Source of the DNA: Leucoraja ocellata
Taxonomy: Eukaryota
Length of the DNA: 62,669 nt
Direction of reading: 5' to 3'
NCBI GenBank assembly: GCA_036785375.1
Contig: JAWMAR010004017.1
Coordinates: forward strand, 1 to 62,669
Positions 1 through 62,669 of this stretch are shown here, piece after piece; the stretch's first letter is position 1, and every line of letters begins with the position of its first letter. The notes beneath the pieces were generated by a model. The model was not told the origin of the DNA and did no database searches. It was given only the letters and a program-made list of their open reading frames with translations. The position numbers and the translations under genes are program-made.

Positions 1-672
1 CAGGAGTAGGCCATTCGGCCCTTCGAGTCTCACCGCCATTCAATATGATCATGGCTGATCATCCAACTCAGTAATCTGTACCTGCCTTCTCTACATACCC
101 CTGATCCCTTTAGCCACAAGGGCCACATCTAACTCCCTCTTAAATATAGCCAATGAACAGGCCTCAACTACCTTCTGCGGCAGAGAATTCCAGAGATTCA
201 CCACTCTCTGTGTGAAAAAGGTTTTCCTCATCTCGGTCCTAAAAGATTTCCCCCTTATCCTTAAATTGTGACCCCTTGTTCTGGACTTCCCCAACATCGG
301 GAACAATCTTCCTGCACCTAGCCTGTCCAACCCCTTAAGAATTTTGTAAGTTTCTATAAGATCCCCCCTCAATCGTCTAAATTCTACCGAGTCCATCCAG
401 TCTTTCTTCATATGAAAGTCCTGACATCCCAGGAATCAGTCTGGTGAACCTTCTCTGTACTCCCTCTGCCTCCGCTCCGAATATCCCCTGACTCCGCTAT
501 TTTTAAGAGCCATATCTGGCTCTCTCTTGAAAGCATCCAGAGAACCGGCCTCCATCGCCCTCTGAGGCAGAGATTTCCACAGACTCGCAACTTTCTGTGA
601 GAAAAAATGATTCCTCGTCTCCGTTCTAAATGGCTTAGCCCTTATTCTTAAACTGTGTGTGGCCCCTGGCTC
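1..672 (-). mobile_element. CR1/HER1-type LINE 3' fragments (two abutting)
   Basis: RLRGDLIETYKILKG...FFTQRVVNLWNSLP CR1 ORF2 C-terminus. Confidence 0.9.
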
Positions 673-859
673 TGGGAACAAAATTGGAAGTTTATTTCCA
701 ACTAAATAAAGGTGAAAATGTGTTTTATGAATCTTTGATAGGTTTCTTTCAGCTCCACCCCGATTCCAACGCTTTTTCGCGCAGGTCTGAGGGGGGTGGT
801 TCCCGTATCGATCGCATGTACATCTCCGGAACTTATGTGTCTCGTGTCTCGTGGCCTCT

Positions 860-1957
860 GTGCCGCAATGAAGAAAGTAAATGACATGTTGGCCTTCTTA
901 GCTAGAGGAATTGAGTATAGAAGCAAAGAGGTCATACAGCAGTTGTCCCAGGCCCTGTTGAGACCGCACCTGGAGTATTGTGTGCAATTTTAGTCTCCTA
1001 TTTTGAGAAAAGAAGTTCGTGCTAGTGAGGGATTGCAACGTATGTTCACCAGGTTTATTTTCGTGATGGCAGGACGGACATATAATGAAGGAATGGATCG
1101 ACTGGGCTTATAATCACTGGAATTTAGAATGATGAGAGGGGATCTTATAAAAACATATAACATTCTTGAGAGATTGGACAGGCCACATGCAAGAAAAATG
1201 CTCCCGATGTGGGGGAAGTCTAGAACTATGGGTCACAGTAGATGAATAAAGGTGAGGTCATTTAGGACGGAGATGAGGAAAACGCTTTTAACCCTGTATG
1301 TTGTGAATATGTGGAATTCGCTGTCACAGAAGGGAGTGGATTCCAATTTTCTGGATGGTTTCAATAAATAATTACCTATAGTTCTTAAGATAAATGGACA
1401 TGGGGAGAAAGCAGAACGGGGTATTGATTTCGGATGATGCCGGTTCGAAGGCCGGAATGGCCTATTCCTGCACTTATTTCCCCTGTTTCTTTGTATTTGT
1501 TTCTATAACCTGTGACACCCGTACTGATCAAGAATCTATTGATACCTGCCTAAAGGGTTAAGGGGGGACTTGATGGAGATCTTTAAAATGATGAGAGGGA
1601 TAGACAGAGTTGACGTGGATAAGCTTTTCCCACTGAGAGTAGGGAAGATTCAAACAAGGGGACATGACTTGAGAATTAAGCGACATAAGTTTAGGGGTAA
1701 CATGAGGGGGAACTTCTTTACTCAGAGAGTGGGGGCTGTGTGGAATGAGCTTCCAGTGAAGGTGGTGGAGGCAGGTTCGCTTTTATCATTTAAAAATAAA
1801 TTGGATAGTTATATGGACGGGAAAGGAATGGAGGGTCATGGTCTGAACGCAGGTGTATGGGACGAGGGGAGAATACGTGTTCGGCACGGACTAGAAGGGT
1901 CGAGATGGCCTGTTTCCGTGCTGTAATTGTTATATGGTTATATGGTTTATATGGTTA
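860..1957 (+). mobile_element. Two CR1 LINE 3' fragments (older copy; second family with (TATATGGT)n tail)
   Basis: RPHLEYCVQF; FFTQRV..WNELP; tandem tail at 1930-1957. Confidence 0.85.
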
Positions 1958-2458
1958 AATATATCCACCGACTTTGGCTCCACAGCCTTCTGTGGCAAAA
2001 ATTCCCCCAGATTCATCACCCTCTTAGTTAATGGTTAATGATTAATCTTTAATGTTCATAGTTTAGTGAATTTCCTACGCTCAAGTGAGATTTGCGAATT
2101 TTCTCAAGATTATAAGATTTTTGTTTTAGGTTTTTGGGTTAGGCTTCTTTTATTTGCATTGGTTATTTCTTAATCAAAGGATGAACTTTGGCTATTGTTT
2201 ATCCTGGTCCTCGTCTGTGTCGGTAATGGTGCAAATATATTTGCCAAGGCCCCTGCAAGCTTTCCCCTCTTTCATTAACCTACGATAGATCCCAACGAGA
2301 ACCGAATATTCATCTACAATGCACTTCAAGAACCATATCCCCGACTGCTCCTTGATCTAAAAAATGCCAATATATTGATCAATCTCCCCACAGTTCTCGC
2401 TATGCCCCATGTCTACATCATTCGTGAATATCGATGCAAAGTTTTAATTCTGTACAGT

Positions 2459-2870
2459 ACATAGAAACATAAACACATAAAAAATAGGTGCAGTAGTGGG
2501 CCATTCGGCCCTTCGATCCTGCACGGTCATTCAATATGATCATGGCTGATCATCCAACTCAGTATCCTGTACCTGCCTTCTCTCCATACCCACTGATACG
2601 TTTATCCACAAGGGCCACATCTAACTCCCTCTTAAATATAGCCAATGAACTGACCTCAACTACCTTATGTGACAGAGAATTCCAGAGATTCACCACTCTC
2701 TGTGTAAAAAATGTTTTTTTCATCTCGATCCTAAAACATTTTCCCCTTATCCTTAATCTGTGACCCCTTGTTCTGGACTTCCCCAACATCGGGAATAACC
2801 TTCCTGCGTCTAGCCTGTCCAACCCATTAAGAATTTTGTAAGTTTTTATAAGATCCCCCCTCAATCTTCA
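2459..2870 (-). mobile_element. CR1/HER1 LINE 3' end
   Basis: Same ORF2 C-terminus and CATAGAAA tail. Confidence 0.9.
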
Positions 2871-3399
2871 AAATGCTTGCGAGTTCAAGAATTTAGAATA
2901 TTGAGGGGGGGTTGGGGTGGGGGGGGGGGGGGGGGGGGGGGTCTTATACCTACATTCTCTCACCTCAAGCATAAATTACATTCTTAACCTTCGATCGACT
3001 CTAACTTCGCCTTGGTTACTTCTTGTTTTTTTTTTTAATGTACCCGTTAAAAATCCCTGGAGACGTTTCGGGTCCCACTCGCCAACAACAGTTCATGGCC
3101 CCTTTTAGCTTGATTAATTTCCAGTTATTTTTACCTGCTTGGTATATTCCTCAAAGGGCTCATCTGAATTAATCTTTTGAAACCTTAAACAAGCTTCGCT
3201 TTTTCATTTTGACCAAATTTGCAACTCCCATTAAAATTTAAAGACTGATTACCTCGCCATCCTTATCTCTCCCACCTGACCAGAATATGACGATCAGCTC
3301 GATTTTAAAACAATCCAAATCGTTAGATGTTGACATACCAACTAAACACCGCTTTCAAATTGTTCTGACCCAATTATGCTGCTACTTTCCTTATGGCAA

Positions 3400-3828
3400 A
3401 TCGCTATCATCCATCACACCACATTTTCTCCATTCTGCCATCTGGGAAGAGTTACAGGAACATCAGCTGCAAAACCAGCAGGATGCTACACAGCTTCTTT
3501 CCACAGGGAAGAATACTGGTTAACGGACTGTGTCCCCTCCCCATATATCATACACCAACACATCTAACCTCGCTCATACTTTGACGGCTAGGCACCTGTC
3601 AAAGCAAAGCCACAGTTCGGTCTGAATGTCTGTTTTTATTTTAATTTTTAGGCCTATTTTAGATATGGTAATTTTAATTTTAAACCTAGATGTATTTATT
3701 CCTATTAATTAACTGCACTGACGGGAACTGATTGAGAAACATTTTTTTCCGTTTCTTCTGTGTATGTAAGTACTCAGTTAAAATGACATTAAAGTAAATA
3801 CTGAACACTGAATATTGAAATACTGAAT
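3400..3828 (+). mobile_element. Rex1/Babar-like LINE 3' end
   Basis: HPSHHIFSILPSGKSYR...SFFPQ motif and (TACTGAA)n tail; second copy at 62090-62460. Confidence 0.7.
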
Positions 3829-4175
3829 TTCAGCGAAATTGTTGCTCATTCGATTCAAGACACAACAATAGTGGACAATATTTGATTTCATTGGAAGCGA
3901 CACCTGCTTATGTTACAGAGGTCACACAGAAATTGAACCGAGCACGAGGTGTAATATCATTAAATATCATTCATCAGATAGCGGAGTCAGTGTATATGGG
4001 GAGAGGGCATGAACGGTGTTCTGATTGGCGATGATCGGCCATGATCACATTGAACGGCGGTGCAGGCTCGAAGGGCCGAATGTCCTACTCCTGACCCATT
4101 GTCGATAAATGTTAGCGAGATTACAACCCTTTCGCGTCGCGTCGCGTCGCGCCGACTGTTGCTGCCAGTTCAAAA

Positions 4176-4563
4176 ACTTACAAAATTCTTAAGGGGTTGG
4201 ACAGGCTAGATGCAGGAAGATTGGTCCCGATGTTGGTGAAGTCCAGGACAAGGGGTCACAGCTTAAGGATAAGGGGGCAATCCTTTAAAACCGAGATGAG
4301 AAGAACTTTTTTTCACCCAGAGAGTGGTGAATCTCTGGAACTCTCTGCCGCAGAGGGTAGTCGAGGCCAGTTCATTGGCTATATTTAAGAGGGAGTTAGA
4401 TGCGGCCCTTGTGGCTAAGGGGATCAGAGGGTATGGAGAGAAGGCAGGTACGGGATACTGAGTTGGATGATCAGCCATGATCATATTGAATGGCGGTGCA
4501 GGCTCGAAGGGCCGAATGGCCTACTCCTGCACCTAATTTCTATGTGTCTATGTTTCTATGTTT
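4176..4563 (+). mobile_element. CR1/HER1 LINE 3' end
   Basis: ORF2 C-terminus, (TTTCTATG)n tail. Confidence 0.9.
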
Positions 4564-4691
4564 CACAGTACTCATCATTCAGAACCTAGACCGTGTAGCT
4601 AAAAATAAAATAAAAACACAACTCCTGCTCCGTTGGCAATTAACTTTCCACTTGTTTATTAGGAATCCGAGACAAGATATTTCAGTCGTTC

Positions 4692-5602
4692 CTATTGTTT
4701 GAATCGATTGCAAATTGCCTCGAAGGGACATTTGACCAGATTCTTCAACTGTTCTCTGAATTTAGCCTGAGTACCCGCATAAATGCACGTGTTGGTGCAT
4801 GAACTGAGAAGTTCCATCATGTAACCGCTTTCTTGCAGTATGAACATTGGGTTGGTGGAATTGGAATTGTTCGCATAATTTTTGATGAAAAATTGCACCA
4901 TTACAAAATTCACAACATTGGTCAATCGCAAGACCAGGAAGCTGCCCGAAATGGCGAATAGTATAATAATGGACTTTCTCCTGCTCTCCATCTCTGGGTC
5001 ATTCTGTTTATCTCCATGGCTCTGAGCTCGCAATCTCTTGCGGGCGCTGCTGGCCGCTAGAATGTGCCTGACCGTGAAAACATTGAGAAGCAAAATGAGC
5101 ACGAACGGTACGCATGGGTTTACCATGTAGAGTAGCCAGTCATATATCGTCCATGCAAGTGAAGTATAATAGACATCCTTTATGCTGCAGTACCAAGGTA
5201 TATTATCCAACACATACGCAGGTTCATATGTAAAAAAGAAAGGTACGTTTTTTACACAGTACAACACACACACCGTTCCGATGACGCCAGTCGCTATTTT
5301 CTCCGTGCAATATCGGACTTTCAGATGCGGGCAGCAAATGGCGATGAATCGATCGAAGGTGAACGCCACCGTTAACCAGGCGGAAGTGTCCTTGGAAAAC
5401 CAACTGAACGCAATAACGAGGCTGCAGCCGGGAGTGGTGGATAGCAAACTAACGGGGAAATAAAGAGCTCGCAGACGGCTTAATATCACTGCCGCCACGA
5501 TGACTAGGAAGTCCATCACCGCCATTGACAACAGATATCGGCTGATACATTTGGAGAGCCCGCATCTTCCCTGTGCTAGTATCACAGTCGTCATCAAATT
5601 AG
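4692..5602 (-). CDS. GPR139/GPR142-like class A GPCR, gene A, exon 2 (spliced product 326 aa)
   Basis: Acceptor ctccctctgtccacag|CT AAT TTG at 5602; seven hydrophobic segments, TM3 FTFDRF, TM5 NPCVPF, TM7 SSCTNTCIY; TAG at 4692-4694; AATAAA at 4655-4660 on the minus strand. Confidence 0.92.
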
Positions 5603-6249
5603 CTGTGGACAGAGGGAGACAGATTGTGAGTAGTGATAAAACGAATCTCTCAAGCCTCGTCACCCCCTAGTTTTCGGTCAGTATATGTGTATTTTCTTTA
5701 AGTATCCATTCAAGAACGTTCTATGTCAATGAAGTAAATTTACTTAACGTAAATAACTTAATTAAATTGTATTTAAGTATGTAAGTATTTTCTGGGGAAA
5801 GTATTCGTTAATGTGGCCCTTTTTCAATGGATACCTGTTTGCTGACGCGATCATGCAGCTACGTTAATAACTCAATGGAAACCTTTTTCCTTTGCATGTT
5901 TCGTTCATTTTAGACACGGATTTCTGGAATGACTAGGCGGGGCGGGCAGCGTCTCTGGAAAGATGGAATGGGTGATGTTTCGAGTCGAGACCCTTCTTCG
6001 GATTGCAAAGGCGAAACGGATATTGATCTGTGTTTTAGAAGGAACTACAGATGCTGGAAAATCGAAGGTAGACAAAAATGCTGGAGGAACTCAGCGGGTG
6101 CTGCAGCATCTATGGTGCGAAGGAAATAGGCAACGTTTCGAGCCGAAACTCTTCTTCAGTATTGATCTGATCGTTTTCAAGTGCCGAATTATGTTAAACA
6201 TAAAACTCGGGTAGTTGCAATATCTCATCAAGTGCGTGCCACAGTTTAT

Positions 6250-6545
6250 TTTAGAAACACAGCGGGCAATCAGAACCTTCGGCCCACGAAATCCGCGCCT
6301 TCCAGTGATCGCCGAGCAGCAGCAATATAGCACACATATGGGACAAGTTAACATTTTTGCCGAAGCCATCACACTAGAAACTTGTACAACCCACTTCGAA
6401 TGTGGGTGGAAGCCGGAGCTCCCGGAAAAAAACCCACGCAGTCACGGTAAAACCTACAAACACGGTACAGACTGCACCACGAGACAGGATCGAACCCGGG
6501 TCTCTGGCGCTGTAAGGCAGGAGGGCCAACGGCCCGCCGCGAAAA
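6250..6545 (-). mobile_element. tRNA-derived V-SINE (HE1-like)
   Basis: B-box CCCGGGTTCGATCC and V-domain-like CCGTGACTGCGTGGGTTTT; paralog at 34150-34480. Confidence 0.7.
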
Positions 6546-6560
6546 TAAGGTAATAGCTTT

Positions 6561-6633
6561 GAATGACCGGGATTTGCACCTGAACATGTATTGGATCTTA
6601 AAGCCAACGCCTTAACCACTCAGCCACCCTGCT
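6561..6633 (-). pseudogene. tRNA-Leu(TAA)-derived pseudogene or SINE head
   Basis: AGCAGGGTGGCTGAGTGGTTAAGGCGTTGGCTTTAAGATCCAAT matches the 5' half of vertebrate tRNA-Leu-TAA; T-arm degenerate (GTGCAAATC), variable arm shortened. Confidence 0.6.
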
Positions 6634-8587
6634 CTGCCGATTCACCATTTACCGCAGAACGGATGATTTACACTAACCTGTCAGGAAGTAAGGATACATG
6701 GGCAGAGGAAATACACTGGAAGACACGGGAAGGCTGGCATTAAACATAATCCAGACATTGTCGGGATGCGTTCGGGACAGAGTTAGATAGATTTCCTGGG
6801 GCTAATGGAATGGAGCAGTGTTGGTGGTGGTGGGGGGGGGGGGGGGGGGGGGGGGGGGTGGTGGCAGGAGCGGGGTACTGATTGTGGATGTTCAGCCATG
6901 ATCGCGGTCAGAGGCGGTGCTGGCTTGAAGGTCCGAATGGGCCCACTTCTGCACTTAATGTCTATTGTCGAATAACAATGTTCCAAGAAAAATGACTATA
7001 CTGAAATTCGCTTTAAAGGAAGGTACACACAAATGATGGACAAACTCAGCGGGCGCAGCAGCATCTATGGAGCGAAGGAAATAGGCTACACAAAAATACT
7101 CGAGAGGAACTCACAGAACGAGCAAGATAGAAGCGGATAACGTTTAAAGTGAAATCAACATAGTGCATATTTCCCCAATCGGATAGAAGTCCCAAACTAT
7201 CTGAAACATCAATGCAGCGGCTCACAGAGAGGCGGATGGTATCTGTGGATTTGTTAAGGACTGTCAGCGCCGGCAAATGCAAATGAACAGAGAGGGGTTC
7301 ACCCATTGTCCGTGGGTGTTTTAGGGAGGCATTCTGGAGTGATCCCATTGATTTTCAAAGTAGTCAACAGAAACATTTGAACATCTCAGTTAAACATTTC
7401 ATTGCAAAAGTGGGAATCCAGGCAGGACTGTTCGCGTCAAAGAACCAGTAACTTGGACCAACGCAATCGTTCATAATAAAATGCATGACGATTTAAAGCG
7501 ATGCAATCATTCCCAATCATAATCTGTTAACGAACCGAAATACAAATGTAAGTTTTCAAAGAGAACGCGTTCTGCTCATGAACTTCGAGCACAACCTGAA
7601 ATGAGCATTTGTGCTTTTCCTTTTTGCAGCATCCTTGAAATGTAACGTATAAACGATGTGAATAGTTTTATACATATACAACGTATATTGACAAATACAT
7701 TCTCATTCTGGTTGCTAATTGCGCGAAGTATGATTGATGAAATATAAACCAAGAAACAAACTGTGCATAGTAAACGTGGCCCTGAGAGCATCTACGGAGA
7801 GGGAAAAACGAAGCAGAGACATATATAAAGTTAATAACCGATTAAAACAACGTCTTCTTGCACAACGTTCGTTATAGAGACAGTATTGCTGTCATTTTAT
7901 AGTACAAAACGTTCATATTTTTATGCTGCTCACTCTTGGGCGTAGAATGAATCAGGAGGGTACTCGACAAATGAACAAAAACAAGAATATCATAATTTTA
8001 ATAATTATAATAAGATTACTTTATTAGCTTAGTATGTTTTGCAACATATGAGAAATTTGATTTGCCTTATATTGATACTAATAAAAAGCAACCGAACACA
8101 CGAAATACATTTTGACATAAACATCCACCACGGTGACTCCTCCACTTTCCTCACTGGTGAAAAATGTTCAATCTCAATCCCTTGTTTGTCCTCCACCTGT
8201 CGGGAGCCTCTGACATTCCGTTTACGGGACGATCTTGACTCTCGTGGCCGGCGGCGGGCCTGCTCGTCGGGGCGATCAAGCTCATGCATCGGGGGGTGTC
8301 AGCTCCCCGCGCCGGGCGATCTGACCGCGGGTCGGTGTTTGTCGAACGTCGTGTGGCTTTTGGAGCCACCGTTGTAGGTCTCAACCCCAGACCACGTGCT
8401 CCGGATGTTAAATCCATAGGCCGCGGTTGGAGCGTCGATCCAAGGCAAGGGATTGGCTCCGATGTCAAGTCGATGATCCGCGGTGGGGTTCAAAGTCAAT
8501 CCCGAGATTGGCCTCCAGCCCCACGATGTTTGGCCGCAGAGCAACCGGAGATACGACCCGGAAAATAATCGCATCTCCGGCAAGGTG

Positions 8588-9229
8588 ATAGAAACATAGA
8601 AACATAGAAAACAGGTGCAGGAGTAGGCCATTCGGCCCTTCGAGCCTGCGCCGCCATTCAATATGATCACGGCTGATCATCCAACTCAGTCTCCCGTACC
8701 CGCCTTCTCTCCGTACCCCCTGTCCCCCCTAGACACAAGGGCCACATCCAACTCCCTCTTAAATATAGCCAATGAACTGGCCTCAACTACATTCTGTGGC
8801 AGAGAGTTCCAGAGATTCACCACTCTATGTGTGAAAATGTTCTTCTGACCTCGGTCTTCAACGAATTTCCCCCTTATCCTTAAGTTGTGACCCCTTGTCC
8901 TGGACTTCCCCAACATCGAGAACAATCTTCCTGCATCTAGCCTGTCCAACCCCTTAAGAATTTTGTAAGTTTCTATAAGATCCCCCCTCAATCTCCTAAA
9001 TTATAGCGAGTATAAGCCGAGTCTATCCAGTCTTTCTTCATATGAAAGTTCTGACATCCCAGGAATCAGTCTGGTGAACCTTCTCTGCACTCCCTCTAAG
9101 GCAATAATGTCCTTCCTCAGATTTGGAGACCAAAACTGTACGCAATACTCCAGGTGTGGTCTCACCAAGACCCTGTACAACTGCAGTAGAACCTCCCTGC
9201 TCCTATACTCATATCCTTTTGCTATGAAA
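8588..9229 (-). mobile_element. CR1/HER1 LINE 3' end (in gene A intron)
   Basis: RPHLEYCVQFWSP...RGDLIETYK; CATAGAAA tail. Confidence 0.9.
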
Positions 9230-9519
9230 TGTAACAAACTGTTCCCCCGTGACCCCCTGCCCAACCCTAACATAAAACAAAGCAGGGAACATTAACAGAA
9301 ACGTTTTCACCATACTAAAATTAACAAGAAAAAAGACGAAAAGGACAGACGAAACTGCAGGCGAGGTTGACATCAAGGCACCATCCAGTGATAGTCATAT
9401 TATATTTATAATAGAATGTTATGAATATAATATGACATAATATGATATTGTGATATTCATATTATATTCATATTATGCATATGTATAAGATTAACCTTAC
9501 AAATAATAGCCAGTTGTAT

Positions 9520-10112
9520 TAGAACACCGAACAGGCAGGATTCAGGGCGCGATGTGAAAGTAAAAGAGCTTGTGTTCGNNNNNNNNNNNNNNNNNNNNNN
9601 NNNNNNNNNNNNNNNNNNNNNNNNNNNNNNNNNNNNNNNNNNNNNNNNNNNNNNNNNNNNNNNNNNNNNNNNNNNNNNNNNNNNNNNNNNNNNNNNNNNN
9701 NNNNNNNNNNNNNNNNNNNNNNNNNNNNCACTTTAAACAACTGCAGTTGCCACAAAAATGCTGTACATGAGAACTCGTGGACAAGAAGTTGTTACAAACC
9801 ATTAAAAACCGTAAAACAAAGGACTATAAAACAGTAAAAATTAAAATACATTAAAAGCACTAACAACAGGAGCAATGTCTCAGCCAGTGTCGAAAGCCGG
9901 AGAATAAAAATGAGTTGTTACGGTGGATTTGAAGATGGACAGTGAGGGGGCCTGTCTGATGTGCAACGGCAAGGTGTTCCAGAGTGCCGGAGCAGCAACA
10001 GAGAAGGCTCTATCCTCTCTGAGCTTCCGCTTAGACCTTGGTACCTCAAGGAGCAGCTGATCAGCTGACCTGAGGCACCGGGCAGGAGCGTATGGGTGGA
10101 GCAGCTCAGAGA
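9520..10112 (-). mobile_element. L2-clade LINE 3' end
   Basis: ELLHPYAPARCLRSADQLLL...DRAFSVAAPALWN on the minus strand. Confidence 0.7.
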
Positions 10113-10303
10113 TATGATAAGAAACATGATCAAGTGCATAGTTTTTAAGCGGACGCCGCAGCGATCAAATGGCGAGGATTTGAGGATATTACTTTCAATA
10201 TAATATACGGCGGCTGAAAAAGAAAGAACAAAAAGCAGAAAATGCAGACAACTACTCAAGCATAGCGGTATTAGTTGTTCACGCATTCAGCCGCGTAGTT
10301 TAC

Positions 10304-10373
10304 CTGGGACCCCGAAAACGGCAAGAGCAGTGTAATATACAGCAAAAACCGGGCCCTTTCCCGGCGCGTGCAT
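10304..10373 (-). CDS. GPCR gene A, exon 1 (MHAPGKGPVFAVYYTALAVFGVP)
   Basis: 70-bp ATG exon ending CCA G|gtaaac, phase 1, joins exon 2 in frame (70+911=981 nt); closely similar to exon 1 of gene C. Confidence 0.88.
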
Positions 10374-10755
10374 TTCCGTCAAACACAAAATGGGCATACG
10401 CTATATACAACAGTCAAGCTGCAGCCTAAAACATCATCGTTCTACTTATACCCGATGTGACTCCCTGGAGCATCAATCAGATTGCACCATCCTGCCGTTA
10501 GTGAATATTAAAGAAACACAATTTGCTGGGTTAATGGTTTGGCATCACATCTGGCGAATTGGGGAAGGCGGCGTTTCCGCTGGGATCATTCTTCTATTAA
10601 TTATTTTTTTCTGAAAAATAAACCACGTTATCTTAAGGTCCAAATTAATAGTTTAAAATGGTGATATCACCCTGTCTTCGGAATGAACATTTATCTCTGT
10701 TAATTGCACTTTATCAGTTTATTTATTCACGTGTGTATATATTTATATTATGGTA

Positions 10756-11507
10756 TATAGAAACATAGAAATTAGGTGCAGGAGTAGGCCATTCGGCCCT
10801 TCGAGCCTGCACCGCCATTCAATATGATCATGGCTGATCATCCAACTCAGTATCCCGTACCTGCCTTCTCTCCATACCCCCTGATCCCCTTAACCACAAG
10901 GGCCACATCTAACTCCCTCTTAAATATAGCCAATGAACTTGCCTCAACTACCCTCTGTGGCAGAGAGTTCCAGAGATTCACCACTCTCTGTGTGAAAAAA
11001 GTTCTTCTCATCTCGGTTTTAAAGGATTTCCCCCTTATCCTTAAGCTGTGACCCCTTGTCTTGGACTTCCCTAACATCGGGAACAATCTTCCTGCATCTA
11101 GCCTGTCCAACCCCTTAAGAATTTTGTAAGTTTCTATAAGATCCCCTCTCAATCTCCTAAATTCTAGAGAGTATAAACCAAGTCTATCCAGTCTTTCTTC
11201 ATAAGACAGTCCTGACATCCCAGGAATCAGTCTGGTGAACCGTCTCTGCACTCCCTCTATGGCAATAATGTCCTTCCTCATATTTGGAGACCAAAACTGT
11301 ACGCAATACTCCAGGTGTAGTCTCACCAAGACCCTGTACAACTGCAGTAGAACCTCCCTGCTCCTATAATCAAATCATTTTGCAATGAAAGCTAACATAC
11401 CATTCGCTTTCTTTACTGCTTGCTGCACCTGCATGCCTACCGTCAATGACTGGGGTACCATGACACCCAGGTCTCGCTGCATCTCCCCCTTTCCCAATCG
11501 GCCACCA
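10756..11507 (-). mobile_element. CR1/HER1 LINE 3' end
   Basis: Near-consensus ORF2 C-terminus. Confidence 0.9.
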
Positions 11508-13140
11508 GACCCTTTGGTCCACAATGGTTCAATGATCAAACGGTACTTCTTTCTCACGTGTATCAAAGTTCAGTCAATTTCGTTTTTGTCATACAGTTCT
11601 GTGACAATCCATTTATAGATGAGGAACAATCATAGTTAGAACGAGAATGTAAGATAGTGGAGGGCAATGAGTCCGGACACGTGTTTTAGGCGTCATCTTA
11701 TGCCTTCATTTTCATAGTTTTTTTAAAAAAGTGAGTTTTAACGGCCATAAAGCCCATTGTCCTGGTGGCGGCACTGAGCGATTTCTCTGCCGACCCTGAT
11801 GTCAGTTAAACGCATGACATCTGGCCGCGCACAATCGATACTTCTGAATTTCCTACTTGATCAAGAGCCTATCTAAATGCTTCAGAACATTGCGAATGGC
11901 TCTGCTGTGAAGTACATCCCACACTCCACGTCCAACCTTGCTCCCGAAATTTCATTTGAACGTTTCCCCAGATTACATTTAACATGCGTTCTCGTGAAAA
12001 CGGCAAACCACTCTGGGGAAAGGACTATTTCATAATCTGGGACAATATGGTTTGAGCAGTTCGGTCCTTAGCCAGTGACAGTCCAACTAAAACAATCCAT
12101 GTTCGTTGCAATATCTTTATAGGTGTACAGGGCCCTGGTGAGACCATACCTGAAGTATACTGTGCAGTGTTGGTCTCCAAATGTGAGTATGAACATTCTT
12201 GCGATTGAGGGAGTGCGGTGTAGGTTCCCGGAATGTCGGGACTGTTTGATGTTGAAAGAATGATAGAATAGAATAGCCTTTTATTTGTCATTCATACCGA
12301 AGTCTGAACGAAATTTAAGCAGCCATACATACAATAAAAAAACAACAATACACACATATTAACATCCACCACAGTGAGACCACCCAGCATCTCCTCACTG
12401 TGATGGATGCAAAAGTCTTAGGTCTGCAGTCTCTTCCCTCCTCTTCTCCCTCTGCGCTGAGGCGATACCCCCACCCCCCGGGCGATGTTATACCAGTCCC
12501 GCGGCGCAACACCGCGGCCCGGGGTGGTCGTAGCTGCCGCCCACCCAGACCTGCAGACGCAGCCGCTGGCCCGCGGCCGAACCGCGGACTCAGGCCACCG
12601 CCGCCAGAACACCGTCCCAGCCACCCTCACGTGAGTATCTGTTGACTTCAGCCCCGGGCCGGGCCGCCCCGACATGGGCGCCGAACCTCCCCCGGGCCGG
12701 GCCGTCCCGACATGGGCGTTGCTCCTCCCTTCGGCCGGGGGGAGGTCGGCTGAGCATGTACACATTAGAATTTAAAAGGATGAGAAGGAATCTTATTGAA
12801 ACGTATAAGTAGAGCCAGAATTTTGCCATAAATGCTATGTGCCTTTCCATGCCCTTTTTGATGATTTCACGAAGATAATTCCTTTTCCACGATCGAGTGC
12901 CTAAATCAGCCTTTTTTTTGCCGTTTTGCTCAAAGTTCGTTCTATTTTCTCTAATTGTACCGTGATTACAATGACGTTTTCTATGTTACTACGTTAATGT
13001 TAATGTTATTGTTAATGTGTTAACAGAGTATAACTTACACGACATTTTCACCACCCGGCCAAAACCTGGAGCGCCACCGTGGGTTGTCCATTCGTTCGAG
13101 CCGCTGCCCGCTGGTTCACCGCACTCCAAGATCTATTTAA

Positions 13141-13410
13141 GAAAGAACTGCAGATGCAGGAAATATCAAAGGTAGACAAAACAAGGCTGGATAAACTCAG
13201 CGGGTGAGGCAGCATCTATGGAGAGAGGGAATAGGCGACATTTCGGGTCAAGTCCCTTCTACAGACTGGTGTAGAAGTGGCGGAGACAGTAGGAGTAGAA
13301 GGAGAGCTGGGCAATGGTGACGGGGAGGAGGGAAAGGACAAGGGCTATCTAAAATTAGAGATGTCAATGTTGATACCGCTGGGGTGTTGACTACTCAAGC
13401 CAAATACCCA
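13141..13410 (-). mobile_element. Penelope-like element 3' fragment
   Basis: Terminal repeat shared with 47213-47676 plus a decayed GIY-YIG C-terminus. Confidence 0.6.
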
Positions 13411-13509
13411 AGCTTGTCTCCTCACTACATTTACTGCGGTCTCCAGTCGTAAATCTGAGTTTTCGAGTAAACTCAGAGTGGAATTGGAAACTATATTTAG
13501 ATGTTAGGA

Positions 13510-13953
13510 CTTTATGAACAAGTTAGGGCTTTATTCTTTGGAGCGCAGAAGGTTAAGGGGGGACTTGATAGAGGTTTTCAAAATTATGAGAGGGATAGAC
13601 ATAGTTGACGTGGAAAAGCTTTTCCCACTGAGAGTAGGGAAGATTCAAACAAGGGGACAGGACTTGAGAATTAAGGGACTGAAGTTTAGGGGTAACATGA
13701 GGGGGAACTTCTTTACTCAGAGAGTGGTGGCTGTGTGGAATGAGCTTCCAGTGAAGGTGGTGGAGGCAGGTTCGTTTTTATCATTTAAACATAAATTGGA
13801 TAGTTATATGGACGGGAAGGGAATGGAAGGTTATGGTCTGAGCGCAGGTATATGGGACTAGGGGAGATTATGTGTTCGGCACGGACTAGAAGGGTCGAGA
13901 TGGCATGTTTCCGTGCTGTAATTGTTATATGGTTATATGGTTATATGGTTATA
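13510..13953 (+). mobile_element. CR1 LINE 3' end, (TATATGGT)n family
   Basis: LYSLERRRLRGDLIEVFK; paralog of 1551-1957. Confidence 0.9.
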
Positions 13954-14389
13954 TGCATGGTCTGGTGTCACTGGGTGTTCTCGAATATAAGCAAACACGT
14001 CTCTCCTACAGGGACCGAGCATCTCATTGATAGATGCAAAATATGATTAGTATGGACATACATTATTTTTTGGTGGATCAAACTAATGCTGACTTCAACT
14101 TGTTCATACACAATCATGCAATTTGAACGAGTCTGAACAAACCACATAGGTGCTCCCGTTTCTAAACAGACATGGCCGAATTGTAATAGACACTAGTGGA
14201 GATATATGCATAAATTGGGTGTACATTTACAGAAAACGGTTAATGTCGAAAGACGACAACCGGAATCAAATACAGAAACACGTCTACATGGAAAACGCCA
14301 GACGCTTCCGAAAATATTAACATGAGCGCCATATATGTAAAATAACAGCGGCAGGTGAACTGAGGAAACCACTATACACAATAATATAG

Positions 14390-16235
14390 ACGATACAAAA
14401 GTGGGTGGTTTTGCAAACAGTGCAGATGGTTGTGAAACATTGCAGTAGGAATTTCAAGAGTCAAGGGGGTTTTATTGCCATGTGTCCCTGATAGGACAAT
14501 GGAATGCTTTCTTGCTGCAGCACAACAGAATATGTGAACATAATACAGAACATGAGTAAAGGTTCAGTGTGTGTGTAGACCATAGACCATATATACACAA
14601 TACATAAACAGATAAACTACTAATGGACTGTTATTGTTCAGAGCTTATTTGAAGTCGCGTTTAATAGCTGTGGGGGAAAAAACTCTTCCTGAAACTGAAC
14701 GCTACAGATTTCAGGCTCACCTGCCTTCTTTCCAATGGTAACGGAGAGCTGAGTGTGTGACCGACGACTATTTCATGATGTTGACAGCCTTTTCGAGGCA
14801 GCGACTGCGATAGATCCCTTCATAGAAACATAGAAACATAGAAATTAGGTGCAGGAGTAGGCCATTCGGCCCTTCGAGCCTGCACCGCCATTCAATATGA
14901 TCATGGCTGATCATCCAACTCAGTATCCCGTACCTGCCTTCTCTCCATACCCTCTGACCCCCTTAGCCACAAGGGGCACATCTAACTCCTTCTTAAATAT
15001 AGCCAATGAACTGTGGCCTCAACTACCCTCTGTGGCAGAGAGTTCCAGAGATTCACCACTCTCTATGTGAAAAAAGTTCTTCTCATCTTAGTTTTAAAGG
15101 ATTTCCCCCTCATCCTTAAGCTGTGACTCCTTGTCCTGGACTTCCCCAACACCGGGAGCAATCTTCCTGCATCTAACCTGTCCAACCCCTTAAGAATTTT
15201 GTAAGTTTCTATAAGATCCCCTCTCAATCTCCTAAAATGATGATGGTGAGAAGGTCAAAGGCGGTGATGGACTGGGCAGTGGTCACAACTTTCTGCATTA
15301 TTTTACGCTCCTGGACGTTCAAGTTGCCAAACCAAGCCAGGTGCAGCCAATCAGTCTGCTCTCTACTGTGCACCTATTAAAGTTCGAGAGAGTCCTTCTT
15401 GACATACCGACTTATCGGTTGGTCAAGATCCTGAGCGATGGTTGATTGAATATAATGCAGAAAAACAGGAGGTGTTACATATTGGGAAGTCCAAATTGGA
15501 CAGGACCTACATAGTGAATAATATGACTCTGGGCAGGGTTGAAGCGCAGCGGGATCTAGGAATCCGTAGGCATAGTTTCCTGTAGGTGGAGTGGCAGGTC
15601 GATCGGGTAGTCAAAAAGGCATTTAGCACATTGGTGTTCATCAGCCACAGTATTGAGTGTAGAAGTTGGGAGGTCATGTTGCAATTGCCACATTTAGAAT
15701 ATTGTGTTTAGTTCAGGCCACTTTGATATAGGAAATATGTTGTCAAGCTGGAAAGGGTACAGAGAAGATTTACGAGGATGGTGCCAGGACTGGGATGTCT
15801 GATCGAAGGCAGAGGTTGAGTAGGCCTCGACTCTATTTATCGGAGCGCAGGAGGTTGAGAGGTGATCTTGCATAGCTGCATAAGATCACCGGAGGAATAG
15901 ATCGGGTAGAGGCACAACGTGTCTTCTCAGAATTGGTGAAACGAGGACCGAAGGACATATATTTATGGTGAATGGGGTAACGGTTTAATAGGAATCTGAT
16001 AGGTTACTTTTTCACCTGAAAGGTGGTGGGTGTATTGAACACGCTGTCAGATAAGGTAGTTGAGGCAGGGACTATCCCAATATGTAAGAAACATTTAGGA
16101 GGGGGGTACATGGATAGAACAGGTTTGGAGGTATATAGATCAAATGCTGGCAGTTGGGACATATGTAGCTGGGACATGCTGCCCGGTTTGACAAGTTGGA
16201 TCGAATAGTCAGTTTCCACACTGCATCACTCTATG
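14390..16235. mobile_element. Nested TEs: old CR1 (+) interrupted by Rex1-like (-), itself interrupted by young CR1 (-, 14822-15234)
   Basis: Continuity of each element across the inserted one. Confidence 0.7.
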
Positions 16236-17750
16236 AGTAATGGTGCGACCACATGGTCTTCTATAGTTGAAGTAAATCATCCCTGGAACTTATGTAAATG
16301 AAGTAATACAACTGATAATCATTTTTTTTAAGGCAAGTTTTGCATCTTTGGCCAGTACTATCCAGTAGGATGGAGAAGGCTACAACTGATAAAGGGATAG
16401 ATTAGATTCAGATTAGATTCAATTTATTTGTCATTTGGACCCCTTAAGGTCCAAACGAAATGACGTTTCTGCAGCCATACATTACAACAAATAGACCCAA
16501 GACACAACATAATTTACATAAACATCCATCACATTGCTGTGATGGAAGGCAAAAAAAACGTATCTCTCCACTGCACTCCCCCCTCCCCCCTCCCCATGTC
16601 AGTCAAAGTCAAAGCCTCCGGCTGGCGATGGCGATTGTCCCGCGGCCATTAAAGCCACGCCGGGTGATGCAAAGTCGCACACCGGGTTCTTGATGTTAGA
16701 GCCCCCGGCGTGCGCTCGCAGAGTCCCGCGGCCATTCCAAGCCGCGCGGGGCGGTGATGTCAGGCCCCGCTCCAGGAGCTCTTCAACCCCGCAACTCGGG
16801 CGGGAGAAGTCGCCGTTGCGGGAGCCCTGAAAAGCGGTCTCCCTCCAGGGACCCGCGGGATGCCGGTGCCGCCGTCCGCCAGACCCGCAGTTGCAGCCTC
16901 CGAATCTCCGGAGGTCGGGCCGCAGCAGCGCTCCAACACCGCTCCACCCGCTCTGGACTCGGCCAGCTCCGCGACGGTGAGGTGAGTCGTCGGCACCAGA
17001 GCCCCCGGTCTTCTCCTGTTGGAGGCCGATCCTCGTTGCAGCCCCAGCGCCAACGGAGACCCGACAAAGAAAAGGTCGGGTCTCCCGTGCAGGGAGAGAT
17101 TTAAAAGTTACCCCCTCCCTCTCGCCCTCTCTATGTCTCTTTNNNNNNNNNNNNNNNNNNNNNNNNNNNNNNNNNNNNNNNNNNNNNNNNNNNNNNNNNN
17201 NNNNNNNNNNNNNNNNNNNNNNNNNNNNNNNNNNNNNNNNNNNNNNNNNNNNNNNNNNNNNNNNNNNNNNNNNNNNNNNNNNNNNNNNNNNNNNNNNNNN
17301 NNNNNNNNNNNNNNNNNNNNNNNNNNNNNNNNNNNNNNNNNNNNNNNNNNNNGTGAATCTCGTTCCCTTTCTGCTAAGTATATTTTGCAGTTGACTTCCG
17401 AAGCGAAGACGAGTAAGACAAAGATAACTACTTTCATATTCAATCAAACTGTTCACCCAGAACGTTCTCTATATATCTGCAATAATATAACCTGGCGACT
17501 GCTTCCGTTGATGAGAATGGAAATAACCCAATCTGAAACGTACGAAGTCCGCGGGAAAGAAAGACTAAGTGTAGTGTAATACAAAAAAAACATATACGGT
17601 TAAACGGGGTGCAAATAAAGCTAATAGCAATCCGTCTTCGAACTGTTAACCGCAAAAAGTTTCGTTTTCCCTCTCGTATTAAAATCTGCAGGACCTAGGC
17701 GTTTGCACCACGAGGTACTTGATCTGTTCACGCCCCTTGACAGCGATGTG

Positions 17751-18466
17751 CAGAAAGCGCCTTAGAATGGGCCTAGTATAACAGACACGTGGATGTGATT
17801 GTATGACGCAACAACTGAAAACGTGTCTCGTGCAATCGAGGGGTTCGTCGCCCCCTGCCCTGCCCTGCCCTTTCCCTTTATTGCAGTGGATGACGGATCT
17901 CATTGTACACATGGAATTGCTGGGGCCTAATGGTTGGCACAAATCCCAACTTCACCGTCAGCGCGAGGATGAATGATTAGAGATTGTAGTTCACTGAAGT
18001 CGCGTCGAAAATGTAGGACGACGTGAGTTGCCTTCCGTTTGGGACGACCGATAGTACGAGAGGGTCGCACACGGAATCCGCTGCAGGAAGAAAGTTCCAC
18101 CCGTAAATCACCGAATGACTGCATCAGGTTTAATCTTATTGTTATCAAAAGAAAGCGCGGGGGCCTTGCTTTGTCCATGCCAATTTCCTCACTCTCTAAA
18201 CTTCACACAAGATCCCACTTTACTTTGAAGCACTTGTTTTAAATTAAACTGACTATCATATCAGTTGCAACTGGTGGACCAGAAGAGTCTCTGCGGGAAA
18301 TGTCACTCTTTGACCTGCGTGTAAGTGAATCAAGGAACATGCAGGTTGACTGATGAGTAAAGTTCACAGTCTGCCCTAAATTGGAGTCGTCGACAACGAA
18401 AGCATTATCAACCTTGCATTCATCAATTAATGCAGGCGGAATAGGAATGGATGGAATTTCACCCAT
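17751..18466 (-). pseudogene. Probable decayed TCR V segment
   Basis: Acceptor ttcttcctgcag at 18081 then (A)DSVCDPLVLSVVPNGRQLTSSYIFDATSVNYNL*, later LDCTRHVFS and ...ALS + CACATCG (17744-17750); leader-like MGEIPSIPIPPALI from 18466 with a broken donor. Stops and frameshifts, no nonamer. Confidence 0.35.
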
Positions 18467-19918
18467 TTAAGTGTGAGGAGACGCTCTTTGGGGGTATTAG
18501 TTGTGGTGGAAGAAATACCGTAAATGGCAGGGAGAGTTTATGCAGAGTCCATTATTGCTGCATATTTGGATAGAGTAGCGAAGAAGGCATTTGTTGCGCA
18601 TGTTTTTCATCACCGAGGCACTGGGGATAATGTATAGAACGTTGTCTAACAGCCGTACAAAAGATTGGTTATCCCTCACTTGCCTACTGTCTTAATGACC
18701 ACGATATAGGAAATATTTGGTGGCTTTAGAGAGAGTACAGACGATAAATGGTTTATCCAGATGATTGTTATAGTATTAAGTGGAGTATCGAGAGTATATA
18801 TATTTTCTTACGTTGATGCGACACCCTGTGGAGTCATGTGGTTATGACATTTTGACGGGTATTGATGGGATAAATATAAGCTTTTCACAGGGCAGGGGAG
18901 CTGTTAACTATTTTACATTGGTCAAACTGACTGCCACACGACTGGTGATTTATAGACGGCTTCTCATTTCACATGATATGTACCCTGCAAAGTGGGAGGG
19001 ACAAACTGTAAAGGAGTTCTGCGGAGAGCTTTCTTAGACAGCGGGGGGGAGGGAATGCCTGGAATGTTCTGCCGGAGATGGTGGTCGAGGCACATGCAAT
19101 AATCGCATTTGAATGTCTTCGAAAGGGCACTCAATGCAGAGGGAAGAGGGATCTGGATCATGTGCAGTCAGGGCCGGTATCGTGTTCGGCACAGACATTG
19201 TCGACCAAATGACCATTTCTGTGATGCATTGTTCTTTCTATGAAAGACACGCTAATTTTCATTCGTAGTGCAGTGTTCCCGTTGAATGTGCCTGTATCAT
19301 TGTTCCTGTGTAGAAGCCAAAACTACACCGACACGGAGACTCTCCACTAACAGGCCGGGGATCTCAGTGTCATTATAATGATATAAGGGTTAATTTTGAA
19401 AAGGCAAGAACGATTTTACACTATACCATGCTTCGGCTATTTTTTTTAGCAACGGTGCCGTCTGTTAATTTGTATCGTGGATTCAAATAGAAATCTGATG
19501 AATAATTGAACGAAGACAAAGGACAAAATAAGTTGGAATAATATTATAGCACTTGTGCTCATGAATAGAAGTCGGGAAGTTCTATAAGTGCAAGTTTTAA
19601 AAAGGGATTTGTCAGTATAACTGTTGTTGAATTTTTCGCATGAATAGCCAGCAAAAATGGACTACGTAACGTGGGCTAAGTGGACTTTTGTGTTGTTTAC
19701 GAGGTGCTCAGCTGGTGATTTGCAAACTGGTACAATTACTCAACACCACATGAGGCTGCAACCCAATTGGTGCAAGGTTTAACGAGTGGTGTCCGGAGAG
19801 GCTGATCTCAGTCCCTCTTGACTTGAATTCTGCTTATAAGTATACGGCGTCTTGCATGGTTTGTTGACTGCGGCAGGCGTCGGATCAGCAGCACAGAAGG
19901 GAACACATTTGAACGGAA

Positions 19919-19988
19919 ATGAGTGCGATTCTGGTAGAATGGATAAAACCCGTGTATTACCCATGTTTAGCATTGATTGGAGTCCCCG
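19919..19988 (+). CDS. GPCR gene B, exon 1 (MSAILVEWIKPVYYPCLALIGVP)
   Basis: 70-bp ATG exon ending CCC G|gtaagt; YYP..A.IGVP start of TM1 typical of this family; in frame with exon 2. Confidence 0.9.
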
Positions 19989-20274
19989 GTAAGTCACTGA
20001 TAAGTGCTTGGTGGAATGCACGCAAGGTGGAAATATGGGTCTGGAAACGGCGGCGTTTTCAAGAAAAAGGAAGATGGCAGGTTAACGCAGCAGGTTAATG
20101 CACATCGGGAGATAAAGTAATTGGTTTAAAGTGTTTACTTGCTAATATGGTAGCGATGCTTAGAGCATGTCATTCATCAATGTTCTGGATTGCGTACGTA
20201 TAATGTTGGTGGTAAATGGAACACGCCGGCACTATGATCCGAACTGATGGATTACATCCCTCAGCTGGAGCAGA

Positions 20275-20945
20275 TAATCCGAGGAAAGACATTCTTGCCA
20301 TACAGGGAGTACAGAGAAGGTTCACCAGACTGATGCCTGGGATGCCAGGACTTTCATATGAAGAAAGTCTGGATAGACTCGACTTGTACTCGCTAGAATA
20401 TAGAAGATTGAGGGGGGATCTTATAGAAACTTACAAAATTCTTGGGGTTGAACAGGCTAGAAGCAGGAAGATTGTTCCCGATGTTGGGGAAGTCCAGAAC
20501 AAGGGGTCACAGTTTAAGGATAAGGGGGATGTCTTTTAGGACCGTGATGAGAAAAAAACATTTTTCACACAGAGAGTAGTGAATCTGTGGAATTCTCTGC
20601 CACAGAAGGTGGTTGAGGCCAGTGCATTGGTTATATTTTAGAGGGAGTTAGATGTGACCTTTGTGGTAAAGGGATCAGGGGGTATGAAGAGCAGGCAGGA
20701 ACGGGCTACTGATTGTGGCTGATCAGTATTGAATGGCGGTGCAGGCTTGAAGGGCCGAATGGCCTCTATTCCTGCACCTATTTTCTATCCTTCTATGTCG
20801 TGATTGTTCCATTTAAAAACTGAATATACTGAGAAACGGGATACTGAGTTGGATGTTCAGTCATGATCATATTGAATGGCGGTGCAGGCTCGAAGGGCCG
20901 AATGACCTACTCCTGCACCTAATTTCTATGTTTCTATGTTTCTAT
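20275..20945 (+). mobile_element. CR1/HER1 LINE 3' ends (gene B intron)
   Basis: ORF2 C-terminus and duplicated 3' tail. Confidence 0.85.
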
Positions 20946-22437
20946 ATTGTGACGTCCCTGCTCTAGTCAGTAGTTTATCTTTCCATCCGAAACATTAGTT
21001 GAAACGTGCTTCATCATCACGCCCGGCGAATGGTGAATTGTTGAGCCCTGCTCAACTTAAATGGCGGTTTCATTGGCAACATTTTCCCGAAAGCGCTACT
21101 TCCATCTAGCAAATTTGAATTTTATCTCGCGCATTCGATGAATGTATTTTGAATCTTTCTTCTTTCTTATCTTGGGAATATGTCTCCGCTGTGTCTTTCT
21201 CAAGAGCATAATTACAGCTAGTACTATTAATTGTGGGAATGACTCAGCAGAATCAGCGCCGATGCAGAGTCACTGCGTTCCTTGTGGTCTGTGTAGGTAT
21301 ATGTTTATATATATGTGTCGAAGATGTTCAGGGGGACAGAGAGAATTGATAATGCAATGTACCGTGCCTGTATCTGACCTGCCACTCAAATGAACCCCCT
21401 TGCACATCACATCAATTGAGTATGTACATTAGTGTGGTTAAGAATCTTGCCATTACCTGTAGAATTGCGCTTTCCATTCGACATCTCACAGATCAACAGC
21501 TCACACTTGCTTGGGCTCATCCCTGCAATTTCCCCGCCCATTTCTGTAGCTGATCTATATCCCACGGTATACTTTGACAGCCTTCCTCATATTTTTACAA
21601 CTCCAGCCATGTTGATGCCGTCTGCCAACGGACTAGGCAACCTGTCTGCATTGATGTCCAAGTCATTTATATATATCACAAACAACACAGCTTCCAGCGC
21701 ACAAATCTACGTAACTCCACCAGCACAGCTACCCAGCCATGACAACGCGCGTCCACTACAAATCTCTGTCTTCTATTCACAAAGCATCCAGGATGGATAC
21801 GATCGAGTCACTGTAAATCCCTGTGCATCTTTTATTATTATTATATATATTTTTTTAATTTTTGTCGTTATTTTTTGTTTTTGTTTCATTCTGCTTACAT
21901 GTTTGTTATTCTGTTACTAAATTTTGTGAGGTGTCCTTGAGACTCTTGAAAGGCCCTATAAATAAAATGTATTATTATTATTGTTATCTTAATACTCCGC
22001 ATCATACTCACACCAGACTTCATCAAATGCCGAAATGAAGTCCATATAGACACAGCCACCACTATTACAGTAATCGATTACCTTTGACACATCTCCAAAC
22101 TATTCGACAAATCAATAACACATGTCATTTTTGTTGAAAACAGCCATGTCGACTGTTCCTAATTAGTCCATTCACTTCCATATGGAAGTTAATAATATCG
22201 GGAAACATTATCACCAACTACTTTCCCACCACTGACTTGAGACTCAAAATCCTGCGATTCTCTGGATTTCCTCCACTTCCCTTCTTAAACTAAGGAACCG
22301 GTCGGCACTCTCCCGTCCTTAGGTGGAGGGAATCTCTTTTCATATCCTCATCTGCGGAATGTTTTTCGGCATTGACTGTTTTGAAGTTGGTCACAGTGTT
22401 CGCTCGTCCCATAATACATTATTTCTTGTTCTCCTAG

Positions 22438-23324
22438 TGAACCTGTTGGCCATTGTTGTCCTGTCGCGCGGAAAGTGTGGTCTCTCCAAGTGCATCACGA
22501 GGTATTTGGTGGCCATGGCGACAGCGGATCTCTCGGTGATCGTCTGCGAGGTGATATTGCATCAGATTACGGAGCTTTATTGGCGGAAGTCTTTCTTATC
22601 CTACACCGCTGTGTGCAGACTCATTCGCTTCCTCTCTCCGGCGGCCGTCGACTGTTCCGTTTGGTTCACGGTCGCTTTCACCTTTGATCGCTTTGTGGCC
22701 ATTTCCACTCAGACGATGAGAAACAAATATTGCACTGAGAGAACGGCGCTGGTGGTTATAGTGACCATCAGCGCGCTCTTCGGTTTAAAGAATATCCCCT
22801 GGCCTTTTATTTTCATTGGCTATAATGAGCGCATACAGCTGGGTTGCTTTATATCCACATATTTCTATACTGTCCCGGCATGGGTAGCATTTTCGTGGAC
22901 CGAACGGTTGCTAACCCCAGTTGTCCCATTCTGTGTTATTTTGTTCCTGAACGCGCTCATCGTCAGACGTATCGTCGTGGCCAGTCGTGTCCGCCGAAAT
23001 CTCCGGGACCTCGGTAGTAACGAGACGGAGATGGACCCAGAGACGGTGAACCGCAGACGGTCCATCGTTTTACTCCTTGCTATCACCATCACCTTTATAG
23101 TACTCTGGGCGACATCTGTGGTACATTTCATATACTATAACTTGGTGAAAGCCTTTGCACGCAGGACCTGGATCAGACCTTTTGTGGTGTTTGAAGATAT
23201 CAGCGTTATGGTTCACCTGCTGAGCTCCTGCACAAACACGGCCATTTACATGGTCACCCAGCGGCGGTTCAGGGGAGAGTTGCTGCACGCACTCAAATAT
23301 ATGCTTGCATTTATTCGGATATAG
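22438..23324 (+). CDS. GPR139/GPR142-like class A GPCR, gene B, exon 2 (spliced product 318 aa)
   Basis: Acceptor tttcttgttctcctag|TG AAC CTG; GKCGLSKCITRYLVAMA, FTFDRF, LWAT, SSCTNTAIY motifs; TAG 23322-23324. Confidence 0.92.
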
Positions 23325-23629
23325 TTCATCGAGCTTCATGTTGTATCTTTCTTTCCCCCTTTTTAAATTTTTTTTTTTTACAGTTTTATGTGTTATTGTC
23401 GTTATTTTTTGGACAGGTTATCACTTGTTTACCCCTGGACTGCCCATCTGGTACTCTAGGGGTTTACGCATTACAACCTCCTTCACTCTTTTCTCCTCTC
23501 GTTCTCTCTCTTTCTTGATCTACATTTTTCTTGTTAAATTTAAAATATAAGTTGTGCACGAAATGTTTGTCATATGCATATACTACTGTACGCTACTTCT
23601 AAAAAATACATATATATATATTTTCGTTT

Positions 23630-24156
23630 TTAAATTATTTTATTTACTTTTAAATCCCTAAATAGTCTTGCCCCGTCCTACCTATCTGAGCGTCTTCACC
23701 CTTATACACCCTCCCGCTCTCTCAGGTCAGATGATCAGCTGCTCCTGATTGAGCCAAAAACTAAGCGGAAGCTCAGAGGGGACCGTGCCTTTGCTGTGTC
23801 GGCTCTGAGATTGTGGAATGATTTGCCTCTGTACGTTAAACAAGCCCCTCTCTAGCTGTTTTAAGTCACTCCTGAAGACATATCTATTCTCCGTGGCCTT
23901 TGTAGACCAGTAAGGTGTCGAATTATGTATTTACTTTATTTGCTTGGTTTTGCTGCGTGGTTCGTACTCGTGTTGTATGTCTTTTAATTTATTGTTTGGA
24001 TTTTCGAATGTAATTTATGCGCCTCGTGTTAGCTGTATGTTCTGTTGTTCTGCCTGTTTTATGATGTCTTGCTTATTTTCTTTTTCTGTACAGCACTTTG
24101 GTCAGCTTTGGTTGTTTTTTAAGGTGCTTAACAAATAAAGTTATTATTATTAATAT
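23630..24156 (+). mobile_element. L2-clade LINE 3' end
   Basis: FKSLNSLAPSYLSE...RGDRAFAVSALRLWNDLP; AATAAA + (TTA)n tail. Confidence 0.75.
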
Positions 24157-24440
24157 TATATGCTTGCATTTATTCGGATATAGGTCATCGAGCTTCATGT
24201 TGTATCAGCACCAAATCAACATGGCCCTGTCTGGTCGAGCTTCTCCAACTGGCTTGGCCAACATTTGACTCGGTACATATAATTAATTCTCCGAAATAAA
24301 TCTTACAGTGAATTCATAATACCCATAGCGACCACTGGGCACCTTAAGAAACCATTGCCGTGGCTACACTCTCCTTCCCATATCGTTTATTTTAAACTAG
24401 CGGCCATGCGCCATGACCGAAATCTCTGGAAATCGATTAG

Positions 24441-25137
24441 AAACATAGAAACATAGAAAATAGGGGCAGGAGTAGGCCATTCGGCCCTTCGAGCCTGCAC
24501 CGTCATTCAATATGATCATGGCTGATCATCCAACTCAGTATCCTGTACCTGCTTTCTCTCCATGCCCCCTGGTCCGTTTAGCCACAAGGGCCACATCTAT
24601 CTCCCTCTTGAATATAGCCAATTAACTGGCCTCAATTACCTTATGTGGCAGAGAGTTCCAGAGACTCCCCTATATTTCCTCTTCAACTCCATCCTGAGGC
24701 GTTAGATTTTCCTGGGATTCCTGGGATGTCAGGACTTTCATATGAAGAAAGATTGGATAGACTCGGCTTGTACTCGCTAGAATTTAGAAGATTGAGGGGG
24801 GATCATATAAAAAGGTACAACATTCTTAAGGGGTTGGACAAGCTAGATGCAGGAAGATTGTTCCCGATGTTGGGGAAGTCCAGAACAAGGGGTTACAGTT
24901 TAAGGATAAGGGGGAAGTCTTTTAGGACCGAGATGAGAAAAACCTCTTTTCACACAGAGAGTGGTGAATCTGTGGAATTCTCTGCCACAGAAGGTAGTTG
25001 AGGCTAGTTCATTTGCTATATTTAAGATCGAGTTAGATGTGACCCTTGTGGCGAAAGGGATCGGGGGTATGGAGAGAAGGCAGGTACAGGATACTGAGTT
25101 GGATGATCAGCCATGATCATATTGAATGGCGGTGCAG
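24441..25137. mobile_element. Two CR1/HER1 3' fragments in opposite orientation
   Basis: Minus copy 24441-24670, plus copy 24710-25137. Confidence 0.85.
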
Positions 25138-25171
25138 CCCGCATGTCCGCACTATCTCCAATATATGAAAG

Positions 25172-25754
25172 CCATTGTCCTTCCATTGCGAAGTTCAATA
25201 GAAATGTCATCCCGTCACCCATTCATTCTCTGCTGAGATGCTGCCTGCCCGCTGAGTTAAATAGTTCCCACGATAGACTCCTGAGATAAGGAAAACGCAC
25301 GGGCCACAACGTTCCTAAAACGAGTTTAAATGTTTCAATTGTATCTTCAGCAGTACAATTTACCCGTGGCAAATTTTAAATGTGAGTCTCACGTTGCGAG
25401 TTGACACAAGATACCCCGAGTTAAAACTCGTGGTAATAACCTACGATTAACGCACGGAACTCGTAAACGCAACTTAGAGACTGGTGGCGCTAACGGCAGA
25501 TAATCGTGTAACTTGTCAACTCTTGAAAAAAATCAAACATGTTTAAAGTTTTCCACAAGTCAAATTTACTCTTGTGGTTAAGAATTGAAACATTTTAACT
25601 CGTTGTAAGAACGTAGTGACCCGTGCGTTTAACTTAGTGTATCGTGGGTCTACCGTGGGAACTCTTTAACTCAGCGGGCAGGCAGCATCGCTGGGGAGAA
25701 GGAATGGGTGACGGGATGACGTTTCTATTGAACCTCGCAATAAAAGGACAATGG
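25172..25754. mobile_element. Foldback/MITE-like element with ~250-bp inverted arms
   Basis: CCATTGTCCTT...AAGGACAATGG termini; arms complementary almost to the centre. Confidence 0.75.
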
Positions 25755-25761
25755 ATTAAAC

Positions 25762-26745
25762 AAACTTAAAGCACACGGCATTGGGGGTTCAGTATTGATG
25801 TGGATAGAGAACTGGCTGGCAAACAGGAAGCAAAGAGTAGGAGTAAACGGGTCCTTTTCACAATGGCAGGCAGTGACTAGTGGAGTACCGCAAGGCTCAG
25901 TGCTGGGACCCCAGCTATTTACAATATATATTAATGATCTGGATGAGGGAATTGAAGGCAATATCTCCAAGTTTGCAGATGACACTAAGCTGGGGGGCAG
26001 TGTTAGCTGTGAGGAGGATGCTAGGAGAATGCAAGGTGACTTGGATAGGCTGGGTGAGTGGGCAAATGTTTGGCAGATACAGTATAATGTGGATCAATGT
26101 GAGGTTATCCATTTTGGAGGCAAAAACGGGAAAGCAGACTATTATCTAAATGGTGGCCGTTTGGGAAAGGGGGAGATGCAGCGAGACCTGGGTGTCATGG
26201 TACACCAGTCATTGAAGGTAGGCATGCAGCTGCAGCAGGCAGTAAAGAAAGCGAATGGGATGTTGGCTTTCATAGCAAAATGATTTGAGTATAGGAGCAG
26301 GGACGTTCTGCTGCAGTTGTACAGGGTCTTGGTGAGACCACACCTGGAGTATTGCGTACAGTTTTGGTCTCCAAATCTGAGAAAGGACATTATTGCCATA
26401 GAGGGAGTGCAGAGAAGGTTCACCAGACTGATTCCTGGGATGTCAGGACTGTCTTATGAAGAAAGACTGGATAGATTTGGTTTATACTATCTAGAATTTA
26501 GGAGATTGAGAGGGGATCTTATAGAAACTCACAAAATTCTTAAGGGGTTGGACAGGCTAGATGCAGGAAGATTGTTCCCGATGTTGGGGAAGTCCAGGAC
26601 AAGGGGTCACAGCTTAAGAATAACGGGGGCATCCTTTAAAACCGAGATGAGGAGAACTTTTTTCACACAGAGAGTGGTGAATCTCTGGAACTCTCTGCTA
26701 CAGAGGGTAGTTGAGGCCAGTTCATTGGCTGATGTTAGATGTGGC
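25762..26745 (+). mobile_element. CR1/HER1 LINE RT domain and C-terminus
   Basis: [24 protein letters not shown]; in-frame stop at 26281. Confidence 0.92.
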
Positions 26746-27636
26746 CGGNNNNNNNNNNNNNNNNNNNNNNNNNNNNNNNNNNNNNNNNNNNNNNNNNNNN
26801 NNNNNNNNNNNNNNNNNNNNNNNNNNNNNNNNNNNNNNNNNNNNNNNNNNNNNNNNNNNNNNNNNNNNNNNNNNNNNNNNNNNNNNNNNNNNNNNNNNNN
26901 NNNNNNNNNNNNNNNNNNNNNNNNNNNNNNNNNNNNNNNNNNNNNNNNNNNNNNNNNNNNNNNNNNNNNNNNNNNNNNNNNNNNNNNNNNNNNNNNNNNN
27001 NNNNNNNNNNNNNNNNNNNNNNNNNNNNNNNNNNNNNNNNNNNNNNNNNNNNNNNNNNNNNNNNNNNNNNNNNNNNNNNNNNNNNNNNNNNNNNNNNNNN
27101 NNNNNNNNNAGCAAGCGGACATTCCAGTCACTCGAAGCCGCTGAAGAGTGTTCTCCCGACGTCTGAGTTCCATCTGTGGAGGCCTCAAATAGGGTTGACT
27201 ACGGGTTGAACAAGAGGAAAAGGACTGGACTTAGATGCCTTCCCTCACAGTGGGAACCATTGTGGGTGATGTGTTTATGTGTTATGTTAAATTCTTCTTT
27301 AAAGTGGTGTCCTACGTTTCTTGGTTTGCTGCAAATGGCGACTCAAATGTCACTACATCAGAAATTGTGTATGTGACAATAAATGTCCTTTGTCCTTGTT
27401 GTATTCTATTTTTTTTAATAAACGCAATACCAGGGTTACTGAGCTTACATCTTCTATTAATAGCTTCGATCAAGAATGTTCATCCGATCCTTCTCCAGAA
27501 CTGTTTAAGAGGCGTTTTAATCTTCAGGTGGAGTTTAATCTTATTTAGAAACATAGAAGCATAGAAATTAGGTGCAGGAGTAGGCCATTCGGCCCTTCGA
27601 GCCTGCACCGCCATTCAATATGATCATGGCTGATCA

Positions 27637-30600
27637 GAAGTGCTGAGCGACTGTTGTTACAAACTCGTGGTACTCATTATGAACATGGTGATAAAGCAAA
27701 TCGATTACTAGCACGCCAATTAAAACGCCAGTTCACCTCACGTCTTATAACATAAATTAATAATGTTTCTAACACGACTGATACAGATCCTGTGGAAATT
27801 AATGCCACATTGGAATATTTTATTCTTCCCTACACAAATCAGAATTCCCTGCTGATACTACCAAAATGAATCAGTACCTGGCCAATCTTGAGAATCCTAC
27901 CATTGATTCTGACCGTGCAAAATAATTGGGTGCTGAACGTTTCCTTGAAGAACTATGTTTTGCAATTACAGCAATGCAATCTAACAGGTCGTGATGGATT
28001 TCCAATCTAGTTCCTGATAAATTGGCACCTCTACTTTTGTTGATGTTCAATGAATCTTTGGGAAATGGTTTGCCACCTCCCACACTGACTCAAGCTTCGA
28101 TAATTATTATTTTAAAGAAAGATAAAGACCCCACGGCCCGTGGTTCTTGTAGATCTCTGTGTTTACTGAATGCTGATGTAAAAGTCGTGGCCAAAATTAT
28201 TGCTCTCCGTCTAGAATGGGTTTTCTCTAGTATTATTTCTTAGGAACAGAATGGCTTTGTTAAGGGACGCCATTTATTTTTCCACACTCGTACACTTTCA
28301 AATATTATTAATTCAACACATTCAAGATGCAAGGTACAAGATACATTTATTTGTCTCATGTACCAATTGGCACAGTGAAATGTGTGGTCGCCATACAGCC
28401 ATACGAATAATATAGAGTTTAAGAAGGAACTGCAAATGCTGTAAAATAGAAGGCAGACAAAAATGCTGGAAAAACTCAGCGGGTGCAGCAGCATCTATGG
28501 AGCGAAGGAAATAGGCAACGTTTTGGGCCGAACCTCTTCTTCAGACTGATGGGGAGGAGAGGGGGAGGGAGGGGGCGGGGAGGCGAAAGGAAAAATGAGG
28601 AGGAGGAGCCGGAGTGCTGAGGGAGAGATAGGATGGGGAGGAGACAGCAAGGGCTAACAAAAGTGGGAGAATTCAATGTTCATGCCCCCAGGATGCGGAC
28701 TCCCCAAGCGGAATATGAGGCGCTGTTCCTCCAATTTCCGGTGGTGCTCGCTCTGACCATGGAGGAGAGCACAGAACACGATAGTCTTTAACACAGACAT
28801 CCCCACAGAGCGGGATCAAGGTATCCCATTGTGAGGGAAGGCTTCTGATAATTTACCTGAGATTGTAATCGCATTAGCTGCTGAGAAGGCGTTCAATAGG
28901 GTTGAGTGGGTGTACCTATTCGCGGTATTGAAGACATTTGGTTTTGGAGATAAATGTATCAGTTGCGTAAGTTTATTCTATGCATCGCCACAAGCTAGTG
29001 TTCAAACAAATGATATTCATTCTGAATAATTTGCACTAGAACGTGGCACACGTCAGGGCTGCCCTTTATCTCAATCTCTCTTCGCTTTAGCTATTGAACC
29101 ACTGGCCATTTCTTGAAGGCCCTCCACGTCCTATAAATGTGTTGTTCGTAACGTTGTCGAATATCGTTTATCTCTGCATGTGGACGATTTGTGCTGTATG
29201 GAACTGATCCTGCATCTTGTCTTCCGGATATTTTATCAATTCTGGATATTGTTCGTTCTTTTTCAGGAATATAAACTAAATCTTCACAAGAGTGAATGTT
29301 ACTCCATTAACGCAGCAGGTTTGCAACTTCCGGAAGCTGATTCGCCATTTAAAATCTCTCGTTCTGGATTCAAGTACATTCTCAGGTCTTTTGTCATCCA
29401 ACTTTTCCCTGCTCATGACTAAAGTGAAATCTGATTTTCAGAGATGGAATAATCCGCCTCTCTCTTTAAATCGGAAGAATAATATTGTTAAAATGAATGT
29501 TTTGCCTAAATGTCTTCATGTAAATTTGTTTCAACCAATTCCCTTGTTCTTACCAAAACATATCTTTGACTCCTTAGACAAAATGATTAGCTCTTTTATT
29601 TGAGGTGTGATGCCCCCGACGGTCCGTAAATCATTACTCCAACGATATAAGTTCATTGGCAGTATTCCTTTACCGAACTTTCAATTCTACTACTGCGCTA
29701 CACACATTCATAAAATACGATGTTGGGTTGATTTTCCATATTTAGCTTGGTGCGAACTGGAAGCCCGCTCTTGCCCTCCTTCACCCTCTATATATGCTCT
29801 CATATATCCCTCTCTTCCAACCAAGATTTCATTGTTTATCAAAAATCATGTTGTGCTTAATACTTTAAAGATTTGGTATCAATTCAGGAAACATTTCAAA
29901 TTTGTAGTTGCATCTGTAGCTGCATCTCATTTAGGTGCATTATTTAATGCCTCCGTCCAACTTAGGGAACCTGAACGGAAACCTCTGCAGACTTTCCGTG
30001 CGGTTCCCGGAGGTTGCAGGTGGTTGCCGGAGGTTACAGGTAGTGGAAGCAGGTAGGGAGACTGACAAAAATCTCCGGGAACCGCACGGAAACATTGGGT
30101 GGGGCGCAAAGTCTCCGAGTGTCTCCGTTCAGGTTTCCTAAGTGGGACAGGGACATTACAATTACCTGTTTCCTCGATCACATTTGGATTCCGTTTTTTC
30201 GGTATGGCATAACAAAAGCATACTATGTTTTGGTTTTCAGATGGTATTATTAACAGCGTTACCAATTTATCATCTTTGTATGGATTACCAGAAAATCATT
30301 TTTTTAGGCACTTCCCAGTTAGACACTTTGTTTCTAAATGTATATCTAATTTTCCCTCTTCACTTCCACGACAAATATGGGATAGTTTGTTTACTTTCAA
30401 GCCACAAGAAAGAGGGATTGTTTCAGAGATGTATAACCGCATTCTGGATCTTTGCGATCAGTCCAACTCTAAAACAAGGGCTGTTTGGTCTTAAGAACTG
30501 GGACTCCAACTTACTGAGGAGTGGTGGGATAACGTTGTGGGTGGGCTTGTGTACTGTTACGTCTTGCGCTCGTCTCGCACTCATTCAGTTTAAGGTGATA

Positions 30601-31070
30601 CACGGGGTCCATTTTTCTAAATCAAGACTGTCTGGGATTTATCCAGAGATGGGGGATAAATGTGCCAGATGTTCGGGCCCACACTGTCATCTGAGCCATT
30701 TGTTTTTCATTTGTCCACGGTTACATAATTTTTGGATCGGCTACTTTAATACAATGTCTCCTGTAATGGGAATACCTCTACAGCCCTGTCCATTGATTGC
30801 AATATTCGGGGCCCCGGATGAGTCAGGTCGATTAAACTCTGTGCAAAAATAATATATTAATTTTACTTCTTTTGTAGCCAGACGTCGCCTACTCCTAGAG
30901 TGGAAATCTCCTAACCCACCCTCTATTTCACAGTGGCTCCAAGATGTGCTGTTTTCCCTTAAACTTGAAAACAGTAAATATAAATTGAGGTGATGTATTG
31001 ATAATTATTCTCACAAATGGCAACCTTTTTTTTAATCATACTTTATAGACATGCAGGTTCTGCCAGGCTG
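27637..31070 (+). mobile_element. Decayed L1-clade LINE ORF2 with nested Penelope (28420-28770) and MITE (29947-30156)
   Basis: YEHGDKANRLLARQL, KKDKDP, RGTRQGCPLS, degenerate YADD (HVDD), KMNVLPK and C-terminal CxxC..H..C knuckle; many stops. Confidence 0.85.
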
Positions 31071-31429
31071 AGGGCTGGTTTGTTAAATTTGGTTATGTGT
31101 AGGTGCACTCTTCATTCGTTTAAAAATATATATATATTTATTAGAAGCAAACATATTATAAAGTATATTTACTTATTATAGTAAAAAAAAAACTTTTCAT
31201 ATACATCAATCATACATTATTAAAATTTTCAATTATCGATTAATTCTGCTTCTGGTGTTTTTTTATATAGATAGAAACAGAGAAAATAGAGTTACAAATA
31301 TCAAAACACAGTAAAGGTGTAACGAATTACTTCTAATACGTCATTGGAGATAGGTTCGTAGTTTATAAGCACTCTTCATTCTTAATTAGCATGGTGGGAT
31401 GGGTGGGGTGTGTGACTGTTTGCATTATA

Positions 31430-31765
31430 ACCATATAACCATATAACAATTACAGCACGGAAACAGGCCATCTCGGCCCTACAAGTCCGTGCCGAACAAT
31501 TATTTTCCCTTAGTCCCACCTGCCTCCACTCATAACATAACCCTCCGTTCCCTTCTCATCCATATGTCTATCCAATTTATTTTTAAATTATACCAACGAA
31601 CCTGCCTCCACCACTTCCACTGGAAGCTCATTCCACCCCGCTACCACTCTCTGAGTAAAGAAATCCCCCCTCATGTTACCCCTAAACGTCTGTCCCTTAA
31701 TTCCGAAGTCATGTCCTCTTGTTTGAGGCTTCCCTATTCTCAAAGGGAAAAGCTTGTCCACATAA
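31430..31765 (-). mobile_element. CR1 LINE 3' end, (TATATGGT)n family
   Basis: Reverse complement of the 13510-13953 type. Confidence 0.8.
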
Positions 31766-31994
31766 ACATTATATATAATTTTATTTTTTTAACCATTTTT
31801 TAAATTTATTTCTATGTATTTTATGTTTCTGTTTATTTTTGTATTTTTCTTGTGTGTATTATTTGAGTGTTCCTTATTAACGTGTCTTTTTTCATTTTTG
31901 TGTTGATTTATTAAACATTAAAAATGTAAACATTAAAAAACACACAAAAACAACCGGCGCCATCTGAGCCGGCAGCAGCTGTAAACAGGAGAAA

Positions 31995-32033
31995 CGTTTT
32001 TGTGTGGGGACCGCCGCGGTTTCTCTCAGTGTG
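31995..32033 (-). other. 23-RSS of V1
   Basis: CACACTG + 23 nt + ACAAAAACG. Confidence 0.9.
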
Positions 32034-32451
32034 CGTATATGTCGCGCAGTAATACACCGCCGTGTCGGCGGGTTCGATGCCCTCGATGATGAACTGGCCG
32101 CGCTTGTCAGCAGGTGTGAAATCTAATTTAAAACGACCATTCATCTCTCTCCCAGCCGCTCTTCGACTGATTAACCTTTCTAGTCGTTGTCCACGTTTCT
32201 GTCGGTACCACTGCATGGCATAAATGTATTTCTCGTAGGTACAATTGATCCGAGTCGACTCTCCATTCTGGACAATAATGGCGGGCGGAATCTGCCATAC
32301 CCCGTCCGAAAGACAACGACCTGAGGGAAATACATAAAATGCCGTCGCGTAAGATTGTATAAGTAAATATGCGACCGTGTATTATTTGTGAGCAGCTCTG
32401 GCACTTACGTATCAGCAACGCGAGGAAGATGGAAAATAGATTCTGCTGCAT
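32034..32451 (-). CDS. TCR alpha/delta V segment V1 (leader 32409-32451, V exon 32034-32320), apparently functional
   Basis: Leader MQQNLFSIFLALLI C|gtaagt; acceptor ttccctcag; DGVWQIPPAIIVQNGESTRINC...MQWYRQ...DTAVYYCATYT; followed by RSS. Confidence 0.9.
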
Positions 32452-32879
32452 TGAGGAAAACATCTAGAGAATTGTGTTCAGAAGCAAATGACGCACCCTC
32501 GCTTCAGAGAACACCTACTGAATGAAGGTCGCCGATGACAGGAAACAGCTGTGGAAGTGTATATCACGTGGGGTTCACATCTTTGTACCGGAAGAAGAAA
32601 GGAGGAGGCGGAGAGTGGGCTGTGGGAGAGCCGGGAAACATAGAAACATAGAATACGGGATATAGAAGAGACCCTGCTGAGAGCCGCATCCATAGTGGAA
32701 GAGTGGAACCCCAGGTACACAAACCTCGCAAGAAGGTCCTGCTCACTTATGGTGCGTAACCGGAACCCCACCTTTCGATAAAACTGACTGGGCTAGGCAT
32801 GCTGAGCTCCTATCAGCGAAGTGGCCCATCACGGTGGAGCAACTGATGGAGAATGGCCACAGCGCTAGAAACACAGCGC

Positions 32880-33365
32880 TAAAACAGGAAGGCAGATTAG
32901 TATCTGAATGCTGCCATGTTAGGAAAATGGGAAGTACAACGTGATCTGGATGTCCTTATTCGTCAGTCAATTAAAGTAACCATACAGGCACAGCAGGTAG
33001 AGAATAACACGATTGGCGTGTTGACGTGCAAAACAAGATTAGTTCAGTATTGGGGCAATGAGGTCCTACAGTTATACCGAGGCCTAGAGCGACCACACCT
33101 GGAGTATTGTGCGCAGTTTTCGTCTCCAAATTTGAGGAAGGACATTCTTGCTATTGAGGGAGTGCAGCGTAGGTTAACCAGGTTCATTCCCGGGACGGTG
33201 GGAGTGTCATATGTTGAAGGAATGGAGCGACTGGGCTTGTTAACCGTGGAATTCAGAAGAACGAGAGGGGATCTTATTGACACATATACGCTTATTAGGG
33301 GATTGGATACGGTGGAGGCAGGAAAGATGATACCGATGTTGTTGGGGGGAGTCCAAAACCAGGAG
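32880..33365 (+). mobile_element. Old CR1 LINE fragment
   Basis: RPHLEYCAQF, RGDLIDTY. Confidence 0.8.
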
Positions 33366-34149
33366 CCATATTTCAAGAAGAAACCTTGGGTGGGGCGCAA
33401 AGTCTCCAGAGATATTCGTTCAGGTTTCCTAAGTGGGACAGGGGCATTAAGCCACTTGGGGTTCTTATGGACGACACTGTTTCCTGCGATATCATTCTGT
33501 CTGCGCACCGGCAAGTTGACTAGCCATTGCTATTTCGAGAAGGGACGGCTGCGTGTGAAAACGGGAATATAGGGAAATCGGGATCAATGGAGGATTAGTG
33601 TAGCTTACTGGTTGCAGGTCAGTACGCACTCACTTGACAAATGTACTCGTTTCCGTGGTGCAACTTTCAGTCCTTCTTCGACCTGGAAGCCTTACTGGAG
33701 AGAAATCATGGACCAAATACTTTATCGGATTATCAGATATTTAGACAGAAGGAATATCGATCGTGTCCGTGCGTTTTTGCGCCCTCATTATATTAGTCGT
33801 GTGAAGCTAAAGGCGACTCATTGGCAAGCACGAAAGAAAGACGAATGGTTCTTAACACAACACTAAGGATGACGGCACTGAAATCCTCACTCCGGTCCGA
33901 TAATCAACTGCTCACCTCCACCTTTTGACTCTTAAACCAATTTAGTAAGCGCACCCCCGCGTCTTTTTACACCGAACAATGTTTAGTTTCGCTAGTAGAT
34001 TTGCCTTTCATCCGAAATCCTTATTGTAGTCCACACCATCTTCTTAATTTGTGCTTAAAGTTATCATATGATTTACATTAGACAATGTCTGGCTGAAGAA
34101 GCGTCTCACCCGAAACGTCACCCACTCATTCTCTCCAGAGAAGATGCTG

Positions 34150-34480
34150 GTCACGCTGGCGCAGTGGTAGAGTTTCCGCCTTACATCGAATGCAGCGCCG
34201 GAAACCCGGGTTCGATTCCGACTACGGATGCTGCCTGTACGGAGTATGTATGTTCGCCCCGTGACCTACGTGGATTTTCTCCGATATCTTCGGTTACCTC
34301 CACACTCTAGAGGCGCACAGGTTTGTTGGTTACTTGGCTTGGTGAATGTTAATATTGTCGCTATTGGGTGTAGGATAGTGTTAATATGTTAATATGCAGG
34401 AATCGCTGGTCGGCGCGGACCAGTTGGGCCGAAGGGCCTTTTTCCGCTCTGTATCTACAAACTAAACGAAATTAAACTAT
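34150..34480 (+). mobile_element. tRNA-derived V-SINE (HE1-like)
   Basis: A-box TGGCGCAGTGG, B-box GGTTCGATTCC, V-domain, CR1-like 3' tail. Confidence 0.75.
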
Positions 34481-35130
34481 GATACTATCTGTCCCACTGA
34501 GTTATCCCTGCTTTATGTGTCTATCTTCGGTTTAAACCGGCAGCCGTGCTTCCCTCTGACATATATGATTTGCATGTATACATTAAACTCCAACTGTGAC
34601 AATTAGACCTGGAGCGGGGCCGTACATCGCCCGGCGCGGCCTAAAATGGCCGGGGGACTTACCATCGCCCACCAGGGGCTTCAACATCGGGAGAAAAATG
34701 GAGAGCAGGGGAGATAACTTACTTTGCCTTCCATCACAGTGAGGAGGAGGTTCACTCTGATGGATGTTTGTATGAATTAATTTGGTTGTGTGTCGAGTAG
34801 GAATCGTTTTTGTTTGTATGGCTGCAGAAACAGTTTCGTTTGAGCCTCACTGATGTTCAAATGACAATGAATATTATATTGTATTGTATTGTATTGTATT
34901 GTATATCCAAAACGTCTTCAAACGCGGTTATGATCGCTCCAAGAATTGTCTAGTCCATTAATTCGGATCAGCGTTAACAACAGCGAGAATCTATTTGTTC
35001 GGAAAATAGTGACTAACGACACTGATGATCCATGGCAACCGTCGCCCCAGGGACGGCCGCCTGGCATAAATAGATGGGGCGATGTGCTTGCTTCAGAGTG
35101 CAAGCGATCAGCACTGCGTTCACACGGAAA

Positions 35131-35200
35131 ATGCACGCGCCTGGGAACGGCCCGGTCTTTGCAGTTTACTACTCCGCCCTTGCAGCGTTCGGTGTCCCAG
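35131..35200 (+). CDS. GPCR gene C, exon 1 (MHAPGNGPVFAVYYSALAAFGVP)
   Basis: 70-bp ATG exon ending CCA G|gtaacg, phase 1, in frame with exon 2. Confidence 0.9.
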
Positions 35201-35519
35201 GTAACGTGTGGATATTGAGGACGATCAGTCCAAAGCAGCTCATTTAATATTGTGTTAATTATATTTTCAGCCACCTTACTCTGCTTGGCATGGCTATTGT
35301 ACACCTCCCAACGTTGTGCCTCCGCGGTGATCCCTTAATGACTTGATATGTAATCGATATCTAACACAAAGACGACGATGCCACAATAATGCTCCAAATA
35401 TCATTGTTTGAATATTTACCCCTTTCACGTTATTTTATGTGCTCCACGTCTACTAAAAACGGTCGATGTTCTCGAGTAGCCATGGACATATTTTAACTGT
35501 TAATTAACTATTTACAGAT

Positions 35520-36150
35520 CTCTTTAGAAGGGCAGCCAGGGTAACCGTCGAGGAAGAACTGAAGGTACTGTCGTGTTTGAAGGTAGACAAATCACCGGGG
35601 CCTGATCAGATAAATCCGAGGACATTGCGAGGAACTAGAGAGGAAATTGCGGGAGCCCTGGTTGAAATTTATAAATCGTTCTTAAATACAGGACTGGTTC
35701 CAGAGGATTGGAGGGTGGCAAATGTTATGCTTCTTTTCAAGAAGGGCTGCTAGGAAAATGTTGGGAACTATAGGCCGGTGAGCTGAGCGTCTGTAGTTGG
35801 TAAGTTACTGGAGAGTATTCCGAGCGATATGATATACAGGCAATTGGATGGGCAAGGGCTGATTCGGGACCGCGAGCATAGATTTGTACGCGGGAGTTCC
35901 TGTCTAGCAAATCTGATTGAGCTTTTTGAAGACGTGAGCAAAAAGGAAGATGACGGCAGAAGTGTGGTTGTCGTGTACAAGGACTTTCGACAAAGGTGCC
36001 GCGTCGTAGGCTGCTCTGGGAGGTTAGATCTCATGGGATCCAAGGAGAGATAGCTGAATGGATCGCAAATTGGCTCCGTGGTTGCACCTCTAGAAGGGCT
36101 CCCTGAGTTAGTGTCCCGCGTTGCCACTTTTAATATATGCATCCATCATT
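35520..36150 (+). mobile_element. Old CR1 LINE RT fragment (gene C intron)
   Basis: PEDWRVANV, GSSCLANLIELFE. Confidence 0.75.
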
Positions 36151-37087
36151 GCGTTTCGCAATGGCATGTAATAAATAAATATCGAACCATAAATACAAAG
36201 ATATTAAACTAATACCCGACACTAACATTACTTATCCTTAATTGTATATGCGTGCTTGCCTTTCCGGTTCCCATTCCCCAGGTCTTTCCTGATCGAAGAC
36301 ATTTTGTATTAATTATATTTCATTGTAGATATTCAGCCCCATAATGCTACCGCTGATGTTCTGCAATAATTGGCTACCGTGATAATGCATTTCAGTTCTT
36401 ATCATCGCGTGGCAGTAAAGGTCGAAGGCAGTGAGACAGAAAAATAACTATTTTCCCAGCTATAGTATGAGAGTGAAGGTTCTTGTCTCGTATACAATTG
36501 CATCGAGCATTGAGCTCAATAATTCATTGCCTTTCGTGTTTCCATATTTCTGTATTTGCTGAGTACTGAGCGATCTGTCATTTCTTTAGCCGAAATGTAG
36601 CACTGGGGTTTTCCGCTTGGCTTTGGTTAAATGATTTCATGGATACAGTGCATGTTTCATGTTCTTTCAACGTATCCATTCATCACTCTTCCGCATAACT
36701 ATGCATAGAAAATGCGGTCGAATTTTCAACATTTATTACATTTATTGCAAAGCCTGCTGTCCCTCCACGAGAATGCACGTCACTGCAATTAATCACGCGA
36801 TCTCCTGCGATCTGCTGCGCTCTTTCAGATCATTCGCTTCACAATAGCATTGATGTGCATTGAGCCGCCTCGGGTCGTGTCCATCAGTCTGAAGAAGGGT
36901 TTCGGCCCGAAACGTTGCCTATTTCCTTCGCTCCTGGATGCTGGTGCACCCGCTGAGTTTCTCCAGCATTTCTGTGTACTTTCTTGTCGTTTAACTGCTA
37001 CCATGGGTGGTTTTATAAGCTTCTGTAACTTCACTTGATGTCAATTCGCAGACAATTAAAACTCTCACCATGTTTATTGCCAATATT

Positions 37088-37231
37088 AGACACAAAATGC
37101 TGGAGTAACTCAGCGGGACAGACAGCATATCTGGAATTCCTCTCCTGAGACGCTGCCTGTCCCGCAGAGTTACTCCAGCATTTTGTGTCTTCCTTCGGTT
37201 TAAATCAGCATCTGCGGTTCCTTCCTGCACA
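37088..37231. mobile_element. Palindromic Penelope-terminus insertion with 14-bp TSD
   Basis: Inverted CACAAAATGCTGGAGTAACTC...GAGTTACTCCAGCATTTTGTG; TTATTGCCAATATT at 37074-37087 and 37232-37245. Confidence 0.7.
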
Positions 37232-37417
37232 TTATTGCCAATATTGTTCGTTTTGAAATTCCACGACTTAATTTTCTTTTATGCCTTATTTCTTTCTCTC
37301 TGTTATTTAAGTGGAATTTTAAAGTTTAGATTGATCTGCAATGATCTGCGAAATGTAACAAATGTCCGTCGTTAAACTGATGTGTTTCAATCGCTGTTGG
37401 AACAGTGAAAGATATAT

Positions 37418-37640
37418 GCCCCTGTCCCACTTATCAAACCTGAACGGAAACCGCTGGATACTTTGCGACCCACCCAAGGTTTCCGTGCGGTTCCCGGAGG
37501 TTGCAGGTGGTTGCCGGAGGTTGCAGGTGGTGGAAGCAGGTAGGGAGACTGACAAAAACCTCCGTTAACCGCACGGAAACCTTGGGTGGGGCGCAAAGTC
37601 TCCAGAGGTTTCCGTTCAGGTTTCCTAAGTGGGACAGGGA
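37418..37640. mobile_element. Palindromic MITE (CCTGTCCCACTT...AAGTGGGACAGG)
   Basis: Long TIRs; other copies at 29947-30156 and a partial one at 33380-33450, flanked by TTAA/TAA. Confidence 0.75.
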
Positions 37641-37741
37641 GCAATATTACGAATGCATCGTCGCCATCCAAACATGTTGATGTAACAGGCAAACGCTATT
37701 TTCGTTACTGGATTTTCTATCTCTCCATCTCTCTCACACAG

Positions 37742-38709
37742 CGAATGCGTTGACCATTGTGATCCTGGCGCAAGGAAGATGCGGCCTCGCCAAGTGTATC
37801 ACCCGCTACCTCGTGTTCATGGCGGTGGCGGATCTCCTCGTCATTATCACGGCAGTGATACTGAGTCGGCTACGTGCTATTTATTTCCCTGTCAGTTTTT
37901 TGTCCACCATTCCCGCCTGCAAACTTATTATTCTCCTCAGCTGGGCATCCAAGGACACGTCAGTTTGGTTGACCGTCGCCTTCACCTTCGATCGATTCAT
38001 CGCCATTTGCTGTCACCGACGCAAGCTCAGATATTGCACGGAGAAAAACGCGGCTGCCGTTATTGGAGCTGTCTGTGCGGCGGGTTGTTTAAAGAACGTC
38101 CCTTCTTATTTCATATACGTGCCAGTGTACGTGGTCGATAACGTGCCCTGGTTCTGCACGATAAACCAAATGTACTACTCTTCCATTGCATGGAGGGTTT
38201 ATGACTGGCTGCACCGGATGTTAAACCCATGTGTCCCTTTCCTTCTCATTTTTCTACTCAATGTTCTGACCATCAGATACATCCTAAAGGCGAATGAAGC
38301 CCGCAAGAGGCTCCGTGCCCAGAGCAATGGAGACAGACAGAATGACACGGAGATGGAGAACAGGAGGAAGTCTATCATTTTACTCATGGCGATATCGGGT
38401 AGTTTTCTCCTGTTGCGATTGACGTATGTCGTGAATTTTCTATTTGTGCAATTGACCAGCAATAACTATGCCAGCGGCTCCAATTCCGCTGATCCAAAGT
38501 TTATCCTACAGGAAAGCGGATACATGCTGGAGCTTCTCAGTTCTTGCACCAACTCGTGCATTTACGCGGGGACTCAGATTAAGTTCAGAAGACAGTTGAA
38601 GGGCGTTGTTCAATTCCCATTCAAACTAATTAAAACATGGTTCAAAACTTACGCATTACCGATAGTTTCTGTCTTATTTCCACCACTGAAAATTATAAAG
38701 TTGATATGA
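37742..38709 (+). CDS. GPR139/GPR142-like class A GPCR, gene C, exon 2 (spliced product 345 aa)
   Basis: Acceptor ctctctcacacag|CG AAT GCG; FTFDRF, NPCVPF, SSCTNSCIY; roughly 70% identical to gene A by eye. Confidence 0.92.
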
Positions 38710-38879
38710 TTTTGAAATAGGTGAGTGTCAGTGATGTCTAGTTTCTGTCCTTATCAGCCTCAAGTCAAGTCAAGTCAAGTCAAGTCAAGTGTATTTGTCA
38801 CATACACATGCAAGATGTGCAAGTTCTCTTTGAGTCGCTGCGCAGGAAAAAAACATAGTTAAGACCAATGTTTGACCCT

Positions 38880-41040
38880 TGAAGACTGAAAAGTGTGAAT
38901 TTATTTTGGAGAACAAGGAAATGGCAGATGAGTTGAACAGGTATTATGGAACAGTCTTCACTAAGGAGGACACAGACAATCTTCCTGATGTACTAGTGGC
39001 CAGATTATCTGGGGTGACGAAATAACTGAATGAAATTCACATTGGGAAGGACATGGTGTTGGGTAGACTGAAGGCTGAGAAATCCCCACGGCCTGATGGT
39101 CTGCATCCCAGGGAACCTGTGGACGTATTGATGATCGTTTCGCAATGTTATATAGATTCAGGATCAGTTCCGGTAGATTGGAGGGTAGCTAATGATATCT
39201 AACCGTTTAAGAAAGGAGGGAGAGAGAAAACAAGGAATTATAGACATAGAAACATAGAAACATAGAAATTAGGTGCAGGAGTAGGCCATTCGGCCTTTCG
39301 AGCCTGCACCGCCATTCAATATGATCATCGCTGATCAATCAACTCAGTATCCCGTACCTGCCTTCTCTCCATACCCTCTGATCCCCTTAGCCACAAGGGC
39401 CACATCTAACTCACTCTTAAATATAGCCAATGAACTGGCCTCAACTACCATCTGTGGCAGAGAGTTCCAGAGATTCACCACTCTCTGTGAAAAAAAGATC
39501 TTCTCATCTCGGGTTTAAAGGATTTCCCCCTTATCCTTAAGCTGTGACCCCTTGTCCTGGACTTCCCTAACATCGGGGACAATCTTCCTGCATCTAGCCT
39601 GTCCAACCCCCTAAGAATGTTGTACGTTTCTAAGCTAGACCAGTTAGCCTGACATCGGTAGTGGGGAAGATTGTATAAAACATTATAATTATATTCAGTT
39701 ATATTATTTATTATATTCAATCATAACATATTCAATAACGGTACATTTGGATAGCAGTAACAGGGCCGTTCTGAGTCAGCATGAATTAATGATGGGGAAA
39801 TCATGCTTGACTAATCTTCTAGAATGTTTTGAGGATGTAACTAGGAAAATAGACAAGTGAGAGCCAGTAGATGTAGTGACCTGGACTTTTTGATAGCCTT
39901 TGATATCGTCCCACATCGGAGATTAGTGGGCAAAATTAGAGCACATGGTATTGGGGTAGGGTGCTGGCATGGATAGAAAATTGGTTGGCAGACAGGAAAC
40001 AAACAGTGGGGATTAATGGATCCCTTGCAGAAAAGTTGGCAGTTGGGTACCGCAAGGCTCGGGGCTTGGACCGCAGCTGTTACAATGTATATTCGTGATT
40101 TAGATGAAGGGATTTAAAGTGGCGTTAGCAAATTTGCAGATGGCACAAGGCTGGGTGGCAGTGTGAATTGTGACGAGGTTGCTATGGTGATGCAAGGTGA
40201 CTTGGACAGGTTGGGTGAGTGGGCAGATGCATGGCCGATGCAGTGTAATGTGGATACGTGTGAGATTATCCACTTTGATGGCAAGAACAGGAAGGCAGAT
40301 TATTACCTGAATGGTGTCAAGTTAGGAAAAGGGGTGGTACAACGATATCTGGGTGGCCTTGTTCATCAGTCACTGAAAGTAAGCATGCAGATTCAGCAGG
40401 CAATGAAGAAAGCTAATGCATGTTGTTCTTCAGAACAAGAGGAGTTGAGTATGGGAGCAAATAGGTCATGCTGTAGTTCCACATGCTCTAGTGAGACCAC
40501 GCCTGGGGTATTGTGTGCAGTTGTGGTCGCCATTCTTGCTCTTGGGGGGAGTGCAGCGTAGATTCACGAGGGTATTTCCCCGGATGGCGGGACCGTCATA
40601 CGATGAAAGAATGGGGCGACTGGACTTGTATACACTGTAGCTTAGAAGGATGTGAGGGTATCTTATGAAACATATAAGATTATAAAGGGACTGGACACGA
40701 TGGAGGCAGGAAACATGTTCCCAATGTTGGGGGAGTCCAGAACCAGGGCCCACAGTTTTAGAATTATGGGTTGGCCATTTAGAACGCAGATGAGGACACA
40801 CTTTTTCACCCATGGAGTTATGAATCAGTTGGATTCTCTGCCTCAGAAAGTAATGGAGGCCAATTCTCCGGATTCTTTCAAGTGAGAGTTAGATAGAGCT
40901 CTTAAAGATAGCGGAGTCAAGGGATATAGGGCGAAGGCAGGATCGGTGTACTGATTGTGGATGATCAGCCATGATCTCATTGAATGACAGTGCTGGCTCG
41001 AAGGGTCGAATTGCCTCCTCCTGCACCCATTGTCTATAGT
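38880..41040 (+). mobile_element. Old ~2-kb CR1 LINE with nested young CR1 (-, 39246-39630)
   Basis: RT motifs throughout; (TATTGTC)-type tail. Confidence 0.85.
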
Positions 41041-42242
41041 CTATTGTGTATTGTCTATTGAATACGTGGGTTAGCATATGATGCGCGTTTGACAACACTG
41101 GGCCTCTACTCGCTGGAGTTTAGAAGGTTGACGTGTGGGGAAAATTACAGAATAATGAACTGCATAGATAGATTGGATGTGGAAAGGAGGTCTCCACAGT
41201 TGGGACTAGAGGTCATAGCCTCAGAAATAAAGAGCGCTCTTTTGGGAAGGATGTGAGGAGAAATAGTGAGAGTGTAATTAATCTGTGGAAATCATTGCCG
41301 CAGGGGCCTGTGGAGGCCAAGTCGCTGAATATTGGCTGAAGCCAGACAATTTATTGATCAGAACGGGTGTCAAGGGTTATGGTCCGAAGGCAATAAACTA
41401 GGATTTGGAGGCAGAGATCAGCCATGATTGAATGGCGTAGGAGATTCGATGGGCCGAATGGACTACTTCTACTATAACTTGTGAACGTGGGAACTTGTGC
41501 ACGGTCTGAACAGGTCTGAATGACAAAATAAATTCAATCCAATTCAATTCAATTCAATTGTGAAGAGTGGGGGTCGGCGAATCGTGAGGGATAAGTGGAG
41601 ACTTCCGAAGGGTGCAGGTGATCAAATCTGGTAAGACATTAAAAGTGGAATTAAGTAAGGGAGTGATGGTGACGCACTGGAATAGAGTGGATAGGGGCCC
41701 AGTGGGGTGTCGGTAGGAGTAGGTTATGTGTGTTAGAAAGCGGGAATACCGGCCGAAGTGGTATGAGAGGACCTGAACAGATAAGAAAGAACGAGAAAGG
41801 GCCAGAGGGGAAGTGAGTTACATGATATTGGAGAGTTAAATCTTGATGTTGCTGATATAAACTAGCCAGGGGGAATCGTCTGAAGAAGGGTCTCGACCAG
41901 AAACGTCTCTAATTCCACTCTCCAGAGATGCTACTTGTCCCGCCGAGTTACTCCAGCTTTTTGTGNNNNNNNNNNNNNNNNNNNNNNNNNNNNNNNNNNN
42001 NNNNNNNNNNNNNNNNNNNNNNNNNNNNNNNNNNNNNNNNNNNNNNNNNNNNNNNNNNNNNNNNNNNNNNNNNNNNNNNNNNNNNNNNNNNNNNNNNNNN
42101 NNNNNNTTTCAGACATCTCAAAGATATCTTACAGAGATTAACAGGAATAAAAAACATATAATCAGAATAAAATAAAGAAAAAATACATCACAGAAACACA
42201 AATTAAAAACAGAAATCAGTACAAAACTTAAAGCAAACTTAC

Positions 42243-43902
42243 AAACTTAAAGCACACGGCATTGGGGGTTCAGTATTGATGTGGATAGATAACTGGCTGG
42301 CAAACAGGAAGCAACGAGTAGGAGTGAACGGGTCCTTTTCACAGGCAGGCAGTGACTAGTGGGGTACCGCAAGGCTCAGTGCTGGGACCCCAGCTATATA
42401 CAATATATATTAATGATCTGGATGAGGGAATTGAAGGCAATATCTCCAAGTTTGCGGATGACACTAAGCTGGGGGCAGTGTTAGCTGTGAGGAGGATGCT
42501 AGGAGACTGAAAGGTGACTTGGATAGGCTGGGTGAGTGGGCAAATGTTTGGCAGATGCAGTATAATGTGGATAAATGTGAGGTTATCCGTTTTGGTGGCA
42601 AAAACAGGAAAGCAGACTATTATCTAAATGGTGGCCGATTGGGAAAGGGGGAGATGCAGCGAGACCTGGGTGTCATGGTACACCAGTCATTGAAGGTAGG
42701 CATGCAGGTGCAGCAGGCAGTAAAGAAAGCGAATTGTATGTTATCTTTCATTGCAAAAGGATTTGAGTATAGGAGCAGGGAGGTTCTACTGCAGTTGTAC
42801 AGGGTCTTGGTGAGACCACACCTGGAGTATTGCGTACAGTTTTCGTCTCCAAATCTGAGGAAGGACATTATTGCCATAGAGGGAGTGCAGAAATGGTTCA
42901 CCAGACTGATTCCTGGGATCTCAGGACTTTCATATGAAGAAAGACTGGATAGACTCGGCTTGTACTCGCTAGAATTTAGGAGATTGAGGTGGGATCTTAT
43001 AGAAATAGAAAATTCTTAAGGGGTTGGACAGGCTAGATGCAGGAAGATTGTTCCCGATGTTGGGGAAGTCCAGGACAAGGGGTTACAGCTTAAGGATATG
43101 GGGGAAATCCATTAGGACCAAGATGAGAAAAACATTTTTCACACAGAGAGTGGTGAATCTCTGGAACTCTCTGCCACAGAAGGTAGTTGAGGCCAGTTCG
43201 TTGGCTATATTTAAGAGGGAGTTAGATGTGGCCCTTGTGGCTAAAGGGATCAGGGGGTATGGAGAGAAGGCAGGTACGGGACACTGAGTTGGATGATCAG
43301 CCATGATCATATTGAATGGCGGTGCAGGCTCGAAGGGCCGAATGGCCTACTCCTGCACCTAGTTTCTATGTTTCTATGTTTCTATTGCCATAGAGATAGT
43401 GCAGAGACGGTTCACCAGACTGATTCCTGGGATGTCAGGACTGTCTTATGAAGAAAGACTGGATAGACTTGGTTTATACTCTCTAGAATTTAGGAGATTG
43501 AAAGGGTATCTTATAGAAACTTACAAAATTCTTAAGGGGTTGGACAGGCTAGATGCAGGTAGATTGTTCCCGATGTCAGGGAAGTCCAGGACAAGGGGTC
43601 ACAGCTTAAGGGTAAGGGGGAAATCCTTTAAAACCGAGATGAGAAGTACTTTTTTTCACACAGAGAGTGGTGAATCTCTGGAACTCTCTGCCACAGAGGG
43701 TAGTTGAGGCCAGTTCATTGGCTATATTTAAGAGGGAGTTAGATGTGGCCCTTGTGGCTAAAGGGATCAGGGGGTATGGAGAGAAGGCAGGTACGGGATA
43801 CTGAGTTGGATGATCAGCCATGATCATATTGAATGGCGGTGCAGGCTCGAAGGGCCGAATGGCCTACTCCTGCACCTAATTTCTATGTTTCTATGTTTCT
43901 AT
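42243..43902 (+). mobile_element. Two tandem young CR1/HER1 LINE 3' portions
   Basis: 42243-43384 and 43385-43902, each ending in (TTTCTATG)n. Confidence 0.92.
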
Positions 43903-45021
43903 GTATCCAAAACAAAAAAATCAAAAACACAATGTGAAGAGAGAGCGGCGGCAGCTAAAGCGCGCCAGCGTCCACTATCCCTTCACGACAGCCATCTTGG
44001 ACAAAGACTAACAGGATTACGTACAGACAAAAAACATCATCCCCCCACAATGGATACCACTGTGGGGGAAGGCACAATATCCAGTCCCCAACCCCAAATT
44101 CACCCAAAGTCAGGCCTATTGAGGCCACCGCAATTGCCTCTACGGAGGCCCGATGTTCCTAGCCGTTCTCACCGGGTGGTCTTGCCTCGGCGTCGGGAGA
44201 GTCCTCTCAGCGGCTGGGCCACCTGAAACGGCCACTTCCTAGCTGGAGACCGCGGCACCCGAAGCCGACAAGGCCGCGCCGGTTTGGAGCTCCCAGGCTC
44301 CCGATGTTGCATGGAATATACGTTGTTCCTTTAGTTCGAGTTTGGTTTCACCCTGACATTGGGGGAAGCCGGAGGCCTTCATGTTGGAATGTGAAGCGGA
44401 ATTAAAGTTAGGGACTGCTTATGTTAGGGACTGCTTCTGTGTTTAGTCTTGTGGAAGTAACCAGAATGATGCTGGTGCCCAAAATGTATGTACACGTCGG
44501 AATACCCGGATCTGCTTCGCCCCCGGTTCAATGATATTGGATTGTTTGAAAGCCAGCTCCGGTGTTCAATAAAACTGCCGCAGCTATGCATCCACGTTGA
44601 CACTAGCCAGCTGTGCAAATCGCAGCAGCCCTCCCACCCTGCATTCATGCACAAACGCTCCACCGGGTGCAATGAGTAGATATGTGGACTGTAGTACGTT
44701 CGGCACGCACATTGATTGACAGTTGGATGTCAACGCGGATTGATGTTACAAAAATTATTTGTTCGACATCTGCCATCGATGTTTAATTGATGCTTTTGTT
44801 TGTTCATTGATATTTGCGTTAGGATACCCTGGTGAATCTTGCAACAATTTCCACGATTTTGAATCGCCTCCATGGCTACGGTTCCAATGGGAACGGTTGC
44901 TGACAGCTTGAACCGAAGTACCCAGGGTTTCCTGTCGGCCTGTGACTGAGCGTTGCGGTGGCACTTGGCATGTGTTCACAAAACCGGCAACAGGCAGGTG
45001 TTCCGCACCACAGGCAATTGG

Positions 45022-45060
45022 AGTTTTCGTACTGGTATGACGCTGCTTTCCATCGCTGTG
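45022..45060 (-). other. 23-RSS of V2
   Basis: CACAGCG + 23 nt + ACGAAAACT. Confidence 0.85.
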
Positions 45061-45367
45061 CCTTCGAAAGCGCAGTAATACAGGGCAGAGTCGGTCAATA
45101 GCAACCCGGTGATCATTAAATTATTCCACTTGGTCTTGGTGTCCAGCTCCGAAAAGAAACGTGTCCCGAATCCTTCGCCTCTCTCTTGTCCCTCCCAAGA
45201 CTTCTGCCGCGCAATAAACACAGGTTCATTCCCCGCTTGTTTTCTGTACCAGTACAACGAATAGGTGCTTTCTGTAGTGATGTAGCTGCATGAAAGCATC
45301 ACCCCTTCGCCTTCTCTACTTTTTTTTGATGATTGCGGCTGACGTACCGAATTTCCTGAACTCCGAC
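45061..45367 (-). CDS. TCR alpha/delta V segment V2 (V exon; leader uncertain, around 45614-45660)
   Basis: Acceptor ggtcatag|GT; NSVRQPQSSKKSREGEGVMLSC...YWYRKQ...DSALYYCAFEG; open frame; RSS follows. Confidence 0.88.
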
Positions 45368-45704
45368 CTATGACCGGGTTAGGAAAGAATAAAAAGGACC
45401 CTTGATTAAAAGTGACCCTCAAAAAATATTTTGTGCTCGTTAACTTGGAACAAACGCTACTCCGGAGGAATAGGCCGCGGGTCAATTGTAGGGGTCCGTG
45501 AGCACTTTACGATGTCTTGGAAATGCGGTCGAAATAATCAAAGATGTCTCAGATCATTCCTTCATCTCCCCGCCCCCGTCGGGAATGAGATACAGTAGTT
45601 TGGGAGCGCGCACCAGCAGACTCAGTAACAGCATGGTGATGCAAATGCGAAATGCCAATATTGATTAGTCTGCAAGGTGGAACTTGGCCTCCACTACGTT
45701 GCCA

Positions 45705-45737
45705 ACTTTAAACACAGCTCCAAGGGAGACGTCACTC
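45705..45737 (-). promoter_or_regulatory. V2 promoter: CRE/decamer-like AGTGACGTCT and TTTAAA
   Basis: Resembles the TCR V-promoter decamer AGTGAYRTCA, about 100 bp upstream of the candidate leader ATG (45634). Confidence 0.4.
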
Positions 45738-46077
45738 GGGTCATCTGTGGAGCCGGGGCTGTTTAGCTCACTAAAATTATCCAGAACCAATAATCAATCG
45801 GGGGCTCATCGGGGAAATGTTATTTCGTTCTCCCATGCTCCTCCGAGAGCTACTCACCGAGGAAGCATACAATGAGAGTAAACAGAACGACGATCTCCAT
45901 CTTTCTCGCTCAAGGACCGAGTGGTTGTGTAAACGGGAGATCTATACAGCGGCCCTCGACGGGTCTTGGAGATTGTTCCAAAGGACTGCAGTGAAACGCC
46001 TTCAGTGATCTGGTTCACGTGCTTAGGGCGGTGCCCCGGATATCACTGACCACGTGGTGAGTGCATGAGTGACGGAG

Positions 46078-46750
46078 ATTAAGGGGATGGACAGGCTAGA
46101 TGCAGGAAGATTGTTCCCGATGTTGGGAAGTCCAGAACAAGGGGTCACAGTTTAAGGATAAGGGGGAAATCTTTTAGGACCGAGATGCGAAAAACATTTT
46201 TCACATAGAGAATGGTGAATCTGTGGAATTCACAGAAGGTGGTTGTGGCCAGTTCATTGGCTATATTTAAGACAGTGTTAGATGTGACCCTTGTGGCTAA
46301 AGGGATTAGGGGGTATGGAGAGAAGGCAGGTACAGGATACTGAGTTGGATGATCAGCCATCATATTGAATGGCGGTGCAGGCTGGAAGGGCCGAATGGCC
46401 TACTCCTGCACCTATTTTCTATGTTTCTAAGTTTCTTTGTAAACCTGTAGAACATTGTGGAATAATACGCATGTTTATTGTTTGTACTTGTTTTGAAATT
46501 TAATAAGGCAAATTAAATATCTCTCTTCAAGAGCGAGTTAGATTTAGTTATTAGGGTGCTGGAGGACGTTCTCTGGATACTTTCAAGAGAGAGTTAGACA
46601 GAGCTCTTGAATATAGCGGAGTCAGAGGATATGAGGAAAAGGCAGGAACGAGGTACTGATTTTAGATGATCAGCCATGATCACATTGAATAGCGGTGCTG
46701 ACTCGAAGGGCCGAATGGCCTACGAATGCATCTATTTTTCTATGTTTCGA
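46078..46750 (+). mobile_element. CR1 LINE 3' ends
   Basis: ORF2 C-terminus and tails. Confidence 0.85.
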
Positions 46751-47212
46751 AATGGGGAAAGGTATGCGCCGGGCTGACAACTGTTCAACGGAGTGCGCAA
46801 CTTAGTGTATTGAGTTGGAAGACGCCAGTGCAAACTTGCAACGGAAAGTACGTTAACCATGCACAGGTAATGCTTGTAATCCGACTCCGGAAACATATAT
46901 GGGGAGAAAAACAGACATAAAAGTGCATTAGAAAATGATAAAATGTGATAAATTGAAAATAACTGAGTTAGTAAAAGCGAAGTTACTGATCACATCTGAA
47001 GTTATTGAACAGCATCTGTAACATGGCTGACGATTATTACCGAGACATTGTTGCCACCTTGTGGAATATGTATTAGATTACCTCGGCAATGTTAAATGCA
47101 ATCGAATTCTGCCTTCATATGGCACCACTTCGCCAAATCGCCAAAACACAACGTCCACGCCTCCAAATAATCATCATGGTCTGTAGAGCAATAAGCATAT
47201 TGTCACGGGAGG

Positions 47213-47676
47213 GACACAAAAATGCTGGAGAAATTCAGCGGGCGCAGCAGCATCTATGGAGCGAAGGAAATAGGCAACGTTTCGGACCGAAATCCTTCTT
47301 CAGACTGATGGGGTGTGGTGTGGAAAAGAAAGGAAAAAGGAGGAGGAGACCGCCCGAGGGCTGAGGAAGGGGCTGAGACAGCAAGGGCTAACAATATTGG
47401 GAGAATTCAATGTTCATTTCCGCAGGATGCAGACTCCCCAAGCGGCATACGAGGTGCTGTTCCTCCAATTCCCGGTATTGCTCGCTCTGGCCATGGAGGA
47501 GACCCAGGACAGAGAGGTCGGATGAGGAATGGGTGGAGGAAGTGCTGAGCCAGGTTGGTTATTGCGGACCGAGCGGAGGTGTTCGGCCGAACGATCGCCC
47601 GGCCTGCGCTTGTCACCGATGTAGATCAGCTGACATCTAGAGCAGCGGATGCAATAGATGAGGTTGGAGGAGACTC
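47213..47676 (-). mobile_element. Penelope-like element: GIY-YIG endonuclease region plus terminal repeat
   Basis: SSNLIYCIRCSRCQLIYIG...RSAEHLRSV and EEQHLV.RLGSLHP..MNIEFS on the minus strand. Confidence 0.85.
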
Positions 47677-48293
47677 ACGGGATACGGATAAGGGTGAACT
47701 CTCGTGTCATTGAAGCAGATTCTGCACCTCTAAAAAATGCATTTACCTTTAATATCTGCAAAAAAAAGTTTAGTTTAAATATCATGGGTATTATTTTCAC
47801 GTGGAGAGCGATGAAATGAAAAAAAAAATTAGTTGCACGCTATCCAATCAGTGCCGAAAATAATATACATCAGTACAATCAAATCAAACTCAACTACACC
47901 AAGTAGAGGAATGGAATAGATAGAGATAAAAATCTCATTGCTTTCACCCTCCGCAGCTGTGCCTTCACTGTAGTTTGTCCCAGTCACTGCGCGCTGCTAC
48001 TGGATGTAAGCAAGCGCCGTTCGCCCCCGGTAACCGATCACCAACTCCCCTACCTCCGTTCACCGCTGGGCGGCGTTCCAAATCTCCTGCTGGTAAGCAC
48101 TCGCGATTTGGTCTTTTGCGTCCCGCCGTGGGTTGGATCTCCTTTCCTGCCATGTGTCACTGGGTGCTTGTTACCGTGGAATTGCCGCTTGTAATTGGTT
48201 GAATCAACAGGCTAGTGGGGCGGTGGAATTAAATTTCTGCTTAGATTGTGAGTTTCCCCACATTCAGAGATAGAAGACGCAGAGAGAAAGATC

Positions 48294-48772
48294 ATGAACA
48301 GTCGTCTCGCGCCGTTCTTTATCGTTATGTCGCTTCTAGGTAAGAATTTCCTTTCCACTAAAATGGAACACCTCGCTGTATCTCTGTGATCCAATATGTC
48401 GACAGGCGGGGTACTGATTAGTAGTTTAACTAAGATAAAGATGGCATCTGATCTATTGTTTCTCTTAGACAGGAGCCTCCAGGACACGGTGGAACAATCG
48501 GTCTCTGAAACGAATTGCACGGAGAAAAGTAAAGTCACACTAAGTTGTGAGTTGAAAACCACGGATACGAACCCTTATGTTTTCTGGTACAAGCAGATCC
48601 TCATGCGGCCTCCGCACTACCTTCTTCGTATTATCGCAGGGCAGCTAACCAGAAATAGCGGCATCGCCGACCGGTTTTCCTCCACTTACGATAAATTGAC
48701 GAAAATTACAGAGTTAACAATCGATGACGCCGTGATCTCCGACTCGGCCGTGTATATCTGTGCCATGAGCCC
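48294..48772 (+). CDS. TCR alpha/delta V segment V3 (leader 48294-48339, V exon 48469-48772), apparently functional
   Basis: Leader MNSRLAPFFIVMSLL G|gtaag; acceptor ttctcttag; DTVEQ...VTLSC...FWYKQ...DSAVYICAMSP; RSS follows. Confidence 0.9.
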
Positions 48773-48811
48773 CACACTGCTGCAGAGATAGAGAAAACAC
48801 GAACAAAAACT
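48773..48811 (+). other. 23-RSS of V3
   Basis: CACACTG + 23 nt + ACAAAAACT. Confidence 0.9.
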
Positions 48812-49015
48812 CCCTCCGGAGAAATACCCTTAATGTCCACCAGAAGGCGATCAGACAAGCACGAAAACTGAANNNNNNNNNNNNNNNNNNNNNNNNNNNN
48901 NNNNNNNNNNNNNNNNNNNNNNNNNNNNNNNNNNNNNNNNNNNNNNNNNNNNNNNNNNNNNNNNNNNNNNNNNNNNNNNNNNNNNNNNNNNNNNNNNNNN
49001 NNNNNNNNNNNNNNN

Positions 49016-49162
49016 TGTTCGTGTGTTTGTGTGTTTGTCCGCCGGTGTGTGCCCGTTAGCGTCTGTGCGTGCGCGTTCATGTGTTTGTGGGTGTGTATGC
49101 CCGAGTGCGCCCGTGTGCCGGTATGTGTGTGGCGGCGCGTGTGTGTGTCCGTGTCTGCGTGC
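49016..49162. repeat. Degenerate (GT)n-rich microsatellite between gaps
   Basis: GT/GC dinucleotide runs flanked by N blocks. Confidence 0.8.
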
Positions 49163-50072
49163 NNNNNNNNNNNNNNNNNNNNNNNNNNNNNNNNNNNNNN
49201 NNNNNNNNNNNNNNNNNNNNNNNNNNNNNNNNNNNNNNNNNNNNNNNNNNNNNNNNNNNNNNNNNNNNNNNNNNNNNNNNNNNNNNNNNNNNNNNNNNNN
49301 NNNNNNNNNNNNNNNNNNNNNNNNNNNNNNNNNNNNNNNNNNNNNNNNNNNNNNNNNNNNNNNNNNNNNNNNNNNNNNNNNNNNNNNNNNNNNNNNNNNN
49401 NNNNNNNNNNNNNNNNNNNNNNNNNNNNNNNNNNNNNNNNNNNNNNNNNNNNNNNNNNNNNNNNNNNNNNNNNNNNNNNNNNNNNNNNNNNNNNNNNNNN
49501 NNNNNNNNNNNNNNNNNNNNNNNNNNNNNNNNNNNNNNNNNNNNNNNNNNNNNNNNNNNNNNNNNNNNNNNNNNNNNNNNNNNNNNNNNNNNNNNNNNNN
49601 NNNNNNNNNNNNNNNNNNNNNNNNNNNNNNNNNAGTTCGCGAGCAGTGCTTATGTCATCCAGTGATACACTGTGATAACAGGCACTTCGGCCCAACTTGC
49701 CCATACCGGCAAACATGTCCCTGCGACATTAGGCCCACCTGCCAGCTTTGGTCCAAATCCCTCCCAACCTGTCCTATCCTTGTTCCTATGCTTGAAATTG
49801 AAATTATATTTATTCACACCAGATAGGATCGCACGATCCATTTTCCAGATTTGGACTAGCAGTCTCACTTTATGTAGAAAATTCCCTTCCTTGGTCCGCT
49901 ACGCAGAACGCATAATTATCATCGTGTCTGATTATTGGACCATCTACATTTGCTCACCAGCTCTTCAAAATATCCGGAAACGTTAGGGACGTACGTCCGT
50001 CGCTTTATTCAGTTGCGATGTCAGTAAATTGGTCCAATGATCTACTTCATCATGTGTGACTGGAGATAATAG

Positions 50073-50730
50073 ACAATAGACAATAGGTGCAGGAGTAGGC
50101 AATTCGGCCCTTCCAGCCGGCACCGCCCTTCAATGTAATCATGGCTGATCATCCACAATCAGTACATCGTTCCTGCCTTTTCCCCATATCCCCTGAATCC
50201 GCTATCTTAAGAGCCATATCTAGCTCTCTCTTGAAAGTATACAGAGAACCGACCTCCACCGCCCTTTGGAGCAGATAATTCAACATTCACAAATCTCTGT
50301 GTGAAAAATCGTTTCCACATCTCCGTTCTAAATGGCCAACCCTTTATTCTTAATATGTGGACACTAGTTCTGGACTCCCCCAAAATCGGGATCATCGTTC
50401 CTGCCCCTAGCGCGTCCAAACCCTTAATAATCTTATATGTTTCAAGAAGATACCCTCTCATCCTTCTAAATTCCAAAGGATGCAAGCCCAGCCGCTCCAT
50501 TCTCTCAGCTTATGACAGTCCCGCCATCCCGGAAATTAACCTGGTGAACGTAGTTGCACTATCTCAATAGCAAGAATGTCCTTCCTCAATTTAAGGGAGC
50601 AAAACAGCACACCATATTCCAGGTGTGGTCTCACTCGGGCGCTGTACAATTGCAGAAGGGCCTTTTTGCTCCTCTTCTCAACTCCTCTTGTTCTGAAGGG
50701 CAACATGCCATTCGCTTTCTTCACTGCCTG
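50073..50730 (-). mobile_element. CR1 LINE 3' end
   Basis: RVRPHLEY, RMRGYLLETYK; (AATAGAC)n tail. Confidence 0.85.
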
Positions 50731-51106
50731 CAGCAGTCCACATCACCTCTGGACAAGCGATGTTTACTTTAAACATTAAATGCTGTCTATACTCCACCTG
50801 CCCTCGCTCTCTATCTATATTGCAGTGTGACATCTCCACCGAGATTCGGTTCCACGGTTAACGAAAGCTGCCGCTGATCAAGTGGAGCCCAGAAACAACA
50901 GTTGTTGGAACAAGCGAATCAACTGACTAACAATTGAGGTTCTGAGCTGCAGGAAGAGACAGCACCGGCTCATACATTGACTGCAACAACCGTTGGAAGA
51001 CTTTACGATTTTTGCCTTCATCACAGTGAGGAGGTGCCTGGTGAACCCACTGTGGTGGATGTGACATTTGTGTTTATTGTGTGCCTCTGTCTTTTTTTAT
51101 TATATA

Positions 51107-51501
51107 CTAGCCCAAGTGCAGACCCGTTGCCACCCCAACGGAGTTATCCCCAACCCAATATTCCACCATGCACCCGTCTCCTCCAACGGAACTGAAACCC
51201 GTTCCCAAATTTAAGATTCCAGCACTCCCCTGCCTCCCTCAGCAGTGGATGAAAACAAACTGCAATTGCACCTACCCTGCCTGCTGCAGCAGTTCCATCG
51301 CAATACCAATTGGCCCTCCCCCTCCTGTTGAAGCACTTGTTGTGATATCCCATTGAGGTGAAAAGCTCAGAGTTTTCCTGTCTTGCAACTTTGTTTTGAG
51401 TGTGTTGGAAGCTGATAGGAAGGAGCAGCGAATCAAAAGGCAGAAAGGCAGCCGGACGCCAGGCGGCAGGCGGCAGCCACATAGTTTTAATATATAATAG
51501 A
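51107..51501 (-). mobile_element. Non-autonomous Helitron
   Basis: 5' TCTATTATATATTAAAA, 3' CCGTTG/CAACGG hairpin then CTAG, between host A and T; related to 54789 onward. Confidence 0.7.
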
Positions 51502-51728
51502 TAGGACTGCATGGCAACGAAATTTTCGTTCAGACCGAAATGTCTGAATGACAATAAAGGCTACTGTGACTTTGACTTTGAATTCAGGACTCTGTGTGCA
51601 TTGTTTCAAGTCGAGACGATGCGGTTTCCGCTAGCATTCTATGCGCTCAGTAATTGCATTCTACCGTTAGTGCCGCATCAGCGGTTGGAAGTTGCCCGCA
51701 ACCTACACACCTGTGCCCCAGAAAAAAC

Positions 51729-51766
51729 AATTATTGTACGAGGATTAGCTCGCACCTATCACTGTG
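51729..51766 (-). other. 22-bp-spacer RSS of V4
   Basis: CACAGTG + 22 nt + ACAATAATT (divergent nonamer). Confidence 0.8.
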
Positions 51767-53488
51767 AGCCGTTGCTGCAGTAATATACCGCTACATCAGA
51801 CAACCGTGGCCCAGGAATGGTTAGTCGATACTCTCTCGCTGTGTTATCCATCACATCAACAAAGCGGCGTTTAGCGAATTCCGCTTGAAAGTGATACTTG
51901 CCGCCAGGGTCTCTCCACACGACGAACTCTGGCCTTCTGCCTGGGTACTGACGGTACCAGTATAAATAATAGGCTTCACTGGTATAGGTGCAAATAAAAG
52001 TGACATGATCGCCCTCCAACCGCTGGACGGCGGGCTCTCGTTGTGTCACGGAATCGGCATAGCTGAGATCTGGGACACGAAATAAGAACATTAGTCGGAA
52101 CTTTGAATACAATCCTCATCGGCGGAAAGAAAATGCAACTTAGTTCATTGTAGTGCAGAGATAGCATATTGGCTATCCCACGAGTATATCTGATACGGAG
52201 ATCCATTGAATCAAACAACGCACACACACACACAACCACTTCGATCGAGCTGTCCAATCGTAGCCACACCTTTTAAACATAGAAACATAGACAATAGTGC
52301 AGGAGTAGGCCATTCGGCCCTTCGAGCCAGCACCACCATTCAATATGAGCATGGCCTGATCAACCACAATCAGTACCCGTGCCAGCTTTCTCCTCATATC
52401 CCCTGATTCAGTCAGACCAAAGAGCTAAATCTAACTTTCTCACGAAAAAATCCTCTGACTGGGCTCCACTGCATTCTGTGGCAGAGAATTCCACAGATTC
52501 AGAACTTTCTGAATGAAAAAGATTTTCTTCATCTCAGTCCTAAGTGGCCGACCCCTTATTCTTAAATATTTTATCCACGTTTGCCTCATACCCCTCTTAA
52601 AGGTGTCTGTTCGTTGCCAGTTCAAAATTATTTTGAATGCTGTTATTTCATAAGGGCATCAGGTCATAAGTGATGGGAACACAATTGGGCCATTCTGTCC
52701 ATCAAGTGTACTCCGCCATTCGATCATGGTCGATCTATCTCCTCCCTCCTAACCCATTTCCCTGCATTCCCCCCATAACCTCTGACACCCCGATTCAACT
52801 CTCAGTTTCACCTACATCCTTTGGTAACTCGGTCCAAATACACACCGCCCGCTTTGGAAGAAGTGGCCACTTATGGCCCTATAAATCTTACCGCTCCCGC
52901 TTTAAACCTACGCTCGGAATCTTCATTTTCCTGCAACTCTCAATGCCCCTCCTAATTTACACACCTCCGGCTATTACCACTCAATGTCTGCGCTCCACGA
53001 ATACAATTGTCGCCTGCCTAAATTATCCCTGTAGCTCTGCCTCCCGATTCGTGGCAATATCGTCGCAAATGATATCTGCATGTTTTGCAGCCGACTGGCA
53101 TATTTTTAATTCGACTGCAGATGAAGAAGTTTCGCCACAAATCGCGCAGTTTATCGTGGATCAACTGGTATATTGCTCCATTGCATTTGCTGCCAATACC
53201 ACACAGGTGAATCCGTTGTCTTCATCTCCATGCAATCGACACTTTCTTTTTGTGATCGGTGCTTACGGCCTTCATACCCCACGGGAAAACCACTCATCCC
53301 AACAGATCCGACCAGTGGTCAGACAACCCAGGGGTTTTCGATATATCTGTGTCTTTCATCTGAATCTCCGTGACCGTGAAATTGGTCAACTCTCCAGACC
53401 CCAGAACGTTAGTTATATTGGGGAAAAACATAACAGCCTTACCGACGATGAACCTCATCCACAGTGCAGCGAGTACAAAGACTCCCAT
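51767..53488 (-). CDS. TCR alpha/delta V segment V4 (leader 53443-53488, V exon 51767-52069; 1.37-kb TE-containing intron)
   Basis: Leader MGVFVLAALWMRFIV G|gtaag; acceptor gtgtcccag; ADSVTQREPAVQRLEGDHVTFIC...YWYRQYPG...DVAVYYCSNG; RSS follows. Confidence 0.87.
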
Positions 53489-53705
53489 TTTTACTCTTTC
53501 CCGAAGTCAGAACTTTTTTGTTTCAGACACCTGTGCACATCGCTCGTAGTGCGTGGAGAGCAGGTGATGTGCTGCAGCAACGGAACTCCTGCTGATAATC
53601 GATAGAACGACAGCTTACGTCTGCTTGGGCTTGATTTGACGTACCTCCCTGCTCCAGATTGTGACGTGTGCTCAGTGGGAGAATACAGAGAATGTCAGAG
53701 CCGAT

Positions 53706-54446
53706 TGGACCAATAGACATTTTTTTGCAAGCTTTAGAACCAATAGACATTTTTTTGCAAGCATTGTAGAACCAAAAGAGGCACTTTTTGCAAACATTGT
53801 AGAACCAAAAAAGACACATTCTGCAAGCATTGTAGAACCAAAAAGAGACACTTTTTGCAAACATTTTAGAACCAATAGACACCTTTTGCAAGCATTTAGA
53901 CCAATATACACTTTTTACAAGCATTTAGAGCCAATGGACATTTTTTGCAAGCTTTAGAACCAATAGACATTTTTTGCAAGCATTTTAGAACATATAGACT
54001 TTTTTTGCAAGTATTTTAGAACCAAAAAGACACATTCTGCAAGCATTATAGAACGAAAAGAGATACTTTTTGCAAACATTTTATAACCGATAGACCCTTT
54101 TTGCAAGCATTTTGGAAACAATAGACACTTTTTGCAAGCTTTAGAACCAATATACATTTTTTGCAAGCATTTTGGAACCAATAGTCATTTTTACAAGCTT
54201 TCGAACCATTAGACATGTTTTTGCAAACATTAGAACCAATATACATTTTACATGCATTTTAGAACCAATAGTCACTTTTTACAAGCTTTAGAACCAATAG
54301 ACATTTTTTTGCAAGCTTTAGAACCAATAGACATTTTTTGCAAGCTTTAGAACCAATAGACATTTTTTGCAAGCTTTAAAACCAATAGACACTTTTTGCA
54401 AACATTTTAGAACCAATGGACACTTTTTGCAAGCATTTAAGAACCA
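53706..54446. repeat. Minisatellite, ~30-33-bp unit AGAACCAATAGACATTTTTTGCAAGCTTT
   Basis: More than 20 visible degenerate copies. Confidence 0.9.
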
Positions 54447-55844
54447 CTAAGGGCACTCACATTTGAGTAGACATGTGGTCAGTGTTATTCACAGTTCAGA
54501 GAAACGTAACCCTCTGCCTTCCTCCATCTTGAAGAGTGAGTGAGGCACATCACTGCCTCGTTTTATAGTCCCTCTGCTGCCAGCGGGGGCAGCAGAGAGA
54601 ATGGGGAATTTTGTAAAAACATTAATATCTCTGTCATTGTTCATCGACGGGAAAGATCCTCGGCACACATGCGGCGGAGGGGTGCTCTGAGCAAGGTGGC
54701 CAAAATGACGGCCGTAGGTGGCGGCGTTTTCTCGGAAATCGCAGCACAGACGGCCGAAAGCAGTCAAGAACAGAGATTTAGTAATATACTAGACCAAGTG
54801 CAGACTCTGCTCCCCCAATGTTGTGATCCCCAACCCAATATTCCACCATGCACCCGTCTCCTCCAATGGAACTGAAGCCGTTCTCAAAAGTAAGATTCCA
54901 GCACTGCCCTGCCTCCCTCAGCAGTGGATTAAAAAACAATCCAATGGCACCTACCCTGCCTGCTGCAGCAGTTAAAAGTTCAGAGTGTTCCTGTCTTGCA
55001 ACTTTGTTTCGAAGTGCGTTGGAAGCTGACATGTAAATGGAGAAGCCAGTTTATTCTTGAAATACTTGGGGGTGGGGGCGAGTAGGATTTGATTGAAAAC
55101 GTGTACTTCAGCACGACGAAATGTAATGAGGGGCGGATACTTAGAAAGAAAAGCGAAATCTCTACCGAAATGGAAAAGATCTCGGAGATTGAGCGTCTGG
55201 ATTGGGCGTGGCAATGAATCAAAGGAAGAAATGCAGCCGGCAGCCGTACATGCAAATGGATCCATTCCGATTGGACATCTGCGAGCATCGGCCATTCCGA
55301 TTGGACATCTGCGAGTTTCGGGCACGAATCAAAAGGGCACGAATCAAAAGGCAGAAAGGGATCCGGACGGCAGCCGGANNNNNNNNNNNNNNNNNNNNNN
55401 NNNNNNNNNNNNNNNNNNNNNNNNNNNNNNNNNNNNNNNNNNNNNNNNNNNNNNNNNNNNNNNNNNNNNNNNNNNNNNNNNNNNNNNNNNNNNNNNNNNN
55501 NNNNNNNNNNNNNNNNNNNNNNNNNNNNNNNNNNNNNNNNNNNNNNNNNNNNNNNNNNNNNNNNNNNNNNNNNNNNNNNNNNNNNNNNNNNNGGGTCCCA
55601 TGTTCACACGGGAGGGCTGGCCTCCCAATGCAATATTCCACCTCTTCACCAATTAAAATATTGGTAGCCAGTGGGGGGGGGGGGGGGGGGCTTTCTGGAG
55701 GGCTAGTATTGGTATTGTGGGCTGAAGGGACTGATTGCAAGAGGGCTAGTATGGACATTGTTGGCCAAATGGATTCTTAGGGTGACAGCTCAGTCACTCA
55801 AGCCTGATATGCTGGCAGCTCACTCACGGCTGGAGTGCGAGCAG

Positions 55845-56380
55845 TTTCAAGCACGGTTCATGGCTACCAAATTCAATTGCAGTTTCATACCACTTCAAGC
55901 AGGGTACAAGGCTACCACATTCAGGTGCAGTTTCACACCACTTCAAGCAGGGTGCAGGGCCACCGAATTCAAGTGCAGTTTCCGACCACTTCAAGCAGGG
56001 TGCAAGGCCACCAAATTCAAGTACAGTTTCATACCACTTTAAGCAGGGTGCAGGGCCATGTAACTCAAGTTCAGTTTCCTACCATTTCAAGTAGGGTGCA
56101 GGGCCACCAAACTCAAGTGCAGTTTCCTACCACTAAGCAGGGTGCAGGGCCACCAAACTCAAGTGCAGTTTCATGCCACTTCAAGCAGGTTGCAAGGCCA
56201 ACACATGCAAGTGCTGTTTAATGCCATGTCAAGCAGGGTGCAAGGCAACCAAATTCACGTGCAGTTTCATACCACTTCAAGCAGGGTGCAAGACAACTAA
56301 ATTGAAGTGCAGTTTCATACCATTTCAAGTAGGGTGCAAGGCCAAAACATTCAAATGCAGTTTCATACCATTTCAAGCGG
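55845..56380. repeat. Minisatellite, ~48-bp unit CAAGCAGGGTGCAAGGCCACCAAATTCAAGTGCAGTTTCATACCACTT
   Basis: About 11 degenerate copies. Confidence 0.88.
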
Positions 56381-57636
56381 GATGAAACCACCATAAAACC
56401 ACCATAAAACACTACACTCACAGTTCAGTAGATATTCAGTGTGTTCAGTTGATTCACACCTCAGACAGAGTAGTGACCTCTCCCTCCCCCAACGTGCAGA
56501 GACTGAGCCACGCCCATACTTCCAGGTTTTATTATCCCACCCCCTCCCAAAGGAAAGGGTGTGGCTTTCATGGCGTGATTGACAGGAGAGAGATTCTCAA
56601 CATTTTTTTAAACTCTAAAAACACCTTTATTTTTAATTGATGGGAAGAATCCTCTGCACCTGATATGCAGGGTACTGAGTAAGATGGCCAAAAATCACAG
56701 CCGTAATTGGTAGCGTTTAATCTAAAATCAATATACATTGCAAACAGGAAGTTGTCAAGTTACCACCACCAACAACCACTGCAGTGCAGCATTTCAAAGC
56801 AGTTACCACCACCAACAACCATTTGCAGTGCAACATTTCAAAGCAGTTGCCACCACCAACCATTTGCAGTGCAGCATTTCAAAGCAACCACATTTTCATT
56901 TTCAAATCACATTAAGGGCACTCACAGTTGAATGGACACGTGTTAAGTGTTATTCACAGCTCAGAGAGACGTGACCCTCTCACTTCCTCAATCTTGCAGA
57001 GACTGAGTGAGGGACATCACTTCCGGGTTTTATAGTCCCTCCCCCCTCCCACCAGCAGGGGCGGCAGAGAGAATGTCAACATTTAAAAAATATTAATAAC
57101 TCTTTTATTTTTCATCAATGGGAAAAAAATCGTCGTGTACTACGCAGCGGAGCGGGACTCTGAGTAAGATGGATAGAAATCACAGCCGTAAGTGGCATCG
57201 TTTTTTCAAAAATCACGAAACAGGAAAACAGCAAGTGGTCAAGATCTTACTTTTAGTAATATAGATAGATACGGAAAACAGCAAATAGTTGTTTTGGAGT
57301 GTTGAACGTTGAGAGGGGACCATGTGACTTACCTTCACCTCACAATTTAGTCCTAAGGAAAGGCCTAGAGCTTCAGTAGTTTTATATGTCGAATCATTTC
57401 ATTGTTCGGAGTCGCAACCAATTATATTTTCAGATATGATCAAATTATTGCGAGCGGATTGGATAAATGCAAGCGGCCTTAATTTTGATTGGATGGATGG
57501 AAGCTGCAAGCTGATTGGATGCTTCATTCAAAGCCAGCAGCGACGCAATAATCAGCGAGGCCGGATATCGCATAATATCTTCACTGCAAACAATTTCAGA
57601 GTCAGTCCTCTTTGTTCAGGACGGTCGCCGGCCGAC

Positions 57637-58170
57637 ATGTTCGCAGTTCTTGCTCATTTGTTTTATTTCGCTGTAGCTCTTTTCACAAGTAAGCTCGCAA
57701 AGTATACGGTTTCCCTTATCACGTGTCGCTGATATCGAAAATCTCCCGCCGGCTACTTCGACTTTGATCTATCTCAGTTGAATATGTCCAACCTCTCCTC
57801 GCGAATATTGGGCTGTATTAATTTAAAATACAAAAATGTTGATGTGTTTTTAAATTATTGCAGGTGTCGTTGCCATAGACTCAGTCTCACAGGAACCGTC
57901 TAACTTGACGCCGGTGGAAGGAGACTCGGCGAAAATTAACTGCAGGTATTCAACTACGGCTGATATGTATTCTTTGCATCTGTACCGTCAGAAACCGAAC
58001 AGTGGCTTCACCTTCCTGATTCTCATCCCATCCTTCGGAAACATTTCCAGGGCACAAATTGTGGGTCCTCGAATTTCCGCGTCCCTCGACACTTCGAGAG
58101 GCGAAAGTTCATTCACCCTGGCTGGAGTGGAGCTGTCTGACGGAGCCGTATATTACTGCGTGCTGAGAGA
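57637..58170 (+). CDS. TCR alpha/delta V segment V5 (leader 57637-57688, V exon 57864-58170); conserved Trp replaced by Leu
   Basis: Leader MFAVLAHLFYFAVALFT A|gtaag; acceptor ttattgcag; DSVSQEPSNLTPVEGDSAKINC...LHLYRQKP...DGAVYYCVLR; RSS follows. Confidence 0.88.
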
Positions 58171-58209
58171 CACGGTGCCACTATCCATGAGCGGCCTCGT
58201 ACAAAAACT
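58171..58209 (+). other. 23-RSS of V5
   Basis: CACGGTG + 23 nt + ACAAAAACT. Confidence 0.9.
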
Positions 58210-58337
58210 ATGCCGCCTCAGAAAAAAAAACATCGCGAGAACGTTGGGATTAGATTGTGGTGAGTGGCAGGCGGGGGGAGATATTCGGCAAACCTGCACC
58301 GAAACCACCAATGTTGCTCAGAGGACAGACACCGTAT

Positions 58338-59083
58338 GAACATAGAAACATAGAAACATAGAAATTAGGTGCAGGAGTAGGCCATTCGGCCCTTCGAACC
58401 TGCACCGCCATTGAATATGATCATGGCTGATCATGCAACTCAGTATCCCGTACCTGCCTTCTCTCCATACCCCCTGACCCCCTTAGCCACAAGGGCCACA
58501 TCTAACTCCCTCTTAATGAACTGGCCTCAACTACTCTCTGTGGCAGAGAGTTCCAGAGATTCACCACTCTCTGTGTGAAAAATGTTCTTCTCATCTCGGT
58601 TTTAAAGGCTTTTCCCCTTATCCTTAAGCTGTGACCACTTGTCCTGGACCTCCCCAACATCGGGAACAATCTTCCTGCATCTAGCCTGTCCAACCCCTTA
58701 AGAATTTTGCAAGTTTCTATAAGATCCCCTCTCAATCTCCTAAATTCAAGAGAGTATAAACCAAGTCTATCCAGTCTTTCTTCATAAGACAGTCCTGACA
58801 TCCCAGGAATCAGTCTGGCGAACCTTCTCTGCACTCCCTCTATGGCAATAATGTATTTCCTCATATTTGGAGACCAAAACTGTACGCAATGCTCCAGGTG
58901 TGGTCTCACCAAGACCCTGTACAACTGCAGTAGAACCTCCCTGCTCCTATACTCAAAGCATTTTGCAATGAAAGCTAACATACCATTCGCTTTCTTTACT
59001 GCCTGCTGCACCTGCATGCCTACCTTCAATGACTGGTGTACCATGACACCCAGGTCTCGCTGCATCTCCCCCTTTCCCAATCG
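58338..59083 (-). mobile_element. CR1/HER1 LINE 3' end
   Basis: Near-consensus ORF2 C-terminus, (CATAGAAA)n. Confidence 0.92.
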
Positions 59084-59847
59084 GAACGAACAGGATGCCA
59101 CCCGATATCTAGATAGAAATATTATGACTTCCTCATCAGTGCCTGTATTTTCGATTCAGTTGGAGGGAGTTTCCTCTGACAACATACGAATGGAAGTTAA
59201 TGCGATGTTTCAGCGGATGGTGCAAATAATAAAGTCACATCTTGGAAATCGATCAGGAACTATAGGGGACGATAGGGGACGATCAGCCATGATCACAATG
59301 AATGGCTGTGCTGGCTCGAAGGGCCGAATGGCCTCCTCCTGCAACTATCTTCTGTGTTTCTATGTTTCTAAAAGGGAAAATATTGGCAATATTCACAATT
59401 CTGCATATTTGGAAAGATAAAAGGGAACGGACCTGGAATGTTGTGGTTTGGGCACTGCAGATTAGTGTACAGGATTTAATCTTCAGTGTTCGAAGGTGTG
59501 AGCAGAATGGTCGGTTGGTTGGTCACTGCTGCTCTGAGCGGAATGACATTCTTAGGCGTCGGCAGTTTGTGTGTCTTCGCGCTGAGAGCGATTTCTAACG
59601 TCACACCTCCGACGGCGCCCTCTGGTGTTAACTCAGGGGATTCTCAAATTACTTTCCATCGGCTGCTGTGTCTGAGCTGTATACCTTAGATCTTAAAACA
59701 GGGCGGTCGCAATGTTATCGAATGGCTCACCGTCAGAACGGTTCCAAAGAATGGAATAGGAGTGGAACACTTTGGTCGCAGCAGTTTTACGCACCCTGGT
59801 TTACGCCACACCTGGATTGGAATTGTGGTCGCCCCATTACACGAATA

Positions 59848-60263
59848 ATAGAAACATAGAAACATAGAAAATAGGTGCAGGAGTAGGCCATTCGACCCTT
59901 CGAGCCTGCACCGCTATTCAATATGATCATGACTGATCATCCAACTCAGAATCCCATACCTGCCTGATCCCTTTAACCACAAGGGCCACATCTATCTCCC
60001 TCTTAAATATATCCAATGAACTGGCCTGAACTACCTTCTGTGGCAGATAATTCCACAGAATCACCACTATCTGTGTAAACAATGACTTCTCATGTCGGTC
60101 CTAAAAGATTTCCCCCTTTATCCTTAAACTGTGACCCCTTGTTCTGGACTTCCCCAACATCGGGAACAATCTTCCTGCATCTAGCCTGTCCAACCCCTTA
60201 AGAATTTTGTAAGTTTCTATAAGATCCCCCCTCAATCTTCTAAATTCTAACGAGTACAAGCCG
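59848..60263 (-). mobile_element. CR1/HER1 LINE 3' end
   Basis: Same family. Confidence 0.9.
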
Positions 60264-60494
60264 ATGCTTAGGCTTTGGAGAGTAGGCTGGACGTTTAGCA
60301 GAATATTGTCCGGATTGCAGATTATTACACATTAGAAGCAGTTGGGCAAACGTGGATTGTTCCTACTGTAGCCTCGGGGAAAGCGTAGAAATCGTTTTCC
60401 CTCAGCCGGATAGGGACATCCAAGATTATAAGGCATTGCTTTGATACAATAAAAACTAAGTTTAAAATATGCGCGGCAGAAGTATTTTACACAA

Positions 60495-61038
60495 TGTTTT
60501 CAAGAAGGAACTGCAGATGCTGGAAGATCGAAGGTACACAAAAATGCTGGAGAAACTCAGCGGGTGCAGCAGCATCTATGGAGCGAAGGAAATAGGCGAC
60601 GTTTCGGGCCGAAACCCTTCTTCAGACTGATGGGGGGTGGGGGGGGGGGGAGTAGGAAGGAAAAAGGGAGGAGGAGGAGCCCGAGGGCGGGGGGATGGGA
60701 GGAGACAGCTCGAGGGTTAATGGAGGGGAGGAGACTGCAGGGGTTAGCAACACTGGGAGAATTCAACGAACAGCACCTCACATTCCGCCTGGGTTGCTTG
60801 CGTCCGGATGGCATGAACGTTGAATTCTCCAAGTTTTGCTAGCCCTTGCTGTCTCCTCCCCTTCCTTAACCCTCGAGCTGTCTCCTCCCATCCCCCCGCC
60901 CTCGGGCTCCTCTTCCTACCTTTTTCCTTCCTCCCCCCATCAGTGTGAAGAAGGGTTTCGGCCCGAAACGGCGCCTATTTCCTTCGCTCCATAGATGCTG
61001 CTGCACCCTCTGAGTTTCTCCAGCATTTTTGTATACCC
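60495..61038. mobile_element. Penelope-like inverted-terminus insertion with 12-bp TSD
   Basis: ~230-bp inverted arms around EQHLTFRLGCLRPDGMNVEFS; TATTTTACACAA at 60483-60494 and 61039-61050. Confidence 0.85.
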
Positions 61039-61716
61039 TATTTTACACAACGGTGGGTGTCTGGAACGTACCGCCAGAGATAATGCCGTATGGTATTTCA
61101 GACGTGTGTTGGTGTGCACGTGGATATGCAGGGGACGGGTAGATATGCGCGGAATTGAGGCATATCGATCCAGCGCAGGCAGAGGACAATAGGTAAATTA
61201 GGCAACATGTTTCGCGCCGAAACCATGAGCCACAACGTCTGTTCCTGTACCGTACTGTACTGTGTTCTGTCTTCTTTGCCCCTCGTTTTTTCGGGCTCAT
61301 TGCTTCGCACTCAACGCGGAGGGGCTGTTCGCCCTTTCACAGCTGCTTCGGAGGCGGCGGTTCGGTGACGGCATCCGGCACCTGGTTCTAATTCTAACTG
61401 AATGGGCTTCTGCTGACTTTCCCGGCAAACTCCTCCCTGTACCCTGTTGCCCTCCCATCTGAGTCAGAATAAGCCACGGATACTGGACGCATGACCCAGA
61501 AGTGCTCGATAAGTGCTGAAATAACGAAACGGGTCAAGCAACATATGTGGGGAGGAATTCTTAAGCGGGAAGAAGGGTCCCGACCGCAAACGCGTCTCTC
61601 CATTCTTTCCATACTGCAGACCAATGGGTTCTTTCAGCACATTATGTTTGCTCCCCATTAAGCAATGCATTGGGCCCAAGCAGTGTCATCCAACCTTGTA
61701 CTTTAATATCATATCG

Positions 61717-62060
61717 GATTGTTCCCGATGTTGGAGAAGTCCAGGACAAGGGGTCACAGCTTAAGGATAAGGGGGAAATCCTTTAAAACCGAGATGAGCA
61801 GAACTTTTTTTCACACAGAGAGTGGTGAATCTCTGGAACTCTCTGCCACAGAGGGTAATTGAGGCCAGTTCATTGGCTATATTTAAGAGGGGGTTAGATG
61901 TGGCCCCTGTGGCTAAGGGGATCAGGGGGTATGGAGAGAAGGCAGGTACGGGATACTGAGTTGGATGATCAGCCATGATCATATTGAATGGCGGTGCAGG
62001 CTCGAAGGGCCGAATGGCCTACTCCTGCATCTAATTTCTATGTGTCTATGTTCTATGTAC
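61717..62060 (+). mobile_element. CR1/HER1 LINE 3' end
   Basis: Same family. Confidence 0.9.
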
Positions 62061-62089
62061 TCTAATGTGAGCATGGTGACTCCGATCAC

Positions 62090-62460
62090 ACGAATCTGGG
62101 GAGAGGTACAGGAGCATCAGCTGCAAAACCAGCAGGATTCTCCACAGTTTCTTCCCACAGGCAATAAGACTGATTAACCGACTGTGTCCCCTCCCCAAAT
62201 ATCGTTCAAAAACACATGCAACCTCGTCCATACTTTGAAGCCACTGTCGGTCGGAATGTCTGTTTTTATTCTATTGTAAATTTTAGGCCTACTTTTTGTT
62301 TTAGACATGGTAATTTTAATTTGTTTTTACAGCCCTTTTTATTTATCCTTTTTTTTAATTAACGACACTGAATGAAAACTGGTCGAGGAACGTTTTTCGT
62401 TTCCTCTGTGTATGCAAGTACTCAGTGAAAATTATATTAAATAAATACTGAATACTGAAC
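62090..62460 (+). mobile_element. Rex1/Babar-like LINE 3' end
   Basis: Paralog of 3400-3828 with (TACTGAA)n tail. Confidence 0.7.
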
Positions 62461-62669
62461 ACGTGATAAATAGGTTTCATCGATTTGCAGCTGCATTTTC
62501 ATCACAATAAATGCTAATGTGTTGTACGCCCATTGTGGACATTTGTGAACCAAATTTCATCTGCATCCCTAACCGCTGCAGTCTGTAACTGTTCTAAATC
62601 CAGATTGACGACCCACATCAAATGACTGAATAGCGCTGGTCTCAATGCCACGTACAACTGATGACCCAG

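What the first reader, a model, noticed from the sequence alone, without database searches (positions are those of the whole stretch)
4692..58209. Intact GPR139-like GPCR multigene family interleaved with RAG-rearranging TCR alpha/delta V segments
Seen: the order is GPCR-A(-), probable V relic(-), GPCR-B(+), V1(-), GPCR-C(+), V2(-), V3(+), V4(-), V5(+), so at least GPCR-C sits between two RSS-bearing V genes; all three GPCRs are open with canonical splice sites despite dense TE insertion. Known: mammalian GPR139 and GPR142 are single-copy receptors activated by aromatic amino acids (Trp, Phe), and the mammalian TRA/TRD V region is flanked by olfactory GPCR genes. Inference: an expanded, diversifying GPCR family co-evolves inside the antigen-receptor locus. 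V-to-(D)J joining could delete or invert these genes clonally, giving T cells a rearrangement-dependent GPCR complement, or the TCR enhancer could drive the GPCR next to the rearranged V.
Basis: partly seen in the sequence, partly recalled or inferred. Interest (0 to 1): 0.82.

Follow-up and report, generated by a model that had tools for sequence, protein, structure and literature searches.

The report
Orphan GPCR genes among skate TCR V segments
In a skate genome, three intact genes of a large shark-and-ray-specific family of orphan receptors lie scattered among T-cell-receptor V gene segments, much as a few smell-receptor genes do in mammals, but nothing yet shows that the receptors work in T cells.

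Summary
The window holds three intact two-exon class-A GPCR genes (A, B, C) and five V-set exons, each ending in an RSS with a 22/23-bp spacer. The "V relic" between A and B was not found. No N gap touches a coding exon. V1 and all of GPCR-C share one gap-free contig. The intron of GPCR-A contains a gap, and every other adjacency rests on scaffolding.

The GPCRs are 99% identical to little-skate proteins annotated "probable GPR139". They belong to an elasmobranch-wide expansion (1738 hits; 101 clusters at 50% identity). GPR139 is their closest solved relative, but only distantly. A and C diverged long ago under purifying selection (dN/dS about 0.2). Variation is concentrated in the outer half of the receptor.

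The V segments resemble TCR alpha/delta V genes. V4 looks VH-like and V5 lacks Trp41.

T-cell function, enhancer capture and cross-species synteny are therefore untested.

The likeliest reading is passive co-residence in a duplication-prone V array, like OR genes among mammalian TRAV genes. The scan's first readers noted the same interleaving on many other pieces of this genome (24 unchecked notes).

The parts
10304..10373 (-). GPCR-A coding exon 1 (70 nt, ATG at 10373, GT donor at 10303-10302). It encodes the family's consensus N-terminus.
   Evidence: tblastn with the N-termini of five full-length homologs, E 1e-9 to 1e-11; sequence and donor read.
4692..5602 (-). GPCR-A coding exon 2 (AG acceptor, phase 1, includes the stop). 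With exon 1 the model is 326 aa. The intron 5603-10303 holds the N gap 9579-9728.
   Evidence: ORF; Pfam 7tm_1 58.1 bits; 300/303 identical to L. erinacea XP_055522164.1; 96.8% to A. radiata P0001.
19919..19988 (+). GPCR-B coding exon 1 (70 nt, donor GTAAGT).
   Evidence: Weak tblastn hit, E 0.15-0.5; ATG, reading frame, donor and phase read. This is the least certain exon.
22438..23324 (+). GPCR-B coding exon 2. The model is 318 aa and the whole gene lies inside the gap-free contig 17353-26748.
   Evidence: ORF; 7tm_1 67.6 bits; 41% identical to A and C; best representative P0241 (Heptranchias perlo 'probable GPR139') at 64%.
35131..35200 (+). GPCR-C coding exon 1 (70 nt, GT donor at 35201).
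   Evidence: tblastn E 4e-11 to 6e-13. Contigs of a related species cover 34912-35548 at about 94%.
37742..38709 (+). GPCR-C coding exon 2. The model is 345 aa, on the same gap-free contig as V1.
   Evidence: ORF; 7tm_1 64.1 bits; 99.0% identical to L. erinacea P0008 / XP_055522165.1; 280/283 to A. radiata P0403.
31995..32320 (-). V1: V exon (about 32034-32320) plus RSS (CACACTG, 23-bp spacer, ACAAAAACG at 31995-32033). A candidate leader ATG lies near 32451-32463. V1 is head-to-head with GPCR-C, about 2.7 kb from its ATG.
   Evidence: V-set 46.8 bits; PDB single-V best hits are TCR alpha at about 53 bits; Atlas first hit 'TVA11'.
45022..45367 (-). V2: V exon plus RSS (CACAGCG, 23-bp spacer, ACGAAAACT).
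   Evidence: V-set; PDB best hits are human Vdelta1 and many TCR alpha chains.
48469..48811 (+). V3: V exon plus RSS (CACACTG, 23-bp spacer, ACAAAAACT). An N gap starts 61 bp further on.
   Evidence: PDB best hits are TRA and Vdelta1 chains.
51728..52069 (-). V4: VH-like V exon plus RSS (CACAGTG, 22/23-bp spacer, weak nonamer). No convincing leader; TE debris lies about 220-290 nt upstream.
   Evidence: all of the best 60 PDB hits are antibody chains, e.g. 65 bits in one stretch to a heavy chain.
57864..58209 (+). V5: V exon plus RSS (CACGGTG, 23-bp spacer, ACAAAAACT). Leu replaces the invariant Trp41 (codon about 57980-57982), so it may be non-functional.
   Evidence: PDB hits are a mix of VH and TRAV.
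9579..9728 (.). One of seven N gaps, this one inside GPCR-A's intron. The others are 17143-17352, 26749-27109, 41966-42106, 48873-49015, 49163-49633 and 55379-55592. All lie outside exons and RSSs.

Best explanation
The window is a piece of the T-cell-receptor alpha/delta V-gene array of a skate. By protein identity the species is a Leucoraja or a very close relative.

Three intact members of a GPCR family are embedded between the V segments. The family is an elasmobranch-wide expansion of a 'GPR139-like' orphan class-A clade. That clade survives as a few copies in coelacanth, salamanders and some ray-finned fishes and is only distantly related to true GPR139.

Shown: the gene structures, their integrity, purifying selection, the size and taxonomic spread of the family, the V/RSS anatomy, and the physical contiguity of V1 and GPCR-C.

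Inferred: the two families share the region because both grow by tandem duplication and gene loss in the same duplication-prone stretch. The GPCRs probably use their own compact promoters, seen as a TATA box about 60 nt upstream of the ATG in A and C, and probably act outside T cells, most plausibly as a ligand-diversified sensory or neural repertoire. V(D)J joining then deletes or inverts them in T cells as a by-product without consequence. The same would hold for the OR genes among mammalian TRAV genes and, as I recall, for the trypsinogen genes in the TRB locus.
For: GPCR identity and integrity: Pfam 7tm_1 for 3 of 3 genes. All three have an identical two-exon, 70-nt, phase-1 structure. A and C are 99% identical to annotated L. 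erinacea proteins. dN/dS between A and C is 0.19-0.25 at dS 0.8-1.0.

Family: 1738 hits with E<=1e-3. Of the best 120, 117 carry names, all from 18 elasmobranch species. There are 101 clusters at 50% identity with E<=1e-30. The nearest relatives outside elasmobranchs are 'probable GPR139' proteins of Latimeria, salamanders and a teleost at 28-30% identity. The coelacanth protein is itself only 70 bits from human GPR139. The family profile scores 79.5 bits against GPR139 and 60 bits against the next receptor.

Ligand-side diversification: mean column entropy is 1.31 bits in the outer half against 0.80 bits in the inner half, Mann-Whitney p=1.8e-9.

V identity: V-set for 5 of 5 and an RSS at 5 of 5. 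Among the listed hits to the V profile, 11 are named TCR alpha or alpha/delta and 1 is named TCR beta. PDB best hits for V2 and V3 are TCR alpha and Vdelta1.

Contiguity: V1 and GPCR-C lie on one gap-free contig. Contigs from two samples of the same species match its unique parts without a single difference. The orthologs of A and C sit on one 208,102-bp L. erinacea scaffold with consecutive accessions, and on one A. radiata chromosome.

Old duplication rather than a recent cassette: the A and C regions share only their exons and TE pieces.

Precedent: OR genes are interspersed among the 5' TRAV genes in human, mouse and sheep (PMC4574546, passages).
Against: No expression data of any kind were obtained. 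No listed holder of GPCR-C is on record as RNA, and the possible RNA run that was laid touched only repeats. 'Acts outside T cells' is therefore an analogy, not a result.

Greater variability on the outer side is common to GPCR families in general and does not by itself indicate chemosensation.

The unchecked first-reader notes report interleaving on many pieces of this genome. If that is true, it is denser than any mammalian precedent and might mean more than chance co-residence.

The order across six of the seven gaps rests on scaffolding.
Confidence: 0.6

Rival explanations
1. Functional coupling to the antigen-receptor locus. The GPCRs are expressed in T cells. V(D)J deletion or inversion, or the TCR enhancers, give each clone its own GPCR complement or switch on the GPCR next to the rearranged V.
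For: The geometry allows it. V1 and GPCR-C are head-to-head about 2.7 kb apart on one contig. The Vs point both ways, so both deletion and inversion would occur. The genes are intact and under purifying selection. Unchecked notes report the same interleaving on many pieces of this genome.
Against: There is no RNA evidence at all. A and C carry their own TATA-type promoter region directly upstream of exon 1. OR genes among mammalian TRAV genes are deleted in T cells without any known role (PMC4574546). Other first-reader notes describe pure GPCR arrays without V segments (unchecked). Homologs lie on at least four different large contigs in Heterodontus francisci, so the family is not tied to one locus.
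Confidence: 0.05
2. The V segments are orphons. RSS-bearing V genes were scattered into a GPCR array away from the working TRA/TRD locus and are never, or rarely, rearranged.
For: The window holds no J or C gene. V5 lacks Trp41. V4 has a weak nonamer and no clear leader. The L. erinacea orthologs of A and C lie on an unplaced 208-kb scaffold.
Against: Five V genes from five different families, with 24-33% identity to V2 and 29-34% in pairwise tblastn, within 27 kb looks like a normal V array. Three of the five (V1-V3) have an open V exon, Cys23, Trp41, Cys104, a plausible leader and a good RSS. The A. radiata orthologs are on a 59.9-Mb chromosome. Other notes place NAR-TCR cassettes, a TCR-delta feature, among the same GPCRs (unchecked).
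Confidence: 0.15
3. Assembly artefact. Contigs from a GPCR array and from a V array were wrongly scaffolded together, or collapsed at shared LINE copies.
For: There are seven gaps in 62.7 kb and LINE debris at 21 places. Short-read contigs break at every repeat and none spans the 6-kb stretch that was tested.
Against: V1 and the whole of GPCR-C are on one gap-free contig. Its unique segments are matched with no differences by contigs from two samples. A and C orthologs share one scaffold in the L. erinacea RefSeq assembly. Many other pieces of this genome are reported to have the same pattern (unchecked).
Confidence: 0.05

Closest known systems
Olfactory-receptor genes interspersed among the 5'-most TRAV genes of mammals (human OR10G2 and OR4E2; mouse Olfr1507-1509; sheep)
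   Same: Class-A GPCR genes of a multigene family lie between RSS-bearing TRA/TRD V genes and would be removed by V-J joining (PMC4574546, passages read).
   Different: In mammals there are two or three OR genes, all at the 5' edge of the locus. Here the receptors belong to a different GPCR family (Pfam 7tm_1, nearest GPR139). Three lie in 34 kb, with one placed between V genes of both orientations. Unchecked notes report the same on many more pieces of the genome.
Trypsinogen genes embedded in the TCR beta locus
   Same: An unrelated multigene family is conserved inside a TCR locus and is expressed in another tissue.
   Different: The locus and the gene family both differ. This comparison rests on recall alone.
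GPR139 / GPR142 (mammalian orphan receptors for aromatic amino acids)
   Same: GPR139 is the closest solved relative: 33-40 bits for single sequences and 79.5 bits for the family profile, against 60 bits for the next receptor. NCBI names the skate and shark homologs 'probable GPR139'.
   Different: The skate genes are not orthologs of GPR139. Identity is low, and the family is closer to a coelacanth, salamander and teleost 'GPR139-like' group (107 bits to GPCR-B), which is itself only 70 bits from GPR139. Elasmobranchs have roughly a hundred clusters at 50% identity, whereas mammals are said to have single copies.
'GPR210A/B', orphan clade placed next to GPR139/142 in coelacanth, gar and fishes (PMC6504862, passage read)
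   Same: This is probably the same non-mammalian GPR139-like lineage as the outgroup hits.
   Different: That survey covered no cartilaginous fish (0 occurrences of 'shark' or 'Callorhinchus'), so the expansion is not in it. I did not test whether the proteins are the same as that clade.
Lineage-specific chemosensory GPCR repertoires (OR, TAAR, lamprey TARL)
   Same: A large tandem family of compact genes, gain and loss of copies across species, and variability concentrated on the ligand side.
   Different: There is no evidence of expression in sensory neurons. The catshark olfactory survey read here mentions neither this family nor GPR139.

Membership tests
Class A (rhodopsin-like) GPCR | Match to Pfam 7tm_1 above the gathering score | tested here: met
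   A 58.1, B 67.6 and C 64.1 bits against a cut-off of 30.5.
Class A (rhodopsin-like) GPCR | Seven transmembrane helices plus helix 8 | tested here: met
   The AlphaFold2 model of the full-length A. radiata homolog P0006 has pLDDT 86.7, pTM 0.84, 7 TM helices and H8. This was shown on a homolog, because the window's joined exons were not folded.
GPR139/GPR142 subfamily | GPR139 or GPR142 is the nearest characterised receptor | tested here: met
   GPR139 is the best PDB hit for A, for B and for the family profile: 32.9, 40.5 and 79.5 bits, with the next receptor at 60 bits.
GPR139/GPR142 subfamily | Orthology to GPR139, that is high identity and single copy | tested here: not met
   Single sequences reach only 33-40 bits. 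The family is closer to a coelacanth and salamander paralog group. There are 101 clusters at 50% identity with E<=1e-30.
GPR139/GPR142 subfamily | Activation by aromatic amino acids | not testable with these tools
   This needs a receptor assay.
TCR alpha/delta V gene segment | V-set Ig domain with Cys23, Trp41 and Cys104 | tested here: met
   V-set for 5 of 5. The two Cys residues are invariant. Trp41 is present in 4 of 5; V5 has Leu.
TCR alpha/delta V gene segment | RSS (heptamer, 23-bp spacer, nonamer) directly 3' of the V exon | tested here: met
   5 of 5. The heptamer matches at 6-7 of 7. The nonamer matches at 7-8 of 9 in four Vs and 6 of 9 in V4. Other TCR V, IGHV and IGLV genes are also said to carry a 23-bp spacer (recalled), so this feature is not specific to alpha/delta.
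TCR alpha/delta V gene segment | Split leader exon upstream | tested here: inconclusive
   V1, V2, V3 and V5 have hydrophobic ATG-started candidates with an AG acceptor at the V exon. V4 has none that convinces. There is no transcript to confirm any of them.
TCR alpha/delta V gene segment | Closest named relatives are TRAV or TRDV rather than TRBV, TRGV or Ig | tested here: inconclusive
   Among hits to the V profile, 11 are named alpha or alpha/delta and 1 is named beta. V2 and V3 best match TCR alpha and Vdelta1. For V1, Atlas gives 'TVA11' first, with beta, gamma and IGH clusters close behind. V4 is VH-like and V5 is mixed.
TCR alpha/delta V gene segment | Linkage to TRDD, TRDJ, TRDC, TRAJ and TRAC | not testable with these tools
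Chemosensory receptor repertoire | Large lineage-specific expansion with ligand-side variability | tested here: met
   These features are necessary but not sufficient.
Chemosensory receptor repertoire | Expression in sensory neurons | not testable with these tools
   No RNA run holds the gene.

The most novel reading that the evidence does not exclude
The embedding is functional. Because each T-cell clone deletes or inverts a different stretch of the V array, it keeps a different subset of these GPCR genes, or brings a different one under the TCR enhancers. V(D)J recombination would then set a clonal GPCR complement alongside the antigen receptor.

A less radical reading that the data also allow, at about 0.25-0.3, is that this family is the undescribed main chemosensory repertoire of sharks and rays, whose known olfactory receptor families are tiny. 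On that reading, a GPCR array beside TCR alpha is an ancient neighbourhood echoed by the mammalian OR genes around TRAV1.
Probability: 0.04. Interest if true: 0.95.

Novelty: new variant of a known kind. Interest (0 to 1): 0.58.

Why it matters
Two fields meet here.

For comparative immunology, a cartilaginous-fish TRA/TRD V array threaded with intact genes of another multigene family shows that GPCR genes among TRAV genes are not a mammalian oddity. It offers a natural test of whether genes inside a rearranging locus are shielded from, or exploited by, V(D)J recombination and the TCR enhancers.

For sensory biology, sharks and rays have very few OR, TAAR and V1R genes. The catshark figures read are 2 OR, 6 OR-like, 3 ORA, 3 TAAR and 2 TARL. 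A family of roughly a hundred 50%-identity clusters of intact, ligand-side-variable orphan receptors found only in elasmobranchs is an obvious candidate repertoire. My searches and three genome or sensory papers do not mention it. The genes are already in RefSeq as 'probable GPR139', so the question can be answered with existing assemblies and tissue RNA-seq.

Tried and rejected
I dropped it.

Other genes: five further long ORFs had no Pfam match (0 of 5). The LINE-tail ORF and a 236-aa ORF also had none.

J or C genes: RSS-12-like hits at 16530, 46459 and 49674 have no J-like coding sequence beside them in the ORF lists. I rejected them.

Recent V+GPCR cassette duplication: rejected for this window, because A and C share only their exons and TE pieces.

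Shared V1/GPCR-C promoter: unlikely, because 2.7 kb with LINE debris lies between them.

A V2 search returned one unnamed hit. The V-profile search returned no elasmobranch RefSeq V proteins, so chromosome-level co-location could not be read from contig lengths.

Expression: the look-up of sequencing runs listed no holder on record as RNA. In read laying, the guessed RNA run X6 lay only on repeats.

B does not. This is too weak to build on.

Papers: the search for 'GPR139-like' found 0 papers. The search for 'GPR139' plus 'shark' found 4 papers, judged irrelevant from the listing. The five-term TCR/GPCR/shark search found 0. Table S1 of PMC12227049 (coordinates of the antigen-receptor complex) and the supplementary datasets of PMC11979771 could list these genes, and I could not see them.

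Full report
WHAT IS IN THE WINDOW. The 62,669-bp window has 45% G+C and seven runs of N. Three long ORFs, at 4692-5663(-), 22323-23324(+) and 37750-38709(+), match Pfam 7tm_1 at 58-68 bits against a cut-off of 30.5.

Full-length homologs start with a conserved N-terminus of about 23 residues that these ORFs lack. tblastn with that N-terminus found it at 10373-10304(-) and at 35131-35200(+), with E from 1e-9 to 6e-13. It found a weak match at about 19952-19987(+). Reading the DNA gives three gene models of the same build. Each has a 70-nt first coding exon from the ATG, a GT donor, an intron of 2.4-4.7 kb, an AG acceptor and a phase-1 junction inside TM1. The models are:
- A(-): 10373-10304 + 5602-4692, 326 aa.
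- B(+): 19919-19988 + 22438-23324, 318 aa.
- C(+): 35131-35200 + 37742-38709, 345 aa.

A and C are 70% identical in protein, and B is 41% identical to either.

THE V SEGMENTS. Five V-set exons pass Pfam's cut-off (5 of 5): V1(-) about 32034-32320, V2(-) 45061-45367, V3(+) 48469-48772, V4(-) 51767-52069 and V5(+) 57864-58170. Each is followed at once by a heptamer, a 22/23-bp spacer and a nonamer. The scan found 17 RSS-like sites, against a mean of 5.75 in 20 simple shuffles, and five of them sit exactly at V ends.

The Vs are 24-33% identical to V2 in the alignment and 29-34% in pairwise tblastn, so they represent five different families. V1 to V3 look functional: an open exon, Cys23, Trp41, Cys104, a plausible leader and a good RSS. 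V4 has a 6-of-9 nonamer and no convincing leader. V5 has Leu in place of Trp41.

The next hit after the five Vs had E=5.4. The window holds no J or C gene and no other Pfam-recognisable gene.

Fragments of one LINE family lie at 21 places (RVT_1). Minisatellites lie between V4 and V5.

THE GAPS. No gap touches a coding exon or an RSS. B lies wholly in the contig 17353-26748. V1 and the whole of C lie in the contig 27110-41965. A V gene next to an intact GPCR gene is therefore not a scaffolding product. A's two exons are on different contigs, because the gap 9579-9728 is in its intron, and the rest of the order depends on the scaffold joins.

Independent support comes from several sources. Short-read contigs from two samples of the same species match every unique part of 31950-37949 with no differences, although none bridges the repeats. 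A related species, at 94-96% identity, has the unique intergenic block 33423-34137, exon 1 and the start of exon 2 of C. The little-skate proteins that are 99% identical to A (XP_055522164.1, 300/303) and to C (XP_055522165.1) lie on one 208,102-bp scaffold with consecutive accessions. The thorny-skate orthologs lie on one 59.9-Mb chromosome.

WHAT THE GPCRS ARE. The search with A returned 1738 proteins with E<=1e-3. Of the best 120, 117 carry names, and all of those come from 18 shark, ray and skate species. Nearly all are called 'probable GPR139', and 44 are from Heterodontus francisci alone, spread over at least four large contigs.

An exhaustive HMMER search with B against 50%-identity representatives gave 101 clusters at E<=1e-30, and then a drop to full-length proteins of 28-30% identity. 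Those are 'probable GPR139' proteins of coelacanth, three salamanders and a teleost. The coelacanth protein is itself only 70 bits from human GPR139, so it is a paralog lineage and not GPR139.

Against the PDB, GPR139 is the best hit for A (33 bits), for B (40 bits) and for a 31-sequence family profile (79.5 bits, with neurotensin receptor 1 next at 60 bits). A 2019 survey places an orphan clade, 'GPR210A/B', from coelacanth, gar and fishes next to GPR139/142. It covered no cartilaginous fish (PMC6504862, passage).

I therefore file these genes as an elasmobranch expansion of a GPR139-like lineage, not as GPR139.

They are maintained by selection. dN/dS between A and C is 0.19-0.25 at dS 0.8-1.0. 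A groups with a thorny-skate and then a sawfish protein, and C groups with little-skate paralogs.

I used the AlphaFold2 model of a full-length homolog (pLDDT 86.7) to split the helices into halves. Outer halves and loops are more variable than inner ones: 1.31 against 0.80 bits, p=1.8e-9, across 116 sequences. Before this count I had dropped 7 of the 120 homologs for length. This pattern fits ligand-side diversification, but it is common among GPCR families.

WHAT THE V SEGMENTS ARE. Among the listed hits to a profile of the five Vs, 11 are named TCR alpha or 'alpha/delta variable', 1 is named beta, and the rest have generic names. In the PDB, V2 and V3 best match human Vdelta1 and TCR alpha chains. 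V1 matches TCR alpha and some antibody constructs, and its first Atlas cluster is 'TVA11'. V5 is mixed. All of V4's best 60 hits are antibody chains, which recalls the Ig-like V segments (TAILV) used by shark TCR delta (the term was seen in PMC12227049). Five unlike V families within 27 kb, with no J or C beside them, fits a TCR V array. It does not fit the V-(D)-J-C clusters in which, as I recall, shark Ig genes are organised. Linkage to J and C genes could not be tested.

HOW IT MOST LIKELY WORKS. Nothing in this window ties the two families together beyond position. There is no repeated V+GPCR unit. A and C have their own TATA-type promoter region about 60 nt before the ATG. No RNA evidence exists: no listed holder of C is on record as RNA, and the one possible RNA run that was laid touched only repeats.

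Mammals offer a direct precedent. OR genes sit between TRAV1 and TRAV2 in human, mouse and sheep (PMC4574546, passages). The trypsinogen genes in TRB are a second precedent, which I recall but did not read.

The best-supported reading (0.6) is passive co-residence of two tandemly duplicating families. On that reading, V(D)J joining deletes or inverts the GPCRs in T cells as a side effect. The Vs being orphons (0.15) and misassembly (0.05) remain possible.

NOVELTY. The genes themselves are annotated in RefSeq. What I could not find in print is the expansion or its position in a TCR locus. In addition, term searches inside the antigen-receptor-complex paper, the catshark sensory paper, the little-skate genome paper and a stingray genome paper found no GPCR passage on this family or its place in a TCR locus. 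The stingray paper does report an expansion of TRAV/TRDV genes.

The scan's first readers noted the same interleaving on many other pieces of this genome (24 notes mention GPR139). Those notes are unchecked and I use them only as leads.

Noticed in passing
51767-52069 (-): V4 resembles antibody VH domains more than TCR V domains. All of its best 60 PDB hits are antibody chains, and its FR3 is VH-like. It may be an Ig-like V of the kind that shark TCR delta uses (TAILV or VH-delta type). Its nonamer is weak and no leader was found.
   Followed up: partly
57980-57982 (+): V5 has Leu (TTG) where the invariant Trp41 of V domains should be. The rest of the exon and the RSS are intact. This could be a recent pseudogene, a polymorphism or a sequencing error.
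   Followed up: partly
10443-10537 (-) and about 35040-35075 (+): The regions upstream of GPCR-A and GPCR-C share a GGGA-containing palindrome-like site, which matches the recalled O/E (EBF) consensus at 8-9 of 10 positions, 11-13 bp before a TATA box and about 60 nt before the ATG. GPCR-B lacks it.
   Followed up: partly
GPCR-A and GPCR-C exon 2, in TM6; also P0001-P0003: A, C and their closest orthologs have Arg where B and most family members have the TM6 Trp (…LLWLT… against …LLRLT…). I recall that position as the class-A 'toggle' Trp. The family also has DRF in place of DRY and N-x-x-x-Y without the Pro in TM7.
   Followed up: no
55379-55592: A seventh N run lies inside the finding's span but is missing from the program's list of gaps.
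   Followed up: yes
53709-54446, 55846-56378, 56758-56886: Minisatellite arrays lie between V4 and V5 (29/88-bp, 48-bp and 44-bp units). They produce long spurious ORFs.
   Followed up: no
38650-38709 (+): GPCR-C's reading frame runs about 19 codons past the point where A ends, giving a longer C-terminal tail.
   Followed up: no
P0401 (L. erinacea XP_055522164.1) against window 10304-10373: The RefSeq model of A's ortholog starts with a different 42-residue N-terminus from the family-consensus exon 1 found in the window. Either an alternative 5' exon exists or the automatic model is wrong.
   Followed up: no
P0121 (Logan contig, 1338 bp): A public contig encodes a V that is 94% identical to V2 and reads on through the same post-RSS sequence. 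It is therefore a germline copy in a relative, or a paralog, and not a rearranged transcript.
   Followed up: no
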